From IMG/VR virus record IMGVR_UViG_3300006169_000035: a stretch of 64,000 nt of DNA. The stretch is one strand, 5' to 3'. Below the pieces are notes generated by a model. That model did no database searches and had not been told where the DNA came from. It worked only from the letters and a program-made list of their open reading frames with translations. The position numbers and the translations under genes are program-made. The DNA comes from an uncultured virus (IMG/VR IMGVR_UViG_3300006169_000035) (lineage: Duplodnaviria > Heunggongvirae > Uroviricota > Caudoviricetes). Shown one piece after another: positions 1 to 64,000 of the stretch; positions within the stretch are counted from its first letter, which is position 1, and each line of letters begins with the position of its first letter.

Positions 1-367
1 ACTCGATCTCGTGCTTCACCGATCCGATCGCCGCTTCTCGTTCGTTGTCGGTCTTCGCTGCGTCGAGGAGCTCGTAGATGACCACGAGCACCGAGCGATA
101 CTCCCGGAGCCGGAGGTCTGCGGCGATTCGGTACGCGGCGAGTTCTTCGTAGGTCACCTGCGGCGCCTCGAAGACCGCAGGTGTTGTCGTCGGCTCAGTG
201 GCGTCCCGGACACGGCGAAGCACACCGCGATCGAGCAGGTGGTTCTCGGTTGGCTGCTTGGTGGTTGAGCCGCCGAACGGAGTCTCGGGAGCGGGAGACT
301 TCACCTGTTCGCGAGCTCCCGGAGGAGGGGCTTGACGAACACTGGGGCGTTTGTTGCGGACGGTCAT
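1..367 (-). CDS. Hypothetical protein, 3' end outside window
   Basis: ATG at 367 overlaps the HerA stop (ATGA); frame stays open to position 1 (MTVRNKRPSVRQAPPPG...). Confidence 0.6.
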   Translation of the reverse strand, partial: MTVRNKRPSVRQAPPPGAREQVKSPAPETPFGGSTTKQPTENHLLDRGVLRRVRDATEPTTTPAVFEAPQVTYEELAAYRIAADLRLREYRSVLVVIYELLDAAKTDNEREAAIGSVKHEIE

Positions 368-2124
368 GGCTTGTTGTGGAAGAAGATGCCCGAAAGACGC
401 ATGGGCCACTTGCGATCCTCGAAGATCCCCTTCTTGCGCAGGCGTCCGACGTAGGTGGAGAAGGTGCCCGACGACGCCTCCATAACAGCGGCGTGAGCGA
501 GTTCGACGCGATCGAGTCCTCGTTCGCCGGCGGCGACGAGAGCGTCGAACATGCGCTCCAGTCCGCCGCCACCGATCTCGTCGCGCCAGATCTGCACGAG
601 ATGAGCTCCAAGAGGTTCCGGTACAGGATCGAACGATCCGAGTTCTTGGTAGCCGAGCTTGGTGATCTGTAGCTGGTCGCGGCCTTCGATGAGCGAGTCC
701 TTCTTGAGGCGGCCGAGGTACGTCGAGAACGTGCCCGATGTAGGCACAAGGCGAGCCACGATGGCGACATCCCTGCGACTGGCCTCTCCTCCAAGGGTGG
801 CCAGCGCGATCAAGATCCGCCGCATGCCACCGTCTCGCCCGACGTCGACGCCGTTGATCGGGGCTGCCGAGCGCGGCGGCGATCTCTGCTCCGGAGGATC
901 GACAGTGACCGGCTTGTCTGCTGCGGCGATGAGTATGTTCTGGATGGAGTTCGTGGCCCCGAGCAAGCTGGTGACACACTTGTCTATTTGTCCGAACTCC
1001 TTCTGCAAAACGGCGATCGTCTTCTTGTGGGCAGCGTCGCCTGCAGCAAGCTCCTTGCGATGGCGCGCCTCGGCGGCTTGTGTCTCACGGAGCACGGCCC
1101 GATCGACGAGGCCGCGCAGCTCATCGCGATCGAGAGCGGGAGGCGGAGCACTGCGAGACGCAGGTCGCTTCGCCTTGGATAGCTCGGCTTCGAGTTCAGC
1201 GATCCGTAGTCGCAGACCCTCGGGACTTTCGTCGGGCGCGCTGGGCAGGTCGGCAAACTGTGGGACGAAGCGACGGATCTTGTTCGACGGAGCCGGCGGA
1301 CGGATCGTTCGACGCTCGCTCAGATCGGGATGGGTAGTGGCCGCTTTCGCGCTCTGGAACATGGCCACCTGAGCAAACTTCTCCCCCTCGCGGTCGACGA
1401 GGGCGGGGCCGTAACCGAACCACTGGCCTGGTTCTAGGTTGCGGATCTTCGTGTCGTCGCTGTTGGCCATGCCGAGCATCTTGCGAGCTCGGACGACGTC
1501 GACGTCGAGGATCGTCCGGCCAACCATGCGGTTGAGGCACTCGGCCGCGGCGTCGTTGTGGAGCGCCGTCAGACGCTGCGTCGAGAGGATCCCGGCAAAG
1601 CCACGCTTGCGGCCTTGCGAGAGCAGCGTGATTACGGAGTCCGTGCTCTCGGCCGGCGTCCCGCCACGCTCTGGGCAGAACTTGTGGACCTCGTCGATCA
1701 TCATGAAACACGGCTTCCACAAGGACTTGGGCACGCTCATCATGCTGTCAATGAAGCGGCGGACGAACGCTCGGCGTTCAGGGATCTTGAGGTCGTAGAG
1801 ATCGATGACGGCGCTGACTTCGAGTTCGAGCAACTTGCGCGCGAGCTTGGCCGCGGTGGCGACCGAGGGCTTGATCTCGCCTTCGCTGCCCACGAGCACG
1901 AGATCGATCTTCTCGCGCAGGCTTGCAAACTCACCTTCCGGATCGATGACGATCGTCTGGATCTTGGGAGCGAAGCGTTCCGCGAGGACGCGGATCGCAT
2001 AGCTCTTGCCGCTGCCCGAGCTGCCGGTGACGAGCATGCGCGTGTTGAGCAGGGTCGTCGCGTCGAGCAGAACGGACAGGCCTGACGTCGTCTTGCCGAG
2101 ATCGATCCGGAAGGGCTTGGTCAT
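364..2124 (-). CDS. HerA/FtsK-superfamily (DUF87-like) ATPase with coiled coil and two C-terminal winged-helix-like repeats
   Basis: Walker A GSSGSGKS, IDPEGE, Walker B MMIDEVH, QGRKRG, STQR; duplicated SGTFSTY(L/V)GRL(K/R)K motif. Confidence 0.85.
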   Translation of the reverse strand: MTKPFRIDLGKTTSGLSVLLDATTLLNTRMLVTGSSGSGKSYAIRVLAERFAPKIQTIVIDPEGEFASLREKIDLVLVGSEGEIKPSVATAAKLARKLLELEVSAVIDLYDLKIPERRAFVRRFIDSMMSVPKSLWKPCFMMIDEVHKFCPERGGTPAESTDSVITLLSQGRKRGFAGILSTQRLTALHNDAAAECLNRMVGRTILDVDVVRARKMLGMANSDDTKIRNLEPGQWFGYGPALVDREGEKFAQVAMFQSAKAATTHPDLSERRTIRPPAPSNKIRRFVPQFADLPSAPDESPEGLRLRIAELEAELSKAKRPASRSAPPPALDRDELRGLVDRAVLRETQAAEARHRKELAAGDAAHKKTIAVLQKEFGQIDKCVTSLLGATNSIQNILIAAADKPVTVDPPEQRSPPRSAAPINGVDVGRDGGMRRILIALATLGGEASRRDVAIVARLVPTSGTFSTYLGRLKKDSLIEGRDQLQITKLGYQELGSFDPVPEPLGAHLVQIWRDEIGGGGLERMFDALVAAGERGLDRVELAHAAVMEASSGTFSTYVGRLRKKGIFEDRKWPMRLSGIFFHNKP

Positions 2125-2134
2125 TGGGCCCTCC

Positions 2135-2356
2135 TCAAGCTCCCGGGGCCGGCAGACTCTTCACGAGTTCGTAGTCGCGGGACTCGAGCCGTCGACAGGC
2201 GACACGCGTTCGGCGTCCGGTCGTGTTCGCCCGAACCCAGGCCTTGTCACCGTCGACCTCCTCGACGGTGAGGACGCGATCCTTGGTACGCGTGTCGCGA
2301 TCGCGGTATCGCTGACCGATCTGGACGTTGTGGGTGCCGTTTTTCTGAGTGCTCAT
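2135..2356 (-). CDS. Small hypothetical protein (SH3-like beta-barrel pattern)
   Basis: 73 aa, VQIGQRYRDRD...VLTVEEV; overlaps neighbour. Confidence 0.6.
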   Translation of the reverse strand: MSTQKNGTHNVQIGQRYRDRDTRTKDRVLTVEEVDGDKAWVRANTTGRRTRVACRRLESRDYELVKSLPAPGA

Positions 2357-2643
2357 CGTCTTCGTGCCTTGGCTTTCTTCTTCTTCCTGCCGCGACCTGC
2401 TTGCAGGTCTGCGGGAACTCGATCGGTGGCTGGAGGCGCGGCCGTCGGGACTGCCGGAACTGCGACTTGCAGCTGCTTGACGGTGAGGGATCCATCCTCC
2501 TCGATGGTGATCGCGATGAACCCCGGGAGACCTCCGTGAGGATGGATCCCGACCTGCACAGTGGCAGGAAGATCTGCTTCTTTGCTGAACGAAGACGGCT
2601 TTGCCCCGATGGACATCATCGTCACTGCGATCGTGGCCTTCAT
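2353..2643 (-). CDS. Hypothetical protein with basic C-terminus
   Basis: MKATIAVTMM...; ATGA coupling on both sides. Confidence 0.55.
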   Translation of the reverse strand: MKATIAVTMMSIGAKPSSFSKEADLPATVQVGIHPHGGLPGFIAITIEEDGSLTVKQLQVAVPAVPTAAPPATDRVPADLQAGRGRKKKKAKARRR

Positions 2644-3152
2644 GGCGCAGCTCCCGGAGCGAAGCCGAGGTCCTCCATGTGCTGAGCGACGAAGTCTCCG
2701 AGCCCGTCGATCATGCCGAGCCACGTTCCGTGCTCGACAAACTCGTCGTGTCCTACGAGGACGAGTTCGCAGACCTGGAACCTCGGAAGGCTCATCGCGA
2801 TCGTCCTGCCGCTCTGATCGCTGTGCACGAATAGCAGTCGACGGTCGCTCATGCCTGGTCGCGGATCGGGCTGAGCCGTGGAGAGAACGACGTACGTCGC
2901 GAACGCGCCGCGATACGTGAATCGTTGCTTGTGCTGCAGCTCGCTTGGGATCCGTTCGTTCTTCTTCATGGTGTTGTTCGATCCGCGTGGCGATGTTGGG
3001 GCAAGACGGACTCCTGCGAAGTGCGTGCGGTAGAACGACGCCGACAGGACAGTTCGACGACGACGAAACGCTCGCGCGATCGCAGCGCGCTCAAGGTACG
3101 AGACCCAGGTGCGCTCCATCGCAGCGAAGTCCGGATGAGGAGGAATGCCCAT
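2640..3152 (-). CDS. Hypothetical protein (alternative start 2969)
   Basis: ORF fits the operon, GGAGG upstream of 3152. Confidence 0.5.
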   Translation of the reverse strand: MGIPPHPDFAAMERTWVSYLERAAIARAFRRRRTVLSASFYRTHFAGVRLAPTSPRGSNNTMKKNERIPSELQHKQRFTYRGAFATYVVLSTAQPDPRPGMSDRRLLFVHSDQSGRTIAMSLPRFQVCELVLVGHDEFVEHGTWLGMIDGLGDFVAQHMEDLGFAPGAAP

Positions 3153-3158
3153 GCCTCC

Positions 3159-4265
3159 TCAGATGCACTCGCACACGAGCTGCTGAGGCGGCAGGCACTC
3201 GCCAGTGCTCGAGCCGTTGGTGTTCGACGAACTCGACGACTCGCCACCGTCGGAGCTGCTGCCGCCGACCTCGGGCTCGTCGACGAAGCGGCCGAGCCAG
3301 TTCGCGGCAGCGTCGCGGTAGTAGAGCGGCCAGCTGTGCCCGTTGCCTCCGGTGCCGGTGTACTCGCACCAGACCGTGCGCTCGCTTGTGCACGTGTATT
3401 CCAGGCACTCGCAGTCGATCTGACCGGTGCACGCAGTCCCGAGTCCAGCGCCGGCGGCCTGATCGGCGAAGGGCACCATGTGGTCGTAGTGCGTGCCGCT
3501 CTGCGGATCGCAGCCGTTGATCGCGAGCCACGCGTCGCGAGCCGGACGCGTGTACGTCGTCGGCGGAACGAGCGTGTCGTTCGTCGAGGCCATCGCCATG
3601 ATGGGCACCGGACCGTTGCACTCCTCGGGCTCGGGCAACGGATGGACCGTGACGCCGTAGGGGTTGACGGGGTGGTGCACGCCGCCAAGAGCCGCCCACA
3701 CCGCTGCAACGCCATCGCGACGGCACGCAAACCCCTGTGCAGCGAAGGCTCCAGAGCTCACGCCGGCGTGATAGCGGCGCTCTCCGTCGATGCAGTACGC
3801 GGACTCGACAGCCGTCCGCATCGCGTCGTAGTACGGTAGGTCGGAGGCGGTGGGCGCGATGTCCCAGCACGTACCCGCCGCATCGCCGGCGACGACGAGG
3901 ACGGGGTACGGATCCACATCGTCAGCGAGCCAGAAGGGGTTGTTCGTGCGTGCCCACAGGGTGTTCCACGAGCCGTTTTGCTCGTTGCCGCCGCAGGCAT
4001 GGAAGCTGTAGAGGACGGGGATCGGATCGGTCCCGTTCCAGCCGGCGGGGACGTCGACGCGGTAGTTGCGTGCGACGCCTCCGACGTCGACAGAGAAGGT
4101 TCCGGCGGCCGTGTTCGGCGTGCCATCGCATCCCGAGCTCGGCCCAACGCGGAAGGAGAACGGCTCGAGCCGAGCGACGGACTCGGGCTCGCTGCATCCG
4201 AGCAGCGTCAGCACGACGATGAAGAAGATCTTGGTGAATCTGTTGAAGTTGCACAGGGGGTACAT
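3159..4265 (-). CDS. Lipoprotein alpha/beta-hydrolase, PHB-depolymerase/LpqC-like esterase
   Basis: Lipobox LLGC; RNYRVDVP..PIPVLYSFHACGG; nucleophile elbow GVSSG; NDTLVP; GHSWP; Ser/Gly-rich tail. Confidence 0.8.
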   Translation of the reverse strand: MYPLCNFNRFTKIFFIVVLTLLGCSEPESVARLEPFSFRVGPSSGCDGTPNTAAGTFSVDVGGVARNYRVDVPAGWNGTDPIPVLYSFHACGGNEQNGSWNTLWARTNNPFWLADDVDPYPVLVVAGDAAGTCWDIAPTASDLPYYDAMRTAVESAYCIDGERRYHAGVSSGAFAAQGFACRRDGVAAVWAALGGVHHPVNPYGVTVHPLPEPEECNGPVPIMAMASTNDTLVPPTTYTRPARDAWLAINGCDPQSGTHYDHMVPFADQAAGAGLGTACTGQIDCECLEYTCTSERTVWCEYTGTGGNGHSWPLYYRDAAANWLGRFVDEPEVGGSSSDGGESSSSSNTNGSSTGECLPPQQLVCECI

Positions 4266-4270
4266 GGTCG

Positions 4271-4615
4271 TCAGTCCTCTGGGGGAACGATTCGAAGCTC
4301 GCGAGGATCGTCGCGAGGAGGTGCCGGTGGATCCGGAGGGTCGATGAACGCTGGGAACGGCGGCGGATCTTCCAGCTTGCGACCGAAGTTGAGGAGGAAC
4401 TCGATCCGCAGTCGAGCAGCGGCGAGGATGAAGCCCTGCTTGATCCCCGACTCCTTCGTCGTGTGCTCGAAGCCCCATGCGATCGCCTCGCGGGCGGCCT
4501 TCTCGGCACGCAACCTGCCTCTGCGATAGCCCTCGTGGTAGCTCAAGACACCCACGAATGCCGAGCCGGCAATCAAGGCAAGCGCAACGAGTACGCCGAA
4601 GACCTCCGCCGTCAT
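4271..4615 (-). CDS. Membrane-anchored hypothetical protein
   Basis: N-terminal TM VFGVLVALALIAGSAFVGVL. Confidence 0.6.
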   Translation of the reverse strand: MTAEVFGVLVALALIAGSAFVGVLSYHEGYRRGRLRAEKAAREAIAWGFEHTTKESGIKQGFILAAARLRIEFLLNFGRKLEDPPPFPAFIDPPDPPAPPRDDPRELRIVPPED

Positions 4616-5178
4616 CGTGGCCACCTCGACGGATGATGATCGGGATCTGGTGACCATTCCGGATCGGAGTCCTCGCGCAGGCCGCGAAGCAGGATCGCCA
4701 AGGTGATCTCGGTGTCATCGTGCGGCAGGAGCTGCATAAGCATCCGATCGCACAGTGGACCGTTGATCGGGCCGAAGTCCTCTGGGTCGTCGGACTGAAA
4801 CACGCGCAGGTCGAACTCAGCGACCACCATAGATGGGTCACAGTCGGATGGCTTCTGTTCGTAGTCGGCTTCTAGCCGCTCGACAAGGATCGTGCGGTGC
4901 GGATCGATGGCGACACTGAGCCCGAGGATCTGAGCGTGCGCATACGGCATCTCGACGTGGAGCCGCGTTCGCCGGCGAGCGGCCAAGTCAGCGCCAAACG
5001 CGAAGATCGACATGCCGTAGGTGACGAACGAAGACCCGATGTCTCGCACGCAGACGGAACGATCTCCGCGAGCGAAGATGAACTCGTCGATCTCGTCTTC
5101 GACGCGCTTGCTCGACGGCAGCACGAGAGCGGAGGCGGTGAGCCCGAGGCCCGAGAGAAAGGATCGTCGAGTCAGCAC
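4612..5178 (-). CDS. Hypothetical protein with twin-arginine-like N-terminus
   Basis: GTG start, LTRRSFLSGLGLTASALVL. Confidence 0.6.
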   Translation of the reverse strand: MLTRRSFLSGLGLTASALVLPSSKRVEDEIDEFIFARGDRSVCVRDIGSSFVTYGMSIFAFGADLAARRRTRLHVEMPYAHAQILGLSVAIDPHRTILVERLEADYEQKPSDCDPSMVVAEFDLRVFQSDDPEDFGPINGPLCDRMLMQLLPHDDTEITLAILLRGLREDSDPEWSPDPDHHPSRWPR

Positions 5179-5501
5179 GGCTTCACCTCGCCGCCCCACA
5201 TCAGCGGGCGAAGGCGTTCGAACTGCTCCTTTGTGATCGGCCACGCGCCGACGAGGACGGGCGGAACCGGCGGCGGCGCAGTCATCCACGTGAACGGCAC
5301 AGGTTGCTTTGCAGGACGTCCGAGGAGCACGTCCTCGACTTCCTGCCTGAGCCAGTCGACCGGTGATCCGTCGATGACGACGTTGTGGTAGTGGACCATG
5401 GGAGCACCGCCGGCGATGCGGATGTTCGTGGTGAGCGTGTACGCGATGAGGAAGTACTTTCTCTCGTCGCCGCGGTAGGGATCGTCTGGCGTCACGCTCA
5501 T
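5172..5501 (-). CDS. Hypothetical protein
   Basis: MSVTPDDPYRGDERKYFLIAY...; coupled to neighbours. Confidence 0.55.
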   Translation of the reverse strand: MSVTPDDPYRGDERKYFLIAYTLTTNIRIAGGAPMVHYHNVVIDGSPVDWLRQEVEDVLLGRPAKQPVPFTWMTAPPPVPPVLVGAWPITKEQFERLRPLMWGGEVKPC

Positions 5502-5767
5502 GATGCTGTCTCCCGGAGACGCCGAATGATCGCGACGACGGTTCGCTCGACGAGCTTCGCTCCGGCAGCCAGTGCTGCAGCGTGTCGTGTCGGGTTGAGA
5601 TCGTAGTGCGGGCTCGAGCCGTCCTGGAACCACTGCCGACGCAGGCCGATCTTCTTCGCGAACGCGTGCAGCTCGTCGAGGCTGTCGGCGAGCATGTGAG
5701 CGGCCCGTGGCCACCGCCAGCTTCGCGACACCGACACGGTACGCAGCTTGTCGACGTAGACGGTCAC
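5498..5767 (-). CDS. DUF4031 family protein
   Basis: VYVD...HMLADSLDELHAFAKKIGLRRQWFQ...PHYDL...ALAAGA. Confidence 0.85.
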   Translation of the reverse strand: MTVYVDKLRTVSVSRSWRWPRAAHMLADSLDELHAFAKKIGLRRQWFQDGSSPHYDLNPTRHAAALAAGAKLVERTVVAIIRRLRETAS

Positions 5768-5903
5768 TTCGATTCGGCCTCTACTTCGGCGGGTGGCGGC
5801 GTGCGGGTGCGCAGCGCGAACGAGAGCGCCAGGCCGCCGGCGAACACCGTGATGATGATCGCCAGCATGATGAAGAGATCAGCGTCGCGCTTGAGTGGAC
5901 GGG

Positions 5904-6254
5904 TCACTTCTTGCCCTTCCTTCGTTGATGGATCCTCTGCTCGACGGCTGAGCGAGCCGCCGAGCCCTTGCCAGGGGTCAGGCGGCCGCGGGTCTTCGCA
6001 GGCGCCTCGGGCTCGCTGGACGCAGGAGCCGGCACCACCTCTCGCGCAAGGATCAGCCTGGCCCCGATCACTCCGTCGGGATCGACCTCGTTCGGGACCA
6101 TGCGGAGACGTATGCGATAGCCCGCCTGCTCCAGAGCAGCAACGAGGCGTTGAAGCTCGACGAGCTCGGTGTACAGCGCGTCGATGATCAGGATGGCGGA
6201 GAAGCCTACGGGACGAGGCGAGTCTTTGGTGAGCGGTGTGATCATGGGGTGCAC
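5904..6254 (-). CDS. Hypothetical protein
   Basis: ORF with GGAGG upstream, fits the operon. Confidence 0.5.
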   Translation of the reverse strand: MHPMITPLTKDSPRPVGFSAILIIDALYTELVELQRLVAALEQAGYRIRLRMVPNEVDPDGVIGARLILAREVVPAPASSEPEAPAKTRGRLTPGKGSAARSAVEQRIHQRRKGKK

Positions 6255-6263
6255 CCTCCTTCA

Positions 6264-6854
6264 TCATGGCGATCTGATCGCGCGGTACTTCTCCAGCCAC
6301 GCGCAGACTTCGTCGTCGTTGTAGTCGTCTCCGCCGTCGTTGTGTGTCGATCGGCTCTCCAGGAGCTCGAAGGCCTCGGTGAGGAGTTGCTCGTGCTCAT
6401 GCTTGAGCAGGTCCTTGAATGCTTCTCGGCCCTTCTCATCCAGGGGAGTTCCGGGCGGACGCACGCGAAGACCCTCACGGAGCCGGCGCTGAGCCAACGC
6501 GATCTGGTTGGCCACAGCAGGCCGTCGACGAGCCGTCATGCTCATCGTCACCACGATCGGTTCGTTCGCGAGATGCTCGTGAATCGTCGTGTCCTCATCG
6601 GTCGCCAGCGTCGCCTGGATCCGATCGGCCTCTGCAGCAGCGCGGCAGCTCGGGCATGGCTTGCCGTGTTTCTCCGCTCGCTCTTCGGGCGGCACGCCAG
6701 GATCGACGCACGGGATCGGATCAGGGCGGTGGCGCGGACACAAGATCACCGGCCCTGGCTGGAAGTACCAGCCGATCGCGCGCAGGCCCACGGCTCCACC
6801 TTCGCCGACTGCGGTTGCGTCGCAACCCGGCTCTTCACACTCCCAGAGATTCAT
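6264..6854 (-). CDS. Cys-rich (Zn-finger-like) hypothetical protein
   Basis: CEEPGC, CPRH, CPSC motifs; GGAG RBS. Confidence 0.55.
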   Translation of the reverse strand: MNLWECEEPGCDATAVGEGGAVGLRAIGWYFQPGPVILCPRHRPDPIPCVDPGVPPEERAEKHGKPCPSCRAAAEADRIQATLATDEDTTIHEHLANEPIVVTMSMTARRRPAVANQIALAQRRLREGLRVRPPGTPLDEKGREAFKDLLKHEHEQLLTEAFELLESRSTHNDGGDDYNDDEVCAWLEKYRAIRSP

Positions 6855-7152
6855 GCTGCTCCTTTGCTGCCGCGATCGCGGCGTCACGAGTTGCCTTGCG
6901 GCGCAGACGCTCTTCGACTTCCTGAAGAAGGATCGAGCCGGACACGCCGAGTGCGGCCCCGATCCGGTGAAGCACCTCGACGCCGACCTGGTATCGCGCC
7001 GTCTCGATCGCGCTGATGGTGCGGTGGTCGAGTTCGGCGAGCTCGGCGAGGCGCGCCTGTGAGAAACCGCGACCGGTCCGGCGCGCCGCGATCACGACCC
7101 CGAGTACGCGACTGAGCTCACCGGGTCGACTTCGAAGAGTTCGGCGCTTCAC
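6835..7152 (-). CDS. XRE/Cro-family HTH transcriptional regulator
   Basis: RGFSQARLAELAELDHRTISAIETA...LHRIGAALGV. Confidence 0.85.
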   Translation of the reverse strand: MKRRTLRSRPGELSRVLGVVIAARRTGRGFSQARLAELAELDHRTISAIETARYQVGVEVLHRIGAALGVSGSILLQEVEERLRRKATRDAAIAAAKEQHESLGV

Positions 7153-7799
7153 GACTCGGCCTCCGGGTTCGCGCGATGCTTCTCGCACGGGTGCACGTGT
7201 GGTCCGCCGCCGTGGGTCTGATTGTCGTCGTCGGGGTGATAGCGGCAGCCGCAGCGATCGTCGATCCATTCGACACCGCTCCACACGAGATGATGAGGTC
7301 GGTTCGGTTCAGTGGGGGGTGCGAAGTCAATCGCCGCACACCTATAGCCCTCGGCCCAGTGCGACGTGGGCACGAGCGTGCGACGACGAAGAGCACGCTC
7401 CGTCTCCGGGAGCGTGTACTCGGCGAAGGGAAGCCGTGCGTTGGCGGCGGACCTCCACGCTGCACGAAACCTCTCCGCGGCGTCTGGTGACACGTGCTCG
7501 TGAAGCCACGCGATGGGGTCAATCGAGAAGTCCTCGAAGTCGGTTCGCTGGGGCTCCGGACGATCCGGCTTCGAGGACAGAGCTGAGAGCACCGCGATCG
7601 GCTTGCCGTCGCGGGTGATCGCGACGGCACCGATGCTCGCGGCCTGGGAGAGCCAGGCGTCCGGCGCGGCACGAAACTGCTCCTGTGTGCACTCGCGATC
7701 GTGCGGGTCGCAGGGAAGCGCGTCGAAGTCGATCTGGTCGCAGATCGGGCAGCCGGGGTGACCGTAGTCGGCGCACGTCTTGTTCTCGAAGACACTCAT
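7149..7799 (-). CDS. Cys/His-rich hypothetical protein
   Basis: MSVFENKTCADYGHPGCPIC...CGCRYH...HPCEKH. Confidence 0.55.
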   Translation of the reverse strand: MSVFENKTCADYGHPGCPICDQIDFDALPCDPHDRECTQEQFRAAPDAWLSQAASIGAVAITRDGKPIAVLSALSSKPDRPEPQRTDFEDFSIDPIAWLHEHVSPDAAERFRAAWRSAANARLPFAEYTLPETERALRRRTLVPTSHWAEGYRCAAIDFAPPTEPNRPHHLVWSGVEWIDDRCGCRYHPDDDNQTHGGGPHVHPCEKHRANPEAES

Positions 7800-8388
7800 C
7801 GGTAGTCCTCCCGTGCGATCACGGCCGGGCGCAGCTTCGGAAGAAAGAGCTCGACGCGCTCCCACCACTCGAACGGCAACACGGCCGTCGCAGTGCGCCG
7901 CTGCCACCGACCGCCGCGAAGACGTCGGTACAGCGCGACGTCGCCTAGGAGTACGTCAACGATGCGCACCGGACGTGCTCCCTTTCTTGGGTTCATAGTG
8001 GCCGCCCGAGCAGACCCGCGAGTCGTAGCAGCCGCTCGGACAGTAGAAGTCCTTGCGACCCGGCACGAGGACGAACGGAGCCATCAGGCCGGGTTGCTGT
8101 CGAAGCGTCGAGACAGTCTCGACCACGATGAGCGGCTGCCGGCACCAGGGGCAGGTCGTACCCGTTGTTGTCGTGCCAGCGATCACGACGTGCTCCCTTC
8201 TTCGGGCTCGCAGCTGCAAACCCTCACGACTGGGCTACATCCGTTGCCCCCCTCGACACGGATCCGGTGTCTCGGATGCGGGCAGGTCAGGCCTCCGTCG
8301 ATCGTGCGATCACGGCACGGCTGGTCGGCGGAGATCGGTTCGGGATTGCAGGCTGTCGCGATGAGCAGCAGCGCGAGACGAAGCGCCG

Positions 8389-8763
8389 TCAGCCCTTTCC
8401 GAGCTTCTTCGCCTCGGCCTGCAGCTTCTTCTGCATGGCCTTGGTCTTGACCCGACCGGATCCGGGTCCGACGTCCTTCGAGGCCCGGGCCACGGCCGCA
8501 TTCCGAGCGCAGGCCTCCCGGGCCTTCTCCGAGAGCGGGCTGCGAGCAGGGTTCGGCGCTGCGCCGCGGGCCGAGATCTCGCTGCGCAGCGCCTCGACGT
8601 CGTCGTGCAGCTCCGCAACCTCCTCTCGTGTCGCGCCGAGTTCGGCGAGCTGCTCGCGAAGTGCTTGCAGCTCGAGCCGTAGGGCGGCGATCTCGGTGGC
8701 CGTCGGGTTGGTCGGTGTGCGTGGTGGAGGTTGGCGTCTCGGCATCGCGCATGACGGGGCCAT
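8389..8763 (-). CDS. Coiled-coil hypothetical protein, first gene of the leftward arm
   Basis: Heptad pattern EIAALRLELQALREQLAEL...; exact start uncertain. Confidence 0.55.
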   Translation of the reverse strand: MAPSCAMPRRQPPPRTPTNPTATEIAALRLELQALREQLAELGATREEVAELHDDVEALRSEISARGAAPNPARSPLSEKAREACARNAAVARASKDVGPGSGRVKTKAMQKKLQAEAKKLGKG

Positions 8764-8799
8764 GCCCCAGTGGTGGAGGTGAGAGCGTGCGCGGCATGG

Positions 8800-8961
8800 G
8801 ACGAATCTTGTAGAATCTAATAGGAATCTTATGGGAAACGCAAGTCTTCCGTGCCGCGCCCGCTACGCAGGCCTCCCGCCGGCGGCTAGATCCCGTCTAA
8901 ACGCCCGTTTACGGCACTTCTGAGGCATCCTGCTTCCGTACGCCAAAGAACACTTCATTAT
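8800..8961. promoter_or_regulatory. Divergent control region with three GAATCT direct repeats
   Basis: AT-rich patch; GAATCT at 8803, 8813, 8824; lies between the leftward arm and the integrase. Confidence 0.55.
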
Positions 8962-10056
8962 ATGGCGCACGTGAACTCGCTGGTCCCCGCGTCTCGCTCA
9001 CAGCTGCCCGCCCGGCTCCGGGCCAAGGTCGGCCGGGCGATCACGGCCTGGTTCGAGCACCTCGGCGGCCCGTCCCGATCCTTATATAGGCGGGGGCTCG
9101 TCCACTTCGCCGAGTGGCTCCGGAGTCAGGAGGCCATCGAGCTCGACTCGGGACCCGACGCGAGGTCGGACGAGCGGGGGGCATGGGAAGACGTCGCGTG
9201 CTCGCGCGCCGGGCAGTACCTGCTCGGCTTCCCGTTCTACGAGGCGGTCCATCTGGTCGAGGCGTATCTCGCCGACTGCCTCTTCGAGGAGCCGAAGCTC
9301 TCGCGTGCCACAGCTCAATCCCGTCTCGCCTCGCTCCGATGGGCGACCCGAGAGGCTCGACGCCAGAACCTCATCGAGTGGGACCTGCAGACCGCGAAAC
9401 TTCCCCGACCGCGCAAGGACAAGGGCGGTCGCCTCGTAGAACGGGACGGACGAGACATGCGAGGGCCTGAGCCCGACGAGAAGCAGGCGCTGCTCTCCGT
9501 GGCGTTCAGCGAGGACGATCCTCGGATCGCCGTCATCATTTCGATGATGCTCAACGAGGGCTATCGCGAACATGAGGTTCGCCAGCTCGACTGCGAGGAC
9601 GTCGATCTCAAGAAAGGGATCGTGCTCATGGTCCGTAAGAAGCGGGGGCGCCCCGAGCCGTACCCGATTTCGGCCGTCACCATCCGAGCGCTTCGTCGAT
9701 GGCTCGAGCTCCGCGGAACCCAGAAGGGACCGCTCCTGCAAGGTGGGCGGTTCCCCCGGTTGTCACGCAAGCGGATCGGACAGAAGGCTTTGTTCCGCTG
9801 GGTGCAGCGCTGCTGCAGCACGGCACAGCTGCGCTACTTGAGCCCTCACCGTTTGCGTCACCGAGCGTGCACAGACATCGTCGACCACGCCGTGAAGATG
9901 GGGATCGCAGAGGAGCGGATCCTCTTCCTCACCGGCCACAGCAACCGCTCCGCGCTCCGGCCCTACTACGACGCGTCGAAAGACCAGGCTCCACTGCGAA
10001 GTCTTCTCGACGCCGCCTCAGGCCAAGCTCCGCCGAAGAAGGGCCGTAGACGATGA
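8962..10056 (+). CDS. Tyrosine recombinase / integrase
   Basis: Catalytic R (GYREHEV), K (RKKRG), HRLRH, LTGH and Y (RPYY); N-terminal SAM-like helical domain. Confidence 0.9.
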   Translation: MAHVNSLVPASRSQLPARLRAKVGRAITAWFEHLGGPSRSLYRRGLVHFAEWLRSQEAIELDSGPDARSDERGAWEDVACSRAGQYLLGFPFYEAVHLVEAYLADCLFEEPKLSRATAQSRLASLRWATREARRQNLIEWDLQTAKLPRPRKDKGGRLVERDGRDMRGPEPDEKQALLSVAFSEDDPRIAVIISMMLNEGYREHEVRQLDCEDVDLKKGIVLMVRKKRGRPEPYPISAVTIRALRRWLELRGTQKGPLLQGGRFPRLSRKRIGQKALFRWVQRCCSTAQLRYLSPHRLRHRACTDIVDHAVKMGIAEERILFLTGHSNRSALRPYYDASKDQAPLRSLLDAASGQAPPKKGRRR

Positions 10057-10343
10057 AGCAGCGCTGCTACATCTGCGACGAGCCAGCAGACGAGATCGAC
10101 CACTTCCCGCGATCTCGCTCACTCGGCGGCACTGAGACGCTCCCGATCTGCGCCTCGTGTCACACGGAGAAAGACCGCGCCACGATCGACGGATGGGATC
10201 CTGCAGCGTTCCATCAGGCGGTGCTCGGCCTGTGGAACAAGGCGGATGCCGCTGAGCGACTCGCGATCGCGAAGATGGTTCACGTCGTGAACCAGGCCAT
10301 CGCTTGCATCAAGAAGGCCGGACTCACGAAAGGGATGAAGTGA
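10053..10343 (+). CDS. Small HNH endonuclease-like protein
   Basis: CYIC...EIDHFPRSRSLGG...PICASCH. Confidence 0.75.
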   Translation: MKQRCYICDEPADEIDHFPRSRSLGGTETLPICASCHTEKDRATIDGWDPAAFHQAVLGLWNKADAAERLAIAKMVHVVNQAIACIKKAGLTKGMK

Positions 10344-10801
10344 TGGAGCCGCACGAGATCCTCGAACTCGACGATGCACCCGACAGCATCTGGATGGCGC
10401 TCAGCCTCGGTGACGGCGATAACATGCGGTACTACGTCGTCTTCATCGGCGTTATCGACATAGCCCACTGGATCGTCGAGCAGATGGCGCCCGTCGATGT
10501 GGCGTGCGTGAAGGCGACGATCCAGAGCCAGCGGTTCGCGATCGAGGGAGATGTCGGCGTCATCATCATCGGCGTGTTCCCGACGGTCGAGGAAGCCATC
10601 GCGATCGCGAGTCTCATCCACAACGCCGAGCCCGAGCGTTGGCCAGATCAGATCCGCAAGTTCATCGCCAACTGCCCTGACCGCGTTCTGCCTGCCTCGT
10701 TCATGAGTCGAGGGAATGCTGACGCGGTCGAACTCGTCAGGCTCGCTGCAGGACAGATGGCCGAAGCGACCGAGACGTTCATCATCCAACACCAGCAGTA
10801 G
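10343..10801 (+). CDS. Hypothetical protein
   Basis: MEPHEILELDD...; TGATG coupling. Confidence 0.55.
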   Translation: MEPHEILELDDAPDSIWMALSLGDGDNMRYYVVFIGVIDIAHWIVEQMAPVDVACVKATIQSQRFAIEGDVGVIIIGVFPTVEEAIAIASLIHNAEPERWPDQIRKFIANCPDRVLPASFMSRGNADAVELVRLAAGQMAEATETFIIQHQQ

Positions 10802-10807
10802 AAGACT

Positions 10808-11761
10808 ATGAGCAAGAACGACGGAAAGAAAGCACCACCCAGGCCCGAATCGCGCAAGGTCGCGTTCGAGTTCCAGCGAGGCACGTCCTTCAAGGCGCCC
10901 CCCGAGGATCTCGTGATCATCGGGCTCGACACGAAGGACGGCCCCGAGCACCCGCTCTACAAGGAGGACATCCACAAGCCGCTCGACGAAGCGTTCGTCC
11001 AGAACGTCGATGAGAACGGCGTGATCCAGCCGATCTCCGTCCGCAAGAACGGCACCGCCGCAGAGGTCACCTGGGGTCGTACGCGCGTGCGTGCGGCTCG
11101 CGAGGTGAACCGACGTCGAGCCAAGCGCGGCGATCCGCCGATCGTTGTCGAGTTCACGCTCAAGAAGGCCGAGCTCAAGTCTCTCCACGCCATGTCGGTC
11201 GCCGAGAACTTCGCTCGCAAGAAGTTCTCGGCCGTCGAGGAGGCGCGCGAGATGGAGAAGCTGATGCGCTCGGGCTACGACGAGGAAGATGTGGCGGTAC
11301 ACTTCGCGTGCAGCGTCGCGAAGGTCAAGAACCGCCGCGAGCTGCTCACGCTCGCTCCCGAGCTCATCGCCGTGGTCGAGAACGGCAAGGCGTCCGCGAC
11401 CGCAGTGCTCAACTTCAAGAGTCTCGACCACGAGAGCCAGAAGCAGAAGCTCGCAGAGCTCCTCTCCGGTCCGGCTCCGGTCTTGCGCGAAGACGACGAG
11501 CAGATCGTTCCTGCCGCGATCACCGAGACCAAGAACGGGAGCAACGGGAAGCGACGCTCGACGGCGCAGGCGGCCAAGGTCGCGATGGGCAAGCGCGTGC
11601 TGCCGAGCAAGAGCCAGCTCAAGAAGATGATCGAGCACGGCACGCTCAGCCAGGCCACGGCAGAGGACTACGCTCGCTGGGCGACAGGGGAGTGGCCCGC
11701 ATCGAAGGTCAAGGGCCTCAAGTCGGCGCTGCGTGCCGTCGGGATCGATCCGGAGGCGTAG
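10808..11761 (+). CDS. ParB/Spo0J-like partition protein
   Basis: GVIQPISVR, WGRTRVRAA, AENFARKKFSAVEEA and a following HTH. Confidence 0.85.
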   Translation: MSKNDGKKAPPRPESRKVAFEFQRGTSFKAPPEDLVIIGLDTKDGPEHPLYKEDIHKPLDEAFVQNVDENGVIQPISVRKNGTAAEVTWGRTRVRAAREVNRRRAKRGDPPIVVEFTLKKAELKSLHAMSVAENFARKKFSAVEEAREMEKLMRSGYDEEDVAVHFACSVAKVKNRRELLTLAPELIAVVENGKASATAVLNFKSLDHESQKQKLAELLSGPAPVLREDDEQIVPAAITETKNGSNGKRRSTAQAAKVAMGKRVLPSKSQLKKMIEHGTLSQATAEDYARWATGEWPASKVKGLKSALRAVGIDPEA

Positions 11762-11763
11762 CC

Positions 11764-12033
11764 ATGGATGCCTCCGACGATGATGTCTACGACGTTCTGC
11801 GCGACCGCGAGATCTCCATCGGTCCGTACATCGACGCGATCGCAGACGGCGACACGATCCGCGTCCAGGTGAGCTCCACCTTCGAGACCGACCTGCGCCG
11901 ACGCGTCACCGCGGAGGTCGGGCGCCAGCTCGCCGACATCCGGTTCGTCGAACTCAGCAACGATGCTAAGACCAGGATCATCAGGGCGATGATGCTCGGC
12001 GACATGCCAGTGATCGCGGATCCAAAGGCTTGA
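11764..12033 (+). CDS. Hypothetical protein
   Basis: MDASDDDVYDVLRD...; GGAGG upstream. Confidence 0.5.
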   Translation: MDASDDDVYDVLRDREISIGPYIDAIADGDTIRVQVSSTFETDLRRRVTAEVGRQLADIRFVELSNDAKTRIIRAMMLGDMPVIADPKA

Positions 12034-12539
12034 AGAAGATGGACGAGGATGGCGCATCACTTCCGAGCCGCGTAGTCGACCTGAGCGTCCCTCTTGACGA
12101 GTGCGATCTTCCGCGTGGAAGAGCAAGGGTCGTCAACGCCATTCTCAATGCCCGCTACCGATGGCCGGAAGTAACGACGCTCTACGACCTCACGCAGCTG
12201 CGTCGATCTGACCTCATGATGATGAAAAACATCGGCCGGAAGACGGTCTCGATCATCGAAGCCTGGCTTGCCGATTGGGGCCTGATGCTCCGACCGACGA
12301 TGGCTCAGGCAGAACTCGAAGCCAAGCTCGGCACGCAGCGTCGTCCGCGGGTCGCCATCGACGCCGATCGGTCCAAGCGGCTGTACGATCGAGGCCGAGC
12401 TGCCGGCTGGTACGAGGCTGCCGACTTCGTCGAGGTGCACACCGGCAAGCGCTTCGGCAAGCCGCTGGCGAAGAACATGCGTGATCACGCGAAGGAACTC
12501 GCGCCGGCGGGCTCCAGAGAGAAAGAGTGGAAGCCATGA
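12030..12539 (+). CDS. Stand-alone RNA polymerase alpha-subunit C-terminal-domain-like protein
   Basis: LSVPLDECDL..R..NAI..TTLYDLTQL..SDLMMMKNIGRKTVSIIEAWLADWGL parallels alpha-CTD ([37 protein letters not shown]..GL). Confidence 0.8.
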   Translation: MKKMDEDGASLPSRVVDLSVPLDECDLPRGRARVVNAILNARYRWPEVTTLYDLTQLRRSDLMMMKNIGRKTVSIIEAWLADWGLMLRPTMAQAELEAKLGTQRRPRVAIDADRSKRLYDRGRAAGWYEAADFVEVHTGKRFGKPLAKNMRDHAKELAPAGSREKEWKP

Positions 12540-14149
12540 GCGAAGGTCTCTACGGACGATGCGACTGCGGTCGCGCCCGCTACCAGCCGGGGGAGAAGTG
12601 CGCCACGTGCCAGCTCGACGACATGCGCCGCCGGCTCAACGACACAGTGACCAACCAACTCGTCGAGCGCAACAACGCCCTGCGACAGATCCTGATCGAA
12701 TCCGACTACGACGCGAGTTCGATCGATGTCGCCGTCGATCGCATGATCGAGGCGCGCAGGCTACAACCGATCCCCGCCGGCGGAGCTCACTACGCCGCGG
12801 CCGCGGCCGCCCTGCGCCGTGTCGTGAGCCCGACACGCGTCTTCGACAAGACGATCGGGCAGCTCGACCGCGTGCTCTCGGAGCTGATGCTCTTCAAGCG
12901 CCTCGCCAAGCGCAACGACCTCGATGCTGCCGACAAGCAGACGCTCAAGCACCATGCCGAGGACATGCGCGCAGCCGCGGACAGCATCCTCGCCGAGCTC
13001 ACGACCACAGAAGCCACGCCGCAACCCGAAGCGATCCGAGCGCATGTAACACTCAAGCTCGCGCATCGCACGTATTCCAGCGCCGACGTGTCCGACCAAG
13101 CCGCCTCCGAGGCGTCCAGCGCCCCCAAGAAGCTGGGCGCCTCGGAGGTTGGGGCTGAGGTCGAGGCCATCATCACGGGCTGCGTCGACGAGCTCTGCGA
13201 GACCTGGGACTTCTCGGTCGAGCAGGTTGGGCACTTCCATCAGCGTCTGCGCCATCTCGTGTCGGACTGCCACGGCATCATCGAGCGCGACGTACGGCTC
13301 GAGCTCCGCGAGGACGAAGAGTCCCGAGTGTCACTCGACGCGGATGACTACCAAGCGATCGCAGAGCTCAACGGCGATAGCCCGGTTGACTTCGGAACCT
13401 TCTCCAACGGTGCCCCGAAGAACGAGATCGATCCTCCGGACGAGATCGATCCACCGGACGACGGAAGCCCGTGGCGAGCGATCGCTATGCGCGATCGCAA
13501 GCGGTGGCTCGAAGACAATCGGATCGTCAAAGATCTGACCGTGGCTTGTTCTCGACTGGAGCGCGACCTCGCGACGGCTCGAGCATCAGAGGTGAACGCG
13601 ATCAACGATCGCGATGACGCACGAGCCCGCCTCGCCGAGGTCTCTCGTGTTCTCGATAGCCCGCTCACGTCTGACTTCCTCGGCGCGCTGCCGAAGGAAG
13701 CGGCACACCAGGTGAAGCGCTGGGGCACGAAGCACGATGCCGGAAAGGAGCCGCAGGACTGGTTTTGGTTGCTCGCGTACTTGAGCGGCAAGGCCCTGCG
13801 CGCCGCAATCGACGGCGACGTCGAGAAGGCGAAGCACCACACGATCAGCAGCGGCGCAGTGCTCCTGAACTGGCATCGCCATCTGTCTGGCCAGGACTCG
13901 CTCTTCCGTTCCGGCATCGAGCCGCCGGTTCCTGACCAGAGCTACGAGAGATGCGAGGCGACCGACGGCGACCCGAGCGACGTGACCGCCGTGATCTGGG
14001 AATGCCAGCTCGCCGCGGGACACACCGGCATGCACGCTTCGCCGACGGCGGACCTCAAGCACGTGCACATCTGGGGCACGTCGGACGGGTTCGAGCGCCA
14101 GGACTACCCGCTGCCAGAACACGACCAGTCGAACGGAGAGAAGGAATGA
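12536..14149 (+). CDS. Large mosaic hypothetical protein; possible MazG-like helical domain near the C-terminus
   Basis: Zn-finger N-terminus, coiled coils, EAAHQVKRWG..HD..K..DWFWLLAYL.GKA segment. Confidence 0.55.
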   Translation: MSEGLYGRCDCGRARYQPGEKCATCQLDDMRRRLNDTVTNQLVERNNALRQILIESDYDASSIDVAVDRMIEARRLQPIPAGGAHYAAAAAALRRVVSPTRVFDKTIGQLDRVLSELMLFKRLAKRNDLDAADKQTLKHHAEDMRAAADSILAELTTTEATPQPEAIRAHVTLKLAHRTYSSADVSDQAASEASSAPKKLGASEVGAEVEAIITGCVDELCETWDFSVEQVGHFHQRLRHLVSDCHGIIERDVRLELREDEESRVSLDADDYQAIAELNGDSPVDFGTFSNGAPKNEIDPPDEIDPPDDGSPWRAIAMRDRKRWLEDNRIVKDLTVACSRLERDLATARASEVNAINDRDDARARLAEVSRVLDSPLTSDFLGALPKEAAHQVKRWGTKHDAGKEPQDWFWLLAYLSGKALRAAIDGDVEKAKHHTISSGAVLLNWHRHLSGQDSLFRSGIEPPVPDQSYERCEATDGDPSDVTAVIWECQLAAGHTGMHASPTADLKHVHIWGTSDGFERQDYPLPEHDQSNGEKE

Positions 14150-14349
14150 AGAACCCCAACACCATCGCGCGTCCCGGGGCGAGATACAGGCACTTCAAGG
14201 ACGTTCTTGTCACCGTGCAGAGCGTGGCGGTCCACGCCGACAGCGGGGAGTTGCTCGTGATCTACACGATCGATGGAGCTGACGGAACGGTGTGGGCTCG
14301 CTCGCGTCAGAAGTTCGAGGACGGTCGTTACACACGCGTCGAGGAGTAG
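14146..14349 (+). CDS. DUF1653 family protein
   Basis: GARYRHFK...VAVHADSGELLVIY...VWAR...F. Confidence 0.8.
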   Translation: MKNPNTIARPGARYRHFKDVLVTVQSVAVHADSGELLVIYTIDGADGTVWARSRQKFEDGRYTRVEE

Positions 14350-14353
14350 TCGA

Positions 14354-14692
14354 ATGGCTCAGGACTTTCACGATCGTATTTCCGCACTCGACATCTACAT
14401 GGCAAACGATTGCATCGTCGCCATCGATCCGAGCGATGTCGTCACGTACGCTGTCTTTGTTCGTGAGCGAAAGCCGGCTCCAAGGAGTGCTCCTGGCGGC
14501 TGCCCCGAGCTAACCGTCTTCATTCCTGGATGGCTCAACGACTCTCCGCGGATCGGAGTTTCCGTGTTCCAGCGGGATGGAAAACCGGTGTGGCGCTTCG
14601 ATTCCGGAGACGAAGTGCATTGCTTGGACGATTTCATTCGCGAGCTCGACAGTCGGCTTCCTCAGCTCGCTCCCAAACCCGGAGCATCGTGA
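14354..14692 (+). CDS. Hypothetical protein
   Basis: GAGGAG RBS then MAQDFHDR... Confidence 0.5.
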   Translation: MAQDFHDRISALDIYMANDCIVAIDPSDVVTYAVFVRERKPAPRSAPGGCPELTVFIPGWLNDSPRIGVSVFQRDGKPVWRFDSGDEVHCLDDFIRELDSRLPQLAPKPGAS

Positions 14693-15198
14693 TGATCCGG
14701 ATCAAACGAGACTGGAAGCCGCCGTCGCCGGTCTTGCTCGGGCAGATCACACCTGCAGCGATCGATGTCGAGTGGACGATCTTCCAGTCGTCGGTGCCGT
14801 ATCCCTTCCCGCAGAAGGTGCTCGTGGCGACGCGAGGGTGCGGCGAGCACCCGCTTCACCTCGACGAGCTGCGCGAGTACCTGCAGCCGGAGGCAGCCGC
14901 GAAGCGTTTCGCCACCTGGAAGGCGTCGCTACGGATCTCCGCCTCCTCGGCCTCCGACTCGTTCGCTGATGCTCGCGCTCATATCGACGGGGGCTACCCG
15001 TGCTCGGGGATCGCAGCCAGCTGGTGTCCGAACTGTGGCGACTGCACGTGCCCTCGCGACGAGGACGGATCGCCGGTTACTCGCGTTCGTGAGACGGCAT
15101 TCTGCTCCCGGACCATCGTCTCGTCCGAGGTCGTACACAGCGAGAGCTGTCCGCTGCACTCTCCAAACAGCCCTCACGCGACAGGAGCAGTCGATTGA
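14692..15198 (+). CDS. Hypothetical protein with Cys-rich C-terminus
   Basis: CSGIAASWCPNCGDCTC...CPLH. Confidence 0.55.
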   Translation: MIRIKRDWKPPSPVLLGQITPAAIDVEWTIFQSSVPYPFPQKVLVATRGCGEHPLHLDELREYLQPEAAAKRFATWKASLRISASSASDSFADARAHIDGGYPCSGIAASWCPNCGDCTCPRDEDGSPVTRVRETAFCSRTIVSSEVVHSESCPLHSPNSPHATGAVD

Positions 15199-15527
15199 CC
15201 AACGGGGCCAAGATCCTCGCTGCCATCGAGCGAGCTCACGGTCGCAAAGGTCGCTCCACGGTCCTGGTGATCGGGACGTGGGACGTCGTGTTGGTGTGCT
15301 TCGAAGTCGCTCCCAACCTGACGCTCTGGCATGTCGCGCTCGAGCCGTTGTGGCACGACGGCAACAATCCGCACGAGCGCGAAATAGTTCAAACCCTGCG
15401 AGACACGACCTGGCTCGGCTTCGACATCGCACTCCGAACCTCCGTTACACCTCTGCCGATCGATCACTCCTACGTCTGGCTCGTCCGAGAGATCCCATGT
15501 CCACCAAGCACACCATCAGCTACGTGA
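15195..15527 (+). CDS. Hypothetical protein
   Basis: GGAG RBS plus TTG start overlapping the previous stop. Confidence 0.45.
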   Translation: MTNGAKILAAIERAHGRKGRSTVLVIGTWDVVLVCFEVAPNLTLWHVALEPLWHDGNNPHEREIVQTLRDTTWLGFDIALRTSVTPLPIDHSYVWLVREIPCPPSTPSAT

Positions 15528-16234
15528 CCTACCAGCACCCGACCGAAGGACTGCTCGTGCGCGGCACCTGGCACCTCGGCAACGAGAAGCCGTGGGTACA
15601 GTCGTGGCGCCGGTGCGAGAACGACGGCAAGCAGATCACGCCCGAGGAGACGCTCGGGCATGGCGTCGACATGACGAGCATCGAACTTCGGAACGATGGC
15701 GTGGTCAACGAGGCGCCTGAGCTTCGCGTCGGAGTCACGGCCGAGCACGGCGAGACGCACGGCGAGCTCAACGAAGGCGGGATCCGAATCGAGTGGGGCG
15801 GAGCCTGTCCGGTGCAGGGCATGGGCTCCGTCGACGGGCGCACGCTCTACTACCGAGCTCGTGGATCCGGATGGAGCGTCGACATCGCCGAGGGCGGCCC
15901 CGAGGAGATGAGCTTCGACCAGAACTGCTACATCTGGCCTGACGGCGGATGGGTGAGCCCCGCGGAGTCGGAACGCAACATCCGCTTCGCCGTCGAGCAG
16001 TGGCGCGCCAAGATGCGGGAGCCTTGCCGGCCGGCGAAGCTGCTCGTCGAGGCCGAGTTCGACGCGTCCGGAGCTCTCGTCGTCCGCCTGTGGTCCAACG
16101 GTGCAGACGGATCTCCTGTGACGTACTGCCTTCACGACCTCGAACGCGTCGGATCGATCGTCGCCGCGATCGGGATCAACGGGTGCGCGCCGGCGAGCTC
16201 GCACCACGAAGATCTCCTGCTCCGAAAGGGATAG
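15497..16234 (+). CDS. Hypothetical protein
   Basis: MSTKHTISY...GACPVQGMGSVDGRTLYYRARG. Confidence 0.55.
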   Translation: MSTKHTISYVTYQHPTEGLLVRGTWHLGNEKPWVQSWRRCENDGKQITPEETLGHGVDMTSIELRNDGVVNEAPELRVGVTAEHGETHGELNEGGIRIEWGGACPVQGMGSVDGRTLYYRARGSGWSVDIAEGGPEEMSFDQNCYIWPDGGWVSPAESERNIRFAVEQWRAKMREPCRPAKLLVEAEFDASGALVVRLWSNGADGSPVTYCLHDLERVGSIVAAIGINGCAPASSHHEDLLLRKG

Positions 16235-16236
16235 AC

Positions 16237-16845
16237 GTGACCGAACCAGAATCCTTTCGTCGTCGTCAGGCTGCGACCGTCGTAGCCCACCTGAGCGACT
16301 TCAACCCCGAGCTACGTACGCACGGGTTCGGCGATGACCAGTCTGACCAGTGGAGCGTGGCCGTTCGCGTCCCCGACTCCGCCGAGGATCTCATCGTGAT
16401 GGCGCAGGATCTGCTTCTTTGCGTCGAGCCCCACAGCCATGGTGAGCCGTTGTTTCCGATCTCACCCGAGGTGCTTGCAGCGGTACGTCAGGCAATCGAG
16501 CAGACCGAGGTGGCGTTCCGTCAGATCTGCGACGAGCGCAAGCCCGCCGGCGAGGATTTCATGGGCGACTGCATCGACCCCGCGGCGTCCATCGACATGC
16601 GGCGCTCCGATACCCCTGAGTCCCAAGCCCGAATTGTCGTCACCAACCCCGCCGACATCCCGCGAATGCCGATCCCGATGATCCTCACCTGTCCGTGCTG
16701 CGGGGCTCGGCACGTGGATCGTGGCGAGTACGCCACCAAGCCCCACCACACGCACGCGTGCCAGAGCTGCGGGATCTGCTGGCGTCCAGCCGTGCAACCG
16801 ACGGTCGGCGTACAGTTCTTGCCCGGCTTCAAGGACGATCCGTGA
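16237..16845 (+). CDS. Hypothetical protein with C-terminal Zn ribbon
   Basis: CPCCGARHVD...PHHTHACQSCG. Confidence 0.55.
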   Translation: MTEPESFRRRQAATVVAHLSDFNPELRTHGFGDDQSDQWSVAVRVPDSAEDLIVMAQDLLLCVEPHSHGEPLFPISPEVLAAVRQAIEQTEVAFRQICDERKPAGEDFMGDCIDPAASIDMRRSDTPESQARIVVTNPADIPRMPIPMILTCPCCGARHVDRGEYATKPHHTHACQSCGICWRPAVQPTVGVQFLPGFKDDP

Positions 16846-17098
16846 GCACCGCCCTCGAACTCTACCGTGTGTACTGGCAGCGCCAGATCGCGATTGCGAA
16901 CACGCTCGGGCTGCCGCGTCCTGTGATCGGTGGCCGGATGCAGCGACGCAAGAGGGTCGCCATCCGCAACAGGATCTGGCTGACCAAGGATGAGGTCGCC
17001 GAGCGTGACGCCGAAGCGATCGGCGAGACATACAGCCACGTCTATGAGGAGCTCCGTCGCGTGTTCGACTGGGCGCCGTCTTCAACCAAGGAGGAGTC

Positions 17099-17404
17099 AT
17101 GAGCCCGTACAAGAACGATCCGCCACTGCCTGATCCGATCGTCGAGACCTACCAGGAGCTGCACGCAGCCCGTGCTGACATCGATCACGTCGAGCACGCC
17201 TCGGTGATCACCAACATCAGCGCCGACTGTGCGGTCGCCACGCTGCTCAACAAGCCGTGCGCATCGTCGACGCACGAGGCCGCGATCGCGATCGAGCAAC
17301 CAGACGTCAACGTCACGGTCGACATGGAACCCGTCGGGATCGGCCTGAGCATCTTCGGCTTCTGCATCGCCGCGGCCGCAGTCGTCATCGCGCGGAGGAT
17401 GTGA
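17099..17404 (+). CDS. Small protein with C-terminal TM helix
   Basis: GGAG RBS; VGIGLSIFGFCIAAAAVVIA. Confidence 0.55.
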   Translation: MSPYKNDPPLPDPIVETYQELHAARADIDHVEHASVITNISADCAVATLLNKPCASSTHEAAIAIEQPDVNVTVDMEPVGIGLSIFGFCIAAAAVVIARRM

Positions 17405-17730
17405 TGGAGCTCGCCTGGATCATCACGTGCGCCGCGCTGCTCCTGCTCGTCATCACACGTCACTCCCTCTACCGGACACGCCGACAGCTGACGCTGCAGC
17501 TCATTCGCGAGCTGTGTGCCCGACCGCATCGCAGTGACGGCGTCACGGGCCTCGACATCATTCGGGCATCGGACGAAGTTCTTCCTCGCGGGGTGATCCA
17601 CGTGATCCTCGGCAACCTCGTCGACGAAGGCCTCATCGTCTACGAACGCGATCCGGCGGACGGTCGCTACTTCTACCTGCCAGTCGTCCGCGAGCAGCGA
17701 GCCGTCGTCGGCTCGAGGAAGCCAGGTTGA
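17404..17730 (+). CDS. Membrane-anchored winged-helix (PadR-like) protein
   Basis: N-terminal TM, then TGLDII...RGVIHVILGNLVDEGLI...RYFY. Confidence 0.55.
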   Translation: MELAWIITCAALLLLVITRHSLYRTRRQLTLQLIRELCARPHRSDGVTGLDIIRASDEVLPRGVIHVILGNLVDEGLIVYERDPADGRYFYLPVVREQRAVVGSRKPG

Positions 17731-18408
17731 ACCGTGAGCGACCCGACCGAAGACCCTGTCATCGCGAACCAGGCGAAGATCGCCCAGCTCGCCGTCGCTC
17801 GTGACCGATGCGAGCGAGCCTCCTTCTTACTCGGCGGCATCATCGAAGATCTCTCGGCTCCTCCGCCGGAGCAGTTCGACAACGGCGAGCGTCTCCGCAA
17901 CGCCGGCAGTGCACTCTACGAAGCCCTGACCCGACTCGTCGCACTCGACGACAGGATCCCCAAGGTGAAGACATGAAGGACTTCATCTCGTTCGCGTGGT
18001 GGCGGATCTGCGTCGTGCTCGTATCGACCGGCATCATGCTGTGCGGAGTCTCGACCGCAGTGGAGCACAGCGAAAACCGTATCGTCGACGAGCAGTGTCG
18101 CGAGGTTCTCAAGTGCATGGACCTCGGCGTAGCGCGTGACCACTGTGACGCGCTCTATCCCTCGTGCCCGGAGCGTGAGCCATGAGCGAGTGGAAGCCTA
18201 CGCGCTGGCAGCGACGCGACGACAACGGCTACGAGCTCACCGTCCTGCAGCAGGGCGATCGGTTCACGTGGACCGTCGAACTTGGCTTCACGATCCGCAT
18301 CGACGAAACCTGCCATCGCGACGTCGCGATGCGAGAGGCCGAGGAGTTCGCTCAAGACGACTATGAGAACCAGTGCGCGGCGCGACGCGAGCGCTGGAAG
18401 GGGGCGAC

Positions 18409-18885
18409 GTGAAGGTGATCAGCCTCTGGCAGCCGTGGGCAACGTTCATGGCGATTGGCGAGAAGGAGATCGAGACCCGCGGCAAGCGGACCCATCACCG
18501 TGGGCCACTTGCGATCCACGCGGCTCGGCGTTGGGAAGCCGACCAAGTCGAGTTCTGCCGTAGCTGGATCCCGGCCCAGATCCTCGCTCGCACCGGCTAC
18601 ACGTACCTCGGCGGGACGAACCTTCCTCTCGGTGCCATCGTGGCCGTCGTCGAACTCGTCGACTGCATCCCGATCTCCGACCCGGCGCAGTGCGGGTTCG
18701 ACTGGTTGTCGGACCGAACGATCTCGGACACCGAGAAGGCGCTAGGCAACTACTCCCCAGGTCGTTTCGCCTGGCTCACAACCAACCTCCGCCAGATCCA
18801 TCCGCCGATCCCGTATCGCGGAGCTCAGTGGCTCTTCGACATCGAGGAAGCCATCATCAACGGAGCCCTCTCCGGCTCGCCGTAA
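18409..18885 (+). CDS. ASCH domain protein
   Basis: ISLWQPWATFMAIGEKEIETR...RGPLAIHAA...GAIVAVVELVDC. Confidence 0.9.
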   Translation: MKVISLWQPWATFMAIGEKEIETRGKRTHHRGPLAIHAARRWEADQVEFCRSWIPAQILARTGYTYLGGTNLPLGAIVAVVELVDCIPISDPAQCGFDWLSDRTISDTEKALGNYSPGRFAWLTTNLRQIHPPIPYRGAQWLFDIEEAIINGALSGSP

Positions 18886-18900
18886 CCCGAAGGACCGATC

Positions 18901-20049
18901 ATGCCCACCGCTACAGCCCAAAGCACTTCGTTCAAGGCCTCCTTGCGAGCCCGCGAGCTCGCGAACGCGATCCGCCGCTGCCTCTCGTTCCTGCCCAAAA
19001 GCCCGATCCAGAGCCGGCAGATCCGCGTGTGTTGTTCCTCCGACTACTTGGCGCTCCAGAGCGGCGACGCAGAGTGCGGCCTCACAGCGCTCGTGCGAGC
19101 GGGCGTCGTCGATCCTCAAGAGTTCTGCGTCCCAGGCGACCTGATACTTCGCACGATCGAGGCGTGCCAGAAGAGCGTCGAGCACGTCACCTCGCACGCA
19201 ATCGAGCTCTCTCTGGTTGATGGCAAGCTCCGGATCGAGTCCGAGGCGGGCATGGTGCTGGAGATCCTTTGCAGCGACGAGGATCGCGTGCCCGCCTGGC
19301 CGGTGCTCAAGAAGCCGTGGGTCTCAGGCACCATTCCGTCAACGATCGCATTCGGTCCTCTGCTCGACGAGATCGAGTCGCACGCATCGAAGGACGAGCA
19401 GCGGATCAACCTCCACTGCCTGGCGGTCGAGCACGACGGAGAAGTGTGCCACGCGATCGCGTGCGATGGGCACCGCATGGTGATCGCCCGTCGCGAGTTC
19501 ATGTTCCCAAAGATGGAGCTGACACCGCTCCCGTTGCAGCTCGCAAGCATCCTGCCCGAGGGGCAGCTCGACGTGACGATCGACGAAACGTACGTGATGT
19601 TCACGTGTCCCGACGGATCGAAGATCTGGGCGAAGAAGATCCCGGTGACATACCCGCCTTGGCGCTCTGTCGTACCCAAGGACTACTTCGAGAAAGGGAT
19701 CCGTCTCGACACCGCTCGACTGCGCACCACCGTCGAAGCGATGGCGGTGATCATGACGGGGTCGAAGAGCGCCATGAAGATGGAGTTCGGAGCGTCCGCC
19801 CTCGTCTGCAGCCTCGATAACGACGGCATCGAGCGGGCAGCGGCTCGTCGTAGCGTGCGTCGATTCGGCAAGCTGAAGCCACCTAGCTCGAAGCCGACGG
19901 CTGTCCAGCCGAAGTTCGTCGCCGAGGCTCTCGACGTCATCGGCGAGTGCCCGCAGGTGCGGGTGTACTGGGAGAGCAATCTCGACCCTGTGGTCTTCTA
20001 CAACGACGACAACAGCATCGTGGTCGTCACGATGCCGATGAGGATCTGA
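18901..20049 (+). CDS. dnaN: DNA polymerase III beta-subunit-like sliding clamp
   Basis: 382 aa; ACDGHRM, YPPWRSVVP, C-terminal VTMPMRI. Confidence 0.8.
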   Translation: MPTATAQSTSFKASLRARELANAIRRCLSFLPKSPIQSRQIRVCCSSDYLALQSGDAECGLTALVRAGVVDPQEFCVPGDLILRTIEACQKSVEHVTSHAIELSLVDGKLRIESEAGMVLEILCSDEDRVPAWPVLKKPWVSGTIPSTIAFGPLLDEIESHASKDEQRINLHCLAVEHDGEVCHAIACDGHRMVIARREFMFPKMELTPLPLQLASILPEGQLDVTIDETYVMFTCPDGSKIWAKKIPVTYPPWRSVVPKDYFEKGIRLDTARLRTTVEAMAVIMTGSKSAMKMEFGASALVCSLDNDGIERAAARRSVRRFGKLKPPSSKPTAVQPKFVAEALDVIGECPQVRVYWESNLDPVVFYNDDNSIVVVTMPMRI

Positions 20050-20762
20050 TGCCGACGTTCATGGACAGAGTGCTCCGCGGGGAGATCCGCGATCTCGCTG
20101 CGGAGATCGATGCTTGCGTCGATCGCTGGCATCAAGGTGATGGGGATGAGTTTGAGCTTCACGACTATCTCGGGCTCACCTTCGAGGAGTACGGTGTCTG
20201 GGCCAAGGATCCCAAGAGGATCGACGACGTCGTCGCGATGGCGAAGGAGCGTCGACTGCCTGCCTGCGCCTGCGGAACGAAGCTGCGGACGATGGCCGCT
20301 CAGTCTGCCGGATCGTGCCCGCAATGCGACGCGGCCCGACGGGACCGGGCTCGAGCCGATCGGCTCGCTCGCGAAGCGATCATCGACATGATCGATCCGG
20401 AGCAGTTCGACCTCGCGTCAATCCGCTTCGAGTCGATGTCGTTCACAGGAGATGACGGTGGGGTTGTCCACGTCGAAGCTACCTCCGACCTCGTGAAGCT
20501 CGCTGCCGATGCGCCAGTGGGGGACGTCCAATCGTGGATCAAGGACCACGACGGCTGGAAGAGGATCGACTTCACCAGCATGCTCGCCGAGCACACCTCA
20601 ACGATCGAACGACAACAGCGCTCGCTCGACTACATCAAGACCAAGCTCACTCAGATCCGGGATCGTACAGGCTTCGCGCCGGGCAGCCACAACCTACTCG
20701 ACTTGATCGACGCGATCGCTGCGTGCGAGTACCAGAAGGAGGAAGAACGTGTCCCTCGTTGA
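20049..20762 (+). CDS. Hypothetical protein
   Basis: MPTFMDRVLRGE...WH...LHDYLGLTFEEY..W. Confidence 0.55.
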   Translation: MPTFMDRVLRGEIRDLAAEIDACVDRWHQGDGDEFELHDYLGLTFEEYGVWAKDPKRIDDVVAMAKERRLPACACGTKLRTMAAQSAGSCPQCDAARRDRARADRLAREAIIDMIDPEQFDLASIRFESMSFTGDDGGVVHVEATSDLVKLAADAPVGDVQSWIKDHDGWKRIDFTSMLAEHTSTIERQQRSLDYIKTKLTQIRDRTGFAPGSHNLLDLIDAIAACEYQKEEERVPR

Positions 20763-21029
20763 CGTCACCAACCCGATCGACGTGCCGCGGATCATTGCGG
20801 CCGTCAACGAGGCTCGCAAGCGCGAGCGTCTACTCCCGACCTGGGCTGAGCTCGGGCCAGCTCTTCAGCAGGCGCTCAAGCAACCAGGCGAACTCGTCGA
20901 CAACCTCGTCCCGATCTTCGGGATCCACATCCACCGGAGCATCGCGGTCTTCCGCGATGTTCTCGTCGAGCGATACGGAGCCGAGTACGCTGACGACCTC
21001 TGGCTCCGGCTCAGCCGAAGGACACCAAG

Positions 21030-21641
21030 ATGAGCGACAACATCGTCGGACTGCGCGTCACCGAGCAGGAGTACGACTTCGTCAGCAAGGGCCTCAACGC
21101 TCTGGCTGATCAAGCCAACAAGGCCGGCCAGGCCCACATCGCCAACCACCTTCGGCACTTCGTACAGCGGCTCAAGCAAGCCGTCTTCGTCGGCAATGGC
21201 ATCCCGAAGGAGACGATGCAAGGGCTCACGGACGAACTCGGCAGCGCTCTGCATGGCACTGATTTCGACAAGGTGCGCAAGGTGATGTCCACGATCGTGG
21301 CAGCCGCGGTGCGCATGGAACCCGATCCAGGCAACGCTGTCGGGCACATCGTAGGACCGTTCGCAGCGCAGATGATGCACCAGTGGGCGATGGGTCAGGG
21401 CGGCCAGATCGCCGCGGGCACGCTGCGTCACTTCTCTCGTCGCCTCAAGAAGGAGCGCAAGGCCTTTGAGAAGAACGGATGGAGCGATCCGGCCGCCACC
21501 TTCGACTACCTGCACGAGCTCACCAAGTACTGCGCGAGCGAACTCGAAAACGGAATCGACCCGTTCGCAGATCTGGGCGACGAAGGCGACGAGGACGAGG
21601 ACGCCGAGGACAGCTCCGACGAAGGACCGGCACCGCACTAA
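21030..21641 (+). CDS. Hypothetical protein with acidic tail
   Basis: 203 aa, ATGA coupling, DEGDEDEDAED tail. Confidence 0.6.
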   Translation: MSDNIVGLRVTEQEYDFVSKGLNALADQANKAGQAHIANHLRHFVQRLKQAVFVGNGIPKETMQGLTDELGSALHGTDFDKVRKVMSTIVAAAVRMEPDPGNAVGHIVGPFAAQMMHQWAMGQGGQIAAGTLRHFSRRLKKERKAFEKNGWSDPAATFDYLHELTKYCASELENGIDPFADLGDEGDEDEDAEDSSDEGPAPH

Positions 21642-22801
21642 TGGAGTTCTCCGAAGACCAGCTCGCTGCCCTCGATGCGATCGAGCGGTGGTTTGGTCGC
21701 GGCAGCGAGCCCTACTTCACCGTCGGCGGATGGGCCGGCACAGGCAAGACCACGATCATCGCGGAGATCAAGCGCCGTTACCGTGGTCGCGACGTCCGCG
21801 TCGCCGCGTACACAGGCAAGGCTGCATACGTGCTTCGTACGAAGGGCGTGAACGCATCCACGATCCATAGTCTCATCTACGCGCCTGTCGAGGTGTGCTT
21901 GCAGTCGAAGGAGCCGTCGGTCGACTGCGGTCTGCACGAGAAGATGGTCGACGTGTTCGGAGCCAAGATCCCCACGTGCAAGGACGTGGACACCGAGTTT
22001 CGTCGCGTGCCGGAGCTTTCGTGCGGCCTCATCGTCGTCGACGAAGCGTCGATGGTGAGCACCGAGATCTTCGAGGACCTCCTGAGCTTCAAGATCCCGT
22101 TGCTGTTCATCGGCGATCACGGTCAGCTCGAGCCGATCGGTCGAAACCCAGGCCTCATGCGCGACCCGTTGGTGAAGCTGGAGCGGATCCACAGGCAGGC
22201 CGAAGGCTCTCCGATCCTGCAGTTCGCCCACCGCGTTCGTCGCGGATTCGCTCCTTCGACCACCGGAGATGCCGCCCGCGTAGAGCAGATCCGGACTGCT
22301 CCTCGCAACCTGGATGACTTCGATGCGGTGCTCGTCGGTCGCAACGCAACGCGCGTCGAGATCAACAAGAAGATGAGACGTCTCTTGGGCTACGAGGGCG
22401 AGCTTCCTTGCCCGGGAGAGCGCGTGATCTGCCTGCGCAACGACAAGATGCGCGGGATCTTCAACGGCATGATCGCAACGGTTCGCGAGATCGATTCCCC
22501 CGACGATGGAAGCGGGATCTCCATGACAGTCACGGACGATCTGGGCGAGGTCTTCTCGGACATGCCGATCGCTCCCGAGCAGTTCAACAGCGAGAAGACG
22601 CTCGACAAGGAGATCAGTCGTCGCAAGACGCTGTGGGACTACGGATACTGCATGACGGTCCACAAGGCGCAGGGCAGCGAGTGGAGCAGCGTCTGCGTCC
22701 TCGAATGGATCCATCGCGATTGGAGTGCCGAGAGGTGGCGGTACACGGCCGCAACTCGAGCCGTAGACGAGCTGCTCTACTGCGTGAACCCTGGCAGGTG
22801 A
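21641..22801 (+). CDS. RecD/Dda-like SF1B helicase
   Basis: GWAGTGKTT, VDEASM, GDHGQL, HRQA, TVHKAQGSEW, YTAATRA. Confidence 0.92.
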   Translation: MEFSEDQLAALDAIERWFGRGSEPYFTVGGWAGTGKTTIIAEIKRRYRGRDVRVAAYTGKAAYVLRTKGVNASTIHSLIYAPVEVCLQSKEPSVDCGLHEKMVDVFGAKIPTCKDVDTEFRRVPELSCGLIVVDEASMVSTEIFEDLLSFKIPLLFIGDHGQLEPIGRNPGLMRDPLVKLERIHRQAEGSPILQFAHRVRRGFAPSTTGDAARVEQIRTAPRNLDDFDAVLVGRNATRVEINKKMRRLLGYEGELPCPGERVICLRNDKMRGIFNGMIATVREIDSPDDGSGISMTVTDDLGEVFSDMPIAPEQFNSEKTLDKEISRRKTLWDYGYCMTVHKAQGSEWSSVCVLEWIHRDWSAERWRYTAATRAVDELLYCVNPGR

Positions 22802-22804
22802 AGG

Positions 22805-23596
22805 ATGGCGGTACGCGAGAAGACGATCGACAGGATCAGAAAGGTGCTCGCGCTCACACGGAGCAGCGAGGTCAACGAGGCGGCGAATGCCGCCGCGCAG
22901 GCCGCAAAGCTCATGGCAGAGCACGGGCTCACCGAGGACGACCTCGCCGAAGAGGAAGATCCCTTCGGCGACAACCGAGACATGCACGTGCAGGTCGGGA
23001 CCAGCAAGCGTCTGACGAGCTGGAAGTGGAACCTCGCATGGGTTGTCGGTTACAGCGCACGGTGCAAGCCGTTCGTGCTCGACCTCCTGGAAGGTGATGT
23101 GTTCGTTGCAAAGGTCATCGCCTTCATCGGACGCCGTTCGGACGCCGAGCTCTGCGTCTACCTCTTCAGCTATCTGCTCGTCGAGATCAAGCGCCTGCAC
23201 GACGAAAGGCGTCCTCCGATCGGCAAGCGGATCCAGAGGTACGTCCCTGGCCAACCGGAGATGCCCGTTGTCGACCGCACCTACCAACGTCGGTGGAGTC
23301 GAGACTTCTACCTCGGCGCCACGCATACGATCTCGCAGCGGATCACCGAGGCCAGCGACGCCGTCATGCGTACCGCGAGCGATAAGGCGCTCGCGAGGAT
23401 CGACGTGATGAACGCAGAGGTGAAGAAGATCGCCGAGGAGCTGGGGATCCAGTTCCTCAAGACGCGCGAGGTCGACATCGTCTCGCACTCCGGCTACGCG
23501 TCCGGCGTCAAAGCGGCCAAGGAGATCGATCTCTCGCGTGATCATCGTGCACTTGTGTCCGGACGCGTGTTACCACCGTCCAACGACGAGACCTGA
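22805..23596 (+). CDS. DUF2786 domain protein
   Basis: IDRIRKVLAL..S..NEAANAAAQAAKLMAEHGL; F.LG; GY..G. Confidence 0.8.
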   Translation: MAVREKTIDRIRKVLALTRSSEVNEAANAAAQAAKLMAEHGLTEDDLAEEEDPFGDNRDMHVQVGTSKRLTSWKWNLAWVVGYSARCKPFVLDLLEGDVFVAKVIAFIGRRSDAELCVYLFSYLLVEIKRLHDERRPPIGKRIQRYVPGQPEMPVVDRTYQRRWSRDFYLGATHTISQRITEASDAVMRTASDKALARIDVMNAEVKKIAEELGIQFLKTREVDIVSHSGYASGVKAAKEIDLSRDHRALVSGRVLPPSNDET

Positions 23597-23629
23597 AGCC
23601 GTCTCGCGAGCCGGTGCTACGCTTGATCG

Positions 23630-24040
23630 GTGATCGAGAGCGCCAGCCTTGCCGCACTTCGCGAGCATGCAACGCTGGACGAAGTATGGGAGCGAGCGAT
23701 CGAGATCGGATCTCGGCTTCGTGGAGGGGGTGACCTGGTCGAGCTCGCCGACGCGATCGACGATCTTGCCAGACACCTACGTCCGCCAAAGCTCGAAGGG
23801 ATCGTCGCCGAGCTCGCTCACCCCCAGATGTGGGCGACCCGAGAGCACGCGCTGCAGCTTGCCGCCTGGATCACCGACGCGGCCCGGATCATCTGCCGTC
23901 TACGAGACGATGCCGAGATCACAGGCAGCACCGCCACGATCGCCGACGCCGACGCGTGGCTGAAGTCCGTCGGAATCCCGTCCAAACCCGTCCCCGGCAC
24001 AGATCCTCCGCCAGATCCGCCAGACGACGCGCCCGCGTAG
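23630..24040 (+). CDS. Hypothetical protein
   Basis: GTG start 6 nt after TG-c-TACGCT. Confidence 0.5.
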   Translation: MIESASLAALREHATLDEVWERAIEIGSRLRGGGDLVELADAIDDLARHLRPPKLEGIVAELAHPQMWATREHALQLAAWITDAARIICRLRDDAEITGSTATIADADAWLKSVGIPSKPVPGTDPPPDPPDDAPA

Positions 24041-24057
24041 AGCTTTTGGTAGGGTCG
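24041..24057 (+). promoter_or_regulatory. 17-bp motif AGCTTTTGGTAGGGTCG (putative -10 TAGGGT), copy 1
   Basis: Identical copy at 32451-32467 on the minus strand; TAGGGT is 6 nt before ATG 24062. Confidence 0.6.
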
Positions 24058-24061
24058 ATCC

Positions 24062-24556
24062 ATGCCCAAGCGCAAGACCTGGGTCTGGGTCGGAGTCGGA
24101 TCCGCTGCATTGCTCACCGCTGTTGCCGCGGCTGGAGTGGTCACCTACCGACGGCGCAAGAAGGCGAAGGAGCTCACGCTCGTCGACCTCACGGTCCCGC
24201 CGCCGCCTCGTCCCACGAGAACGACGCCTTCGGAAGTACTCGACGCGGAGATCTGCACGCAGTGGAAGACCGGAAACCATCGTCCGAGGTGGAGACCAGC
24301 TCTCTTCGACCGCGTCAACGAAGCGCTCGCGGTCGCGATGACGACGATCGATCCGCAGTGGAGAAACGAGGCTCAACGAGGCCGCAAGGCCTTCCAGATC
24401 GCTCGTACTGCGCTCGGCAGCATGTGCCCCTCAGTCCCTCTGCCCCGCGACGAGGCTGAGGTCGAGGAGCTCAGCCAGAGGTTCTACTGGGACGAACTCT
24501 GGGGTCGTCTCTACGCGAGCTCGATCAACATGCTCGCCGACTACGGTCCGAGCTAG
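24062..24556 (+). CDS. Single-pass membrane protein
   Basis: MPKRK-TM-YRRRKK, Pro-rich linker, helical domain ending MCPSVPLP...W. Confidence 0.7.
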   Translation: MPKRKTWVWVGVGSAALLTAVAAAGVVTYRRRKKAKELTLVDLTVPPPPRPTRTTPSEVLDAEICTQWKTGNHRPRWRPALFDRVNEALAVAMTTIDPQWRNEAQRGRKAFQIARTALGSMCPSVPLPRDEAEVEELSQRFYWDELWGRLYASSINMLADYGPS

Positions 24557-24679
24557 CCAAGGGAACTCCCTTCGAGCAGCCTCCAGGCGCCTGTCGGTTC
24601 GGTCGAGGATCATCCACACGGTCTTCACGCCCGGGAGCATCGGCGAGCCCCACGGGGACTTGAGGTAGAATGTGGCCCG

Positions 24680-25006
24680 ATGGCGAACTTCGAGTACCCC
24701 GAGGCCGGCATCGACGCCTCTCCGGGCGTCAAGCAGGACATCCAGGCCTTCCGCCGGCTCCCGGTGATCCAGCGCCAGGGCGTCCCACTTCTGTACTACC
24801 TGCTCGGATCAGGGACGCCGCCCTACAAGATGGACGCCGTCGAGTCCGCCTACCAAGATGAGCCCAAGCGCGTATTGCTGATCGCCGAGCAGAACTGCGC
24901 CAACTGCAGTGCGAGCTACATCCACGCCAAGAGCGGCAACTGGATCTGCGATCAGATCAGCCCTTTCATCGCGCCTCAGGGATGGTGCCGCCTGTGGCGG
25001 CCGTGA
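24680..25006 (+). CDS. HiPIP-like four-Cys iron-sulfur domain protein
   Basis: AYQDEPK...NCANC...C...I.PQGWCRLW. Confidence 0.6.
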   Translation: MANFEYPEAGIDASPGVKQDIQAFRRLPVIQRQGVPLLYYLLGSGTPPYKMDAVESAYQDEPKRVLLIAEQNCANCSASYIHAKSGNWICDQISPFIAPQGWCRLWRP

Positions 25007-25452
25007 AGCTCGAGCCGTCGCCGATCGTAGTGGTGACCGGAGGCCGCGACTTCGAAGGATCAGCCGGGGACGAGCGCCGACTGGTCGAGCTTCTCGACGA
25101 GTTCCGTCCGAGGATCGTGCGGCACGGCGGATGTCGAGGCGCCGACACGTGGTCCGGGTACATCGCGCACAACCTCGGGATGCACGTCGAGGTGTGGCCC
25201 GCAACGCAAGCCGACGCGCAGCGCTGGGCGTCGCGCATGGACTACGCACGGATCGTCTACCCGCCGAGCTGGGCTCGCTGGCCTTCAGCCGGCCCCAAGC
25301 GCAACGTGGCGATGCTCCTCGGCAACGGGCATCCAGCCGGCCAAGTCATCGCGTGTCCAGGTGGGACCGGAACGATGCGCTGCATCGAGGCCGCGACAAC
25401 GATCGCTCCTGTCACCTTCTTGCACGACGCGGATTCCGTCGCTGCACGTTGA
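25003..25452 (+). CDS. YspA/SLOG-family (DUF2493-like) protein
   Basis: VVVTGGRDF, HGGCRGAD, AGPKRN, PGGTGT. Confidence 0.85.
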   Translation: MKLEPSPIVVVTGGRDFEGSAGDERRLVELLDEFRPRIVRHGGCRGADTWSGYIAHNLGMHVEVWPATQADAQRWASRMDYARIVYPPSWARWPSAGPKRNVAMLLGNGHPAGQVIACPGGTGTMRCIEAATTIAPVTFLHDADSVAAR

Positions 25453-25969
25453 GCAGCTCGATCGCTCTTCGAACGTGACCGATCTGCAAGCCACCCGTGG
25501 CGAAGTCGGTCTGGACGTGCCAGGGCGAGAGGTGTTCCATGTCGTCGTCATCGTCGAGGATCACGAAGGCGGCGACGTCGTCAGCGCTGTCGAGCCACTG
25601 CTGGATCTCGTAGCCCCGTGGGTACGGCTCCTGCGGATGCGGTCTGCGACCTGCGTAGCGAGCGAAGACATCCGGGTCGTGTTCGGAGGGGATCGGCGTT
25701 CGGCCGATCATGGCGCCCGTCATGCCTCGGCGATCTCGAAGAGCGTTCGCGGTGTCCTCCCAGGTGTGGAAGGTGCGCCACGTGCTGCTGAGCACCACGA
25801 CGGCGTCCGTAACCTCGGTGATCATGTTGAGGCGAGCGATGCAGGCAGGATCGGTGGAGTGCTGCACGTCGTCGGCGTACGTCGGGTTGCGGACACGGGA
25901 CCCACGAGTCTCGGCCCACTGCTGGCTGTTGAGCACGCCGTCGATGTCGAGGAAGACGACCTTCTTCAT
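25412..25969 (-). CDS. HAD-superfamily phosphatase (Swiss-Army-knife RNA-repair type)
   Basis: FLDIDGVLN, VLSSTWR, RGYEIQQWL, FVILDDD. Confidence 0.88.
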   Translation of the reverse strand: MKKVVFLDIDGVLNSQQWAETRGSRVRNPTYADDVQHSTDPACIARLNMITEVTDAVVVLSSTWRTFHTWEDTANALRDRRGMTGAMIGRTPIPSEHDPDVFARYAGRRPHPQEPYPRGYEIQQWLDSADDVAAFVILDDDDDMEHLSPWHVQTDFATGGLQIGHVRRAIELLNVQRRNPRRARR

Positions 25970-26304
25970 CGCGCATTCGATAGTACCGGATCGGAGCCAA
26001 GGAGTCCTTCGCGTCGCATCCACGTCCACGCGGCCACTACGACGTCGCCGTGGCACGGACGAGGCTTGCAGCTGCAGACGAGGAGATCACCGGGCTTGAT
26101 CCGGCGCATCTCTTCCATCACCGCCACGTCCCGCTGGCGGATCTTCTTCCACAACCACTTGCGGTACAGCTCCAGCGCGCTCGAGCCGTGCTCGGCAACG
26201 GTGTACGGGTTGCCAAGCGGAGTACCCCTACCGATGTACCGAGCTCCACGAGGAAGTCCGGTACGGCGGTAGTGGTGCCGGTTGACGACCTGCGGAGGCG
26301 TCAC
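25966..26304 (-). CDS. DUF4326 family protein
   Basis: YIGRGTPLGNPY...Y.KWL...LVCSCKPRPCHGDVV. Confidence 0.88.
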   Translation of the reverse strand: MTPPQVVNRHHYRRTGLPRGARYIGRGTPLGNPYTVAEHGSSALELYRKWLWKKIRQRDVAVMEEMRRIKPGDLLVCSCKPRPCHGDVVVAAWTWMRREGLLGSDPVLSNAR

Positions 26305-26777
26305 TGCGAGGACTCAGCCTGCTTGAGCTTTCGCGCTTCAGCGTCAGCCCGCATCTTTTCACGCGCCTTGCGCTGCTCGTTCCGATGTCCCCGTCCATCG
26401 GGATCGCATCGATCGCAGGCGTACCCGAGATCTCTATGCTCGATCGACGTCGGTGCCTCGTGACCGTGCCAGTCACGAAAGCTCCGCGCCGCGATGGCGT
26501 GCAGACCACGAAGGGCTGCTGACGCACCACCAAAGGCGGACGCAAAGGGAGGGGAGAACAGCAGCCGCAGCAGGTTGTGCTCACCTTCCACGAGTGCGTG
26601 GAGCGTGTAGTCGCAACACTCGATTTCGACCAGCCATCGGTTCTGGCGCTCATCGATCGGCCAGTAGATCTTGCCGGCGAGCTCCGGACACCCGTCATCC
26701 GCGTCTCCAGACGTACTGATCGTCGGGTGCTCAGAGAACCCGTTGGACTTCAGGTAGTCCCCCCCAGCTCGATCCAT
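26301..26777 (-). CDS. Hypothetical protein
   Basis: 158-aa ORF, GGAAGG upstream, coupled to DUF4326. Confidence 0.5.
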   Translation of the reverse strand: MDRAGGDYLKSNGFSEHPTISTSGDADDGCPELAGKIYWPIDERQNRWLVEIECCDYTLHALVEGEHNLLRLLFSPPFASAFGGASAALRGLHAIAARSFRDWHGHEAPTSIEHRDLGYACDRCDPDGRGHRNEQRKAREKMRADAEARKLKQAESSQ

Positions 26778-26867
26778 CCTTCCATTTTTCCCAAGGCACG
26801 TGCCTGCGTTGGAAATCGCCGTCGTAGACGGTGATCGTATGGTGTTCCTGTTGCGGATGTTCGTCGC

Positions 26868-27386
26868 TCATATCGCGTGTCCTGGTTGATGCCACGGCAC
26901 CGGGGCCAATCGCTTCGGGAGGTAAAGAGGATGCTCGGGGTGCCCTTCCTTCGTCCTACGCAGGCAGAAGGTCTCGACCCCGAGATCGCGCAGGACGGAC
27001 AGCACACGCGCGACAGCTTCAGGCTTCGCATTGGTGCCCCACCCGAGCACGACGAGCGCCGCATCCTTGCACTGCTCCTCGATGTGCCGCAGGTTGTCGG
27101 GTCCGTAGGGATCGTCGACCTCCCAGAGGCCCTTTGGATCGGTCGAGCGCAGCCCGTAGAGGTTGAGGATCACCATCGCAGGGTGACCCCAGCGCATCGT
27201 GAAGTCCTGGCAGCGACGCAGCGTGGGGTCGAGATCGGTCTCGTCTGCGGTGCTCGGGTTGAGCATGATCCATACGACGGCGGGTCCGATACCCCAGCGG
27301 CGCCAGAGCACGTAGCGGTAGACACGGTCCTCGTCGAAGATAGCGCCCGCCTCGTCGGCGGAACGAGCAAAGAGATCAGCTTGCAA
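26868..27386 (-). CDS. DUF1643 family protein
   Basis: YRYVLWRRW, IMLNPSTAD..DPTLRRC, NLY..RSTDP, GWG, GHPEHPLY. Confidence 0.9.
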   Translation of the reverse strand: MQADLFARSADEAGAIFDEDRVYRYVLWRRWGIGPAVVWIMLNPSTADETDLDPTLRRCQDFTMRWGHPAMVILNLYGLRSTDPKGLWEVDDPYGPDNLRHIEEQCKDAALVVLGWGTNAKPEAVARVLSVLRDLGVETFCLRRTKEGHPEHPLYLPKRLAPVPWHQPGHAI

Positions 27387-27754
27387 GAGCAGCCTCCTCT
27401 CGATTGCGCAGCACGTTGTCAGCGAACTCGATCCCCGACGGACTCAGGCCGAAGTACTTCTTGCCGAGTCGCCCCTGAACAGCGATCCCGATCCGAAGCA
27501 GTCGCCTGGCGTGCTTGAGGTCGGTACGATCGGTGAGGAAGATCGGTGTCTCGCTTTGCCGTATGCGGATCGCGAGATCCGTCTCTTCGACACTGACGGT
27601 CTCGTGCTTCCAGGCGACGTCCGTCTGCCAGTTGCTCACGCCGTGACTCGTCGAGAGGATCGGCGCGAGATCAGGTGCGCAGCTGTGAAGCCGGCAACCC
27701 CGAGCAGCGTGAGACCGAGGAGCAGGACGGGTGGACTCTTCCAGTTGAGCTTCA

Positions 27755-28783
27755 TCAGAAACATCCGTTGGCGAGACGCCGGGCGGCACGATGGAGCCGC
27801 GGGTTGTCGATGGTGAGCGCCCGACGGAGCGCCGAGCTGTTTCGCAGAAGTGGATCGATCTCGGACATGGCCTTCTCGTTGCCGGCGTCAGCCTCCGCAG
27901 CGAGCTCGGTGAGTCTGTCCATGCTCTCGACGTCGAGGACACCGCGCTTGTACGGCGTGTGGCTCGCCTTCGAGATCTCGGCCATGCGCCGCGTCTTCAC
28001 CTGAACCTCGACCGGTCGACCGTCGACCGAGACGATGTAGTGCATCGCGCGGTAGCCCTGTTGGGGCGTCTTGTAGTAGTCGACCTTCTCCAGGACAGGG
28101 AAGTCCTCCTCGATCGCGGAGGTCGCCTTGCGCAGGCCGGCCTCGTCGGGCACGACGATCCGTGTGCCAGCGATGTCCGTCAGCGTGTCGAGGCGCTTGC
28201 GGCGAAGCTTGTTGACGATCGAGAACGGGGTCTTGACGCGGCCCTGGACTTTGGCCCCTTTGATCCGAAGCCCTTGCAGCCGATCGATCACGGTCTGCAT
28301 CGCCGGTAGGAACTCCTGCCGCGTGTCGATGAAGTGGCCGATTTCGTCCGAGAGCTGGACCTCCTCGATGCTCTTCTCGTCGCCGGCCTGAAACGGCCTC
28401 GGGTCGTCGACGTCCGGGATCGTGTCCGCGTCCGAGTCGTCGAAGACGGACGGGTAATCGCTGCGCCGGATCGGTCGCGGAGAGTTTGTCTCCCGCTCGA
28501 CCAGTGCCGGGATGCTGGACCATCCGGACTCGACAGCGACGGCGTAGGTGCTGTTGCCATCCAGAACCCTTCCGTCATGAGAGATCGAGATCGGGGCACG
28601 CTTGGTGCCGCCGGCACACGCCGCCTCCATGTGCTTGCGCGCGTTCACGATCCCGCTCGGCCGAGCACGGATCGGCTTGAGCTCGGCGATCGGCACAAGG
28701 ATCGTGCCGCGAGGTCGCGTGAAGTAGCTCCACGGCGACTCCGGCAGCGAGGCGCACTCCACGTTATGACGTCGCCGTGCCAT
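27755..28783 (-). CDS. ParB/Srx-like domain fused to RelA/SpoT small alarmone synthetase domain
   Basis: PISISHDGRVLDGNSTY; synthetase motifs GRVK..SI..KL, DIAGTRIV, GYRAMH, VEVQVKT. Confidence 0.85.
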   Translation of the reverse strand: MARRRHNVECASLPESPWSYFTRPRGTILVPIAELKPIRARPSGIVNARKHMEAACAGGTKRAPISISHDGRVLDGNSTYAVAVESGWSSIPALVERETNSPRPIRRSDYPSVFDDSDADTIPDVDDPRPFQAGDEKSIEEVQLSDEIGHFIDTRQEFLPAMQTVIDRLQGLRIKGAKVQGRVKTPFSIVNKLRRKRLDTLTDIAGTRIVVPDEAGLRKATSAIEEDFPVLEKVDYYKTPQQGYRAMHYIVSVDGRPVEVQVKTRRMAEISKASHTPYKRGVLDVESMDRLTELAAEADAGNEKAMSEIDPLLRNSSALRRALTIDNPRLHRAARRLANGCF

Positions 28784-29739
28784 GTCCAGATCTTACAGCA
28801 ACCGAGCCTCAAAAGAGTTCCTGCTGCCCTGGCTTCGGAGGAGGCACCAGGGAAGCAGGTTCTGGCGGTTGGGTTTCTTGCTTGGGAGCCGCCTTCGGGA
28901 TCTCGTCGGTCTTCGGAGGCGCTACGGGTTGTTCCTTCACGGCTCGAGCTCGCACGTCGACGACGGTGTCGTCAGGAGCCAGACGCACGAACCGATCGTG
29001 CAGCGTGAGGACGATGTGCCAGTCCGTCGTGACGGCGACGGCCTCGATCGTCTCGCCGTTCCACGCGTCGCCGATCTTCCAGCGCTTAGCGTGCTCTGCT
29101 CGAGCCATCGCTTCCGATCCGACGCTCATGCGTCCTTGTTCCGGCGCTCGGCGAGGTTGCAAGCGGCGATGATCTGCCGGGCCCATGCTCGCGCAGCCTT
29201 GGGTGTCATCGACCGTTCTTCATCCTCTGACACGCGCACCAGTACGCGAAACGAACCGTTGATCGTCGTGACGGACGCACCGACGTCGCTCTTCGTGGGG
29301 TAACGGACGATGGGCTCTTCGAGTTCGACGAGGATCGCTCGACCAAGGGGCGTAGCGTCGGAGACTTCGAGGCCCATGGCAGTCGCCGACGCCACATAGC
29401 CGGCGAGCGTAGGCTCGAACTGCAGCTGCCAGTGGCAGTACTTCGTCCAGATCTTAGCCCACGTGGCACCGTCATGGCTCGTGCGCAGCGCGATGGAGAG
29501 CTGCTCGATGATGGCTGCGACATCGCCGGCGTCGCGCTCACGAGCCAACGACGCCGACAGGATGCGACCTTCGAGCTCCTCGACGATCCTGATCGCACGC
29601 TGATGACGCGAGTGGTTGAGAACTGCCTTCGCAGAAGGCGTGAAGGCCGAAGCTTCTAGCATCGGAGATCCTTTCGGGTGAAGCGGCTCCTCGCCGCGTT
29701 GTGTCCGAGCTCGCTTGCGCTTGCACGAACGACACGAGA

Positions 29740-30075
29740 ATGCCATCGTCGAAGAGCGCCGTCAACAAGTCGGCGAAACAAGCGGCGAGGAGCCGCTTCA
29801 AGGAGAACGACATGGCGAAAGCGATGCGCAGGCGCTCATCTTCGATGCGCCCCGAAACGTACTGGAGACTGTTGCAACTCGTCCGCAAGGGCATAGCCGA
29901 AAGCGGATCGGCGATCATCGAGCGAACGGTCAACGACCTCGCCGACGCACACGGGATCCGCAAGGTGAGCCGCGAAGAAGCGTCGAGCATGCTCAACAAG
30001 GAGCAACGCAAGGGCAGACCGCCGGGTCCGGTCCCGAAGACGGAAGAGATCGTCTCGCAGCACTTCACCTTCTGA
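29740..30075 (+). CDS. Small basic protein, possible ribbon-helix-helix regulator
   Basis: RRSSSMRPETYWRLLQLVRKG..SGSAIIERTV. Confidence 0.45.
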   Translation: MPSSKSAVNKSAKQAARSRFKENDMAKAMRRRSSSMRPETYWRLLQLVRKGIAESGSAIIERTVNDLADAHGIRKVSREEASSMLNKEQRKGRPPGPVPKTEEIVSQHFTF

Positions 30076-30300
30076 TGGGCGCCGTCAATCCCAAGCAACG
30101 GCGCGAGCTCCATCAGAAGCTCGACGCTCTCATCGACGATCACGATGGCGGAGCCGAAGGAGCCTACGGCTTCCTACTTCTTCGCGAGGTCGATGTTCCC
30201 GACGGTGCGCACCGCAAGCGCAGCGTCGTAGCCCAGGGATGGATCGGCAAGAAGTCGTGGATCCTCTACGACCTCATCCGCCGCCTTCGAGGCCCGGACG

Positions 30301-30339
30301 AATAAAGAGACGGGCGCCTCGGTGAAGAGGCGCCCGTCA
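30301..30339 (-). terminator. Intrinsic terminator between convergent genes
   Basis: GACGGGCGCC (30309-18) pairs with GGCGCCCGTC (30330-39); TCTTTATT follows on the minus strand. Confidence 0.65.
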
Positions 30340-30390
30340 TGGCGAAAGGCTCCCCGTCATGCCGCTGCCAGAGAGCCGCCTCGAAGCGTA

Positions 30391-30864
30391 CTACAGCACC
30401 CCTGCGTCCTGCAGGATCCCGCGAAGGGTGAGCGCCTTCGTGAAGCCCATCGAGCTGACCAGATCGCGTTCGAGTTGCTGACGCTGATCGTCGGTCCACT
30501 CGACGAGATCGACCCCGATCGGCTGCAGCGTCTGCGAGAACGCTTCGTCGGTCGCCTGGCGGGTCGCGTCGAGGATCGCCGGCCACCAGGTGGCAGGCAT
30601 GGCGTTGCGGGCGGCAACGAGCGCGGCGTCGTCGAGTTCGGTCACGAGTTCGCCCAGGCGGGCCGCCAGCGGGCCCGGCTGTGGGTCACCCGAGGAGGCC
30701 GGAGCAGGTCGCAAGGGCGCCGTGGGCTGCCCTGGCGGCGTCGGATAGCGGGGTTCCCGGGGTCGCGCCGCGGCCCGTGCGACGCCGTAGCCGGCTGCAG
30801 AGACGAGGCCCACAGCGGCAAGGACGCCGAGCACCGTCAGAACTCTGCGCGATCGGCGTGTCAT
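30391..30864 (-). CDS. Single-pass membrane protein
   Basis: MTRRSRR-TM-Pro-rich linker-helical domain. Confidence 0.65.
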   Translation of the reverse strand: MTRRSRRVLTVLGVLAAVGLVSAAGYGVARAAARPREPRYPTPPGQPTAPLRPAPASSGDPQPGPLAARLGELVTELDDAALVAARNAMPATWWPAILDATRQATDEAFSQTLQPIGVDLVEWTDDQRQQLERDLVSSMGFTKALTLRGILQDAGVL

Positions 30865-31778
30865 ACGGTCTCGGCCGCGTCCTCGTGGTGGACCCGCTGA
30901 GCTCGAACGAGGTAGCGCGTCGGGTCGAGGATCCCAAGCGGCGGCGCGTCGCCCTTCCACCACTGCATCTCGCCGCGTCGGATCTGTTCGACCGTCACTC
31001 CGGGCGCGTAGGTTTCGACGTGCAGCATGTGACTGCCGTCGTCGCTGACACCGACGCGACCGAGTTCGTCTCCGGCTTTGACTCGTGTTCCAGCCGCGAC
31101 GTCGAAGTCTCTCCAGCTGCCGCGTTCGATCTCGCCATAGTTGACGATGACGCCGCCGTCGGTGAGCAAGTAGAGCGCTCCGGTCCCCTTGTAGAACGGG
31201 AGCGCGGCGAGCACTTGACCGCCCTCGGTCGCGACGATGACATCGCCGGGATCAGCGAACAGATCGACGCCGACGTGGACGCGCTCCGCCCCGGTCTTCT
31301 TGCTCTTGCGTGTCGCTCCGAACTCGCGGCCCCATCTCCCGTGCCACTTCCCGCGCACGTCCTGATACGAGACCTGAAGCTTCCGCTTCGCGTTCGTGTC
31401 GATCGGCCACTTCGGTCGATCTCCGCCGACGGCGAACTCCACGTCGGTCTTCTTGCGGGGTTCGAGTTCGGAGGGGAGCGTGCAGAACTCGCTTGCCGGC
31501 GCCGACAGTGCAGCGGCGTCGTCGGGATCTTCGGGCCCGATGCAAGGTGCGTCGAACTCGTCATACTCGATGTCGGCCGGCTCGTCCTCGACGACCTCGT
31601 CGTCGTAGTCGAGCAGATCGGGCAGCTCGTAGTACGGGCTGTAGCCGTGGTCGGGGATCCGAGTGCGCCTGCGTCCGACGACGGCTCCGATCGCGACGCC
31701 AATCCCAACGCCTGGCACTGCGACGAGTAGCACCTGCTGCCATCGCGGTCGCTGACGCCACCAGGTCGAGATCGTCAT
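30861..31778 (-). CDS. Membrane-anchored M23-family peptidoglycan endopeptidase
   Basis: N-terminal TM; HVGVDL, VKAGDELGRVG, LHVE. Confidence 0.88.
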   Translation of the reverse strand: MTISTWWRQRPRWQQVLLVAVPGVGIGVAIGAVVGRRRTRIPDHGYSPYYELPDLLDYDDEVVEDEPADIEYDEFDAPCIGPEDPDDAAALSAPASEFCTLPSELEPRKKTDVEFAVGGDRPKWPIDTNAKRKLQVSYQDVRGKWHGRWGREFGATRKSKKTGAERVHVGVDLFADPGDVIVATEGGQVLAALPFYKGTGALYLLTDGGVIVNYGEIERGSWRDFDVAAGTRVKAGDELGRVGVSDDGSHMLHVETYAPGVTVEQIRRGEMQWWKGDAPPLGILDPTRYLVRAQRVHHEDAAETV

Positions 31779-32450
31779 CGCTGATCAGCTCCTCGCAGGA
31801 GACCATCGACGACGGACTTCGTCTGACCTCTGCGCCACAGCTCCAAGGTCACGTCGTCGGTGACGTCGACCCAGTTGATCTCCGGCCGAGGAGGATCGGG
31901 CAACCTTGTTGGTCCGTACACCACATGATGCGGGCAACAGCACTGGTGTTGAGCCATCGGATCAGATCCTGCCGCGGGCTCGAGCCCGCAGGTACGCGAC
32001 GCCTCGCCGGATCGCGAGCCTTGCAGGCCCGATCTTCGGGACGGCTGCGCGAGCTCGTGCAAGGGCGACTGTGTCGCGTCGGAGTTCATCGGTGAGCCAT
32101 CGCGGACATGTTTCGAGACCGGGCGTGCACGCGCCTCGTGTCCCTGGTCGCCCAGGAAGATCGGGCCAACTGCAGCGGTAGATCCCGGTCGACATGAGCT
32201 TGCAGCACGCGTCCTTGACGAAGACGCAGTCGCCTCCGAGTACGCGGGCCTGAGCGGCGACGGCATTGACACGTGCCTGCGCGAGAGCAGGCACCGTGAT
32301 CGGACGAAGCGTGCTCATCGAGACCTCCGCTTCGGCCGCCGTGACCACGGCCGCGGCTCGGCCTTGGCGACCTGCCAGCCGAACCATCCGGCAGCGAGCA
32401 TCTCGACGGCGAGCCAACCCCAGAACAGCTTGTTCTTGACCGTCACCATC

Positions 32451-32467
32451 CGACCCTACCAAAAGCT
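32451..32467 (-). promoter_or_regulatory. 17-bp motif AGCTTTTGGTAGGGTCG, copy 2
   Basis: Exact reverse-complement match to 24041-24057; heads the leftward unit that includes the M23 gene. Confidence 0.6.
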
Positions 32468-32491
32468 GCGCTGGCCTGCGTATGATGGGGT

Positions 32492-32722
32492 GTGGGCGTC
32501 AAGATCGGCACCAAGAACACCAGGAAGTCAAGCGGCGGCAAGGCCGAGGCGGCGGTCGCGGGCTCATTTGGGCTCGGCGATGCCGTGGAAACGGTTGCGA
32601 AGCCCGTCGCGAACCTCCTCGGGATCAAGAACTGCGCGCCTTGCCAACGACGCAAGGCCGTGCTCAACGCGATGAGCTCGCGCGCAAGCGCACGCGTGAA
32701 GGCCTTCTTCAAGCGAAGCTAG
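32492..32722 (+). CDS. Small phage-type protein with GLGD...CxxC..R...LN motif
   Basis: GLGDAVETVAKP....GIKNCAPCQRRKAVLN. Confidence 0.65.
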   Translation: MGVKIGTKNTRKSSGGKAEAAVAGSFGLGDAVETVAKPVANLLGIKNCAPCQRRKAVLNAMSSRASARVKAFFKRS

Positions 32723-32734
32723 AGGGGTCGGAGA

Positions 32735-34138
32735 ATGCCGTACGCAGTCTTGTCGGAGAACGGAGAGGTACAGCTCGTCGAAAGCAGCCTGCGGCGCGCT
32801 GTCGATGCAGCCGAGAACGCTGGAGCGCTCGACGTCGTCATCGACACCGCGCCGACGGGGCGTCGACATAACCCGCCTCCGCGAGGCGAAGGCGCGCTCA
32901 AACAGCTGCGCCTGCCTGGCGGTCCGCAGCTCGCGATCCCAGCGGAGGCGTGCGACATGCCGCTGCGGGATGCGTGGCAGAACGTCAGAGCGAAGACGGA
33001 ACCGTTCACGCAGACCGGTCGCACGGGAATCGTCAGGCAGTTCTACCCCGCCGAGAAGTCGGCGACGCTCGTCAAGAGCATGCTCGGCCAGAACGCCAAG
33101 ACGGAGAAGAAGAAGGGGCACGCCGAGAACGTCGACGTCCAGGGCCTCAATCTCACGCCCTACTGGATGTTCGCCAACGAAGGCAAGCCGCTCGACGAAG
33201 TTCTGCACAGCAGCAAGCGCTTGCCGAACATGTGCGCCGGCAGCACCGAAGCGTGCCGTCACAGCTGTCTCGTCTTCGCCGGCCAGAACTACGCCGCCGA
33301 CTGGTCGATCTACGCCAAGTTCCTCAAGACGCGGATGCTCTTCGACGATCCGGTGTCGTTTGGGCGCCTGCTCTACGCCGCGTGCGAGCGTCACTATCGC
33401 AACTCGCCCAAGCACGGTTTCCTTCCAGCGGTGCGGCTCAACGTGCTCTCCGACGTCCCATGGGAGCTCGTGTTTCCCGAGCTCTTCGTGCGGCTGCCGG
33501 GTCTGCAGTTCTACGACTACACGAAGGTCCCAGGACGGGAGCCGCCGGCAAACTACGACCTGACCTTTTCCAACAGCGGCGGCAACGTCAAGCTCGTCGA
33601 GAAGCACCTCGCACAAGGCGGTCGCGTCGCCGTGGTTGCGCACGTGCCCGAGTGGCGCTTCGGTCCTCCAGTGCCTCCACGCAAGGAAGAGAGCAAGGCC
33701 GACTATGAGGCGCGCAAGGAAGAAGCGGCGCACAAGCTGTGGGTGCAGCGACTCCCGAAGTACTGCGAGATCGGCGGTCGCCGCTACCCTGTCATCGACG
33801 GCGATCGCAATGACGTTCGGTTCCTCGACAGCAAGCCGGCCATCGTCGCCCTGCGCTGGAAGAACCCCGGAGGCCAAGCAGCAGCTCGGGCTGCCGGTGC
33901 GCTCGGGATCAGCCAGCGCACCATGTTCGTCACCGAGATCGAAGACTTCTGCGGCTTGTGGATCGGAGCGGTGACACCATCGGAACAGCCCGACACGTTG
34001 GAGCCGACCGTCTACAATCTCACGCCGCTCGAAGCCAATCCCGGTGGCTCTCGAAGATCGAACCGCTGGGGCACGGCTCGAGCCGGCTACGGCGATGACA
34101 GGGCTCGACGAGCCGCCAACAGACTTGTCAACGGCTAG
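32735..34138 (+). CDS. GP88-like phage protein (Cys triad) with NP-bounded extensions
   Basis: MCAGSTEACRHSCL, RLNVLSDVPWE, QFYDYTK, NYDLTFS, VIDGDRNDVRFLD. Confidence 0.75.
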   Translation: MPYAVLSENGEVQLVESSLRRAVDAAENAGALDVVIDTAPTGRRHNPPPRGEGALKQLRLPGGPQLAIPAEACDMPLRDAWQNVRAKTEPFTQTGRTGIVRQFYPAEKSATLVKSMLGQNAKTEKKKGHAENVDVQGLNLTPYWMFANEGKPLDEVLHSSKRLPNMCAGSTEACRHSCLVFAGQNYAADWSIYAKFLKTRMLFDDPVSFGRLLYAACERHYRNSPKHGFLPAVRLNVLSDVPWELVFPELFVRLPGLQFYDYTKVPGREPPANYDLTFSNSGGNVKLVEKHLAQGGRVAVVAHVPEWRFGPPVPPRKEESKADYEARKEEAAHKLWVQRLPKYCEIGGRRYPVIDGDRNDVRFLDSKPAIVALRWKNPGGQAAARAAGALGISQRTMFVTEIEDFCGLWIGAVTPSEQPDTLEPTVYNLTPLEANPGGSRRSNRWGTARAGYGDDRARRAANRLVNG

Positions 34139-34149
34139 GAGAAACGACG

Positions 34150-34821
34150 ATGCCAATGACACTGCTCGAAGAGACCCGCTTTTGGACCAACCAGTTCTCG
34201 GAGCACCTCGGCTTCCTCGGCGAGATGCTGCAAGGTGAACTTCGCCAAGAGGCCGAAGCGCGACACAGCGAGTACGAGCAGATGAGGCGCGAGGCAATGC
34301 TCCTCGAAAGCGGAGAGGCAATGGCTGACGCGGTCGAGGGTCCGACCCGCAGCCTGTACGCGTTCCAGGTCGAGCTGTGCGAGATGCTCGATGCCGGCGA
34401 GTGGCTCGGGTTTGCGTGGCCACTCTTCTGCGATCACATCACACGGGAGGTCGAGCTCTACATGCACCTCGCGTACGGCGATCCTCCTCCTCCAGGCGGC
34501 ATCTCTGCTGCCGTGTCGCAGATGGGAGGCGAACACGCCTTGTTCGCCGCGAGCCTGATCGATCCCGCATCGCAAGCGCCAAGCACGATCGCCCGGGAAG
34601 CCGGATCGAAGCTCATCGACATGTCCGCCAAGGAACAGACCCGGATCCGGATCGCCGGCGAGATCGCGCTTCAGCAGACGATCAGGGCCTTCGTCGAAAC
34701 CACGGGGCTCGGCACTCCGACAGGCGTCAAGAGTCTCGTGAGCCCCATCTTGCGCGACCACGTTCTGCGCGAGCAGACCTACTACACCGACAAGCTGCAG
34801 GACGCGATCTTCAGCCTCTGA
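34150..34821 (+). CDS. DUF2935 family protein
   Basis: RFW...SEHLGFL; PLFCDHITRE..LY; EHALF; PILRDHVLRE..YY (two repeats). Confidence 0.75.
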   Translation: MPMTLLEETRFWTNQFSEHLGFLGEMLQGELRQEAEARHSEYEQMRREAMLLESGEAMADAVEGPTRSLYAFQVELCEMLDAGEWLGFAWPLFCDHITREVELYMHLAYGDPPPPGGISAAVSQMGGEHALFAASLIDPASQAPSTIAREAGSKLIDMSAKEQTRIRIAGEIALQQTIRAFVETTGLGTPTGVKSLVSPILRDHVLREQTYYTDKLQDAIFSL

Positions 34822-34848
34822 TCTGGAAGCAGAAGGGAACACGAAGCG

Positions 34849-36039
34849 ATGCCACCCAATCCGCTCATCACCCAACTCGTCGACGCGCTCTACCAGAATC
34901 AGGCCGTCTTTCGCGTCATCACCGAGTTCGAGGAGAACGGCGAGCCCGTTCGTCCCACGGTCGCAACGGAAAACGTCGACATCCAGGCGATCGACGGCAG
35001 CCCCGAAGGTCGATCGGTAGGCTCGCCGGGAGACATTCGGATCCAGCGTGATGTTCCTGCGATCTGGCAGAAGGCGACGGGCGTCCGGACGACCGAGGGC
35101 TGGATCCTGATCGCAGGTGCTGCGAGCGAGGGTTGTCCGACAAACCTGATCACGGTCGGTCCGGGCTGTCTCTTCGAGACGATCCAGGCCGGCATCAACT
35201 TCGCAGCCACGATCCCAAGCGACACCGTCGTGCAGATCGCTCCAGGGACGTACACCGAGGACATCACGCTCGAACCGGGTGTGGCACTCGCTGGCATCGA
35301 GAACGCTCTGGTGACGATCAACGGAACCGTGACGTACCCGGGCGATCCAGGCGGAGAGGTGCGACTGCAGGACCTGACGATCTTCCCCGTGGGTGACGAT
35401 GCGATCGTGGTGGGCGGCACCGGCTCGCTTCTGCTGGAGGCGGATCGGATGCAGATCAACGGCAACATCGTCTTCACCAACACGGGAGCCGCCAGCAGCA
35501 TGGTGCTGCGCGACTCGGTCGTGGAGACTCCGGGACCCACGGCGATCACATGGAGCGGCGCACCGGGGTCCGTGTTCGAACTCGACGACACCAACGTGCT
35601 CGTCAGCGACCCGAGCAACAACGTCGCGATCGACTTCAACTCCGGCACGCTCATCGCCCAGTACGCGCTGATCTCAGGTCTCGTGGACTTCGCCGATGGT
35701 ACCGAAGGTGCCTTCCTTTTCTCGCGTATCGACGGCGCCGATCAGGAGGCGATGATCGTAGGCGCAGGAGCCGAGGTCGAGATGTACATCGTCGACCTCC
35801 ACAGCAACAACGCGAGCGGTAGCGTGATCGCGGGCGGTGGTGGAGCGATCGTCTTCAGCAACCTGTCGCTGTCAGGTAGCGCGAAGGACTACTCGGGCGC
35901 TGCCTCGACCGACGAGAGCGAGGCCTACGACACGGCCGTGGGAGCCAACTGGGCCGGAGCCTCTCCGCTCACGGTGAAGGAAGCCCTCGATCGACTGGCC
36001 GCTGCTGTCTCGGGCCTGCTCGGCGCCCCAATCCCGTGA
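34849..36039 (+). CDS. Pectin-lyase-like beta-helix protein, putative fibre/spike
   Basis: FETIQAGINFA...IAPGTYTEDITL..GVAL; repetitive beta pattern; C-terminal TVKEALDRLA. Confidence 0.65.
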   Translation: MPPNPLITQLVDALYQNQAVFRVITEFEENGEPVRPTVATENVDIQAIDGSPEGRSVGSPGDIRIQRDVPAIWQKATGVRTTEGWILIAGAASEGCPTNLITVGPGCLFETIQAGINFAATIPSDTVVQIAPGTYTEDITLEPGVALAGIENALVTINGTVTYPGDPGGEVRLQDLTIFPVGDDAIVVGGTGSLLLEADRMQINGNIVFTNTGAASSMVLRDSVVETPGPTAITWSGAPGSVFELDDTNVLVSDPSNNVAIDFNSGTLIAQYALISGLVDFADGTEGAFLFSRIDGADQEAMIVGAGAEVEMYIVDLHSNNASGSVIAGGGGAIVFSNLSLSGSAKDYSGAASTDESEAYDTAVGANWAGASPLTVKEALDRLAAAVSGLLGAPIP

Positions 36040-36043
36040 TCCT

Positions 36044-36676
36044 TCACGGCGGGTAGCCTTCGAGCCAAGCGAGATCTGTCGGGAAAGGAAGCTCGGCGGG
36101 TCGTCCGACCGTGGTGCGACACACGTGCGGGAATGACACCTGGTCGTGCGTCGACCAGCGCTCTTGCTCGGTAAGCCAGCGCGTTCCGAGGTCGAGCACC
36201 TGCGGAGTCATGCGTCGCACGACGATCATCGTCCAGTAGAGACCCCAGTCATCGGGGTGACCAAGGGCGACGTAGTGGCGTGACTGTTCGAGCGGATGCT
36301 GACCGACGAACCTCGGATCAGACGATCCGGCCGCTCCTTCATCGAGAAGTGTCCGTCTCCACGGGTGCCTCATGAGAGCGATGTCGTCGTTGCCCAGATG
36401 CTCGATGCAGAACGCAGCGAACTCCGTACTCGTCACTCGCAGCTGGGCATCGATCCAGATGACGATGTCGTCGATCACATACCGCTCGGGATGGCACTTG
36501 ACGATCTTGGAGGCCATGCGCGGGCTCGAGCCGAGATCGGTGACGATGGTCTGCCAACCGTAGAGATTCTGCTCCTTGTCGCTGACGAGCACGGCCTGAC
36601 CGGGCAAGCTCTGTTGCGGGAGCGCAACGGGTCGCTGGTGGTAGTCCCCGAAGTGCGCGCTCACGACAGCTACCAT
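36044..36676 (-). CDS. DUF616 (TOD1/MUCI70-like) glycosyltransferase
   Basis: SAHFGDY, K..K..P, IWIDA, HPWR, DQVSFP. Confidence 0.75.
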   Translation of the reverse strand: MVAVVSAHFGDYHQRPVALPQQSLPGQAVLVSDKEQNLYGWQTIVTDLGSSPRMASKIVKCHPERYVIDDIVIWIDAQLRVTSTEFAAFCIEHLGNDDIALMRHPWRRTLLDEGAAGSSDPRFVGQHPLEQSRHYVALGHPDDWGLYWTMIVVRRMTPQVLDLGTRWLTEQERWSTHDQVSFPHVCRTTVGRPAELPFPTDLAWLEGYPP

Positions 36677-37275
36677 CAGCGCAGCCTCGTAACCGCCAGG
36701 CGATCGCAGTGGATCGTTGGTTCAACGATGGCACCTGTCTCCACGAGGTGACGGACGGCCCCGAGGACACCATCGAAGGGCGGAGCGTGGTCATCGAACA
36801 CGATGACGGCATCACGCGAGAGGTTCGACTTCCAGCTCGCGAAGTCGGCCAGCACAGCTGTCTCGTGATGATCAGCGTCGATGTAGATCAACCCCACCGG
36901 AGGACCGATCCAGGCAAGACCGGCTGCGGCGGAGAACGACCGATGAAGCGTCACTGCCTCATCGAGGCCTGCATCGTGGACGTGCTGCTTTGCCATCGCC
37001 ATGGTCTTCGGGCTTCCGAACCCGTCAGGTGACGCCGGCAGCCCGAGCATGGACTCCTCGTATGTCTTGCGCTCGCCGGGAAGATCCCAGGCATCGATCC
37101 CCCAGACGTGCGCACCACGGCCCTCTTGAGCTCCGGCTGCCAGGTAGCAGACGCTTCGACCAAGCCACACCCCGAGCTCGACGATGGCCTGAGGCGCAGG
37201 CACCGAGGCGGCCATGGACCGCAAGTACTCGCATGCGGGCAGGGGCGTAGCACCGGGGATGTCCGAGAGGTCCAT
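36676..37275 (-). CDS. Class I SAM-dependent methyltransferase (Methyltransf_24-like)
   Basis: IVELGVWLGRS, GIDAW, LIYIDADH, IVFDD. Confidence 0.85.
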   Translation of the reverse strand: MDLSDIPGATPLPACEYLRSMAASVPAPQAIVELGVWLGRSVCYLAAGAQEGRGAHVWGIDAWDLPGERKTYEESMLGLPASPDGFGSPKTMAMAKQHVHDAGLDEAVTLHRSFSAAAGLAWIGPPVGLIYIDADHHETAVLADFASWKSNLSRDAVIVFDDHAPPFDGVLGAVRHLVETGAIVEPTIHCDRLAVTRLR

Positions 37276-37294
37276 GGATGCGATACTACGGCAG

Positions 37295-38038
37295 ATGCGC
37301 CCGCTGTTCATCCTCGGCAACAAGCGCTCAGGAACATCGCATCTGACCGGGCTGCTAAACCGCCATCCACACGTGTTCGTCAGCAGCGAGTCGGACATCA
37401 TCTGGATCCTCTACCAGATCGATCGCGGGCTGACTCCGAGGTGTTACGACTGGGATGGCCCCGTTGGCATGCAGGCGACGCTGTCCGCGTGCTCTGAGAT
37501 CGTGCACGAGCCGGGATCTGTGCGGGACAAGTACTTTCGGATCCAGGACTACCTCATGCGGCATGGCTCTGCCGTTCAGAGCATCGTGCACAAGCACGAC
37601 CTGGCGTGGGTGGGCGACAAGAAGCCGGTACAAGCTTCCGATCCGACTCTGCATGCCTTCATCCGAGAGCATCTATCCGACGCGAGGTTCATTCACATCG
37701 TTCGGCATCCAAGAGCCGTCGTGGGGAGCATGCTTGCCGCGGGTCGCTCGTGGGCTCAGGTCGAGTACTGGCGGGAAGGGAGCAAACAGGTGCTCGGCAG
37801 GTGGGTGGAGCACGAGAACTGGGCGCAGAAAGCTGCCGCCCTAGGAGACGTGATCGATGTCCGCTTCGAAGACCTCGTCTCCGGACCCAAGACCATGGAG
37901 ACGATCTTCTCTTTCCTGGAAGTGGACCCGATAGCGCTCGATGTCGAGTGGCGCACCGACTGGAACGACAAGTACACCGAGCTCGAGCTCGAACTCGGCG
38001 ATGCGCGACCGATCATGGATCGCTACGGCTACAGCTGA
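37295..38038 (+). CDS. Sulfotransferase family protein (alternative start 37274)
   Basis: FILGNKRSGTSHL...LNRHP, GDKKP, FIHIVRHPRAVVGS, RFEDLV. Confidence 0.85.
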   Translation: MRPLFILGNKRSGTSHLTGLLNRHPHVFVSSESDIIWILYQIDRGLTPRCYDWDGPVGMQATLSACSEIVHEPGSVRDKYFRIQDYLMRHGSAVQSIVHKHDLAWVGDKKPVQASDPTLHAFIREHLSDARFIHIVRHPRAVVGSMLAAGRSWAQVEYWREGSKQVLGRWVEHENWAQKAAALGDVIDVRFEDLVSGPKTMETIFSFLEVDPIALDVEWRTDWNDKYTELELELGDARPIMDRYGYS

Positions 38039-38637
38039 TGCGACACCACATCATCATCTCTGGCACGGGACGAAGCGGGACGACGTTGCTCGTTCAGCTC
38101 CTTTCCCACATGGGGCTGCCCACGGGCGCCTTCGAGGGAAAACTCTCTGGGATCTCACCGGTCTCGCACGCTGGGTTGGAGTACGACATCCGCAAGGACG
38201 ATGCGCCCTACATCGTCAAGAGCCCGGTCATGTGCGCCTACCTCCCGAAGGCGCTGGCTGCCGACGTCGTGATCGACTACGCGATTGTTCCGATCCGATC
38301 CCTGACGGCGGCAGCAGAGAGCCGGCGCGACGTGGTGCGGCGTCACGCGTGGCAAGGCGATCCGATGGCGCTTCCTGGCGGACTGTTTGGCACGAGAGAG
38401 CCACGCGATCAGGAAGCCAAGCTCGCCGAGCTTCTCTATGGGCTGCTGCACACCCTCGCCCTGCACGAGATCCCGGTGGTACTCGTGGAGTTCCCGCGCC
38501 TCGTTCGCGACCCAGACTACCTGTTCCGTTGCCTTCGCAAGGCCATTCCCATAGAACGGGGCGCGTTCGATGAAGCGTTCTCGGCCGTTGTGCGGCCTGA
38601 ACTCGTACACGACTTCGGCCTTGGTATCATCGAGTGA
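38038..38637 (+). CDS. Sulfotransferase-like P-loop protein
   Basis: IIISGTGRSGTTLLVQLL, IVKSP, IR....AAES. Confidence 0.7.
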   Translation: MRHHIIISGTGRSGTTLLVQLLSHMGLPTGAFEGKLSGISPVSHAGLEYDIRKDDAPYIVKSPVMCAYLPKALAADVVIDYAIVPIRSLTAAAESRRDVVRRHAWQGDPMALPGGLFGTREPRDQEAKLAELLYGLLHTLALHEIPVVLVEFPRLVRDPDYLFRCLRKAIPIERGAFDEAFSAVVRPELVHDFGLGIIE

Positions 38638-39272
38638 TGAGCGACTTTCACGTGCAGTACTACAACAGCAACGTCTGGAAGCAGACGCGCTGGCTCGGTC
38701 ACGTAATGCTGAAGTGCCCGCTCGACCTGTGGATCTACCAGGAGCTCATCGTCCGCGTTCGTCCGTCGCTCATCATTGAGACCGGCACGTACGCTGGCGG
38801 CAGCGCGATGTTCATGGCCTCAATCTGCGACCTTCTCGATCGCGGCCAGGTGCTGACCATCGACATCGCTCCGTTGGCGCAGCCAGCTCATCCGCGGGTG
38901 CAGTACCTGACAGGGTCTTCGATCGACGCCGAGATCGTCCAGCAGGTGTATGAGACGGCAAGGGGCCATGACACCGTGCTCGTCATCCTCGACTCTGACC
39001 ACGTCAAGTCGCACGTCATTCGCGAGATGAAGGCCTACGCGCCTCTCGTGAGCGAGCGAAGCTACCTCATCGTCGAGGACACCAACATCAACGGGCACCC
39101 CGTGGTCGCCGACTACGGACCTGGACCTGCCGAGGCCGTGACCCAGTTCCTGCGCCATCGATCGGACTTCGAACTCGACCGCAGCTGCGAACGGCACCTT
39201 CTGACGTTCAATCCAGCCGGATTTTTGCGTCGTATTGCCCCAGAACCCAAATCTTCGCCGATTTCGGACTAG
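38637..39272 (+). CDS. CmcI (cephalosporin hydroxylase) family methyltransferase
   Basis: WLG...KCPLDLWIYQE, IIETGT..GGS, VILDSDH, YLIVEDT, GP.EAV, TFNP.GFL. Confidence 0.9.
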   Translation: MSDFHVQYYNSNVWKQTRWLGHVMLKCPLDLWIYQELIVRVRPSLIIETGTYAGGSAMFMASICDLLDRGQVLTIDIAPLAQPAHPRVQYLTGSSIDAEIVQQVYETARGHDTVLVILDSDHVKSHVIREMKAYAPLVSERSYLIVEDTNINGHPVVADYGPGPAEAVTQFLRHRSDFELDRSCERHLLTFNPAGFLRRIAPEPKSSPISD

Positions 39273-39366
39273 CGGCTGCGCTCGGGCGTGTCAGGATCGA
39301 AAGGGCGACTCCGCGACGGAGCCGCCAACCACGCAGCGAGGAGCTGCGCCAAAAAGGTAGCCCATC

Positions 39367-40263
39367 ATGAACCGCTTCTGCGCGACTCTGCCCGTTCTTG
39401 CGGCCTGTTGCGGCTTCGACCCCGAGGGCGTCGGATCCGATACAGATACAGACCCGAGTTCATCCACGACCGAAGTGTCCTCGTCCTCGACGGCCGTCGA
39501 CGCCACGGCGAGCTCGACGTCTTCTTCCAGCACGTCTTCGTCATCGTCTTCCGGAGAACCTTCCTCGGAAGACTCCACCACCTCCGGGTCGGACGAAGAG
39601 TCCTCGTCGAGCGGAACCGTCTTCGTCGATCACGCTCTGTCGTTCGAGGGCCAGCAGCACGGCGTCACGGAGCCGCTTCCCGGCCTGCCCCAGAACTACA
39701 CGATCGAGTTCTGGGTACGAACCGAGGGCGAACTCCACGGCGCGCTCTTGTCGAGCGCTGCGGGCGATCCGATCCACGGGATCTTCTGCTACCACGAGAC
39801 CGGAGAGTGGACGGCGTTCGACAACGTCCTGACGTTCATCGACTACAACGCTCCGTCGCCAGGTTGGGACTACGTCGTCGACCCCGAGCTCGACATCAAC
39901 GAGCAGCCTGGATGGCACCACATCGCGCTCACGAAGGATGCAAGCGGACTCATCCGCATGTTCTTCGACGGTGGCCAGGTGGCGCAGAGACAGTTCTCGG
40001 CTCCGTTTGCCCTCGTAGAGCGTCAGCTGAAGGTCGGCCTCGATGGCGGCGGCATCATTCCGTTGCACGGCGCCGTGATCGACGAACTGCGGATCTCGTC
40101 TGTCGCCCGCTACGATGCACTCTTCGAGCCCGAGAAGGATCTCGACGCCGATGGCGACACGCTCTACCTCTGGCACTTCGACGAAGGCGAAGGAGATGAC
40201 GCCCTCGACGAGGTGCAAGGCACCGTCCTGAGCCTGACCGATCCCGTCTGGGTCGAGCGCTAG
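39367..40263 (+). CDS. Lipoprotein with Ser/Thr-rich linker and LamG/ConA-like domain
   Basis: LAAC lipobox; TIEFWVR, WHHIAL, FDG, IDELRISSVARY, WHFDEG.G. Confidence 0.8.
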   Translation: MNRFCATLPVLAACCGFDPEGVGSDTDTDPSSSTTEVSSSSTAVDATASSTSSSSTSSSSSSGEPSSEDSTTSGSDEESSSSGTVFVDHALSFEGQQHGVTEPLPGLPQNYTIEFWVRTEGELHGALLSSAAGDPIHGIFCYHETGEWTAFDNVLTFIDYNAPSPGWDYVVDPELDINEQPGWHHIALTKDASGLIRMFFDGGQVAQRQFSAPFALVERQLKVGLDGGGIIPLHGAVIDELRISSVARYDALFEPEKDLDADGDTLYLWHFDEGEGDDALDEVQGTVLSLTDPVWVER

Positions 40264-41594
40264 ACCGTGTAGAAGGTGGTGCCCGCGTACTTCTGCACGA
40301 GTCGTTCGCGGTAGCGCCAGAACGCTTCCACCCACTTCTTGGGATTTTCGCCCCCGTGTTCGAGGTGGTACGCCTTCGCGCGTGGCACGAGCGCACGTAC
40401 GCCTCGAGCCGCGGCCTGAAGGCACAGGTCCTCGACCACGCAGTGGAAGTCATCGAAGGTCGTCCCATCGAACCGAAGACCGAGGCGACGCCGGAAGAAC
40501 ACGCTGCACGAGTCCAAGGTGCTCACGATGCCGCCGCTGTTGCTGCACCACACGTAGCCAGAGAACGGCTCCTCGGGATCAGGAGCTCGCCGGCCTACGA
40601 TTCCGGTCAAGCAGTTGTGCTCGACTGCTCGACGAGCGAAGACAGCGATGGCTCCTTTCTCGAACTTCGTGTCCGCGTGCACGATGCCGACGACGTCCTC
40701 GACAGCGTCGTCTAGGAACGGATTGGCAATGGCCGCGGTGCCACCGAGCATCCGATTGGGGTTGGAAACGCAGACGACCCGCGCTTCGTGCTCGGCGTCG
40801 GGGTTGTTCTTCCGGAAGATCTCGATCTCCTCGTCATCCTTGCCGATGACGAGGAGTGCAATCGTAGGCGGCTCCCACATGCATGACGCGAGCTCGCGAA
40901 AGACCGACACTGGCTGCGGGCGCATCCAGGTTTGGCGATTGGCCTCGAAGTCGGCGTAGGTCAGCTTGTCCATCGGCTTCGCGATCGTGATGGGCAGAGG
41001 ATTCTTGACGCGACGGATGAGACCCACTCCGTAGTCGAAGTCTCCGCAGACGGCGTCCAGATCGAGTCGCTGACGGAACTGCACGAACGCTCGCCAGGTC
41101 GTGCCGCAGAGAGTGATCTCTCCGGTTGTGGGGTCGAGCTCGTGCGCGGCGTTTGGCGGCAGGCAGTCGTGCATCAAGATCGCACCGCCACGATTGAGGC
41201 ACGCGAGGCTGTTCTCGACATCGCGAAAGACCTGGTCGTGGTGATGAAGGCCGTCGATGAAGATGATGTCGAACTTCTCTCCGGCCGCGATCGCTTCGTC
41301 GAAGTACGCGTCGCTCGTCTTGCGTACCGTGCCTCCCGATGCCGGGTCGACGCCGACCTTGTGCTTGGCCTTGATCCGGCTGAAGCACGCATCGGAAGCG
41401 CAGCCGATCTCCAGGTAGCTCTCGTATCCACGCTTGGTGATGAAAAGGTTGATGGCGTCGATGCGAGAGAACGGCGGCTCCGCTGGCGCTTCCTGCTGGT
41501 GCGTCGGGGCTGCAGGTCCTCGAACGACAGCACGCGGATGAGCCGGCTTGGCTGTGGGTCGCTTGCGTGGTCCCTTGGACTTGATGCGGAGCAT
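40260..41594 (-). CDS. Methyltransf_24-like domain fused to glycosyltransferase-like domain
   Basis: YLEIG, GVDP, FDIIFIDGLH, MHDC; C-terminal VHAD, TLD, FD, DLCLQ. Confidence 0.8.
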   Translation of the reverse strand: MLRIKSKGPRKRPTAKPAHPRAVVRGPAAPTHQQEAPAEPPFSRIDAINLFITKRGYESYLEIGCASDACFSRIKAKHKVGVDPASGGTVRKTSDAYFDEAIAAGEKFDIIFIDGLHHHDQVFRDVENSLACLNRGGAILMHDCLPPNAAHELDPTTGEITLCGTTWRAFVQFRQRLDLDAVCGDFDYGVGLIRRVKNPLPITIAKPMDKLTYADFEANRQTWMRPQPVSVFRELASCMWEPPTIALLVIGKDDEEIEIFRKNNPDAEHEARVVCVSNPNRMLGGTAAIANPFLDDAVEDVVGIVHADTKFEKGAIAVFARRAVEHNCLTGIVGRRAPDPEEPFSGYVWCSNSGGIVSTLDSCSVFFRRRLGLRFDGTTFDDFHCVVEDLCLQAAARGVRALVPRAKAYHLEHGGENPKKWVEAFWRYRERLVQKYAGTTFYTV

Positions 41595-41599
41595 TTTCC

Positions 41600-42283
41600 T
41601 CACCTCGGTGTCGTGGAGTTGTCGTTGGGGTCGAACTGGTAGATGTAGAGGGCGCGCTCGATGGTGGAGACGCGTTCGGCTCGCGAAGCGATCTGCTCGG
41701 CCCACTGTGTGTCTTCACCGATCGCGATGGCCGGAAATGGCACGCTCGCGGCGAGCTCGCGTCTCCAGACCATGATGTGGTTGGGCTTGCGTCGATACTC
41801 GCCATCCAGCGTGACATGGTCGAAGTCTGGGTGGTACCGACACGGCTTCTCCGGGCCGTACCCGCGCACGAGCACGGTGAAGCAGAGCACGTCCGGGCGT
41901 TCCCGGGTCAATCGCTCACAGATCGTAGCGACGTAGTCGGTTGCTACGGCGTCGTCGTCGTCACAGAAGGCAACGAAGTCTCCACGAGCGAGAGAGATCA
42001 TCTTGTTGCGCTTCTCTCCGATGCTCATCGAACGGTTGTCGCGCAGAACCAGAAGCTCTACGTCGCGTCGCGCCGCGACCTGGACATCGAGCGACGACAA
42101 GAGCGCACGGAGCTTGGGCTCTCGCCCTGGCACGGTGGGAACGAGGATCGACAGAAGTGTCGAGGTGGCAGAGGCGCGTGCAACGGGGTTGATGCGAGGG
42201 GCGTGAGGACGAGTTCGCAACGGTGCGCCGCGAGGACGAGTGGTAGGGACCTGTCTGATGTCCTTGCGAACCTTGATGCCCAT
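41600..42283 (-). CDS. GT2-family glycosyltransferase
   Basis: LSILVPT, IGEKRN, ARGDFVAFCDDDD, GEDTQW. Confidence 0.85.
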   Translation of the reverse strand: MGIKVRKDIRQVPTTRPRGAPLRTRPHAPRINPVARASATSTLLSILVPTVPGREPKLRALLSSLDVQVAARRDVELLVLRDNRSMSIGEKRNKMISLARGDFVAFCDDDDAVATDYVATICERLTRERPDVLCFTVLVRGYGPEKPCRYHPDFDHVTLDGEYRRKPNHIMVWRRELAASVPFPAIAIGEDTQWAEQIASRAERVSTIERALYIYQFDPNDNSTTPR

Positions 42284-43125
42284 CAGAACCCAAACCTCTT
42301 GCTGCGCGACACGAAGAGATCGTGATCGCGGGTGAAGCTGCGCTGCCCGAGTGCGTACACGGGATCGCTCTTGGCTTTCCCCCACAACGGATGCAGGTGC
42401 TCGATGATGCAGTCGACGCGGTGCCGATACAGGCCTCGGCGTTTCGCCGTGGCGACCAGCTCGGTGTCGGGGAAGTTGTGGTCGTAGCCCTCGTGTACCA
42501 CGCATCCGCGGCAGTCCACGGTGCCACAGCAGTCCGCGTACGCGCGCCGCACAAGCGGGTGTGTTGAGTGCTGACCTCTTGTGGTGGCGACGTTGCCCAG
42601 ATCGTTGGTCCCAAGGACGCCTTCAAACGAGAGCAGCTCGCCTCGTATCACGTCGATCCACCCAGGACGAAAGGACAGGTCGTCGGCGCCGAGCAAGATC
42701 CATGGCTCATGCGTACGCTGGTAGCCGCGGTTGATCTTCTTGGCCCACGAGCGATCCTCGTCGCCCACGACGATCGGCTCGAGCCCAGCCGCACGGATCG
42801 CAGCGAGCTCGGCGGTGTCGGATGCCTGAGCGACGAAGTAGATCGCGGCGTCTTCGTCCTTGGTTGCTGCCCGGAAGCTGTCGACGAGCGGCTGCACCCG
42901 CTGTGGGCGCGAAAGCACGGGTACGATCGCGGCAATCAGCCGGCCTGTGATCGCCTCCTCGCCGACGCGCTGCGCGAGAGCCACTCGCTGCTGCTCCCAT
43001 GCCGAGTTGTCCCAAGCGCTCTGCGATCGCATCAGCACGCGCGTATCGGCTGATCGACGAGGAGCGTGCGAAACGACTCGCACCGAGGGACGACGAACCT
43101 TGATCGCCTTGTGCTTCCGGATCAC
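42283..43125 (-). CDS. GT2-like glycosyltransferase
   Basis: IVPVLSRP, KINRGY, LGADD, YDHNFPDTEL, EHLHP. Confidence 0.8.
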   Translation of the reverse strand: MIRKHKAIKVRRPSVRVVSHAPRRSADTRVLMRSQSAWDNSAWEQQRVALAQRVGEEAITGRLIAAIVPVLSRPQRVQPLVDSFRAATKDEDAAIYFVAQASDTAELAAIRAAGLEPIVVGDEDRSWAKKINRGYQRTHEPWILLGADDLSFRPGWIDVIRGELLSFEGVLGTNDLGNVATTRGQHSTHPLVRRAYADCCGTVDCRGCVVHEGYDHNFPDTELVATAKRRGLYRHRVDCIIEHLHPLWGKAKSDPVYALGQRSFTRDHDLFVSRSKRFGF

Positions 43126-43961
43126 GGAGTCTCCTTTCGGACGCGCACACCGTTGCCCGCACGCCGCACCGATCGCTTCTCGGATGCGAACACCTCGCTC
43201 TTCGGCATAGTGATCGGAGGCGGGGACACGTGTGCGTGCTCGGGATGGTCGTAGCGAACCGCCACGAACTCGCCGAAGTACGCGCTCACGATCGCCTTGC
43301 GTCGCACCGCGACGCGTTGAAGCTCGACGTCCTCGCCGATTGTGATATCCGGGTAGCGCAACGCTCGTTGCTTCCACACGGCAGCCGGGATCGAGATCGT
43401 CGCACCAGCGACACCAGCAACAACCCCGCCCTGAGCAGCCGCGCCGTAGCTCGGAGGATCTCTCGGTGGCACCGTTGCCGTAGTCACAGCCCACGAGGCA
43501 ACACCGACGATGAGTGCATCGGAATGCTTCCTCCACGCGTCCAAGATCCCCTCGAAGTACCGCGTGCCGTAGAGATCGTCGTCGTCGATGGTGCAGCAGA
43601 TCGTCTCGTCGTCGGAGTCTGCGGCTGCATGATCCATCGCGAGGTTACGCAGAGCACCCAGGACCATGTGCTTCGGAGCGGGGACAATAACGACGGGGAT
43701 ACCAGGGAGCGCAGCGATGATCGGGTCGGGGTAGTAGTCGTCGACGGCGCTGCACACCACGACGCGGATCGGCTTGACGGTCTGCCAGGCGAGCTTGAGG
43801 CCCACGTGCTCAGCGAGCCACGGTCGCTTCGTGACCACGACCGCGACGACCTTGCCGGCTGTGATCGGCAGCCTCGTGGCACGACCGTAGGTCCCGGAAG
43901 CAAAGCCCGATCGCTTGCCTCCGCGAACGATCTTCATCGGTCTGTGGATGCGCACGGCCAT
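43122..43961 (-). CDS. GT2-like glycosyltransferase
   Basis: TKRP, LGALRN, IDDDDLY, GAT, GED. Confidence 0.75.
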   Translation of the reverse strand: MAVRIHRPMKIVRGGKRSGFASGTYGRATRLPITAGKVVAVVVTKRPWLAEHVGLKLAWQTVKPIRVVVCSAVDDYYPDPIIAALPGIPVVIVPAPKHMVLGALRNLAMDHAAADSDDETICCTIDDDDLYGTRYFEGILDAWRKHSDALIVGVASWAVTTATVPPRDPPSYGAAAQGGVVAGVAGATISIPAAVWKQRALRYPDITIGEDVELQRVAVRRKAIVSAYFGEFVAVRYDHPEHAHVSPPPITMPKSEVFASEKRSVRRAGNGVRVRKETP

Positions 43962-43971
43962 CTCGCGCCCG

Positions 43972-44772
43972 TCACCGCTTGCCGATGCGACGTCGCTCCG
44001 GGCTTCGCTGGACCTTCTTTGTCGCGCCTTCGGTCGGCAGCTCTCGACCGATCCGGATCCGTTCTCCTCCGTACTCGACGGGGTGACGACCGCCTTCGCC
44101 CTGCCGCAGGGGCGCCCTGCTCTGGTCGTGCCAGATGCAGTGATGGTCGTTCATCTTCCCGTGGTAGTGCCGGTTGATCTTGAAGCGCAGTACGTCAAGC
44201 GGGCTCCCGACATCGATCATCGGCACTCGCAAGCTCGGCTGCTGGCGTCGCCAGTACCGATAGATGATGACGTTGGAGCACGGACCGGCAGCGAACAGCA
44301 CCGGACGATCGGTCACCTTGAGCAGCTTCTCGACCAGGCCATCGACATCCCATGCCTCGGTCACTCCGTCGAGCGGGACTTCGTATCCCGGCGTTCCGTA
44401 CTCGCCGTTGATGATGATGGCGTCCTTGAAGCGGTCTTCGAGCTCGCGCGCTCGTGGGAGGTTCCCGTGCATGAACAGCGTGGAGAACGTCTGTGCTGAC
44501 TTCGGCACGCTCACCCCAGCGCGAAGCCCCAGTCCTGTGCGATGGCAGCACGCCGGCGGAAGTCCAACGCAGTAGGCGTCCATCCCAGCGGTCAGAGACG
44601 AGAGGACCTCGTTCTGGCACCACACGGGACCGCGTGCCCACCACGCGTCCGCCGAGCGGTTCTCCTTCCCTTGGATGATCGCCTGCTCACCATCGCCGAA
44701 GCGGACCAGAGCGAAGGCCTTTCGCGATTTCAACACGGCGTCGAAGTCGGCTCGGTGGTCTTGCACGAACAT
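43972..44772 (-). CDS. GT-D-fold-like glycosyltransferase domain protein
   Basis: FALVRFGDGE, LFAAGP, IDVGS.LD. Confidence 0.7.
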   Translation of the reverse strand: MFVQDHRADFDAVLKSRKAFALVRFGDGEQAIIQGKENRSADAWWARGPVWCQNEVLSSLTAGMDAYCVGLPPACCHRTGLGLRAGVSVPKSAQTFSTLFMHGNLPRARELEDRFKDAIIINGEYGTPGYEVPLDGVTEAWDVDGLVEKLLKVTDRPVLFAAGPCSNVIIYRYWRRQQPSLRVPMIDVGSPLDVLRFKINRHYHGKMNDHHCIWHDQSRAPLRQGEGGRHPVEYGGERIRIGRELPTEGATKKVQRSPERRRIGKR

Positions 44773-44774
44773 CG

Positions 44775-45149
44775 TCAGTCCTTCGTTTTCTGCTGCTCCG
44801 CGAGCAGCTCTTCGAGTTTCTTGTGCGCGAGTTCCAGTGAACAGAGCATGCGGCGAGCTCGGAGCACACCGTACTTCGCCTGAGCGATCGCCACCGGCAG
44901 CAAGACACGCAGGAGTTCGACAGACGCCGGATCTTTCTCGATTCCGTAGCGGAACTGCATGAGCACGGGCTCGATCCAGTCCGTGCTCAGCATCATGTAG
45001 GCGTCAGCCTCGGCGAGGTATCCTCCGATGCTCGGTCCGCCGTTGTTGCGGACCGACTCCTCGATCTCGTCCGCGATGTCGTGGTCCTCGTCGCAGTACT
45101 CGGCCCAACGCCTGAGTTCCTCGGGGAGGTTGCTGTTGCTGTCGCTCAT
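44775..45149 (-). CDS. Hypothetical protein
   Basis: MSDSNSNLPEELRRW...; fits the operon. Confidence 0.55.
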   Translation of the reverse strand: MSDSNSNLPEELRRWAEYCDEDHDIADEIEESVRNNGGPSIGGYLAEADAYMMLSTDWIEPVLMQFRYGIEKDPASVELLRVLLPVAIAQAKYGVLRARRMLCSLELAHKKLEELLAEQQKTKD

Positions 45150-45339
45150 CGGCTGAGGACGCGCACGCAGGTCGGGCACCGGCTAATCGCGGTTCCTCTC
45201 GGCTTCGGTGCCGGCTGCGTTGGCGCGGTCGCCGTGCGCGTCGACAGCGACTGGGAAGCAGCGACCGGCACCTTTGCAGAGGTGCCGATGCGCTGCGTGA
45301 TGGGTTTCCCGATCCGGATGGCCATGGTCCGATCAGAGC

Positions 45340-46767
45340 CTAAGGCGCGGGCGCTGTCGACTCTGTTGTCGGATCGGGCTCCTTGAGCTCGTCCTTCTCG
45401 ATCCTCGCAGTATCGGCCGCCGCCGCCATGACGCACATCGGCTCCCAGCCGATGTCGCGATAGACCTGGTAGTCGCCGGCGTGCAGCTGCTCGGAGGTCG
45501 GACCGCCGCTCTTGGCCTCCATGTCGAACCGCGCCGACAGGCTACCAACGGCTTTGCGCGGCTCGAGCATCCCCCACATTTCACGCTTCTCGTGCGGGAA
45601 CGGAAGCACGACGATCGCCACGCCCGAGTGCTGAAGAGCTGCTGCAACGTGAAGCTGTGTCGCGAGCGGACAGCCTACGATCGGGAAGGCCAAGACTCCC
45701 CGAGCGTGCTCGACGTGCATGAGCCAAGCGCCGCGGCCAGTGTCGACATCCATCTCCTCGCGGCGAAGCGACTCGGGACCGATCGGCATGCCCGAGTCGA
45801 AGGAGTCCGACTGGAAGATCGTGCCCGCGGCCGCGATCGCGATCTTCTCACCTGTCGCCTCGGCGGACTCGATGCGTGCGAGAGCACTGCGCAGCCACTG
45901 CGGCCCAGGGATGCAGTCGTCATCGAGCATGAGGACGTACTTGGTGGGCACGCCCGAGACGAGGATCCAGCGGATCCACGGACCCATGTCGCGGCTTGCC
46001 TTGACGTGAGGAATGCGCTGCGACAGCAACGCGTCGTTGAGGCGTTGGCCGCCGGGGTTGATCCAGCAGAGCATCTGCTGCTCGCGCACGCCCGAGGCCT
46101 GGAGTGCCCGGAACTGAGCGTCGAGGAGCTCGCCGCGTGCGTGCTGGCTCATGATGACGGTGAGGTTGTCGATGGCCGTGGGCATCGCCGCGACGGCAGC
46201 AGCCGGAGCCACGGGCTGCACGGAAACTCCGTGCGGGACGGTGCCCGCACGCACGGCCTGCCCGAACTGGTCCATCTGCGCCTGCAAGGGCGTCCCAGCG
46301 GCGGCAGCCACCGGAACTCCGTGAGCGGGCGCTGATCCTCCTGTCGCTGGCGGACGAGCCTGCGGAGTACGAAGGGCTTGGCCAAGAGGAGTCGCAGCGG
46401 GAGCTGGTTGCGACGGCGGCTGCTGAACCACCACGTTCGCACCATAGACACCATGCGGACGAGTAGCGCGCTGCCGCGGGCCCGCTGTACGATCTTCCGG
46501 CCGCGAGATCTTCGCACCGAGCACCATCGGTCCCCGACCGCCACCGCCGCCAGTCGGTCGCACCGTGACGCCGCCTCGATGGTTGCGAACCTCGGTGGGC
46601 GGATTGTTCTCGTCGATGATCCGTACCTGGACATCACCGGTGGTGCGCACGACTCGTGCGGATGGAGCAGGCTCGGCGGCGGCAGGTGTTTCCGTCGGCT
46701 GGTATGGGTTCTGCGCCTGGCTTCGGCGAGCGCGTTCGAGGATTCGCTGACGATCTTCTTCGTTCAT
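45340..46767 (-). CDS. GT2-like protein with long Pro/Gln/Ala-rich disordered N-terminus
   Basis: YVLMLDDDCIPG..WL; GGAACAGCC-ATG start coupled to the MTase stop. Confidence 0.7.
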   Translation of the reverse strand: MNEEDRQRILERARRSQAQNPYQPTETPAAAEPAPSARVVRTTGDVQVRIIDENNPPTEVRNHRGGVTVRPTGGGGGRGPMVLGAKISRPEDRTAGPRQRATRPHGVYGANVVVQQPPSQPAPAATPLGQALRTPQARPPATGGSAPAHGVPVAAAAGTPLQAQMDQFGQAVRAGTVPHGVSVQPVAPAAAVAAMPTAIDNLTVIMSQHARGELLDAQFRALQASGVREQQMLCWINPGGQRLNDALLSQRIPHVKASRDMGPWIRWILVSGVPTKYVLMLDDDCIPGPQWLRSALARIESAEATGEKIAIAAAGTIFQSDSFDSGMPIGPESLRREEMDVDTGRGAWLMHVEHARGVLAFPIVGCPLATQLHVAAALQHSGVAIVVLPFPHEKREMWGMLEPRKAVGSLSARFDMEAKSGGPTSEQLHAGDYQVYRDIGWEPMCVMAAAADTARIEKDELKEPDPTTESTAPAP

Positions 46768-47783
46768 GGCTGTTCCTGTGCTTGCTCGGGGGCGGCCTCC
46801 GAGGCATCTGTGGGTTCGACTTTCTCGCCTGGTGCGAAGGATGCTCCGTACCAACGCGTCTCGCTCGTTCGACCGATGCGAACGATCTGAGTGGATTTCT
46901 GCATGCGCTTGAGAGCCGACGCGACCTCCTTGGGGGTTCCGTCTACGATCTCAGGCAGCATCGACGCTCGCACGCCCTGCTCACCCGCAGAGATCACGAC
47001 GTTGAGCACGCGGCGTTCGAGCTCCATTCGAGCGCGTACGCGGGCGCCCTTGACGGGCATGTCTGGGATGCTCGTCTGCGACGGGCGTGGTCGCTCGAAG
47101 AGCGGAAGCTCGAGCCGTGCGAGGCCAGCCTGGTAGTGCTCCTTGTCGAGCTCCCAACCAACGAAGCGCCGCCCAAGACCGACGGCTGCAACTCCGGTTG
47201 TTGCCCATCCGGCGAACATATCGGCAATCGTCTCGCCCTCGTCGGTGAAGTCGGCGATGAGATCACGCATGAGACCTGCCGGCTTCTGTGTCGGATGCCG
47301 CGGCTTGTCGCGGCAGATCATGTGAGGCCAGATCGCCGGCTTGCCGCCACCGTTCCACCGCTGCGTCAGGATCCGACTGTGCGCGATGACGATCGCCTCG
47401 GTTCCTTGAGCAGGTCCATCGCCCGTCATCTGTGGCTGCGTGCCGAGACGAAGCCAATGGCCTGTCCGGTAGTACGACATGCCGGCGGCGATGATGGCGA
47501 AGCGCCATAGATGCGCCTCTTCCTCATCGCAGAAGATGAGCGCCCAGCGACGACACTTCTGCGCGGTGACTCGAGCCGTCCGATTGCGGAGCTCGTCGTT
47601 CATCGGCGCGAAGTTGAACTGGTTGTCGCGGACGCGGTTGGCGGCGTTGCCGTCGTCGACGGCCTTCGAGTACGGCGGGTCGATGAAGACGTGGTCGACG
47701 TCGGGATGGGCGAGGAGCCCCTCGACGCCATCGCCGTAGTGAAATCTCCAGGGTCGATCGGGCTGGGCAGGTTCGGGAGTCAC
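46764..47783 (-). CDS. Amino-methyltransferase (N6-A/N4-C DNA methylase, beta class) with C-terminal HTH-like segment
   Basis: IDPPY, HPTQKP..LM, DMFAG..TTGVAA..LGR.F.G.E. Confidence 0.9.
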   Translation of the reverse strand: MTPEPAQPDRPWRFHYGDGVEGLLAHPDVDHVFIDPPYSKAVDDGNAANRVRDNQFNFAPMNDELRNRTARVTAQKCRRWALIFCDEEEAHLWRFAIIAAGMSYYRTGHWLRLGTQPQMTGDGPAQGTEAIVIAHSRILTQRWNGGGKPAIWPHMICRDKPRHPTQKPAGLMRDLIADFTDEGETIADMFAGWATTGVAAVGLGRRFVGWELDKEHYQAGLARLELPLFERPRPSQTSIPDMPVKGARVRARMELERRVLNVVISAGEQGVRASMLPEIVDGTPKEVASALKRMQKSTQIVRIGRTSETRWYGASFAPGEKVEPTDASEAAPEQAQEQP

Positions 47784-47822
47784 ACGCTCATCTTCTGCCA
47801 GATCGGTAGAAGATAGGCAAGC

Positions 47823-47874
47823 TTCTACCCAACGGGCAGAACCATTTTCGCCACCTTTCGCCCGTTGGGAAGAA
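47823..47874. repeat. Inverted repeat upstream of the MTase-glycosylation operon
   Basis: CCCAACGGGC (47828-37) and GCCCGTTGGG (47860-69) plus TTCT/AGAA extension; 22-nt spacer. Confidence 0.6.
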
Positions 47875-48323
47875 CGGTTTCGTGGATCTTCTCCCCGAAG
47901 GGACGAACCGAATCAACTGGTCCGCCGGCCTGTGCCCTGCGATACGCTGCCGATCGATGCAGGAGCCTCGCTTCGTTGCCAGTTCGGTCGAGGAACTCGT
48001 CGAGCTCGCCAGGCGAGCCGACCCGCCGGTCGCCATGGGTGAGACAGCAGAGCTCGCGTTGCCGCGTCGTCGTGTTCGTGTTGTCGTGAGGGAGATCGAT
48101 CCGCTCGTCGTCTGGGATGAGGACGAAGAAGGAGGTTGCCCGTGAACAAGACAGCGCCTGCGCCAGGCTTCCGCGTCCTCTTCAATCGCCACGTCGGAAA
48201 GTGGGGATGGAAGGATCAGAAGAGCGGCCCCGACTCGAAGCACCCTCGCGAGAAGTTCACCTTCGACGATCGGCACGCTGCGACGAAGGACACGTACACC
48301 GAACTCACGCGGCGTCGCAGCCC

Positions 48324-48770
48324 TCAGGCTGCTGCAGCGAGAGCGACTGGGGCTGTGTAGGGAACCGCGTAGGGAGCGGTCCAGCCCGGGTAGCTGTAGC
48401 CGTAGCCGAACGGGTAGCTGTACGGCCATCCGCCGAACCAAGTCGGCGCGATGGGCCTCGCGACCGCGTACGAGACCGGCGGATACACGGGCGCAGCGTA
48501 CGGGTACGGCCAGCCGTAGCCGTATCCGTATCCGCCCCAAGGCCAGCCCCAGCCGCCCCAGCCGCCCCAGCCGCCCCAGCCGCCCCAGCCGCCCCAGCCT
48601 CGCCAGCGATGGCCGCCGCCGCTGCCGACGATGCTCGTTCCGCCACCGCCACCATCTCCGCTGATCCCCGAAGGCACGTGCGCAGCTCCGCTGACGATGC
48701 GTGTCTGATTCAAGAGACGACCACCGGGGACGGACGTCAGGCTGCTGCGACGGATTCTTTTTCGGGCCAC
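48324..48770 (-). CDS. Basic leader plus Gly/Trp/Tyr/Pro low-complexity protein
   Basis: GGAGG RBS; (GWG)n then GWPWGGYGYGYGWPYPY. Confidence 0.7.
   Translation of the reverse strand: MARKRIRRSSLTSVPGGRLLNQTRIVSGAAHVPSGISGDGGGGGTSIVGSGGGHRWRGWGGWGGWGGWGGWGGWGWPWGGYGYGYGWPYPYAAPVYPPVSYAVARPIAPTWFGGWPYSYPFGYGYSYPGWTAPYAVPYTAPVALAAAA
48547..48599. repeat. 9-bp tandem repeat (CCCCAGCCG) x5 plus partial copy, encoding GWG repeats
   Basis: Read directly from the sequence. Confidence 0.95.
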
Positions 48771-48837
48771 AGGGGAACCTCCGGATCGACCCTACATCGG
48801 CCGCGCCCCAAACCCAAGGGGCGTCGCAGAACAGGGT

Positions 48838-49125
48838 CTAGCTCTCGTTCCAGACGGTTCCGAGCCAGTGGCCCAGGCCGAAGACGATGAGGTCGACCGC
48901 GATGTTCGGGTAGTCCTCGGGGCCCGATGTGTTGAAGATCGTCTTGCCCACGTCGGCTCGTTCGAGAGCCTGCTCGAAGACTTCGTACGCCGACGCCGCG
49001 AGCATCGACCACACGAAAGGGATCTCCATCAGGCCGAAGCTGAGCCCGATCCCGAAGTGCACGATCGTCCACGGATCGATCGCTGCTCCGTTCTGCTCGC
49101 TCTTGCGGGTCGCAACGAGCTTCAT
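48838..49125 (-). CDS. Small polytopic membrane protein with D-x-W-x-x-x-H / E-x-x-E / N-x-x-x-D polar motifs
   Basis: IDPWTIVHFGIG...AYEVFEQ...PEDYPNIAVDL. Confidence 0.7.
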   Translation of the reverse strand: MKLVATRKSEQNGAAIDPWTIVHFGIGLSFGLMEIPFVWSMLAASAYEVFEQALERADVGKTIFNTSGPEDYPNIAVDLIVFGLGHWLGTVWNES

Positions 49126-49553
49126 CGCACCACGTTCGCTCCGATGAGCGCGCCTCCGATCGGCAGCGCGTAGATCCAGATGTTGCCGAGCACAGGGTGC
49201 ATCGCGACCAGGTCAGGATCGAGAACGAACGGAAGCTCGCCGAGTACGACCCCGATCGCGGTGCCGATCGTGGCGGCAGTTCGCGTAGGGCGAGGTGACG
49301 TGATGGCTGCGCCTGCGCTCGCGGCAACGAGGTGGAAAGCGGCGCATCGGAGACGGACGTTACGGTTGCGTCCGTAGGTCTGGTCGTAGTTCCAGCCGCC
49401 GGTACGGAGACGAGTGAATGCGGCCGCGGCGAGCGCTGCGAGAACTCCTCCCGCTGCAGCTCCGAGCGCAGCTCGTCCTCCGATCGGCAACGGGTTCTGC
49501 TCGACCCACGGATCGAGCATGTCGTCCTCGAGAACTTCGTAGAGCTCGCTCAC
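49122..49553 (-). CDS. Polytopic membrane protein
   Basis: Acidic leader, QNP, then 3-4 hydrophobic segments. Confidence 0.65.
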   Translation of the reverse strand: MSELYEVLEDDMLDPWVEQNPLPIGGRAALGAAAGGVLAALAAAAFTRLRTGGWNYDQTYGRNRNVRLRCAAFHLVAASAGAAITSPRPTRTAATIGTAIGVVLGELPFVLDPDLVAMHPVLGNIWIYALPIGGALIGANVVR

Positions 49554-49771
49554 GACGGCTCCTTTCGATCGTCGTCGAAGATGTTGCCCCATGGCAGATG
49601 GGCGATCGCTACGCCGGCGCCGAGCACGAGTGCACCGATCGCGATGGCTGGCTTGCGATAGAGATCGGCGATCGTTGCTCCCACGCCAGCGATCCCGATG
49701 CCGAGACCGAGCGCTGCAAGAGTGCGACGCGTCGGACCTCGTGAGATCGGATTCTGGTCGTCCACGGGCAA
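49550..49771 (-). CDS. Small two-TM protein
   Basis: DDQNP...LAALGLGIGIAGVG...IAIGALVLGAGVAIA. Confidence 0.6.
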   Translation of the reverse strand: MPVDDQNPISRGPTRRTLAALGLGIGIAGVGATIADLYRKPAIAIGALVLGAGVAIAHLPWGNIFDDDRKEPS

Positions 49772-49777
49772 GCTCCT

Positions 49778-50560
49778 TTACGGCGCGAACGACAGCTGGC
49801 CGGGTTGCGCTCCGCCACCCTTACCGACGCCGGGCCCTGGATCGGGATCAGGGAGTCTGATCTCCGGAACCACCGTCGGATCGAAGTCGCCGAATCCGAG
49901 CTCAGCGAGACGCTCGGCGATCTGCTCGTCGACGAAGTCGGGGTCGCTCGTGCCGAGAACGCGACCACCTTCGGCGATGATGGTCCGGCCGATCACGTAG
50001 ACGAGCCCCATGTAGAGGTTCGCCATGCGGGCCGTCGACGACGGATCGCCTGGCATCGGGACCGGTGGCCAGCGGCACTCCTCCCAGAACTCCATGAAGA
50101 AGTCCGTCGCGAGTTCGGTTGGGTCGGCGCTCTTGGCTGCTGCATCGCTGCTCTCGGCCACGGCGACGTCGATGAGCGCGGAGAGGTACTGGATCTGCGG
50201 ACCTTCTTCGCCTTCGACGAAGACGAAGTCCGAGCAGCCCTCGCCGACGTAGAAGCCAGCCGGCGTCGTCGGTCCCGGTTCGCAACCGTCCTTGTCGCGA
50301 ACGAAGCCGGGATAGTCGGCGCCGCACGGACCAACGCCGAGTCCCCGATCGGGCGGCTCTGTGATGATCGGCGGGATCGGCCGATCGGGCTTGCCGTTCT
50401 GTGGTGGCGGCGGAAGCTCGGACATGTCCTTCTTCCGCCGCCGATCCTCGTATGCACGGTAGCCCCAGTAGCTGAGGCCTCCGACGGCGATGGCGCTGAC
50501 CCCGATGATCGCCCAGGTCAACGGCTTGGGGTTGCGTCGAGATCTGCGTCGCTTCGCCAT
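49778..50560 (-). CDS. Single-pass membrane protein with basic-NP leader
   Basis: MAKRRRSRRNPKPLTWAIIGVSAIAVGGLSYWGY; Cys-containing ectodomain. Confidence 0.8.
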   Translation of the reverse strand: MAKRRRSRRNPKPLTWAIIGVSAIAVGGLSYWGYRAYEDRRRKKDMSELPPPPQNGKPDRPIPPIITEPPDRGLGVGPCGADYPGFVRDKDGCEPGPTTPAGFYVGEGCSDFVFVEGEEGPQIQYLSALIDVAVAESSDAAAKSADPTELATDFFMEFWEECRWPPVPMPGDPSSTARMANLYMGLVYVIGRTIIAEGGRVLGTSDPDFVDEQIAERLAELGFGDFDPTVVPEIRLPDPDPGPGVGKGGGAQPGQLSFAP

Positions 50561-50571
50561 CGTCGTTCTCC

Positions 50572-51351
50572 TTACGGATTGCTCAGCCGGTTCGCCAGTC
50601 GCTTCTGGCGTTCGGGGTTGTTCGCGAGGTCGCCCTGTCGCTCGCGCTCGTAGGCACCAGGGTTCCCCTGGCGAGCCCTGACGCCCATCGCGGAGAACGT
50701 ATCCGCTGCTGCCTTCTGGCTCGGCGCTCCGGGTCCGCATACCGCCTTGGCACGACGGGCACTCGGGCGCTTGCCGCCGGTGCGCTTGCGACTTCCCGAA
50801 CCGACGACGCACGCGGCCTTCGTCGACTTCGAGATCCGACCTGAGCGCTTCGCGACCGGAAGCGGCGTCTTGCGCTTCTTCTTGCCGCGCTTCTTGCCAC
50901 GCTTCTTCTTGCCGGCCTTCTTGCCGCGCTTCTTCTTCGGCGGGTTGTCGTCGCGCATCTCGGCGTTCGAGGCGACGGCCCGAGCGCGCTTCTTGCTGCG
51001 ACGCTTGGCGCCCTTCTTCCCGCGCTTCTTCCCGCGACGCTTCTTGCCGACCTTCTTGCGACGCTTCTTGCCGGCCTTCTTCGCGACCTTCTTGCGACGT
51101 CGCTTGCCGACCTTCTTGCCGGCCTTCTTCCCGCGCTTCTTCCCGCGCTTCTTCCCGCGACGCTTCTTGCCGACCTTCTTGCGACGCTTCTTCTTGCCGG
51201 CGGGAGCCTCGGCCGAAGCGGCCTTCTTGCGGCGCTTCTTCTTGCCGCCCTTCTTCTTGCCGCGGCGCTTGCCGGCCTTCACGGCCGTGCTGCCGGCCTT
51301 CTTGCCGCGGCGCTTGCCGGACTTCTTGGATGCTGTCTTGGCACGAGCCAT
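50572..51351 (-). CDS. Lys/Arg-rich histone/protamine-like protein
   Basis: KKRGKK / KKVGKKRR repeats over about 170 aa; GAGGAG RBS; AAG/CGC codon bias. Confidence 0.85.
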   Translation of the reverse strand: MARAKTASKKSGKRRGKKAGSTAVKAGKRRGKKKGGKKKRRKKAASAEAPAGKKKRRKKVGKKRRGKKRGKKRGKKAGKKVGKRRRKKVAKKAGKKRRKKVGKKRRGKKRGKKGAKRRSKKRARAVASNAEMRDDNPPKKKRGKKAGKKKRGKKRGKKKRKTPLPVAKRSGRISKSTKAACVVGSGSRKRTGGKRPSARRAKAVCGPGAPSQKAAADTFSAMGVRARQGNPGAYERERQGDLANNPERQKRLANRLSNP

Positions 51352-51390
51352 GGGGTTTCTCCTCTTCCAGATACTACAACGTTCGCGGTG

Positions 51391-51693
51391 TCAATGGTCG
51401 AGTAGTAGATGCAGGTGCTTGCGAAACTGCTGCAGGAAGTCGTCCGCGGCGACCGTTTGCGAGGTCTCGGTGGCGTCCCGGAGTTCCCGCTGCAGCTTCG
51501 TCAACGCGGAGCGTGAGAGATCCGCGTCACCGATCGGAAATCCGTGGATCCACATCCGCTGCTGGACGAGCGGTAGATCAGCGCGGAGCTGGATGAGCTC
51601 ACGCTGAGGCGCCCTCGCGGCAGGATTCACGGCCTTGGCCCGGCGAGCCCACGGCCGCACGCGCACAGGAGCAGCAAGTGCCTTGCGAGTCAT
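51391..51693 (-). CDS. Hypothetical protein with basic-NP leader
   Basis: MTRKALAAPVRVRPWARRAKAVNP...; ATGA coupling. Confidence 0.55.
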   Translation of the reverse strand: MTRKALAAPVRVRPWARRAKAVNPAARAPQRELIQLRADLPLVQQRMWIHGFPIGDADLSRSALTKLQRELRDATETSQTVAADDFLQQFRKHLHLLLDH

Positions 51694-52655
51694 CTCGACT
51701 CCCCTCGGGCGAGTCGACGCGCCATGTTGCGGATCCGTTGTTGCTCGGTCCGCTCGCTCACCGAGCGAGGGCCCCACGGGTTGAGAGCTCGAGCCGGGCG
51801 GTAGACGATCTTCTGCGGGTTCGGCTCGGATCCGCCAGCGAGTCGTACCAGGGCGTTAGGGTTCGCATGGCGCCCTCGCAGGAGCTTCTTGTAGTCGCCT
51901 GGTCGCACGTCGAGTTCGAGATCGGCGTCGCGCGGATATCCCTTGTCGATCAGCTTCGCGACGTCTTCGAGCGGCACTTCGACGACGTCGACAAGGCGAT
52001 CTCCACGAAAGAGGAAGTACGCCTCCTTGGGACCACCACTTCCGATCCAGCTGGTTGGCGTGACGCGGATGAGCGTCATGCCAGAAGATGGGTTGTGCTC
52101 CTTCTCGATCGTGGCGAGCTTCCGATAGTAGTCGCGATCCTCGACGAGATGGTCCATGGCGATCGCGAGAGCCGTGTCCGTATCGTCCGTGTGTTCGAGC
52201 TCCACCTTCAGCCCGCGGACGACCTCGGCCGTCTTGAACTCGTCTGCGGTGCGGCCGTCGGCAAGACCGCCGCGTCGAGGCGCTCGCCAACCCTCATGCT
52301 GGCGAGCCTTGACGTGGCACTTGATCTTGTCGTCGCTCATCGGTCCCGGATTTCCTTTGCGATCGGAAAGCTCGGCTTCGTAGACAGCTCCCGATGGGTC
52401 CACGATCCATCCGTTGACCTTGGTCGTTCCCGGCTTGTATTTGCCGAGATCTTCGGTCTCGAACCCGATGAAGTTCACGGGGCGCATGAAGCTCGAACCC
52501 GGAATGACCACGCGGTTCTTGCCGTCCTTGCGGGCGTAGTGTGCAGCGGCCACGATCGCGTACTCGGTGTTCTCCGGGTGGGCGCGCCAGTTCGCGACGG
52601 CGCGCTTTGGCTTCGCGCTCACCTGACCCAACCGATCGCCTCGCGTGACCTTCAT
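51690..52655 (-). CDS. NP-punctuated multi-module protein containing a DUF5661-like domain
   Basis: GLKVELEHT....ALAIAMDHL.E..DYY.KL flanked by KGNP and EHNP; 5 NP. Confidence 0.75.
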   Translation of the reverse strand: MKVTRGDRLGQVSAKPKRAVANWRAHPENTEYAIVAAAHYARKDGKNRVVIPGSSFMRPVNFIGFETEDLGKYKPGTTKVNGWIVDPSGAVYEAELSDRKGNPGPMSDDKIKCHVKARQHEGWRAPRRGGLADGRTADEFKTAEVVRGLKVELEHTDDTDTALAIAMDHLVEDRDYYRKLATIEKEHNPSSGMTLIRVTPTSWIGSGGPKEAYFLFRGDRLVDVVEVPLEDVAKLIDKGYPRDADLELDVRPGDYKKLLRGRHANPNALVRLAGGSEPNPQKIVYRPARALNPWGPRSVSERTEQQRIRNMARRLARGESR

Positions 52656-52667
52656 CTGCCTTGTCCG

Positions 52668-53390
52668 CTAGTTCGCCTTCAGCCACTTCGCGAAGTCGCT
52701 GCCCCAGTCGTCCATGTTCGCACGGAGCTCCTTGAGGCGCTTGCGCGACTGTTCGAGACCCTCGCCGCCGGCGTAGTCCTTCTCGGCACTTGCCTCACCG
52801 ATCCAGTAGGCAGCGCGCACGAGCGATCCGACCGACCGGCGCACGTCGTTGCGTTCTAGCTGGTCGGACGCAGCGGTGAGCTCGCGGTCGGCCGCTGCGA
52901 CAGCAGACTTGAACGATCGAGCCGACTGTGCAGGGTCGTGCGTGTTGCGGGCTCGGGCGCCCCGCTGCGAGCCTCCTCGCTTCGTGCCCGGATTTCTCAC
53001 CTTGGCGGTCTCCAACCACCTCGGGTGCGCCCAGTTTTCGGCGCTCTTGGGAAGCTGCCTGTCTTGTATGAAAGCGTCGACGGTGTCGTTCCAGGCTTCG
53101 CGTCGAGCCGGCTTGTCGGGCACGCCATCTTGCTCGTACTGCTGCGCGATGTAGGGCAGAACCTCCTCACGAAAATACGACTCGAAGTCCTTCTTCGACA
53201 TGGGGTTGCTGCGACGACGCTTCGTTTGCTTCGCCCACTTCACGCGCCAGTCGTTGCCCTGCTTGAAGACGGAGACGTTTTTCACGTCGGGGGACTTCGA
53301 GATGAAGTCTGCGAACGCCTGAGCATCCGACTTCTTCGCATACGGAACTCCGACTCTCGCCTCCCATGGATTCGTGCTCTTCTTCGCCAT
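52668..53390 (-). CDS. NP-punctuated three-module protein
   Basis: MAKKSTNP..., RRRSNP MSKKDF..DKPARREAWND..., KVRNP... Confidence 0.75.
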   Translation of the reverse strand: MAKKSTNPWEARVGVPYAKKSDAQAFADFISKSPDVKNVSVFKQGNDWRVKWAKQTKRRRSNPMSKKDFESYFREEVLPYIAQQYEQDGVPDKPARREAWNDTVDAFIQDRQLPKSAENWAHPRWLETAKVRNPGTKRGGSQRGARARNTHDPAQSARSFKSAVAAADRELTAASDQLERNDVRRSVGSLVRAAYWIGEASAEKDYAGGEGLEQSRKRLKELRANMDDWGSDFAKWLKAN

Positions 53391-53404
53391 CGCCTTGTTC
53401 TCCC

Positions 53405-55684
53405 TCAGCCCGGGTTCGCGAGTCGAGCCGCTGCTCGGCGCTCGCAGATGTTCGCGCAGTGGCAGGGGTTGCCCGCCTTCGGCTGCGCTGTCATCACGCG
53501 CTCGTAGTACGCCTTGTCGATGTTGTCGGTCGAACGGATGACGACGTAGTCGCCGTAGCGCTTGTCCTCCCAGACCGACTGCGCGGTACCGTGGTGATCG
53601 GCTCGAGCCTGGGCGTACTTCTTCGCGAGCGCCAGGTCGTCGAGGCTCACGCCGCCCTTGTCCTTCACCCACGCCTCGTTGAGGCCCTTCGGGTTCGAGG
53701 ATCGAGGCTTGACCGGCGGCGGACCGCGACGACCACCGCGCTCCCACTTCTCCCGCTCCTTGCGGTACTTCGCGAGTTCGACCGCGTCGCCCTTGTAGGG
53801 GTTCTTTCGCTTACCCTCCTTCGTGTACTCGGTACGAAGAACATCGCGAGTCTCACGCCCAAGCGACGTCAGCCCATCGTCGTCGACGAGCTCCATGCGA
53901 TCGAGCAACAGCCACACCTTGTCTGGTATGTGCTGACGCGCTTGTGCTCCACCGGCCGCCGCGAACAAGGCTTTGATGTGGCGACCCGTCGGTTTCTTGT
54001 CCAAGGACATAAGCTCCTCGGCAGCATCACGGGCCTTATTGCGTTCGCTGTTGCGGGCAGGATTGCGGCCAGGCTTGGCCTCCTTCTTCTGGCGTCGCCT
54101 TGGGTTGCTCTGCTTGCGCTCCTCGGCTGCATCGATCGCGGAGTAGACGACGTTGTCCATCTCTGCCGAGAGCTTCTCGTACGACTTGCGCAGCTTCTTG
54201 TCGGAGTCGATCGCTCGCTTGAGGTTCTCCCAGTCGGGCCCGTCGATGTTCTCCCAGAAGCCGACGCCGTGGCCGACGAACGCAGCCCAAGTGTTGAAGG
54301 CGATGTCGTCCTCGGACTCGACGTCGTCGGTGCCCTCAAGGCCTGACGTGCTGCCCGGCGGCCTCTTCATCCACGCGTTCACGACGCGGTTCGCCTCGCG
54401 CGTGAACGCGTTCTTGGCGGCTTCGAGTTCCTTGGTGTGGTGGACCTCGTTCTCCACGTCGCTCGTCGTCAAATCGTCGCGTTCTTGGACCGCGCCTTCG
54501 ATCATGCCGTCGATCTCGAAGTCCACCCACTCGCTGGCGGAGTAGTGGCGCCCTTGGTTGGTCTTGCGACCGCGAGGGTTTTCGCTCTTGCGTGCGGCCT
54601 CGAAGGCCTTCTTTGCAGCCGCGTAGCTGCGGCGTGCGACCGCGTTGATGTCGTCGCCGAACGTCTCCTCCATCTCGGCGTAGGTCTTGGTGGACGGTTC
54701 CGCATCGACGTTGTCGGAGCCGTGATACCCCGCGCCCATTTCAGCGACGCGCCACTTCGCGAGCGGATCACCGGATGCGAGCTCTCGGATCTCTGCCTTG
54801 GTCGTGCCGTACGTGCTGGCGATCTCCCCGAGGTCGGACTTCATCCAGTCGAGCTGGTTTTCGAGGACGTCCTCGTCGGGATCGTACGGGAACCACCGAA
54901 CCTCGTAGGTTGCGGACTCGATCTCGTCCTCGTCCTCTGGTGCTTCCCAGAAGATCCAGCGCAACTCCTTGTACGTGGGGTCGTAGTACAGGATCCCTCC
55001 GCCGTGCGTCAGCGGATCGACGTCGCCGGTGCTGAGGATCGGAATGTTGCGCTCTGGGTTCTTCCGACCCTTCTTCTTCCCACTCTTCTTCTTCACGCTC
55101 TGCCTCTTCTTTCCGCGCCAGCCAGGTTCGATCCGATCGGCGATCGCGGCACAGTAGGCACCGGGATCGGAAACCTTCTTCTTCCCGCGGCGCTTGCTGA
55201 CCTTCTTGATGCAGCCGCTGACGCTGCCGCCGGGCATCTCCTTCATCGGGTTGCCCTTGCGACCTCGCTTCTTGCGACGCGGGTTGTCCTCGGAGTACGC
55301 CGCGCTCACCAGCGCCTCTTCGAGCATCGCGTAGGGCTCTTCGAGCTCCTTGCGGAGGCACGACGATATCTTCTGCCAACGGCGCTCGGTGGCATCGGGG
55401 TAGAACTCGTCCCATCTGCCATCCCAGATCCCGACGCCTTCGCCGGCGAGTGTCGCGTAGACGTCGTACGCGGTCCCCGGATCGTTGAAGAGCCGCGACG
55501 TGTTTCCCTTCGGAGGGAACTTCTTGAAGCAGGACTTGAGCGCTTCCTGGACGCTCTCCTCGAAGTAGACCGATGCGTCCCGTACCTCGTCAGGCATGCT
55601 GACCCGCTTGTCCGCGAGACCGTCGAGGACGAACTGCGCCCAGTCTTCAGGCGCATACTCCGGGTTCTTCTTCTTGCGTGCCAT
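53405..55684 (-). CDS. 759-aa NP-punctuated multi-module protein (putative polyprotein)
   Basis: 11 NP dipeptides in basic linkers separating mostly acidic modules. Confidence 0.8.
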   Translation of the reverse strand: MARKKKNPEYAPEDWAQFVLDGLADKRVSMPDEVRDASVYFEESVQEALKSCFKKFPPKGNTSRLFNDPGTAYDVYATLAGEGVGIWDGRWDEFYPDATERRWQKISSCLRKELEEPYAMLEEALVSAAYSEDNPRRKKRGRKGNPMKEMPGGSVSGCIKKVSKRRGKKKVSDPGAYCAAIADRIEPGWRGKKRQSVKKKSGKKKGRKNPERNIPILSTGDVDPLTHGGGILYYDPTYKELRWIFWEAPEDEDEIESATYEVRWFPYDPDEDVLENQLDWMKSDLGEIASTYGTTKAEIRELASGDPLAKWRVAEMGAGYHGSDNVDAEPSTKTYAEMEETFGDDINAVARRSYAAAKKAFEAARKSENPRGRKTNQGRHYSASEWVDFEIDGMIEGAVQERDDLTTSDVENEVHHTKELEAAKNAFTREANRVVNAWMKRPPGSTSGLEGTDDVESEDDIAFNTWAAFVGHGVGFWENIDGPDWENLKRAIDSDKKLRKSYEKLSAEMDNVVYSAIDAAEERKQSNPRRRQKKEAKPGRNPARNSERNKARDAAEELMSLDKKPTGRHIKALFAAAGGAQARQHIPDKVWLLLDRMELVDDDGLTSLGRETRDVLRTEYTKEGKRKNPYKGDAVELAKYRKEREKWERGGRRGPPPVKPRSSNPKGLNEAWVKDKGGVSLDDLALAKKYAQARADHHGTAQSVWEDKRYGDYVVIRSTDNIDKAYYERVMTAQPKAGNPCHCANICERRAAARLANPG

Positions 55685-55686
55685 CC

Positions 55687-55992
55687 TCATTTCCCTTCGG
55701 CGTAGTCGCGAGCTTCTTGCAGGGATCCTACAACAAGAGGCCTGCCCGACGACGGCTCGAGCTGCCAGCGTCCGTCTTCGAGTTCGTAGGTGACCCACGT
55801 GGTCCCGTTGATCCTGACGGTTAGCGCGTGGCCAAGCGGAGCCTGAGCGTGATCGATCCTCGACCACTGCAGACGCCTGGGGTTCCGCTGTCGTTGCTCC
55901 GGTCGCCGCACGAGCCTGTAGATCCCGTAGCTCACAGCTGCAACGCCGAGAGCTGCGCCTCCTGCAACGAGGATCTTCGTGGTGCGCGTCAT
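55687..55992 (-). CDS. Single-pass membrane protein with internal RQRNP
   Basis: KILVAGGAALGVAAVSYGIYRL. Confidence 0.7.
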   Translation of the reverse strand: MTRTTKILVAGGAALGVAAVSYGIYRLVRRPEQRQRNPRRLQWSRIDHAQAPLGHALTVRINGTTWVTYELEDGRWQLEPSSGRPLVVGSLQEARDYAEGK

Positions 55993-55996
55993 GGGA

Positions 55997-56380
55997 TCAG
56001 ATCGGTGGCAGCACTTGGCTAGGTGTGACGCGACCGGGACATCCTGAGAGGCAGACCGCTGCGCCCATCTGCGCAGCGATCCACTTGCGAGCCTTGTCGC
56101 TCGCCTTCTCGGCGGTCTTCGCTGAGAAGACGCGGATCATCGCGCCGTCGAGATAGACGAGCGCCCAGTACGGCCTGCCGAACGGCATGCGCTGCACTCG
56201 GTACTCGTAGGTCGCTCCGGGCAGCCCGAGTCCGCCCTCGGGCGTGTCGCTCGCGGCCGTGGGTCGCGTGAGGCGGTAGATCCCGTAGCCGATGAGGCCC
56301 GCTCCTGCGAGCCCCCCGATCGTCAGCACAGCGATCTGTGCTCCGCTCGGGTTCTTCTTCCTTCGTCGTCTGCGTGCCAT
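55997..56380 (-). CDS. Single-pass membrane protein with basic-NP leader
   Basis: MARRRRRKKNPSGAQIAVLTIGGLAGAGLIGYGIYRL. Confidence 0.8.
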   Translation of the reverse strand: MARRRRRKKNPSGAQIAVLTIGGLAGAGLIGYGIYRLTRPTAASDTPEGGLGLPGATYEYRVQRMPFGRPYWALVYLDGAMIRVFSAKTAEKASDKARKWIAAQMGAAVCLSGCPGRVTPSQVLPPI

Positions 56381-56393
56381 GGTGCTTCTCCCT

Positions 56394-56609
56394 TCAGGTC
56401 CCGATGACATCTTCGGGACCGGCCCAGTTCTCGCCGGGGATGAGGACTCCGGTCTCGATCGCCTTGTTGAAGAGACGGTTGCATCCCCAGCCGGCGAGGA
56501 CGAAGCCTCCGACTCCGCCGACGAGTACCGCTGCGCCCATCAGCAGACCCGTTTCGAGTCCGGTGGGATTTCTGCGACGTCGACCGCCGCGTCTGTTTCG
56601 CTTGGCCAT
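56394..56609 (-). CDS. Small membrane protein with basic-NP leader
   Basis: MAKRNRRGGRRRRNPTGLETGLLMGAAVLVGGVGGFVLAGW. Confidence 0.75.
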   Translation of the reverse strand: MAKRNRRGGRRRRNPTGLETGLLMGAAVLVGGVGGFVLAGWGCNRLFNKAIETGVLIPGENWAGPEDVIGT

Positions 56610-56631
56610 GTTCGTGTCTCCCTTCTTCGCT

Positions 56632-56862
56632 TCAGCTCCACGTGTCCGGAACGCCGTAGTCGGGCTCCATCGGGAAGTCGTCGGTGCGTTCGTCGAAGCG
56701 CTTCTGCGCGTCGTCGACCATCTTCGTCCCCTTCTTGATCCCGTAGATCATGACGCCTCCCACGATGAGCGCTGGGACCACGACGCCGAGGGTGACCCCG
56801 ATCGCGACCCATGCTCCCGTGCTGAGGTTCTTCTTGCGCTTGCGTCTTCGTTTGCCTGCCAT
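56632..56862 (-). CDS. Small membrane protein with basic-N leader
   Basis: MAGKRRRKRKKNLSTGAWVAIGVTLGVVV. Confidence 0.75.
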   Translation of the reverse strand: MAGKRRRKRKKNLSTGAWVAIGVTLGVVVPALIVGGVMIYGIKKGTKMVDDAQKRFDERTDDFPMEPDYGVPDTWS

Positions 56863-57386
56863 CACTGCAACTCCTCGATGGACACGCCCTGGCCTTGCGC
56901 CCACCGTTGCATCATCGCGTACCAGGTCGCGACGTCGTCTTCGGTCAGCATGCTGTCCTGCTGCATCACCGTGATCAGCTCGGAGAACACGACCGCGAAC
57001 AGCTTGGCTTCGCCCGGGAGATTGGTCCGGGCCGGATAGGTCGCGCAGCTCGGAGCCAGGCTTCGCACGTAGCGAGCTGCAATCGCGAACGGATCGACGG
57101 GTCCCGACGCCGAAGCAGACCGGATGCGCTGACGAAGTTCGTCGCGCAGTCGTGGCTGATCGACGAGATCGAACGACGCGCAACCGGGAGCGACTACGAT
57201 CGGACGACTCAGCAGATCGTCGTCCGTGGCTGCCCACGCGATGGTGGCGATGGTAGCGATCGCGATGACGCTGCCGCCTACGCCGAGCGCGATCTTCTCG
57301 GCGCGCGAGAGATTTCGCAGCGGGTTCCTGATGCGCCGCAGCGGGTTACCGATCCGCCGAAGCGGATTGCGAGGGCTGACCCTCAT
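56862..57386 (-). CDS. Single-pass membrane protein with triple NPLR leader
   Basis: RNPLRRIGNPLRRIRNPLRNLS then TM. Confidence 0.8.
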   Translation of the reverse strand: MRVSPRNPLRRIGNPLRRIRNPLRNLSRAEKIALGVGGSVIAIATIATIAWAATDDDLLSRPIVVAPGCASFDLVDQPRLRDELRQRIRSASASGPVDPFAIAARYVRSLAPSCATYPARTNLPGEAKLFAVVFSELITVMQQDSMLTEDDVATWYAMMQRWAQGQGVSIEELQ

Positions 57387-57389
57387 CGG

Positions 57390-57887
57390 TCAGCACTCCC
57401 CTTCTGGCGGACACGGCATCCACGAGTAGTACCAGCTTGGGGGATAGAAGGCCGTCGGACGCGGGGCAGCCAACGGCCGCGCCGCCATCTGCTGGGCGAT
57501 TTGCATCGCCGAAAACGGGTTCGCGATCGGCAAGCCGCCGCGACTGGCGATGTAAGCCGAGGCGACCGTCTGCGCGACCTCGGGCGACTCGTAGGGGCCG
57601 GGAAAGAGCACCGGCCCACCGGGGCCATGACCGACCGTCGTCGAATAGCCTGCCGGCGTCTGCTGGACCGAGTAGGGCTGCGTCGGAGCGACCCACGGCC
57701 TGCCGTATGGGTAGTACGACGAGTAGCCCCACGGCCATCCGTATGGGTTGCGCTGTCCGGAGCTCGCGAGGAAGGTGTTGCTGCCTCCTCCGTAGCTGCG
57801 GAAGCGCGGGTTCGCCGAAGGATTGGAAAGCCCGAGCGCCTGACGGCGGGCTTCCATGATCGGGCCACTGCTTCTTCGTCGTCTCAT
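57390..57887 (-). CDS. Tyr/Pro/Gly/Trp-rich low-complexity protein with NP motifs
   Basis: MRRRRSS...SNPSANPR...QRNPYGWPWGYSSYYPY; GGAGG RBS. Confidence 0.7.
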   Translation of the reverse strand: MRRRRSSGPIMEARRQALGLSNPSANPRFRSYGGGSNTFLASSGQRNPYGWPWGYSSYYPYGRPWVAPTQPYSVQQTPAGYSTTVGHGPGGPVLFPGPYESPEVAQTVASAYIASRGGLPIANPFSAMQIAQQMAARPLAAPRPTAFYPPSWYYSWMPCPPEGEC

Positions 57888-58885
57888 GCTGCACCTCCAA
57901 GCGTTCGCTTGTTGTAGTAGCTCTGATTGGCGACGGTCCCGAGGAGCTGCACGGCCGTCCAAGCCTTCCACTCGGCGCCCCCGTACGCGTACGGCGAGAG
58001 CCCCTGCGACCAGTCCGAGCTCGGCACGAGCTGCGTCAGGATCCGACCGATGGCCGCGTCTCGATCCGCTGCCTTCGACCAGTCCACGCCGTTGCCGATC
58101 TGCACGAGCGCAAGCTCGTACACGGCTCGAGTATGCTCGGGCGTGAGGCCGGTGATCAGCGTGGAGATCGCCTTGGGATCGACGTTGGTCGACAGCGAGT
58201 AGGTGCCGCCTTCGTCGACGAGCACCACATGCGTGTCGTCGAGCAGGCCGTCCGAGCCAACAACTCCGAACATCGCGCCGGCGGGCGACTCGACTTGTCC
58301 GGCGACGAGGACGTTGAGCACCGGCACGGTCTCGTACTCTTCGAAGTTCGCCTCCGGTGTCTGGACCATGATCGGCTGTTGGATGTCGAGCATGACGTAC
58401 GGCACGTCGCCGATCGTGGTCGAAGCGCCAAGGATGCTCGCGACACCTTCCCCGCCTCCAGGAAGCTGAGCTCGCCGACGCTGCACGAGACGATAGGCGC
58501 CGTAGCCTGTCGCGGCCGCAAGAACGCCTCCTCCGAGCGCGAGCAAGATCGTCGAGCCCGCAGGGTTCATGCGGGGGTTGCTCTTCTTGCTGTCGGGGCT
58601 GAAGCCAGCGAGGTAGCCACCGAGTGCCGCGCCGATCGGACCGAGGAACACGCCGCCGAGGCCACCGCCGATCGCACCTCTGCGCTTCCTGTCGTCCTTG
58701 GCTCCGTAGTAGCCGCCGAGCGCTGCTCCGCCTGCCCAGCCGACCCACGTCACGACGGCTCCGAAGCCCTTGGCTCCGAGCGCCATCAGCAGGTGACCTG
58801 GGATCCCGCCGATGATGCTGCCGATGAACGCTCCGAGGCCGGAGTGGTTGTTGACGGGGTTCTTCCTCTTGCGTCTGCGGCTCAT
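57884..58885 (-). CDS. Glycine-zipper membrane module joined by NP motifs to a second TM-anchored module
   Basis: MSRRRKRKNP...GAIGGGLGG...KKSNPRMNP-TM-domain. Confidence 0.8.
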   Translation of the reverse strand: MSRRRKRKNPVNNHSGLGAFIGSIIGGIPGHLLMALGAKGFGAVVTWVGWAGGAALGGYYGAKDDRKRRGAIGGGLGGVFLGPIGAALGGYLAGFSPDSKKSNPRMNPAGSTILLALGGGVLAAATGYGAYRLVQRRRAQLPGGGEGVASILGASTTIGDVPYVMLDIQQPIMVQTPEANFEEYETVPVLNVLVAGQVESPAGAMFGVVGSDGLLDDTHVVLVDEGGTYSLSTNVDPKAISTLITGLTPEHTRAVYELALVQIGNGVDWSKAADRDAAIGRILTQLVPSSDWSQGLSPYAYGGAEWKAWTAVQLLGTVANQSYYNKRTLGGAA

Positions 58886-59040
58886 GCTCCACCTCCGAGC
58901 GCTGCGCTCTTCTTCTTGCGGGACTTGTAGGCCAGGATCCCGCCGGCGACGACGAGCCCAACCGTGAGACTCACGGGTAGCAGCCAGGGGCTGACCCCGA
59001 GCTTGTAGTTCTTGCGTCTGCGTTTGCGCTTGCCTGCCAT
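58882..59040 (-). CDS. 52-aa membrane peptide with basic-N leader
   Basis: MAGKRKRRRKNYKLGVSPWLLPVSLTVGLVVAGGILAYKSRKKK. Confidence 0.7.
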   Translation of the reverse strand: MAGKRKRRRKNYKLGVSPWLLPVSLTVGLVVAGGILAYKSRKKKSAALGGGA

Positions 59041-59459
59041 CACGTCACCTGATCGTATTTGTCGACGAGGATCGCGAGCGCTTGCTCGCGGGTGGCCGTA
59101 GGCCAGAAGCCATCGACCACGAGACCTTTGAGGTTGCTTCCGGTTGCGACCACGACGTAGTTGCACGGCGGATCACAGACGTCGGAAGGTGAGCGGAGCT
59201 TGAGGATCCGCCACGCGAACTTGAACCCTTGCGGCCCTTCGACGTCGTAGAAGCCGACGTCGTCGAGATCCCATCCCATGGGGAACGAGCTCACCTCGGG
59301 CATCGTTCCCTCGAGCCGTTCTTCCCACCACTGCTTGGGCTGCTCGATCGCCTTGGGGCGGCTCAGCACACGCACGAGCAGGACGGCCGCCGACGCAGCG
59401 ACGACGCCGGTGCCGATGAGCGCGGGGATGAACCAGGTCGGGTTACGTCGCCGAGTCAT
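59040..59459 (-). CDS. Single-pass membrane protein with basic-NP leader
   Basis: MTRRRNPTWFIPALIGTGVVAASAAVLLV. Confidence 0.8.
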   Translation of the reverse strand: MTRRRNPTWFIPALIGTGVVAASAAVLLVRVLSRPKAIEQPKQWWEERLEGTMPEVSSFPMGWDLDDVGFYDVEGPQGFKFAWRILKLRSPSDVCDPPCNYVVVATGSNLKGLVVDGFWPTATREQALAILVDKYDQVT

Positions 59460-60214
59460 CAGTGGATGAGCCCCCTCGGATGCAAGTCGAGCTCGCCTCC
59501 GTGAATGATGATGATGTTCGGGACGGTGCGGTCGGTGTCCTGCCAGATCCAGACGTCGTACCAGTGGTTGTGGATGTACTCCTGCGCTTCGAGCTTCGCG
59601 GGATCGGGATCAGCGTCGTTCCACTTGTCCGACGCGTAGCTCAGACTGTCGGCTGCGCCGATCGCCTTCACGCTGACGTCTGGGATCCCGACGGTCAGCA
59701 GGCACTGCGGGTCGCGCTGATGCCAGCTGCGGTAGAGCTCGACGCTCTCCCACATGGAGTCCGGGATCGGGTTGCACTCCTGCGGGTAGGGCTGGTTCGG
59801 CATCGCGTAGAGCATCTTGCGGCCGTTGTCCCACCACAGCAGAGGCGGATGGTTGCGATCGAGCTCACGAACCTGCAGACGACCTCGCCGATCGAGGAAC
59901 ACGTACTCCACGAGGACACCGAGATCGATGAGCGGCTTCTTCGGCATGGGCGCCTTGCCGCCGCCGGGCCAGTGGCACACGCCGTCGCTACAGCGCTTCC
60001 AGGTCTGCTTGCCGGTCTGGTTCCACCGAAGCGTGATCTCTCGCCACGCTGCCCGACGAGCCAGATCCTTCTTCCCGTAGACGTCGAGGCCCTCCTCGTA
60101 CGCCTCGTCCCACTCCTCGCGCACCGCATCTGGCAGCGTTCGAGGGGATGGATCCGGGGGATCGTGGATCGACGGCAGCGCGTTGCGGCGTCGCTTTGGG
60201 ACCTTCGAAGGCAT
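59459..60214 (-). CDS. ChaB-like N-terminal domain fused to an unknown domain
   Basis: LPDAVREEWDEAYEEGLDVYG..DLARRAAWREI...W...G..W resembles ChaB. Confidence 0.65.
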   Translation of the reverse strand: MPSKVPKRRRNALPSIHDPPDPSPRTLPDAVREEWDEAYEEGLDVYGKKDLARRAAWREITLRWNQTGKQTWKRCSDGVCHWPGGGKAPMPKKPLIDLGVLVEYVFLDRRGRLQVRELDRNHPPLLWWDNGRKMLYAMPNQPYPQECNPIPDSMWESVELYRSWHQRDPQCLLTVGIPDVSVKAIGAADSLSYASDKWNDADPDPAKLEAQEYIHNHWYDVWIWQDTDRTVPNIIIIHGGELDLHPRGLIH

Positions 60215-60711
60215 CAGTCGTCGTCTTCCTCTTCCTCGTCGTCCTCGTAGAACTCCTCGATCCTCCGTTCGAGCTTGCGGAAGTGCTCTTCCTGCTTGGC
60301 GTCCTGTCGTGCCTCGAACTCCGAGAGCATCCGACGCAGATCGTCGGACGTCGTGCGCTGATCTGCAGCCGCAGCCGCCGTGGCCGCCGCTGTCGCACGA
60401 CGCCTGCGTCCCGTCGAGCGCAGTCGTGGGCTGTACGTGAGCGACTCCGGCATCGTGTCGTCGTACTGCGCTTCGGGCGGACCGTAGTCGCCTTCGAACC
60501 GAGGTGGCGGAGCAGGCGGAGCATCCTTGCGCTTCACCGCGCGACGAATGAGGTTGATGAGCCCATAGCCTCCGGCGACCGCGAAGACGCCGATGAAAGC
60601 ACTGACCGCGGACGTCAAGATCGTCGTCTTGATGAGCTCGACTCGCTGATCGCGGACCTGATCGTCTGTGGGCGGGTTGGGCACGGCACGGATGTTGGGA
60701 TTGTCGACCAT
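60214..60711 (-). CDS. Single-pass membrane protein with acidic tail
   Basis: MVDNPNIRAVPNP...TM...EDDEEEEDDD. Confidence 0.7.
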   Translation of the reverse strand: MVDNPNIRAVPNPPTDDQVRDQRVELIKTTILTSAVSAFIGVFAVAGGYGLINLIRRAVKRKDAPPAPPPRFEGDYGPPEAQYDDTMPESLTYSPRLRSTGRRRRATAAATAAAAADQRTTSDDLRRMLSEFEARQDAKQEEHFRKLERRIEEFYEDDEEEEDDD

Positions 60712-60715
60712 GGTG

Positions 60716-61345
60716 TCACGCGTACGCAGCCGAGCGACCGACGGCGGCAAGAACCGCATCGATGCCCGGCCAGTGGTAGTTGCTGCGGATTGCCCTCTTG
60801 AACATGAAGTTCGGATCGATGCCAGCGCATTCGAGACCGCGTGCGAGTTGCGATCGGTAGCCGGGATGATCGACATCGTCGGTGTCGGTCGGGTAGCCCC
60901 AGCAGCGGCGGAAGGCGAGCCAGTCGAGCTCCTGGCCCTCGTCGCCAAATGGGATGCACCGATGGATGTACCACGCCGCGAGAGCGGTCGCGGTCCACGG
61001 ATCCTTGAGCGCTGACGCAGGCAGCCCAAGATCGTAGACCCGAGCAGACTCGGGCCGCATGCCGTAGAGGCCACGGGCCGCGTTGCCGGAGTCCGATCCC
61101 GCGTTCGGATTGCCGCGGCTCTCGATCCAGGCGACGCCGGAGAGGAAGTCGCCGAGGCCGTCGAGGTTCGTGATCCGCTCGATCGGCTTGGCCATCTCGT
61201 GGATGAGCGCGGGCGCACCCGGATCGACCCATCCTCGGCAGAGCTGCGGAGCAGCATCGGGCAACAGGGCGTATACGCCGGTGCCCACGAGCGCCGCGAC
61301 GCCAACGCCCAGAGCTCCGTACGCCGCCCACTGCGGGATCTTCAA
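60716..61345 (-). CDS. Membrane-anchored lytic transglycosylase (SLT-like)
   Basis: N-terminal TM; VAWIESRGNPNA.....ARGLYGM...L.DP.....A.WY. Confidence 0.75.
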   Translation of the reverse strand: MKIPQWAAYGALGVGVAALVGTGVYALLPDAAPQLCRGWVDPGAPALIHEMAKPIERITNLDGLGDFLSGVAWIESRGNPNAGSDSGNAARGLYGMRPESARVYDLGLPASALKDPWTATALAAWYIHRCIPFGDEGQELDWLAFRRCWGYPTDTDDVDHPGYRSQLARGLECAGIDPNFMFKRAIRSNYHWPGIDAVLAAVGRSAAYA

Positions 61346-61668
61346 CGCCGCCCTCCCGCGCTGGCTCGCTTGCCGCGCTTCTTCTTGTATGCGAGGGCTT
61401 TCTCGGTGACGACGTGCACCATCGGCTCGGCGACGTCGAGCAGGTCTCGATGCTCTGGAAGAACGCGACGGCCAACGCGAGCCATGAGCGTCACCAGGTC
61501 GTTCTTCTTTTCGAGCCGGAACCGCGGGAGGTCTTCGTCGACCAGGAGTTCGGCGATGAGCTTGCCGAGTTCCTCTTCGTTCCTCGCGGAGTGGACACGT
61601 TCGAGCGCATCGGTGACCAGGTAGTGGTCGTCGACGCGACGGATGCTGAGCAAGATCGGATCGTTCAT
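61342..61668 (-). CDS. Hypothetical protein with basic tail
   Basis: MNDPILLSIRR...KKKRGKR; coupled ORF. Confidence 0.6.
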   Translation of the reverse strand: MNDPILLSIRRVDDHYLVTDALERVHSARNEEELGKLIAELLVDEDLPRFRLEKKNDLVTLMARVGRRVLPEHRDLLDVAEPMVHVVTEKALAYKKKRGKRASAGGRR

Positions 61669-62081
61669 CGCAGCCACCCCGTCAGTAGAGCACGGTACCA
61701 AGCCGGACCGGGAGGCATGTGTCGCGGCCGGGGCGTACGTGGCGGAGGCGGGTACGATGCGGGGATTCCCGTGGTGTTGAGCAGGGCGGCTACGCTGCTC
61801 GCAACGCGGCGCGTGAACTCCATCTCGGGACCGGTACGCGGGGCTCCGATCGGGATCGAAGGTGCAAGACTGGAAACGATCTCGGACGTGATCGCGTCAG
61901 CGTTGTCGCCCCAGGCCACGCGAGCTCGACCGTAGGTAGGCAAGAAGCACGACGAGATCCAAGAAGGCGTCACCCGGAGCCGGCCAGCGGCGAACGGAGA
62001 CGAGCACGGACGAGGATGCGCCGGCGCGAGTACGACGTAGCCGTGGCGGCTGCGACGAGGGTATGTGCTCGCGGCGACCAT
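61665..62081 (-). CDS. Hypothetical protein
   Basis: Fills the operon gap; ATG adjoins the upstream stop. Confidence 0.5.
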   Translation of the reverse strand: MVAASTYPRRSRHGYVVLAPAHPRPCSSPFAAGRLRVTPSWISSCFLPTYGRARVAWGDNADAITSEIVSSLAPSIPIGAPRTGPEMEFTRRVASSVAALLNTTGIPASYPPPPRTPRPRHMPPGPAWYRALLTGWLR

Positions 62082-62984
62082 TCAGACCCCTGGCAGCTCC
62101 ACTCCCGACATGTCGATGCCGAGTCTCATGATCGCAGGCGGGGGATGAAGCGTGCTCGAGCCGTCGCTCCACGCCCCGAAGCGGATCGAAGGCATCGGGT
62201 TGTTCGGTGACAACGCGGCGAGGTCGAAGGCAGGCATCCACACCAGCATCTGCCGGCTGCCGCGGGAGCCCGGCAGCGAGCGTCCTGCCACGCTCGTCGT
62301 CCTCCTGAGCGAGCGTCCCGACTGGATCCGATCGAGGTTGTCGGCGTGTCGCGGCAGCCAGTTGAGCCCGCGACCCTCCGCGTTGAGCACGTAGGCGCCG
62401 GAGAGTGGTCGCGCCGGATCGCCGCCGGGCTTGTTCGGATCGTTGCCGCCGGCGAGGTTGAGGTTGCTCTGTCCGTAGAGCAGATCGTTGATGCCACCGA
62501 CGACCATGATCGCATCGCGGGTCTCTCGTCGCAGACGTCGCCCAAGGGACGCGTTTGCTTGCTGACCCTCAGCGGCCGCGATCGATGGATCGTTGCCCGC
62601 CATCGCAAGCGCAGATCCGAGAAGGGCCCGCACCATGCGGTCATACCCCCACGATGGCTTGAAGGGTCCGCTCGCGTCGCCGGCGTTGAACCACGTCGAT
62701 GGCGTCGGGTAGTTCTCGTAGTGCAGCGCCGGGAACTCCCACGGGTATCCCGGGTCGTCAGGCGTGACGATCTCCCACGCTGTCGACTCGTCGGAAGGCT
62801 CGTCGTCCTCCTCGTCGCTCTCGCCATCGTCGACGTCAGGCAACCGCGGGCCGAGCGGCTCTTCGGCAGTCGCCCTCCTGCGACGCGATGCAGCGTACGC
62901 AGCTCCGCCTAGACCGAGTACGAGCGCTCCCGATCCGATCATGAGCACCCACTGCGTGGGCGTCGGATTTCGTCTACGCCTCAC
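62082..62984 (-). CDS. Single-pass membrane protein with basic-NP leader
   Basis: GGAGG RBS, GTG start: RRRRNPTPTQWVLMIGSGALVLGLGGAAYAASRRRR. Confidence 0.8.
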   Translation of the reverse strand: MRRRRNPTPTQWVLMIGSGALVLGLGGAAYAASRRRRATAEEPLGPRLPDVDDGESDEEDDEPSDESTAWEIVTPDDPGYPWEFPALHYENYPTPSTWFNAGDASGPFKPSWGYDRMVRALLGSALAMAGNDPSIAAAEGQQANASLGRRLRRETRDAIMVVGGINDLLYGQSNLNLAGGNDPNKPGGDPARPLSGAYVLNAEGRGLNWLPRHADNLDRIQSGRSLRRTTSVAGRSLPGSRGSRQMLVWMPAFDLAALSPNNPMPSIRFGAWSDGSSTLHPPPAIMRLGIDMSGVELPGV

Positions 62985-63742
62985 TCCACCTCCCAGAAGT
63001 TGTTCCAAGCGTACCAGCCGTCCTCGAAGTCGTAGATCCCGATCCCGAGACGCACCATGAGGTAGTCCCACCAGAGCTTGAAGTTCGGGTTCTGCTTGAG
63101 CGCCTGCTTGTTGAGCGGGTCGGGACACCGAGGCATGCGTGCCTGCATCTCGGCGAGCTCGGCGTAGATCCGTGATCCGATCTCGCGAATCGAGTCCTCT
63201 TCGAGAGGAACGTCGTCACGCGCGTAACGAGCGACGAGGCGCGCGACGTAGCCCCAGGCGGTTCCGGTCTGACCGGTTGGGCTGACGTATCGCAGCGCGT
63301 CGGCCAGCGTGGCCTGTGCAGACGGCCCTCCGTTGACCGGCATCCACCAGTTGCCCCACTCCTGGTAGCCGGGCACCGGCAAGAAGAGACGACCTTCCGC
63401 GATCACCTTGCAGTCCGGACTGATGTAGACGAGGTTGCCGTTCCAGTCGAAGTCGCGCGGGATCCCACCAGCTCCGTACTGTCCGCCTCCCCATCCCTTC
63501 TTGCGCGGCGGAGGACCTTGGTTGTCCGGGCCCGGGATGATCTCGCCCGATCCAGGGATGTCCGGATCGATGTCGGGCTCTCGCTCGCCAGGTGGCAGCA
63601 CGGGACCGATCGGCTCTTCGCCGGCACTCTTCTTCCGGCGGCGCATCGCGTACGCTCCGCCGGCAATGCCGAGTCCGAGCGTGCCAGCGGCAACGAGGAT
63701 GGCCCACTGAGTGGGCGACGGGTTTGGCAGACGCAGTCTCAT
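62981..63742 (-). CDS. Single-pass membrane protein with NP leader
   Basis: MRLRLPNPSPTQWAILVAAGTLGLGIAGGAYAMRRRKK. Confidence 0.8.
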   Translation of the reverse strand: MRLRLPNPSPTQWAILVAAGTLGLGIAGGAYAMRRRKKSAGEEPIGPVLPPGEREPDIDPDIPGSGEIIPGPDNQGPPPRKKGWGGGQYGAGGIPRDFDWNGNLVYISPDCKVIAEGRLFLPVPGYQEWGNWWMPVNGGPSAQATLADALRYVSPTGQTGTAWGYVARLVARYARDDVPLEEDSIREIGSRIYAELAEMQARMPRCPDPLNKQALKQNPNFKLWWDYLMVRLGIGIYDFEDGWYAWNNFWEVE

Positions 63743-64000
63743 GCTGGACCTCTGTCGTTGATGGGGCAGATCTCGGTGCTGATGAGCGCCTTGCGAGCCA
63801 CGAATCCGAGTTCGGAGAAGAGCTGCGAGGCGGTGGGGTGATCACCCGTCACGGGCGGCCAATCGAAGTCAGGGTATAGCTCGCGAGCCATGCACAGACG
63901 GATCTCGTTGGTGAGTTCGTCGATCGTGGTCGTTTCGCTTGCCGCCTTCACGAGAGGGGCTCCGCACTCGCAGACGAGTTCGTCGAGGACCTCGAACTGC
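63739..64000 (-). CDS. Hypothetical protein, 5' end probably outside window
   Basis: Frame open from the window edge (QFEVLDELVCECG...LYPDFDWPP...). Confidence 0.65.
   Translation of the reverse strand, partial: QFEVLDELVCECGAPLVKAASETTTIDELTNEIRLCMARELYPDFDWPPVTGDHPTASQLFSELGFVARKALISTEICPINDRGPA

Follow-up and report, generated by a model that had tools for sequence, protein, structure and literature searches.

A lineage-specific C-terminal tail on unrelated proteins of an uncultured mobile element and its possible role as a docking tag

Encapsulin cargo-loading peptides are short, lie at the C-termini of unrelated enzymes behind a flexible linker, dock inside the protein shell and have a consensus of the Gly/Ser-Leu-Lys type. 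In phage T4 the capsid targeting tag sits at the N-terminus and is removed by the prohead protease. For type IV secretion (T4SS) substrates, transfer signals at the C-terminus, positively charged and in the form of loose charge patterns, are established; basic-rich C-terminal recognition motifs are known in ClpX substrates such as MuA, and sliding clamps are a classic meeting point of unrelated proteins with short C-terminal motifs, which have the spacing Q-L-x-L-F. In the 80alpha scaffold and SaPI1 CpmB, the last 16 residues form an 11-residue amphipathic helix and a 5-residue hook (RIIK) that dock on the capsid protein (PMC5644958, the portion used here). The portion of PMC5512222 used here proposes that polyvalent proteins are transferred with DNA; it describes RelA/SpoT and DdrB-type ParB as phage-type domains, and Prim-Pol and RadC as typical of conjugative-element polyvalent proteins. 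A MuF head protein fused to RelA/SpoT-type pyrophosphokinase domains is also known (PMC12226406, in part).

We analysed a stretch of 64,000 nucleotides from an uncultured virus (the window), in which a sequence-only reading had noticed a common C-terminal end on five soluble proteins. The tails are present in the translations of all five genes (Table 1) and, as that reading held, lie within three residues of the stop (0–3 residues, in ORFs of 268 aa or more). The gene starts are our own calls, the length of g93 being counted from an ATG with a ribosome-binding site; the tails are independent of these calls because the stops do not depend on them. The core can be written as hydrophobic-[A/K]-x-[R/K]-L-x-[N/R/K], within a short basic amphipathic helix that usually has Asn-Pro at its start and Gly or Pro at its end, with 0–4 residues beyond. 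The AF2 model of g54 has a confident domain (pLDDT above 90) and places the tail in a separate helix (residues 328–338, pLDDT ~58–78) directly after N326-P327. An NP had been said always to precede the tag; one does stand 8 to 27 residues ahead of the anchor Leu, but NP is generally over-represented in these proteins (79 seen versus 33 expected). The proteins are indeed unrelated, since their bodies without the last 20 aa gave BLASTP E > 0.9 in every pair. Three belong to Pfam families (RelA_SpoT, GP88 and DUF5661), and g89 and g93 have no family.

Table 1. Coordinates in the window of the tagged genes, their tails and other features discussed.
Feature	Position	Strand	Description
g54	27755-28783	minus	ParB-like + RelA/SpoT-like; translated end ...NPRLHRAARRLANGCF*
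g54 tail	27755..27808	minus	NP-RLHRAARRLAN-G-CF + stop
g65	32735-34138	plus	GP88 domain protein; translated end ...DDRARRAANRLVNG*
g65 tail	34109..34138	plus	RAANRLVNG + stop
g89	50572-51351	minus	259 aa, Lys/Arg-rich, DNA-condensing-type; translated end ...NNPERQKRLANRLSNP*
g89 tail	50572..50619	minus	NP-ERQKRLANRLSNP + stop
g91	51690-52655	minus	DUF5661 protein; translated end ...RIRNMARRLARGESR*
g91 tail	51690..51728	minus	NMARRLARG-ESR + stop
g93	53405-55684	minus	759-aa multi-domain protein; translated end ...CERRAAARLANPG*
g93 tail	53405..53437	minus	RAAARLANPG + stop
g58	30075-30305		76 aa
g58 tail	30273..30305	plus	possible weaker sixth tail; LIRRLRGPDE + stop
g2	364..2124	minus	586-aa HerA/FtsK-type P-loop ATPase (DUF87); Pfam DUF87 3.1e-14
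g67	34849..36039	plus	acidic 396-aa right-handed beta-helix, spike/depolymerase type (ESM Atlas)
Untagged block adjoining the tagged genes	55997..63742	minus	syntenic with L035 genes 1-12
g102	59459-60214		ChaB-like conserved protein of the untagged block

The motif RL[AVS][NR][GP] matched 11 times in all six frames of the window, and five of these matches are the tails; of the other six, five lie in short or non-coding frames and one in a long ORF upstream of the called start. A looser motif ([LAMIV][AK].[RK]L[ASVLMIT][NRKQ], ending ≤4 aa from the stop) was C-terminal in 5/107 complete window proteins, compared to a single internal match in 20,089 aa. In the control loci (L001–L033, among which the gene caller performs poorly on low-GC loci) it was C-terminal in none of 299 proteins, with two internal matches in 65,820 aa. 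The C-termini were also scanned with a weight matrix trained on 15 tails, all from non-window proteins. It placed the five tagged proteins at ranks 1 to 5 of the 107 (scores 15.3, 15.0, 10.9, 10.6 and 6.8; best of 18,698 internal positions, 8.4), with a bias favouring g54 and g91, homologues of which supplied some of the training tails. The protein g58 ties with g65 for fifth, and its possible tail is proposed solely from this score of 6.8.

Related metagenomic contigs were retrieved via a common 50-aa module. In L035, 11 of 28 genes are tagged (genes 13–20 and 22–24, ending L-K-x-K-L-L-[RK]), and ∼14 of 19 complete genes in L036 have an LKRRLLR-like end; in both, the tag is on most soluble proteins of the corresponding gene block. 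Two of the 15 genes of L037 are tagged (its K/R-rich g1 has the position of g89 in the syntenic block and the end NPDRQKRLARRLANP), as is one of eight in L034, while L038 is an ordinary tailed phage with only the module in common and no tags. The original observation is confirmed and is wider than first reported. The claim that membrane proteins lack the tag holds for the window (0/25 proteins with a hydrophobic segment) and only there, the relatives being less strict: glycine-rich hydrophobic segments occur in 2 of the 11 tagged proteins of L035. The consensus is uniform inside one element and different between elements, as would be the case if a single co-evolving receptor had to accommodate every tag.

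NP and tail are present in all 10 closest clusters of RelA-like homologues of g54, including three in which the order of the ParB-like and RelA-like domains is reversed and the tail is still last. Among the six next more distant ones read (P0075–P0080) none has the tail, and P0076–P0080 end at the domain boundary. Only in a few relatives do DUF5661 proteins have it (the g91 homologues P0037, P0051 and P0053 end ARRL[AGS]RGE..), and the g93 homologue P0006 ends RAAHRLSNP. In L035, segments of g93 occur as individual tagged proteins; several domains are concatenated in g93 and in P0010, P0061 is a fusion of DUF5661 and GP88, and RelA-like homologues also form part of long proteins that combine many domains (Kinase-PolyVal, Zeta toxin, SNF2, RadC and DUF3560). 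The tagged set of the relatives includes Prim-Pol and a zincin peptidase.

We asked whether the peptide could be a by-product of RNA signals, merely the translation of gene ends that encode ribosome-binding sites and stop/start overlaps. GGAG, GAGG or AGGA lies within the 7-codon core in 15 of 31 tagged genes, all 15 in L035 or L036, and in 14 of these the next gene overlaps or starts ≤9 nt on (the gap after L036 g1 is 140 nt). The final codons of g91 also serve as a ribosome-binding site and contain the start of the following gene, which overlaps, the post-core G-E-S-R being encoded by this site and an ATGA overlap. However, the core contains a binding site in 0/8 tails from the window, L037 and L034, no start follows within 25 nt in 4/31 tagged genes, and the next start is 115 nt from g54. 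Moreover, the same residues use other codons where a gap separates the next gene: the Arg-Arg pair of L036 is CGG-AGG or CGG-AGT (the ribosome-binding site) at overlaps, whereas this position reads CGC-CGC, CGC-CGA or CAG-CGG where a gap follows. A binding site does not account for the Leu, Lys and Ala positions either, and the tail is retained in the 10 RelA-like clusters, which have different contexts. This comparison of overlapping and gapped gene ends largely refutes the by-product explanation, which we regard as highly improbable. Conservation sits in the peptide, because the codons differ among the five window tails; the anchor Leu uses five different codons across tails. Thus, the tag exists and is selected at the peptide level, strictly C-terminal, portable and lineage-specific.

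What might read such a tail? As a basic amphipathic helix it could bind the membrane or DNA of the element directly, without a dedicated protein receptor, in the manner of MinD/FtsA-type membrane-targeting helices or basic DNA 'sled' peptides. In its favour, the core has hydrophobic residues at positions -4, 0 and +1 within a basic, amphipathic tail, the neighbouring block is rich in membrane proteins, and the L036 type LKRRLLR resembles both MinD-type tails and the basic peptide pVIc of adenovirus. Nevertheless, we consider direct tethering unlikely: with a single large hydrophobic residue and two or three positive charges, the window type A-A-R-R-L-A-N-G is weakly equipped to bind a membrane or DNA; g89, already extremely basic, keeps a conserved tail that DNA binding would not require; and a fitted pocket would more typically go with the strict C-terminal place, the capping residues and the uniformity within each lineage. 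It is very unlikely that the tail is a degradation or chaperone tag, read by a protease or unfoldase of the host or element and timing the life of early proteins. Its strictly C-terminal position and the basic-rich ClpX motifs of proteins such as MuA would agree with this, but in one block as many as ∼14 of 19 proteins would be marked, a DNA-condensing protein among them, the tails vary between closely related elements, and the window annotation has no Clp- or Lon-like gene. Docking on the DnaN-like sliding clamp g39 (PHROG 947 'processivity factor' 4.5e-24, TIGR00663 2.9e-15) appears extremely improbable; some L035 tails start Q-L, but the window tails have neither Gln nor the Q-L-x-L-F spacing, and the tagged set is a structural-type block with a histone-like protein and a peptidase.

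The untagged block encodes small single-pass membrane proteins, many of which begin with M-A-(K/R)n-N-P and continue into a hydrophobic helix, together with the SLT transglycosylase g104 and g102. In the ESM Atlas, g67 has a feature score of 0.92 to viral DUF1565 and tail-spike clusters and a structure TM of 0.6 to beta-helix families, and it has no sequence match in PDB; among the window proteins, this predicted fold gives the strongest hint of a virion, as a lead only. The ATPase g2 matches PHROG 2666 'terminase large subunit' (3.9e-17), with only weak VirB4/HerA matches in NCBIfam (29 bits versus cut-offs of 325–970), and is a candidate for the DNA-translocating ATPase of the element. Together with a membrane-anchored SLT, an M23 peptidase, an integrase and ParB, g67 and g2 give the window a virus-like context. 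Capsid, portal, scaffold and prohead-protease families were not detected among the 108 window proteins (Pfam, PHROGs, NCBIfam), the source contig of 75,067 bp extending ∼11 kb beyond the window, or among 79 related-locus proteins, L038 apart. IMG/VR scans with four different markers returned no relative (the DUF5661 search matched the domain only), indicating that IMG/VR does not recognise the family as viral; GenBank phages and PLSDB yielded no relatives either. The uncultured element, rich in membrane proteins, is probably a non-tailed virus.

These genes also bear on whether the basic tail could be a translocation signal, read by a type IV coupling-protein-like or FtsK/HerA-like DNA/protein-translocating ATPase, with conjugation-like export with DNA, or pumping into a pre-formed vesicle, instead of assembly docking. 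C-terminal positive signals are found on type IV secretion substrates, and the window has the HerA/FtsK-type ATPase with its weak VirB4-like matches, an SLT hydrolase, the M23 peptidase, many small membrane proteins, integrase and ParB, and no capsid gene was found in it. The tail is, however, a tight 7-residue motif compared to the loose charge patterns of T4SS signals. Proteins accompany DNA through T4SS, and polyvalent proteins of the conjugative type include Prim-Pol and RadC domains (PMC5512222, in part). On the other hand, no relaxase, VirD4-type coupling protein, VirB6-like polytopic protein or pilin was significant among the 108 proteins, the VirB4-like matches (22–29 bits versus cut-offs of 325–590) cover the P-loop only, g102 has no relative among 72,556 plasmids, a spike-like beta-helix protein is present, and the Lys/Arg-rich condensing protein is less suited to single-strand transfer than to double-stranded DNA in a package. 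Translocation is an improbable explanation.

The reading that we favour, at somewhat better than even chances, is that the tail is a portable docking tag (an amphipathic helix and a short end) that loads a core and effector set into the particle. The tail would bind one element-encoded receptor (a shell, scaffold or matrix component) during particle building, and the Lys/Arg-rich DNA-condensing protein and enzymes (alarmone-synthetase-like, GP88 and DUF5661; in relatives Prim-Pol and zincin peptidase) would thereby be taken in, the cargo possibly reaching the next cell together with the DNA. Docking is supported by the C-terminal enrichment in the window and its absence from the controls, by the frequency of the tag on soluble block proteins of related contigs, by its uniform consensus within each element, by its portability and peptide-level selection, by the predicted separate helix, by the virus-like context, by cargo domain families proposed to be delivered with invading DNA (PMC5512222, in part) and by the precedent of the 80alpha/CpmB tail (PMC5644958, in part). 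It is weakened by the failure to detect capsid, portal, scaffold and prohead-protease families in the window and related loci (L038 apart) or a relative in IMG/VR, by Prim-Pol and RadC on or fused to relatives, as is typical of conjugative-element polyvalent proteins (PMC5512222, in part), and by window tails (R-L-A-N-G) that are less 'hook-like' than RIIK. The earlier suggestion of a removable capsid-loading peptide is partly supported, in that the tail is a portable, protein-level, strictly C-terminal tag, but no capsid, portal or scaffold match was found for the window in Pfam, PHROGs or NCBIfam. The sole tagged peptidase candidate is L035 g20 (HExxH), and the window has no catalytic counterpart.

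Finally, we compared the tail with known systems. With a short helix that is predicted to be capped and to end in a few further residues, the tail resembles the solved 80alpha scaffold/CpmB capsid-docking tail, as a likeness of pattern without sequence homology. Both are strictly C-terminal, with an ∼11-residue amphipathic helix followed by basic-aliphatic-aliphatic-basic residues (K-R-I-I-K versus K-R-R-L-L-R in L036 and K-N-K-L-L-R in L035), and in 80alpha/CpmB, too, one tail is common to two otherwise different proteins, which compete for one capsid-protein site (PMC5644958, in part). Here, in contrast, the tail is found on 5 (window) to ∼14 (L036) unrelated proteins, for the most part enzymes together with a DNA-condensing protein; neither a scaffold nor an HK97-type capsid protein was identified, and the end of the window variant is R-L-[ASV]-N-[GP]. 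With encapsulin peptides the tail shares its shortness and its C-terminal place on unrelated enzymes, but it differs from them in consensus and in its context, a mobile element with DNA-handling genes, and no encapsulin shell gene was detected among the window proteins. Like T4SS signals it is C-terminal, Arg-rich and on unrelated proteins, which would here, too, accompany transferred DNA, but its motif is much tighter and lineage-specific, and a type IV secretion gene set was not found in the window. The T4 tag differs in being N-terminal, whereas the tag here is C-terminal. Nevertheless, the T4 sequence, which PMC5512222 mentions, is likewise a short peptide common to unrelated proteins (internal proteins and Alt). 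These are packed in the head and co-injected with DNA, host-modifying enzymes among them. Polyvalent proteins have the same domain repertoire (RelA/SpoT, ParB-like, RadC, Prim-Pol and zincin peptidase) and the same proposed job, the delivery of early-acting proteins with DNA; the main text of PMC5512222, to the extent used here, does not contain the terms 'C-terminal tail', DUF5661, GP88 or ChaB. While polyvalent proteins fuse their domains in one chain, many separate proteins here each carry a common terminal tag. If the docking reading is true, this tag does the job that polyvalent proteins do by fusing such domains.

The five tails lie at the C-termini exactly as the sequence-only reading had written them, as translation confirmed, and they end 0-3 residues from the stop; of 11 six-frame matches to the motif, 5 are the tails of long open reading frames. 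The tagged proteins of the window are g54 (ParB-like plus RelA/SpoT-like), a GP88 protein (g65), a Lys/Arg-rich protein (g89), a DUF5661 protein (g91) and a 759-aa multi-domain protein (g93). They are unrelated in body by sequence comparison, and codon usage varies between their tails. A looser form of the motif was C-terminal in 5/107 window proteins versus a single internal match in 20,089 residues. Similar tails were also sought elsewhere: the looser motif stood at the C-terminus of none of the 299 proteins from control loci, which include 30 unrelated IMG/VR loci sharing with g91 only the 60-aa DUF5661 domain (the only part of g91 that was found in IMG/VR). When all C-termini were scanned with a weight matrix trained solely on tails of other metagenomic proteins (none from the window), the five tagged proteins took ranks 1-5 of 107, and g58 appeared as a weak sixth tail. 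The tag was at the C-terminus in every case, with the core 0-6 residues from the end in 31 tails.

Seven homologues of g93 were found among 5.8 billion clusters. Four of the seven have a C-terminal tail of this kind (AAHRLSNP, LKNRLMR, LKRRLL and LKRRLTR), and a 50-residue module is common to the homologues. With this module we retrieved the metagenome contigs L034-L037, whose tagged genes are listed in the table; the window, L035 and L037 are parts of larger contigs (75 kb, 103 kb and 52 kb, respectively). The window block is syntenic with L035 and L037, and in L035 the tagged run is preceded upstream by 12 genes that carry no tag and code mostly for membrane proteins. Parts of g93 occur in L035 as individual genes, each with a tag (g16, g19 and g20); therefore g93 is a fusion that keeps one tail at its end. 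L038, an ordinary tailed phage locus with MuF and capsid protein E, has only the module in common and carries no tags. Domains are shuffled among the 'core' proteins of the element family, as in the homologue cluster P0010, which fuses the N-terminal domain of g91, the 50-aa module (MPGGSVSGC...ADRIEPGW) and a RadC domain. A Lys/Arg-rich tagged protein of L035 consists of ∼7 tandem 23-residue units (RRRKKRRSKRRNPEETTTKETAP), each with its own basic run and NP.

The tail is also portable. A search with g54 among 1.84 billion representatives gave 2,890 relatives of the RelA-like domain, and all 10 closest clusters (50-62% identity) end in N-P, 3-16 residues, [LM]-A-[RE]-R-[LV]-x-[NRK]-G and 0-3 further residues. 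The domain order is reversed in three of these 10 (RelA-like, then ParB-like) and the tail is still last. It is absent from the six next-closest matches examined; P0076-P0080 end where the domain naturally ends. Of 29 DUF5661 proteins related to g91 (g91 itself counted), three end in ARRL[AGS]RGE..., P0062 has the variant tail LARDLSRTEKR, P0038 and P0039 have a tail-like core followed by ∼15 more residues, and 8 of the remaining 22 terminate at the DUF5661 domain.

Is the conserved element a peptide or a signal in the RNA? A ribosome-binding site lies within the core in 15 of the 31 tails, and in L035 and L036 it is often that of the next, overlapping gene; it lies within the core in 0/8 tails of the window, L037 and L034. 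Where the next gene is further off, the same tail residues are written in codons without a binding site, and the anchor leucine is encoded by five different codons. The conserved element is therefore the peptide, and its codons take on an additional role where one is required. In the L036 tails the Arg-Arg codons CGG AGG also supply the ribosome-binding site for the next, overlapping gene.

In the AF2 model of g54 (mean pLDDT 78 from a 40-row alignment) the catalytic domain is predicted with confidence; T-I-D-N-P, a separate lower-confidence helix (328-338) and G-C-F follow it. Judged by this model, Asn-Pro would serve as the helix N-cap and Gly/Pro as the C-cap. NP was also considered as a protease site; we set this aside for helix capping, as the modelled tail helix would start right after N-P. 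The dipeptide is 2.4 times over-represented in the window proteome (79 observed versus 33 expected), with sites before transmembrane helices and at domain junctions, an excess that helix capping by Asn-Pro would explain. A prohead-type protease family for tag removal was not found in the window. Many minus-strand proteins of one window block start with M-A-(K/R)3-9-N-P and then directly a hydrophobic helix; a basic run with NP also occurs at domain junctions of soluble proteins, and g93 contains 11 NP. We take the basic run with NP to reflect a tendency of this lineage to cap helices that follow basic linkers; cleavage at NP is also possible.

Tagged proteins of the relatives include LigD-type Prim-Pol, HTH, YunG and DUF5591 proteins. 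One further tagged protein, of L035 only, has an HExxH motif, a weak match to the DUF6782 metallopeptidases and the module adjoining; from its sequence it is a candidate processing peptidase bearing the same address tag. The best-supported reading makes the tail a tag for docking at a single site encoded by the element, because the motif is tight, uniform within an element, different between elements and always at a free C-terminus, and because the proteins that carry it would be of use on entry. The earlier interpretation as a removable capsid-loading or ejection peptide is supported in part: the tail is a tag, for which capsid loading and removal are conjectural. Co-folding of the g54 tail (296-342) together with g102, the domain of g106 and the acidic C-terminal part of g103 scored 0.00; as four chains lie beyond the calibration of the tool, the score speaks neither for nor against binding. 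To our knowledge, the selection of proteins that travel with the DNA is understood for only a few model phages. The tag is short and easily recognised, so that the likely cargo of this uncultured family can be read straight from sequence; it includes a DNA-condensing protein and three kinds of enzyme (alarmone-synthetase-like, primase-polymerase and zincin peptidase). It also offers a testable case of tag-receptor co-evolution across lineages, and, as a compact natural peptide, it might be tried as a means to load foreign proteins into particles.

Locations of the features in the window and in related loci
Feature	Location	Strand	Remark
Integrase, ParB, DnaN-like clamp, Dda-type helicase, DNA methylases	window		Pfam/PHROGs/NCBIfam
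g2, HerA/FtsK-type ATPase	window		Pfam/PHROGs/NCBIfam
M23 peptidase; SLT transglycosylase with membrane anchor	window		Pfam/PHROGs/NCBIfam
Sugar-modifying enzymes, clustered	window		Pfam/PHROGs/NCBIfam
g6 and g8	window 3159-5178 region	minus	signal-like N-termini
Sugar-gene run	window 36044-47783		between tagged genes
Gly-Trp, Tyr-Pro, Pro-Tyr repeat proteins	window 48324-48677, 57390-57887; L035:12960-13241		position kept in relative
Small single-pass membrane proteins, then soluble proteins of unknown family	window 48.8-64 kb	minus	
Proteins with M-A-(K/R)3-9-N-P start	window 48800-64000	minus	examples 55997-56380, 56394-56609, 59040-59459, 62082-62984
g93	window 53405-55684		units individually tagged at L035:8174-8701, 9384-9641, 9638-10399
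g102	window 59459-60214		ChaB-like
HExxH tagged protein	L035:9638-10399		candidate peptidase
Lys/Arg-rich tagged repeat protein	L035:12148-12906		23-residue units
DUF87 ATPase locus, Methylobacterium plasmid pAMS5a	L042 (62947-79717)		no tails
Tagged genes, L035	11/28 genes (11/12 of genes 13-24)		L-K-x-K-L-L-[RK]
Tagged genes, L036	∼14/19 complete genes		LKRRLLR-like
Tagged genes, L037	2/15 genes		...NPDRQKRLARRLANP (K/R-rich protein, g89 position) and ...RLATRLARGTR
Tagged genes, L034	1/8 genes		LKTKLLR

The window has a G+C content of 64% along its entire length and 108 genes by codon-usage gene calling, and it is part of a source contig of 75,067 bp. A search with Pfam, PHROGs and NCBIfam detected among the 108 window proteins none of the families for capsid, portal, terminase-nuclease, tail, relaxase or type IV secretion, nor an encapsulin (HK97-fold) shell gene in the window, such as would lie beside the cargo genes if the tag were an encapsulin cargo-loading peptide; a scaffold or capsid family was found neither in these proteins nor in L034-L037, ∼11 kb of the source contig lying outside the window and this search. 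A virion is hinted at by the spike-like beta-helix protein g67, which we treat as a lead, by a LamG protein that matches 'virion structural' PHROGs weakly, and by fibre-like paralogues with collagen-like stretches in L035. A PDB sequence search gave no match for g67 and only weak collagen-like stretches for g27 of L035. The most conserved protein of the block is g102 (24 homologues, 36-74% identity), with a ChaB-like helical hairpin at the N-terminus. It has four conserved Cys, of which two are invariant and the others almost so, and a YIH motif (consensus YIHNHWYD) that is invariant. Pfam ChaB matched it at no better than E = 0.029, its AF2 model (pLDDT 81) matched only ChaB (1sg7) in Foldseek, and for its beta domain no solved fold exceeded Z 4.6 (VIA-align, 48,161 chains). 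In the search of g102 for a protease or capsid fold, its neighbours in the ESM Atlas were ChaB/XkdF prohead-protease clusters scoring 0.76-0.87, under the 0.9 bar.

Relatives of g93 were found in neither GenBank phages, IMG/VR nor GTDB genomes, and the 50-aa module gave only weak unrelated matches in IMG/VR and GTDB. Alignments of g107, g102 and the RelA-like domain had no relative in IMG/VR, and g102 had none among plasmids. No relative of the element family was found in IMG/VR, GenBank phages or PLSDB, which is compatible with a non-tailed virus that contains a membrane, with a vesicle-type element that lacks a capsid, or with a novel kind of transfer apparatus. Alphaproteobacterial plasmids encode DUF87 proteins that share ∼37% identity with the N-terminal half of g2. 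At the one plasmid locus examined for this lead, L042 on a non-mobilizable 118-kb plasmid, the 300-aa DUF87 ATPase (identity to that half of g2 likewise ∼37%) has a hydrophobic helix at its C-terminus and is accompanied by a transglycosylase, DUF1653 and numerous small unknown genes. The locus has no tails and may be distantly related to the transfer or packaging module.

Glycosyltransferase, sulfotransferase, rhamnosyl O-methyltransferase and other methyltransferase genes form a run that is partly syntenic with L037 (where a GDP-mannose dehydratase is extra) and may serve element-encoded glycan modification of the particle or host surface. The N-terminus of g6 is signal-like, and the protein matches extracellular PHA-depolymerase-type esterases weakly; a twin-arginine-type signal (MLTRRSFLSGLG...) stands at the start of g8. 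Gly-Trp, Tyr-Pro and Pro-Tyr repeats (GWGGWGGW..., WPYPY...) make up the bulk of several small proteins.

How does the tag compare with known systems? The T4-type capsid targeting sequence is N-terminal and is cut by the prohead protease at a defined site, whereas the tag described here is C-terminal throughout and preceded by an NP modelled as a helix cap. For type IV secretion, the set of VirB4, VirD4-type coupling protein, relaxase and VirB6-like channel protein was not found within the window; the VirB4-like matches of g2 are at the P-loop level only (29 and 22 bits versus cut-offs of 590 and 325). Beta-clamp motifs follow a Q-L-[SD]-L-F-like pentapeptide or Q-x-x-L-x-x-F, and none of the five window tails has the Gln or its spacing. 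The closest solved precedent is the tail of the 80alpha scaffold and SaPI1 CpmB, described as an 11-residue amphipathic helix and a 5-residue hook with RIIK, docking on the capsid protein (PMC5644958). Like this tail, the tag is a predicted extreme C-terminal amphipathic helix of ∼11 residues with a short end (g54 AF2 model). The basic-aliphatic-aliphatic-basic chemistry of RIIK is matched by the L035 and L036 ends K-L-L-[RK] and R-L-L-[RK], and it fits the window ends R-L-[ASV]-[NR]-[GP] in part only. The 80alpha motif sits on a scaffolding protein and binds an HK97-fold capsid protein, and neither family was found in the window or L034-L037.

The domain set of the tagged proteins is the repertoire of the 'polyvalent proteins' (Iyer et al. 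2017), phage or conjugative-element polypeptides that each carry many effector-type domains. These are proposed to be packaged in the phage head or to pass with the DNA through type IV systems, RelA/SpoT and DdrB-type ParB being listed among the phage-type domains, Prim-Pol and RadC among the conjugative-type ones (PMC5512222); toxins of temperate phages are described in which a pyrophosphokinase is fused to MuF (PMC12226406). Homologues of the RelA-like domain occur in long proteins with Kinase-PolyVal, Zeta-toxin, SNF2, RadC, DUF3560 and DUF2958, and P0061 is a DUF5661 and GP88 fusion. Of the tagged proteins, g93 unites parts encoded by separate genes in L035, g54 combines a ParB-like with a RelA-like domain, and the rest contain one or two domains each. 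It is conceivable, if rather doubtful, that the contigs represent an uncharted non-tailed lineage of bacterial viruses (membrane-containing or capsid-less and vesicle-like), in whose particles a histone-like nucleoprotein core and a dozen enzymes would share the same 7-8-residue C-terminal helix-and-hook tag as a modular alternative to polyvalent proteins, tag and receptor co-evolving (RLANG, RRLLR and KLLR types). Titles and abstract openings of the literature on membrane-containing phages and capsid-targeting tags held no description of the tag or the element family. As a kind, terminal address peptides for particle cargo are already known; the element family that carries the tag here looks new.

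Follow-up and report, generated by a model that had tools for sequence, protein, structure and literature searches.

The synthetase gene and the element that carries it

The window analysed in this work, i.e. the whole stretch of 64,000 nucleotides, contains an ORF on the minus strand at 27755..28783 which starts with ATG and codes for a two-domain protein of 342 aa, the C-terminal two thirds of which form an alarmone synthetase core. Its GC3 is 0.85 compared to about 0.64 overall, a profile which is that of the real genes here, and the ORF is a genuine gene. The sequence features listed for it in the first-pass annotation were all found at this place, with three caveats regarding the linker, the leader and the −10 element that are described below. 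The gene, its parts and the ORF overlapping its end are the following:

27636..27764, minus strand: ORF of 42 aa with a single predicted membrane helix; it shares 10 nt with the synthetase gene at the stop of the latter, and its membership is uncertain
27755..28783, minus strand: synthetase ORF, 342 aa plus stop, ParB/Srx-like domain and RelA/SpoT synthetase domain
28763..28783, minus strand: basic N-terminus MARRRHN (aa 1-7), a weak likeness in the window copy
28496..28756, minus strand: ParB/sulfiredoxin-fold module (aa 10-96), assigned by phmmer, profile, AF2, Foldseek and VIA
28355..28471, minus strand: conserved acidic segment (aa 105-143), net charge −8, delimited by alignment columns
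27809..28354, minus strand: small-alarmone-synthetase core (aa 144-325), assigned by Pfam, motifs and fold
27758..27808, minus strand: C-terminal tail DNPRLHRAARRLANGCF (aa 326-342), in which a basic helix comes after NP

The gene set at the synthetase consists of accessory genes (DUF1643, HAD_SAK_2 and SLOG) and includes no recognisable structural genes. The order M23 peptidase ... synthetase, DUF1643, HAD_SAK_2, with SLOG (YAcAr) nearby, is syntenic in the window and in its closest syntenic relative, locus L013. Right after the synthetase gene, the 42-aa ORF recurs in L014 only (L014:4197-4301, 74% identity over 35 aa), and in L013 its place is taken by an unrelated 119-aa ORF. For the upstream ORF 28809-29186, the related loci compared gave no homologue. 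Neither a conserved antitoxin or immunity gene nor a Tis1-like or Aph-type one was recognised beside the synthetase gene. The −10 element that the gene had been thought to possess was not supported, as there is just a TAAGAT with 4 of 6 matches right before the ATG, and a consensus scan of 26700-29900 returned 0 promoter-like and 0 terminator-like sites.

Such surroundings would suit an accessory gene which is expressed in the infected or lysogenic cell and whose product is not cargo of a particle. The gene could belong to a nucleotide- or RNA-end-centred block or encode a prophage superinfection-exclusion toxin like Phrann gp29; the module might then be a sensor or an autoinhibitor, or the small ORF downstream might provide the antidote, and the tail would bind, for example, a replication or membrane partner. 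The conserved block speaks for it, as do the integrase and ParB genes of the window, which indicate a temperate or plasmid-like lifestyle, the preservation of the 42-aa ORF in L014 and the precedent of Phrann PhRel in prophage defence (PMC7229694). The downstream partner varies, however, as seen in L013, and the relatives described below also argue against this possibility, which is considered rather unlikely.

Within the 64 kb there was no recognisable capsid, portal or terminase, so that the element is called a virus on the strength of its accessory and replication genes of phage type. The sole large ATPase is HerA/VirB4/FtsK-like (DUF87, E 3e-14; weak matches to VirB4-type NCBIfam models, E 2e-7), and there are also an SLT transglycosylase, the M23 peptidase and several small membrane proteins in a row. 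All this would be compatible with an integrative conjugative element or a plasmid, in which the Arg-rich tail would be a type IV secretion-type signal by which all the tailed proteins, the enzyme included, reach recipients together with the DNA. T4SS substrates bear basic C-terminal signals. Polyvalent proteins are described in conjugative elements too (PMC5512222). On the other hand, the window revealed neither a relaxase nor a coupling protein nor a full VirB4, and blastn of 25000-32000 against plasmid records gave no match. PHROGs matches were obtained for 19 of the 62 ORFs, including a Dda-like helicase, a sliding clamp, phrog_421, phrog_3193 and phrog_3230, and the GP88 family, represented in the window, occurs in 263 phage records as well as in at least 590 viral contigs when a GP88 alignment is used as the query, all of them distant (≤38% identity) and none from the window's lineage. 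The low-GC relatives have a DUF87 ATPase of about 270 aa, which is the ATPase size in membrane-containing viruses. A conjugative or plasmid nature is hence regarded as very improbable. Megablast of 20000-36000 against phages gave no match. The sequencing runs listed, which come from one study and include no RNA run, gave small shares only (0.17, 0.07 and 0.00).

With regard to the host, the suggested connection to Myxococcus and its development was abandoned, as no evidence points to Myxococcus: the nearest genome-borne synthetase homologues are in Bacteroidota MAGs (37-49% identity) and the relatives of GP88 that bear names come from Planctomycetota, neither of which is a host assignment.

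The synthetase and its ParB/sulfiredoxin-fold partner

The Pfam family RelA_SpoT (PF04607) matches aa 181-280 (27944-28243) with an E-value of 1.8e-16 and 60.9 bits, the cut-off being 27, and it is the sole Pfam family matched by the 342-aa protein at E ≤ 1, no HD hydrolase domain being detected at this threshold. Long-RSH NCBIfam models align to the synthetase part only, with scores far under their cut-offs. The motifs, sought as RxKxxxSxxxK (Syn1), DxxGxR (Syn2), GYxxxH (Syn3), ExQ (Syn4) and HxxYK, are all intact in the forms RVK..S..K, DIAGTR, GYRAMH, EVQVKT and HTPYK, with GRVK at aa 181-184, DIAGTR at aa 203-208, GYRAMH at aa 243-248 and EVQVKT at aa 259-264. We take the Asp of Syn2 to be the Mg2+ ligand and the Tyr of Syn3 to stack on the acceptor. 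The names of the motifs are in part given in PMC12226406. Across 25 homologues, down to 30% identity, R182, K184, S188, K192, D203, Y244, H248, E259, Q261 and H275 are invariant, and so is K279, which is likewise present in the window protein. The claim of a hydrolase-less alarmone synthetase with four motifs was thus upheld, and the protein is probably an active pyrophosphokinase, as predicted from the intact motifs.

The family profile matches the solved structures of RelP (6fgk, E 1.8e-20) and RelQ (5f2v, E 3e-19) best, followed by RelA and RelSeq (E 1e-16 to 1e-14) and CapRel (E 4e-8), and no Tas1, Apk or FaRel titles are found among the structure matches at E ≤ 1. The model of the synthetase, with pLDDT above 90 across aa 150-320, retrieves RelP and RelQ first in Foldseek (E 5e-10 to 1e-8), and RelP/RelQ are hence the nearest solved relatives. 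A tblastn search of the protein against 50,697 phage records gave six weak matches with 31-33% identity, none of them in a mycobacteriophage.

The acceptor is less certain than the activity. The Syn2/3/4 residues of the window protein are GTR / AMH / VK; the guanosine-type signature is reported as AVR / SxH / IR and that of Apk, a (p)ppApp synthetase, as RYT / GxN / YH (PMC12226406). The latter is absent from the window protein, whose residues seem to resemble the guanosine type rather than Apk. However, as a swap of Syn motifs failed to turn an Apk2 into a ppGpp synthetase (PMC12226406), the acceptor is poorly predicted by such signatures, and a guanosine acceptor is predicted with roughly even odds. 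The same fold could also serve another chemistry, namely (p)ppApp synthesis, which is the only activity described for the MuF-fused Apk2 (PMC12226406; PMC10083569), or tRNA pyrophosphorylation, PhRel and CapRel being described as acting on tRNA (bioRxiv 10.1101/2021.04.30.441581). Several characterised RSH toxins of phages or prophages use one of these chemistries. In line with such a possibility are the presence of CapRel among the profile and fold matches, a match to the PADLOC candidate defence family PDC-S33 (E 1.7e-15), the +4 net charge of the synthetase core and its invariant NKLRRKR stretch. Nevertheless, the profile is far nearer to RelP, RelQ and Rel than to CapRel, RelP and RelQ have the K..RRK stretch as well according to the printed alignments, and neither an Apk-type signature nor a conserved antitoxin or immunity neighbour was recognised, which makes a different chemistry unlikely.

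The N-terminal module has a large family of its own, with 445 cluster representatives (clusters at 50% identity) found by phmmer at E ≤ 1e-3. It contains an invariant DGNST (28547-28561) and a RARP (28658-28669). Pfam gives no match for the window's own copy at E ≤ 1, and ParB_N matches 10 of 29 solo modules with a best E-value of 4.2e-4, all under the gathering score. A profile of the same 29 solo modules matches the ParB_N domain of Noc with E-values of 4.4e-4, 7.2e-4 and 9e-4, the alignment spanning the entire domain and placing the DGNST of the module against the GERR of ParB. In the first full-length AF2 model the N-terminal domain had a pLDDT of 35-69 because the alignment was shallow there; the model of the module rebuilt from the 29 solo modules reached 93.3. 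Among the matches listed by Foldseek for this model there are only ParB, Noc, KorB, PadC, SbnI, a serine kinase and sulfiredoxin, and a VIA search over 48,161 chains gave nine matches with Z ≥ 5, every one from the ParB/Srx superfamily, including SerK (Z 8.8, rmsd 2.4 over 77 aa), SbnI (Z 7.7) and Srx (Z 7.7). The profile match and the two fold searches agree with the ParB/Srx-like domain noticed earlier, and it can be stated with confidence that the module, as modelled, represents a divergent ParB/sulfiredoxin-fold family for which Pfam has no model.

It is not a complete ParB. No HTH_ParB was matched in the window protein, in which the module of about 87 aa is followed by the synthetase; the element's true ParB gene (10808-11761) does carry this domain. 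The DdrB-like ParB domain PF18763 has no match in the window protein or in the 29 solo modules at E ≤ 1, and in the relative P0153 it adjoins the module (aa 693-826 and aa 596-686, respectively) without overlap. The GERRxR (Box II) arginine motif of the ParB, Noc and KorB CTPase clamps is absent, with DGNST aligned in its place. This arginine is described as usually needed for nucleotide binding in ParB-fold proteins (bioRxiv 10.64898/2026.05.05.722872), and since it is missing, the module, with DGNST in place of GERR, is just presumed to bind a nucleotide. A complex prediction of aa 105-342 against the module scored 0.00 in two runs and is uninformative either way.

The synthetase is also present on 39 of 150 module-bearing cluster representatives, the module being N-terminal in 29 and C-terminal in 10. 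Out of 90 related loci with a synthetase, 15 have the module in the same ORF, 28 in an adjacent ORF within 600 bp and 23 lack linkage despite available flanks, the remaining 24 being cut, which gives 43 fused or adjacent pairs in 66 assessable loci. Judging by this distribution, the module and the synthetase are coupled domains, and the former would be an evolutionary companion of the latter, fused on either side, split off to a neighbouring gene or absent. In L013 and in P0011, P0013 and P0014 the synthetase and the tail occur without the module, which is therefore dispensable. The proposal that the N-terminal domain regulates the synthetase found no support, and the close orthologues P0011 and L013 are entirely devoid of it. 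The module is therefore not an obligatory cis-antitoxin either, which weakens the accessory-toxin reading presented above.

Other relatives carry further domains. P0080 unites Phage_portal_3 (E 5.4e-76), the module and RelA_SpoT in one protein, P0081 and P0182 carry LPD38, ART-PolyVal and Acb1, and the module relatives reach 3735 aa, being giant polyvalent proteins. No MuF or portal domain was detected by Pfam in the window protein itself. It does contain two unrelated effector-type domains that are shuffled among relatives, as is characteristic of polyvalent proteins, and we count the pair among the polyvalent effector domains of phages.

The acidic segment and the terminal peptides

The acidic stretch DSDADTIPDVDDP lies within aa 109-130 of the window protein, inside a segment (aa 105-143) with the pattern DYPxxFxDxDxDxIPDVDDPxP...SIEEVxLSDE. 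In an alignment of 25 sequences, Y110 and D127 never vary, and conservation reaches at least 90% at F114, D116, D126, P128 and P130. The stretch had been described as an acidic linker; its presence stands but its status as a linker does not, as the segment is among the best conserved parts of the family, and the alignment shows it to extend the synthetase N-terminally in a family-specific manner. It presumably bears some likeness to calcium-binding DxDxD repeats, although no Pfam match of this type was obtained for the window protein at E ≤ 1.

The very N-terminus, MARRRHN, corresponds to what had been called an RRRH-N leader. Although present at aa 1-7, it lacks the Pro of the motif M-[AST]-(R/K)n-NP and is inconspicuous in an unbiased N-terminal comparison. 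The motif occurs in the orthologues and in other proteins of the window, and the orthologue N-termini MARRRNP, MRRRNP or MARKRNSP precede whichever domain comes first.

The C-terminal tag was confirmed as the peptide DNPRLHRAARRLANGCF, and this tail is common to the synthetase and four unrelated proteins of the window, all of the same tail class:

32735..34138, plus strand: GP88-family protein, ending with ...RRAANRLVNG
50572..51351, minus strand: 259-aa poly-Lys/Arg protein, ending with ...NNPERQKRLANRLSNP
51690..52655, minus strand: DUF5661-containing protein, ending with ...MARRLARGESR
53405..55867, minus strand: modular protein of about 760-820 aa with basic-NP linkers and the probable start MARKKKNP, ending with ...RRAAARLANPG

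Out of 2850 C-terminal comparisons in the window, the four best pairs and 7 of the 12 top pairs fall inside this five-protein set. The scores of the pairs, 24-31, extend from the 99.9th percentile to the maximum of a shuffled null, and as single scores lie within the range of the null, the argument depends on the clique and on what is conserved in the orthologues. A strict regular expression for the tail matches 3 of 451 ORFs, all three being real genes. In P0006-P0008, where the domain order is reversed, the tail is still found at the extreme C-terminus, and the tail classes ..RLANG/..RLARG and ..LVKALKF/..LVRRLKF both occur in synthetase homologues as well as in GP88 homologues. The tail therefore seems to behave as an independent terminal peptide, whose variants appear to follow the virus lineage and not the protein family; the comparison of one tail class per contig covered class A, namely the window, L016 and L017. 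Tails of class B are found on the synthetases P0010, P0012 and P0026 and on the GP88 proteins P0199-P0203.

A scan of IMG/VR with back-translated ARRLANG gave at least 120 stretches, and among those listed 13 lie within five codons of a stop and none has the NP context, which is uninformative on the tail. A class-B-tailed GP88 (P0203) used as the query in IMG/VR found no related loci. As for the tailed proteins themselves, DUF5661 is encoded directly upstream of the module and synthetase in relatives, one phage record annotates a GP88 relative as a minor head protein, and the 820-aa protein gave a model with a pLDDT of 0.51 and no usable match in a protein-atlas search.

Proposed function and comparison with known systems

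The assignment of the two domains of this protein, which is encoded by a phage-like mobile element, is nearly certain. The best explanation of the locus as a whole, to which we give a probability of about 0.5, is that a small alarmone synthetase and a ParB-fold module form an effector of this element and that the tail serves as a docking signal. The RelP/RelQ-like domain would transfer pyrophosphate from ATP to the 3′-OH of a purine nucleotide, most likely GDP or GTP, yielding (p)ppGpp, and it is proposed that, as there is no hydrolase to reverse the synthesis, growth and translation of the host would be throttled. The tail would bring the proteins bearing it to one shared partner, for which the assembling particle is the most plausible candidate, and the enzyme would then act at or soon after entry.

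The idea that the protein is packaged cargo is supported indirectly. The tail acting as a terminal peptide and the fusion of the pair to a portal in P0080 or its inclusion in giant polyvalent proteins are in its favour, and delivery of this particular protein by the virion can be suggested only tentatively. The same portal fusion and polyvalent giants point to delivered proteins and thus count against a gene acting solely inside the infected cell, as does the sharing of the tail with a polybasic protein of the DNA-condensing type and with a GP88 protein, a relative of which one phage record annotates as a minor head protein. A further-reaching possibility, which seems doubtful, is that the lineage-specific, exchangeable C-terminal peptides (..ARRLANG/..RLARG, ..LVKALKF or a membrane helix) constitute a cargo-loading code, with the synthetase and module, GP88, a protamine-like DNA binder, the DUF5661 protein and the modular protein of about 800 aa as the cargo, a two-enzyme nucleotide weapon acting at entry and, as the carrier, perhaps a non-tailed virus whose packaging ATPase would be of the HerA type.

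The phage-borne alarmone synthetases reported so far are prophage defence toxins and MuF-fused (p)ppApp toxins. To our knowledge, no phage alarmone synthetase of the present kind has been shown to travel in the particle. What this locus adds is a large ParB/sulfiredoxin-fold family (the 445 clusters) with an invariant DGNST as the preferred partner of these synthetases, a conserved acidic extension on the synthetase, and a terminal peptide resembling an address label, which is present on unrelated proteins and apparently changes with the virus lineage. With its two domains, the compact protein lends itself to studying how the pair acts on nucleotides. Should the label prove to be a packaging signal, it would represent a natural cargo-loading system and a sequence-only handle for injected effectors; should the enzyme just make (p)ppGpp in the cytoplasm, the locus would be a further accessory gene in an uncultured phage.

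Phage polyvalent effectors and MuF-fused alarmone synthetases are already known in outline. RelA/SpoT domains were predicted among injected polyvalent effectors by Iyer et al. (PMC5512222), and the proteins described there resemble the window protein in combining a phage-encoded RelA/SpoT nucleotidyltransferase with a ParB/Srx fold (DdrB-like in their case), in the shuffled domain order among orthologues and in that packaging and injection are predictions in both. The relatives of the module in giant proteins with LPD38, ART-PolyVal, Acb1, an SNF2-like helicase, NUDIX and 2H are also similar to these polyvalent proteins. The window protein differs from them in having two domains and 342 aa with no MPTase or other peptidase, and in a module which is not DdrB-like (no PF18763) and has DGNST in place of the superfamily's arginine motif. 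The C-terminal tails that appear to track lineage are a feature of the window lineage with no mention in the available text of PMC5512222.

The Apk2 proteins of temperate phages, as described in PMC10083569 and PMC12226406, share with the window protein the RSH fold, the absence of a hydrolase domain from the same protein, an attachment pointing to the virion (MuF there, the portal of P0080 and the tail here) and a proposed co-injection with DNA. In contrast to them, the window protein has no MuF domain, a guanosine-type signature, no recognised Tis1-like or Aph-type neighbour, and no Tas1 or Apk among its structure matches at E ≤ 1.

RelP (YwaC) and RelQ (YjbM), the best profile and fold matches, share the single-domain synthetase architecture and all the Syn motifs, but their identity to the window protein is 20-27% in the fold alignments and the latter adds the acidic segment, the module, the tail and a location on a mobile element. 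The toxSAS enzymes (CapRel, PhRel/Phrann gp29, PhRel2, FaRel2 and FaRel), as far as described in PMC7229694 and bioRxiv 10.1101/2021.04.30.441581, are also hydrolase-less and encoded by phages or prophages; the two-domain fusion recalls the fused CapRel, and the PDC-S33 match is a theme shared with defence synthetases. Unlike in these, no conserved bicistronic antitoxin was recognised beside the window gene, and its likeness to CapRel is much weaker than that to RelP and RelQ.

Finally, the module is comparable to the stand-alone ParB-CTPase folds, including sulfiredoxin, SerK/SbnI and the CDI toxin ToxB (bioRxiv 10.64898/2026.05.05.722872), in being a bare fold with neither HTH nor dimerisation part. 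Its best structural matches, SerK, SbnI and Srx, are users of ATP or ADP. ToxB is described as an example of such a fold being a toxin itself (bioRxiv 10.64898/2026.05.05.722872), and the module is distinguished from ToxB (R108) and from ParB (GERR) by the invariant DGNST that replaces the needed Box II arginine.

The alarmone synthetase and its probable product

The reading frame at 27755-28783(-) starts with ATG, encodes 342 aa and has a third-position GC of 0.85 against about 0.64 for the window as a whole, matching other credible genes. All the synthetase motifs listed in the first-pass annotation were found, namely GRVK (aa 181-184), DIAGTR (203-208), GYRAMH (243-248) and EVQVKT (259-264), and the hydrolase domain is absent as stated there, RelA_SpoT being the sole Pfam family in the protein (aa 181-280, E 1.8e-16, 60.9 bits at a cut-off of 27). 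The NCBIfam long-RSH and YjbM models matched the synthetase part alone with scores far under their cut-offs, the PHROGs match is phrog_4773 (function unknown there), and PADLOC assigned the candidate family PDC-S33 (E 1.7e-15). The putative -10 element proposed for the gene was not supported: it consists of just TAAGAT directly 5′ of the ATG, and a consensus scan of 26700-29900 revealed no promoter-like or terminator-like sites.

A search of the protein against 5.8 billion proteins gave 47 matches, 45 of which carry PF04607, and 25 of them, with identity down to 30%, were aligned. Residues R182, K184, S188, K192, R195, K196, D203, Y244, H248, E259, Q261, H275 and K279 are invariant in this alignment. 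Compared with solved structures, its profile matched RelP (6fgk, E 1.8e-20) and RelQ (5f2v, 3e-19), then RelA and RelSeq (1e-16 to 1e-14) and CapRel at just 4e-8, with no chains titled Tas1, Apk or FaRel among the matches at E<=1. The AlphaFold model has a pLDDT above 90 across aa 150-320, and its top Foldseek matches are RelP and RelQ (E 5e-10 to 1e-8), CapRel appearing at rank 22. The profile, the invariant residues and the fold matches identify an intact small alarmone synthetase, the closest characterised relatives of which are (p)ppGpp makers.

The probability that the enzyme would be an active pyrophosphokinase is estimated at roughly 0.8, with GDP/GTP as the most likely acceptor at about even odds. 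This acceptor is favoured because the family resembles RelP/RelQ/Rel far more than CapRel, and because the Syn2/3/4 residues GTR, AMH and VK are of the guanosine type, as opposed to RYT, GxN and YH of the Apk type in the available part of PMC12226406. A (p)ppApp product, or tRNA as the target, is rather improbable and is kept live by the facts that Syn motifs alone do not set specificity, according to the same partial source, and that tRNA-targeting toxSAS are distinguished by surface charge, as stated in the accessible portion of bioRxiv 10.1101/2021.04.30.441581. The GDP/GTP-using pyrophosphokinase is thus the preferred reading.

The DGNST module, the acidic segment and the basic leader

The N-terminal domain had been called ParB/Srx-like, which is correct at the level of fold. 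A phmmer search of 1.84 billion cluster representatives with aa 10-105 matched 445 proteins at E<=1e-3, 127 of them at E<=1e-10; among 150 listed representatives the module is a stand-alone protein of 90-140 aa in 28 and part of a protein longer than 1500 aa in 14. The alignment of 29 stand-alone copies displays Y-F, R-x-R, K-R-x-P and W, plus an invariant DGNST, and its profile covers the full length of Noc ParB_N (E 4.4e-4 to 9e-4), DGNST lying opposite GERR of ParB. Pfam ParB_N matches 10 of the 29 copies, all under threshold (best E 4.2e-4); the copies fit into no other Pfam family, and the window's own copy has no Pfam match at E<=1. The model built with this alignment has a pLDDT of 93.3, and the Foldseek matches listed for it are exclusively ParB, Noc, KorB, PadC, SbnI, serine kinase and sulfiredoxin. 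An independent structural alignment to 48,161 chains gave 14 at Z>=2 and nine at Z>=5, all nine belonging to the ParB/sulfiredoxin superfamily, the best being free serine kinase (Z 8.8) and SbnI and sulfiredoxin (Z 7.7 each). Two identities were ruled out: a partition ParB (the module has neither HTH nor GERR, and the element's true ParB is separate at 10808-11761) and the DdrB-like ParB family (PF18763 gave no match, and both stand side by side in the homologous protein P0153).

RelA_SpoT was detected by Pfam in 10 of 33 hand-picked module-bearing proteins, and a local HMM found the synthetase in 39 of the 150 listed module-bearing representatives, the module being N-terminal in 29 and C-terminal in 10. 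The synthetase was then used as a query to fetch 92 loci, which include duplicate copies of contigs from two collections, so that the counts are not independent events. Of these loci, 90 contain the synthetase: 15 encode the module in one frame with it, 28 encode the module in a directly neighbouring ORF on the same strand no more than 600 bp away, 23 lack the module although at least 1.5 kb of flanking sequence is available, and 24 are cut short. It is also missing from L013, the nearest syntenic relative, and from the homologues P0011, P0013 and P0014. The module thus often accompanies the synthetase but can be dispensed with, which argues against an obligatory autoinhibitor, and no result supported regulation by the module.

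Domain company of the module and the synthetase in homologous proteins
P0080: Phage_portal_3 (E 5.4e-76), followed by the module and RelA_SpoT
P0081, P0182: LPD38, ART-PolyVal, Acb1
P0121: Strawberry-notch-type helicase
P0163: NUDIX, 2H and ART domains
P0054, P0047: HicA
P0048: DUF5661 and the module

The polyvalent proteins described by Iyer et al. 2017 draw on this same set of domains, as far as the available part of PMC5512222 goes. The DUF5661 motif of the window protein at 51690-52655(-) matches a stretch directly 5′ of the module and synthetase ORF in L025 (9396-9527) and in 13 other low-GC loci; together with the fusion in P0048, this makes DUF5661, the module and the synthetase a recurring trio.

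The acidic run reported within aa 109-130 is present (net charge of aa 105-143, -8) and is not the linker it was taken for, as aa 105-143 are conserved in the family: Y110 and D127 are invariant and F114, D116, D126, P128, P130 and E140-V142 at least 90% conserved in the 25-sequence alignment. The basic leader MARRRHN (aa 1-7) likewise exists and proved unremarkable in an all-against-all comparison of N-termini. It reads RRRHNV in the window, and orthologues begin with MARRRNP, MRRRNP or MARKRNSP ahead of whichever domain is first. Clear M-x-(R/K)n-NP leaders occur in six consecutive genes at 55997-60214, most of them preceding a hydrophobic helix and having the look of an ordinary signal-anchor.

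The predicted proteome contains 28 [RK][RK]x0-2NP motifs (1.5 ± 1.4 in shuffles) and 55 NP dipeptides (24 ± 5 in shuffles). The motifs cluster at N-termini and at what look like domain boundaries in the genes at 51690-59459 (motif region 51690-60214(-)), nine being found in the 820-aa modular protein, and also part domains in synthetase homologues, e.g. P0008 and P0017. This punctuation may mark processing sites or reflect a style of linker.

The shared C-terminal tail

The C-terminal tail carries more weight as evidence than the leader. It was found as DNPRLHRAARRLANGCF at aa 326-342, and the window holds five unrelated proteins ending in ..RRLANG, ..RLARG or ..RLSNP, usually a few residues past NP.

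Tail-bearing proteins of the window
27755-28783, minus strand: synthetase (tail at 27758-27808(-))
32735-34138, plus strand: GP88
50572-51351, minus strand: poly-Lys/Arg protein
51690-52655, minus strand: DUF5661 protein
53405-55867, minus strand: modular protein

This set supplies the four top pairs and 7 of the 12 best among 2850 C-terminal comparisons, with single pair scores reaching just the upper end of the null distribution from shuffling, and the strict pattern occurs in 3 of 451 ORFs, all three in the set. The tail is still the extreme C-terminus where the module sits behind the synthetase (P0006-P0008). Some synthetase orthologues end instead in ..LVKALKF or a hydrophobic helix, and homologues of GP88, which is unrelated to the synthetase, show the same alternatives, ..RLARG and ..LVRRLKF. 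Class A tails (..RRLANG/..RLARG type) were found in 9 of 6520 ORFs of related loci, eight in L013-L017, including further ORFs in L016 and L017, and one, probably spurious, in L012; the low-GC loci have none. As the same alternatives recur in both families and class A is all but confined to L013-L017 among the related loci, tail type appears to track virus lineage rather than protein family, which would be the expected behaviour of a putative address or docking peptide. Reaching past the synthetase gene, the tail code is the part of the finding with the most upside.

The tailed 259-aa protein at 50572-51351(-) consists almost entirely of Lys/Arg/Gly/Ala repeats and is protamine- or histone-like, making it a candidate DNA-condensing protein.

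The element, delivery and known systems

The window encodes an integrase, true ParB, a sliding-clamp homologue, a Dda-like helicase, DUF2786/DUF7168, DNA methyltransferases, an M23 peptidase, an SLT transglycosylase, GP88 (present in 263 phage records and in 590 or more viral contigs) and sugar-modifying enzymes, with PHROGs matches for 19 of 62 ORFs. No terminase, portal or capsid proteins, HK97 included, were recognised within these 64 kb of the 75,067-bp contig, and the sole large or packaging-type ATPase is HerA/FtsK/VirB4-like (DUF87, phrog_2666, 364-2124(-)). The element is quite probably a temperate virus, possibly a non-tailed one, a conjugative element being very unlikely. Low-GC aquatic relatives L005 and L025 have the synthetase and module alone in common with the window; there the pair comes after a 1000-1086-aa protein ending in the module or DUF5661, and some 8 kb separate the pair from a ~270-aa DUF87 ATPase, a stretch that holds peptidoglycan hydrolases in L025. 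This ATPase (L005:18827-19639, L025:18883-19689) directly follows a conserved ~330-aa protein. These relatives and the element may be large non-tailed viruses.

The block that runs from the M23 peptidase through the synthetase, DUF1643 and HAD_SAK_2, with SLOG close by, shows synteny with the 52-kb contig L013. The accessory block adjoining the synthetase (24982-27386; L013:11163-15596) comprises DUF1643 (E 6e-40), HAD_SAK_2 (E 9e-27), the phosphatase of "Swiss Army Knife" RNA-repair proteins, and a YAcAr/SLOG gene; these domains handle nucleotides or RNA ends and might work on the chemistry of the synthetase as well. The synthetase stop codon lies in a 10-nt overlap with a 42-aa ORF (27636-27764(-)) that has a single hydrophobic helix and shares 74% identity over 35 aa with the same-position ORF L014:4197-4301, being absent there in L013. 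The first ~100 aa of the 396-aa protein at 34849-36039(+) recur at the start of two different ORFs, L013:2947-3243 and 18522-18776, as is typical of fibres or spikes with a common anchor and variable tips. The Laminin_G_3 protein at 39367-40263 matches "virion structural protein" PHROGs. The sugar- or surface-modifying cluster at 36044-41705 (sulfotransferase, CmcI-type rhamnosyl O-methyltransferase with E 2e-63, further methyltransferases, a glycosyltransferase-like protein) is unusual cargo for a 75-kb element. The 97-nt tRNA-Val(GAC) called by ARAGORN at 31013-31109(+) is probably a false positive, given its length and antisense position inside the M23 peptidase gene.

Delivery of the synthetase in the particle is suggested tentatively, on account of the portal-fused and polyvalent relatives and the shared tail. 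Counted against it are the position of the gene among accessory genes and the fact that no structural partner of the protein was identified; that the gene has an accessory or exclusion role, its enzyme simply being made inside the cell, is somewhat less likely still.

No literature uniting small alarmone synthetase, ParB-like and phage was found; the supplements of Iyer et al. and the RSH datasets of Jimmy et al. may already list the clade or module. For the catalytic core the closest known proteins are RelP and RelQ, and for the module the stand-alone ParB-fold enzymes Srx, SerK/SbnI and the CDI toxin ToxB (available part of bioRxiv 10.64898/2026.05.05.722872). Among the closest known systems, judging by the accessible portions of the sources, are the phage polyvalent proteins with RelA/SpoT and ParB-superfamily domains (PMC5512222) and the MuF-fused (p)ppApp synthetases Apk2 with their immunity proteins (PMC10083569, PMC12226406). 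What is new, on sequence grounds, is the predicted combination of a compact synthetase with a distinct ParB-fold partner bearing DGNST and a terminal peptide specific to the lineage.

Follow-up and report, generated by a model that had tools for sequence, protein, structure and literature searches.

Why do the proteins of one gene module in an uncultured virus-like element so regularly close their arginine/lysine stretches with Asn-Pro? The element is 75 kb long (G+C 64%), and the window analyzed here, the whole stretch of 64,000 nt, is a section of it. An initial annotation had read the pattern, seen in about 20 "otherwise unrelated" proteins encoded at 49122..63742, as an Asn-directed signal for maturation or sorting across a virion proteome. 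A full-text literature search found no published description of the motif.

A module of membrane proteins and very basic proteins

The module is slightly wider than the range given by the initial annotation, with co-oriented minus-strand genes running from 48838 to beyond 64000. Genes and their starts were called with a codon-usage model plus the ribosome site (a GGAG/GAGG-type site lies 5-12 nt 5' of most starts), giving 25 genes; module statistics refer to a refined set of 24 genes (4800 aa). The module encodes two kinds of protein: small membrane proteins (about a dozen) and very basic soluble proteins (4-5), the latter including a protamine-like protein and a 759-residue fusion of swappable modules. 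Membrane proteins follow a common plan of Met-Ala (the start of 11 of 24 complete module proteins, counted by eye), an Arg/Lys arm, Asn(-Pro), 3-6 residues and a Gly/Ala-rich helix, often with a second basic cluster. The window yielded no identifiable capsid gene, which makes the "virion proteome" itself presumptive. The membrane-anchored and hydrophobic proteins are listed here together with two further genes of the same stretch (63739..63999 and 61665..62081), with relatives, among them metagenome loci L001, L002 and L004, cited by number.

63739..63999 (-): C-terminal 86 residues of a gene running off the window; no NP
62981..63742 (-): 253-aa membrane protein; MRLRLP-NP-SPTQW, Gly/Ala-rich helix, then RRRKK
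62082..62984 (-): 300-aa membrane protein, GTG start; RRRR-NP-TPTQW, helix, RRRR
61665..62081 (-): 138-aa protein without NP, a real gene with weak coding signal; matches L002:2438-2899 by tblastn (37% identity)
60716..61345 (-): 209-aa protein, N-terminal hydrophobic helix; lytic-transglycosylase-like motif IESRGNPNA...GLYGM, which includes its NP (recognized by eye, no Pfam match)
60214..60711 (-): 165-aa membrane protein; MVD-NP-NIRAVP-NP-PTDD ahead of helix, acidic tail
59040..59459 (-): 139-aa membrane protein; MTRRR-NP-TWF, then helix
58882..59040 (-): 52-aa membrane protein; MAGKRKRRRK-N-Y, helix, KSRKKK
57884..58885 (-): 333-aa protein, three hydrophobic helices; MSRRRKRK-NP, internal KKS-NP-RM-NP
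56862..57386 (-): 174-aa membrane protein; three tandem R-NP-LRRI units ahead of helix
56632..56862 (-): 76-aa membrane protein; MAGKRRRKRKK-N-L, then helix
56394..56609 (-): 71-aa membrane protein; MAKRNRRGGRRRR-NP-TG, then helix
55997..56380 (-): 127-aa membrane protein; MARRRRRKK-NP-SG, then helix
55687..55992 (-): 101-aa membrane protein; helix first, RRPEQRQR-NP-RR on its C-terminal side
49778..50560 (-): 260-aa membrane protein; MAKRRRSRR-NP-KPLTW, helix, DRRRKK
49122..49592 (-): 156-aa protein, four hydrophobic segments; one NP, without the basic leader motif; orthologue in L004
48838..49125 (-): 95-aa protein, two hydrophobic segments, no NP; L004 orthologue 64% identical

The remaining module proteins, several of them soluble or basic, and one gene outside the module, are the following.

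59459..60214 (-): 251-aa soluble protein; MPSKVPKRRR-N-A leader, ChaB-like helices, beta domain of unmatched fold
57390..57887 (-): 165-aa protein; MRRRRSS..., LS-NP-SA-NP, QR-NP
53405..55684 (-): 759-aa soluble multi-module protein; 11 NP in basic linkers; ends RRAAARLA-NP-G
52668..53390 (-): 240-aa basic soluble protein; MAKKST-NP, KRRRS-NP, KVR-NP
51690..52655 (-): 321-aa protein with DUF5661; 5 NP; C-terminal tail RIRNMARRLARGESR
51391..51693 (-): 100-aa basic protein; RRAKAV-NP
50572..51351 (-): 259-aa protamine-like protein, net charge +106; ends RQKRLANRLS-NP
27755..28783 (-): RelA/SpoT-domain protein, MARRRH-N-V; outside the module, the only such example in the initial annotation

The [KR]-x-x-N-P motif, its conservation and its place at seams

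All 13 leaders named in the initial annotation are present as written, on the minus strand and read from real start codons. They close either with NP (MAKRRRSRRNP at 50560, MAKKSTNP at 53390, MARKKKNP at 55684, MARRRRRKKNP at 56380, MAKRNRRGGRRRRNP at 56609, MSRRRKRKNP at 58885, MTRRRNP at 59459, V/M-RRRRNP at 62984 with its GTG start, MRLRLPNP at 63742) or with Asn and no Pro (MAGKRRRKRKKNL at 56862, MAGKRKRRRKNY at 59040, MPSKVPKRRRNA at 60214, MARRRHNV at 28783). The motif indeed recurs module-wide at the ends of N-terminal leaders and between domains, and "about 20 proteins" is a fair count: among the 25, NP occurs in 19, [KR]x0-3NP in 17 and [KR]xxNP in 13.

The enrichment is real. Asn-Pro occurs 48 times in the 24 genes against a mean of 11.3 in within-protein shuffles (0/2000 reach 48), and [KR][KR]x0-2NP 18 times against 0.62 expected (0/2000 reach 18). 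Within the first 20 residues, [KR][KR]x0-3N is found in 13 proteins, compared with 0.89 when whole proteins are shuffled and 4.1 when residues 2-20 are, while [KR][KR]x0-3NP is found in 9, compared with 0.04 and 0.35; for both versions the observed value was reached by 0/2000 shuffles. In the rest of the window NP occurs 25 times against 19.2 expected, so the motif is confined to the module, and the HerA-like ATPase, integrase, ParB and clamp have 0 each, as had been claimed. Within module genes AAYCC lies in frame 48 times and once in each of the other two frames, with all four Pro codons in use, showing that the motif acts at the protein level. Its form is sharper than originally described, namely [KR]-x-x-N-P: Lys/Arg occupies -3 in 29/48 NP sites, and -4, -2 and -1 in 15-16 of 47-48. 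Non-module genes have K/R at -3 in 6/25 NP and no peak, whereas the same single -3 peak recurs in L001 (0.50), L002 (0.40 without its repeat protein) and L004 (0.45).

Asn had been proposed as the invariant residue and Pro as replaceable, which agrees with the 15 orthologues of 49778..50560 (about 50-60% identity): Asn is present in 15/15, followed by Pro in 10, Leu in 4 and Ile in 1, and its distance to the near-invariant Trp that comes after it is a constant 5-6 residues, whereas arm length ranges between 3 and about 8 K/R. In the 59459..60214 family, Asn is kept in 21/24 members, with A, K, P, D, R or G as the next residue. Asn and Pro are both conserved through synonymous change.

That the proteins are otherwise unrelated is true of their remainders, which do not match one another, but not of their N-termini: in all-against-all BLAST of module proteins, run without composition correction, the first 60 residues of 10 proteins match each other (E 1e-3 to 3e-18), and the recurrence is thus partly that of one shared anchor module. 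This fits a reading in which the K/R/N runs are a by-product of selection, in a genome of 64% G+C, for mRNA that is rich in A and weakly folded where genes begin, combined with spread of the anchor module by duplication, NP itself being functionless. The rare Arg codon AGA is enriched in codons 2-16 (12/69 Arg codons, against 6/358 elsewhere in the module), the Met-Ala start recurs, and the triple R-NP-LRRI unit of 56862..57386 arose from a 21-nt tandem duplication, seen as a repeat at 57316-57365. We nevertheless consider a by-product very doubtful, as it leaves unexplained the internal and C-terminal sites, the -3 peak, the in-frame restriction, the retention of Asn and Pro despite synonymous codon changes and the same motif in three other genomes.

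NP also sits at junctions. Residues 145-203, 373-518 and 627-661 of the 759-aa protein correspond to genes that stand alone in L003 and L002, and each module start mapped in this way is no more than 4 residues from an NP (NP145, NP369 and NP628); as judged by these matches, NP marks the seams of a fusion whose modules are separate genes in these relatives. NP flanks the MPGGSVSGC...EPGWR domain on either side in the window and L001-L004; the versions from tailed phages (L005, L006) lack this flanking. In relatives the cargo includes a Prim-Pol domain and HTH proteins.

Possible cleavage, docking or modification at Asn-Pro

A cleavage or sorting code, the two taken together, is somewhat less likely than not. 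In the first case, a protease or an Asn-lyase type of self-cleavage would cut at or beside N-P. The adenovirus protease processes core proteins pVII and pX (mu), T4 gp21 cuts head proteins, and the cleavage consensus of these enzymes and of phiKZ gp175 is (M/I/L)XGX-G or xxE. The module is reminiscent of these systems in its arginine-rich, putatively DNA-condensing proteins and in one short consensus across a structural module, but the consensus here is [KR]xxNP, no maturation protease gene was found in the window, and any cleavage would be hypothetical. FlhB/YscU (NPTH) and reovirus mu1 (N42-P43) self-cleave at Asn-Pro, the dipeptide that would be scissile here. N|P self-cleavage is thus established chemistry, of which RsgI is another case (PMC10328401). 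All these self-cleavers have single sites in folded domains, whereas the module has 48 sites in basic, probably disordered stretches, none of which reads NPTH, and no Pfam homology to them.

Much of the pattern would suit cutting: a short consensus whose subsites are defined ([KR] at -3, N, P) in many module proteins of four genomes, strict conservation of Asn, NP at seams that are gene boundaries in relatives, and NP just upstream of the shared C-terminal tail in 9/23 tail-bearing proteins of L001-L003. In the relatives of the protamine-like protein, L004:75-650 (8/8) and L002:13963-14721 (9/9, with eight tandem basic-run-NP units), every Asn belongs to a regularly spaced NP, and some proteins end exactly in ...RL[AS]NP or NPG (window 50572-51351 and 53405-55684, L004:75-650, P0001). 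L002:11453-12214 carries an HExxH-type (HENCH) motif adjoining a seam, with a weak DUF6782 metallopeptidase match (E 3.7e-4, below the Pfam cut-off), and polyvalent phage proteins are partly known as processed (PMC5512222).

Cleavage is unlikely all the same. The protease look-up suggested by the initial annotation (Pfam, PHROGs) returned no maturation protease in 64 kb of the 75-kb element, the sole peptidase in the window being of the M23 cell-wall type. A prohead-protease lead for 59459-60214 (Atlas score 0.87, under the threshold of that tool) could not be confirmed: the ChaB-like part alone matched (Pfam E 0.029; PDB profile 1sg7, E 0.0018), and the beta domain had no match at Foldseek E<=0.001 or VIA Z>=5. 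Pro at P1' is unfavorable for most proteases. N-P self-cleavage needs a folded, strained turn, while AlphaFold2 places the N-terminal NP in low-confidence coil, unlike the folded turn of FlhB/YscU (59459..60214, residues 1-20 at pLDDT below 50; 49778..50560, coil 1-12 at about 52, then a helix at 13-47). The sister lineage L002, moreover, has anchors without NP: N-terminal NP is absent from 4/5 orthologous proteins, three of them anchored via M-S-T-x-G-K and the fourth without a detected N-terminal hydrophobic segment. The orthologue of 62981..63742, for instance (L002:5382-6146, 49% identity), starts MAEMSTSGRV and lacks NP. The initial description of the motif largely stands, while the protease search, the missing NPTH, the coil and L002 weigh against the proposed mechanism, which stays a candidate.

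Without cleavage, [KR]-x-x-N-P could be a short linear motif docking to one common partner (coat, scaffold or assembly factor), which would bring membrane proteins together with cargo in the particle or at the site of assembly. Fixed spacing, disordered tails and often two or three copies are typical of avidity-type linear motifs (multiple copies occur in window 56862-57386 and in P0025, P0027, P0033, P0036, P0042 and P0052), and restriction to one co-oriented module and occurrence at extreme C-termini fit as well. Such docking seems quite unlikely, however: no candidate receptor was identified, and the C-terminal tail of relatives, L-K-x-[KR]-L-L-[KR], is far more uniform than [KR]-x-x-N-P and a better sorting-tag candidate. 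The stand-alone L002 module (MAKKRNKNQGRRY...) has no NP while the fused window copy has it at the seam, which ties NP to junctions rather than to cargo.

Chloroviruses N-glycosylate their coat at atypical sequons, and by analogy the Asn of [KR]-x-x-N-P might be the target of an enzyme of the element, such as a cytoplasmic glycosyl- or methyltransferase. At 36-47 kb the module is adjoined by a block of genes for glycosyltransferase, methyltransferase, rhamnosyl O-methyltransferase/CmcI-like and sulfotransferase enzymes, which in L004 continues into two genes whose sequences, on reading, suggest putative sugar-nucleotide dehydratase/epimerase-like enzymes. Modification is highly improbable: any link between enzyme and motif would be hypothetical, Ser/Thr is not preferred two residues after Asn among module NP sites, and such phage gene blocks usually act on host surface glycans or Ser/Thr.

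Basic arms closed by a candidate Asn-Pro hinge

We tentatively favor a candidate function in which basic DNA- or lipid-binding arms are closed by a fixed Asn-Pro hinge. This reading draws on a protein-level, module-specific motif with fixed -3 spacing and fixed distance to the helix, on NP at seams, small polar substitutes and charge, and on the protease search. An N-terminal hydrophobic helix is found in 15 module proteins, 12 of which have at least three K/R before it. In the 62082-62984 family, whose anchor is paralogous to that of 62981..63742, NP lies within 14 aa before the helix in 21 of the 53 members with an N-terminal hydrophobic helix (86 representatives), even where the tail is non-basic, as in QYQANPVEVKPW. 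Ahead of the C-terminal tail helix, L002 has S/T in the place that N or NP takes in L001 and the window lineage; together with M-S-T-x-G-K, this replacement of Asn by a small polar residue is the behavior of a capping or turn residue.

Other observations sit less well with a hinge. A simple cap should tolerate S, T or D in place of Asn within a lineage, yet Asn is kept in 15/15; proteins ending exactly in NP or NPG leave a hinge nothing to set off; and tandem basic-run-NP units (eight in L002:13963-14721, three in 56862-57386) resemble functional units in repeated copies and suit cutting or docking equally. The predicted helix of 49778..50560 begins three residues after Asn10, so that NP would be at most a putative cap residue. 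Five anchors carry at least four K/R on each side of the helix, and the positive-inside rule alone therefore does not account for the arms.

Known systems share parts of this arrangement. Type II signal-anchors, uncleaved and obeying the positive-inside rule, also place a basic segment directly before a ~20-residue helix, as do 12/24 complete proteins here, but the module arms are far longer, reaching 8-9 K/R, and end in a conserved Asn(-Pro) whose distance from the helix is fixed. Five proteins are equally basic on both helix sides, and the motif occurs in soluble proteins too. SPKK/SPRK of sperm histones H1/H2B and the AT-hook RGRP form turns inside Lys/Arg-rich DNA-binding tails. The likeness is a small polar residue plus Pro turn among Lys/Arg, and the L004 protamine-like protein repeats RR-NP-KKK five times; here, however, Asn replaces Ser/Thr, basic residues lie mostly upstream of NP with the peak at -3, and DNA binding is putative. 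Polyvalent proteins of phages and conjugative elements (Iyer et al., 2017, PMC5512222) resemble the 759-aa chain of small modules, which are reordered or separate genes in relatives, although the uniform basic-NP seam and shared C-terminal tail are not met in the available sections of that paper.

If the sites were cut, basic leaders would be removed, fused cargo modules separated and C-terminal targeting tails detached, and protamine-like repeat proteins would be chopped into short DNA-condensing peptides. Under the hinge reading that we tentatively favor, the chain would instead stay uncut at Asn-Pro: the Arg/Lys stretches would be electrostatic arms that hold proteins to nucleic acid, to the head groups of acidic lipids or to both, and that on membrane proteins set the orientation as well. 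[KR]-x-x-N-P would form a fixed turn or hinge (a seam of the Asx-Pro type) that ends the arm and sets off the next helix or module.

A basic Asn-Pro motif across the module

The initial annotation described Lys/Arg-rich runs closing in Asn, usually Asn-Pro (NP), in otherwise unrelated proteins of the module. By our gene calls, which drew on codon usage, ribosome sites and orthology, the module is a dense set of 25 genes on the minus strand, starting at 48.8 kb and reaching the window end. All of the listed sites are present, each downstream of a real start codon. The runs follow ATG/GTG starts served by ribosome sites of their own, ruling out translated ribosome-binding sites (AGGAGG = Arg-Arg) as their source. 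We shuffled residues within proteins (2000 shuffles, 24 module genes, 4800 aa) and found NP 48 times against a shuffle mean of 11.3, [KR][KR]x0-2NP 18 times against 0.62, and a Lys/Arg pair followed by Asn within the first 20 residues in 13 proteins against 0.89, or 4.1 when only residues 2-20 were shuffled; the observed count was reached in 0/2000 shuffles each time. These controls, including those limited to residues 2-20, exclude ordinary composition as the cause. A genome-wide NP habit is likewise out, as the non-module genes of the window hold 25 NP where 19.2 are expected, and NP is absent from the HerA/FtsK-like ATPase, the integrase, ParB and the clamp, as originally stated.

Lys/Arg occupies position -3 from the Asn at 29/48 sites, compared with 15-16 of 47-48 at -4, -2 and -1. 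Three related metagenome loci share this peak: L001 (0.50, against 0.14-0.23 at neighboring positions), L002 without its repeat protein (0.40 against 0.11-0.17) and L004 without its repeat protein (0.45); it is not seen in the non-module genes of the window (6/25). This single peak defines the motif as [KR]-x-x-N-P, a short consensus common to many proteins (13/25 in the module). At the nucleotide level, AAYCC occurs in frame 48 times and once in each other frame, and all four Pro codons are used, which rules out a DNA-level motif and indicates that the motif acts on the protein. The observation is thus borne out and sharpened. We also note a codon-pair preference: 12 of the 16 AAT codons in the module (48838-63742) precede Pro, so that AAT encodes 12/48 Asn of NP but 4/111 other Asn.

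Membrane anchors, basic proteins and seams

A hydrophobic segment starting within residue 45 is present in 15 of the 24 complete module proteins (Kyte-Doolittle scan, helix of at least 17 residues). Among these 15, the helix is preceded by at least three Lys/Arg in 12 and by an Asn within nine residues in 11, this being NP in nine; it is Gly/Ala-rich and often has a second basic cluster downstream. A basic segment followed by a hydrophobic helix is the type II signal-anchor arrangement, and these anchors may work much as positive-inside signal-anchors do, although their arms are unusually long and the Asn-Pro joint is conserved. Bearing on the positive-inside charge excess, five anchors also carry at least four Lys/Arg within 14 residues past the helix. 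The first 60 residues of 10 anchor-type proteins are mutually similar while the remainder of each protein is not, so recurrence of the motif in part reflects one shared anchor module. Two other classes of export signal do not fit. Tat signal peptides read S/T-R-R-x-F-L-K, with an A-x-A cleavage site after the helix; the Arg runs of the module precede N-P/L/Y, not x-F-L-K. Class III prepilin signals have Gly/Ala at -1, hydrophobic residues from +1, Glu at +5 and a prepilin peptidase gene; here, NP lies 3-7 residues ahead of the hydrophobic stretch, the motif also occurs in soluble proteins, and there is no prepilin peptidase among the Pfam matches of the window.

The initial annotation took Asn to be the invariant residue, and the relatives agree for the anchor at 49778-50560, whose orthologues (15 sequences, 47-59% identity) have Asn in 15/15, followed by Pro in 10, Leu in four and Ile in one; the length of the arm varies and the distance from the Asn to a near-invariant Trp is fixed. 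In the family of 59459-60214, a soluble 251-aa protein with a basic leader, ChaB-like helices and a beta domain, Asn closes the leader in 21/24 members, followed by A, K, P, D, R or G. The family of the anchor at 62082-62984 (86 representatives) has an N-terminal hydrophobic helix in 53, of which 21, the closer relatives, have NP at most 14 residues before the helix, sometimes in two copies and sometimes without any basic residue. In L002, which is syntenic with the window, the anchors have no NP (MAEMSTSGRV..., MAQMSTAGKV..., MALSNRGKA..., MAKLGAVTSQDKV...), so that the N-terminal arm with NP characterizes a single sub-lineage; ahead of its tail helices and anchors, L002 has S/T where L001 and the window lineage have N. 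L002 also encodes three paralogous large Asn-rich proteins (15346-21708, minus strand; 1253, 430 and 429 aa) with a common N-terminus (…SGYFNQT.TVEYTI.GSLDG.TLVP) and no Pfam match, in which NP is unenriched (3 against 6.2 expected).

The rare Arg codon AGA encodes 12/69 Arg in codons 2-16 and 6/358 elsewhere in module genes, making it about 10 times commoner near the start. This bias fits selection on the 5' coding region, yet it cannot explain the internal NP sites, and we give a slim chance to the motif being a by-product.

Internal sites are most numerous in the 759-aa fusion protein at 53405-55684, where all 11 NP fall within basic linkers or at the protein ends. Three of its segments, residues 145-203, 373-518 and 627-661, have stand-alone counterparts among the genes of the related loci L003 and L002 (61-74% identity), and the matched modules start at most four residues from NP145, NP369 and NP628. 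With three modules existing as separate genes, it fits the polyvalent-protein concept (PMC5512222). Two of its NP-started mini-modules recur in another order at L002:11199-11456, and the stand-alone L002 module MAKKRNKNQGRRY... is without the NP that the fused copy carries. A domain of the form MPGGSVSGC...EPGWR has NP on both flanks in the window and L001-L004, and is not NP-flanked in two tailed-phage versions (L005 and L006). The protamine-like protein at 50572-51351 has a net charge of +106 and ends in ...RLSNP; every Asn is followed by Pro in its relatives from L004 (8/8) and L002 (9/9), the latter built of eight tandem units of basic run-NP-EETTTKETA. The basic proteins of the module are reminiscent of the core proteins of adenovirus and of SPKK-type histone tails.

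Hinge, cap or cleavage site

The reading we rank first, at a little short of even probability, is that NP would serve as a hinge on electrostatic arms, a structural seam. In its favor, the spacing between Asn and helix is fixed, NP is confined to junctions and is missing from the stand-alone L002 module, L002 has S/T at the Asn position, and the protease search of the window was negative. A plain helix N-cap or capping box (Asx at N-cap, Pro at N1), in which Asn sits immediately before the first helical residue, agrees less well: in the AlphaFold2 model of 49778-50560, the Asn is residue 10 and the helix spans 13-47, beginning three residues past the Asn, at low confidence; Asn conservation is stricter than a cap requires; and some proteins terminate in NP. 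N-terminal NP sites are modeled as coil (AlphaFold2, pLDDT 42-53), and Foldseek found no match for the ectodomain fold of 49778-50560.

The initial annotation favored an Asn-directed maturation or sorting signal. Cleavage at the motif would suit its subsite-like pattern, the position of NP at seams and just before the C-terminal tail (described below) in 9/23 tail-bearing proteins, and the regular NP spacing within the protamine-like repeats; a short consensus shared by many proteins is also what the maturation-protease codes of T4 gp21, phiKZ gp175 and adenovirus AVP have. Against it, L002 manages without the motif, the sites are predicted to be disordered, NPTH is found at 0/48 NP sites, and no module protein has a Pfam match to a FlhB/YscU-type autocleaving domain. 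The search for a protease suggested by that annotation also came back negative: Pfam and PHROGs revealed no maturation protease among the ~110 ORFs of the 64-kb window, with the source contig (75,067 bp) extending 11 kb beyond it. The sole peptidase found in the window is an M23 peptidase (30861-31778), and no HExxH occurs in a convincing window ORF. We considered 59459-60214 as a prohead protease after an Atlas feature search (0.87, a lead only) and rejected it, since only its ChaB part was matched elsewhere (Pfam, ChaB only, E 0.029; PDB profile, only ChaB 1sg7, E 0.0018); its AlphaFold2 model (pLDDT 81) gave no Foldseek match at E<=0.001 and no VIA-align match at Z>=5. Separately, L002:11453-12214 has a HENCH (HExxH-type) motif, with a weak match to the DUF6782 metallopeptidase family (E 3.7e-4, below cut-off), and this motif stands immediately ahead of an R-NP seam and the MPGGSV domain.

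Considering the seam, cap, cleavage and mRNA-level evidence together, we place the hinge ahead of cleavage, which we regard as doubtful, followed by a docking motif (improbable), a by-product and, very unlikely, a modification sequon. The cleavage or sorting interpretation of the motif is unproven.

A better candidate for a sorting signal than the NP motif is a C-terminal tail, approximately (N-P/A)-x0-3-L-K-x-[KR]-L-L-[KR]-stop, shared by many consecutive, otherwise unrelated proteins of the relatives and found as follows.

L001:27-15060, C-terminal tail
L002:8452-14721, C-terminal tail
L003:1221-1418, C-terminal tail
L004:75-650 and 1583-2167, C-terminal tail
Window 50572-51351, 51690-52655 and 53405-55684, C-terminal tail

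The pattern, written after the tails had been seen, matches 12/18 L001 and 10/28 L002 proteins, with an internal rate of 0.0007-0.0015. Among the proteins bearing the tail are one with a Prim-Pol domain, an HTH protein and one with DUF5591. A variant occurs in the window lineage ([KR]RLAxRL[AS]NP or ...ARRLARG...), and the fused 759-aa protein has lost the internal tails and kept the last one alone. From its sequence, the tail looks like a cargo-loading or membrane-targeting tag. Tail and motif could form a two-part address system that would be new for bacterial viruses, a proposal we think unlikely: the amphipathic basic tail would load diverse cargo into the particle, and [KR]-x-x-N|P would be a release code at which a protease or Asn-lyase chemistry would trim leaders and tails and split fused modules. 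Protamine-like repeat proteins would then be cut into mu-like DNA-condensing peptides, in a bacterial counterpart of adenovirus core maturation.

The element and its relatives

The window (G+C 62-67%) carries genes of mobile-element and phage type, including a tyrosine integrase, ParB, a beta-clamp, an SF1 helicase, a RelA/SpoT-domain protein, the M23 peptidase and a GP88-family protein. The module itself is nearly all dark: of its 22 ORFs as first called, one exceeds a Pfam curated cut-off (DUF5661) and none matches a PHROG. Other features of the element are listed here.

364-2124, minus strand, HerA/FtsK-like ATPase
3159-4871, minus strand, 560-codon ORF; translated from an internal Met, it shows by eye a lipoprotein-type signal (…LTLLGCS…) plus an esterase-like GxSxG region
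34849-36039, plus strand, 396-aa Asn-rich protein; right-handed beta-helix (Atlas structure, TM 0.51-0.63)
36044-47783, adjoining the module, and L004:4483-11852, conserved glyco block of glycosyltransferases, rhamnosyl O-methyltransferase/CmcI-like, sulfotransferase, LamG-like and DNA methylase genes

The feature neighbors of the beta-helix protein are phage tailspike or DUF1565 clusters (0.90-0.92), and its modeled fold makes it a likely receptor-binding or depolymerase protein. The glyco block, to which L004 adds two sugar-nucleotide dehydratase/epimerase-like genes (identified by eye), may allow the element to glycosylate its own or host structures. The ORF at 3159-4871, which has no family match, was considered as a coat gene next to the ATPase and rejected, since its sequence reads as that of a lipoprotein with an esterase-like motif; it probably encodes a secreted esterase rather than a structural protein. 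An ARAGORN call of a 97-nt tRNA-Val(GAC) at 31013-31109 (plus strand), antisense within the M23 peptidase gene, is probably false. A 9-nt unit, CCGCCCCAG, is repeated in tandem at 48532-48607 (eight copies), just outside the module.

Pfam and PHROGs revealed no gene for a coat, portal or terminase in the window, and the similarity of the ATPase to a PHROG annotated as terminase large subunit is confined to its P-loop part. The beta-helix protein, GP88, the clamp and several PHROG matches point to a virus. The element could instead be conjugative; type IV secretion substrates, too, are marked by positively charged signals at their C-termini.

Relatives of the module were seen solely on metagenome contigs of 52 to 167 kb and are absent from a viral-contig collection, 185,579 species genomes and 50,697 phage records; the ATPase query returned two unannotated phage records only. 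Standard virus catalogues miss the lineage, and word searches of open-access full text turned up no paper describing either the motif or viruses of this kind.

Taken together, the motif is a fresh variation on known themes, and its presence in most proteins of the module provides a rare handle on how a particle or transfer apparatus is built. Should NP prove to be a hinge on arms that bind DNA or lipid, it would point to a virus whose genome is tied to membrane proteins by protamine-like tails; a cleavage or sorting code would instead amount to a new maturation system. Under any reading, the lineage and its structural genes can be sought by the motif, which makes a simple sequence signature.
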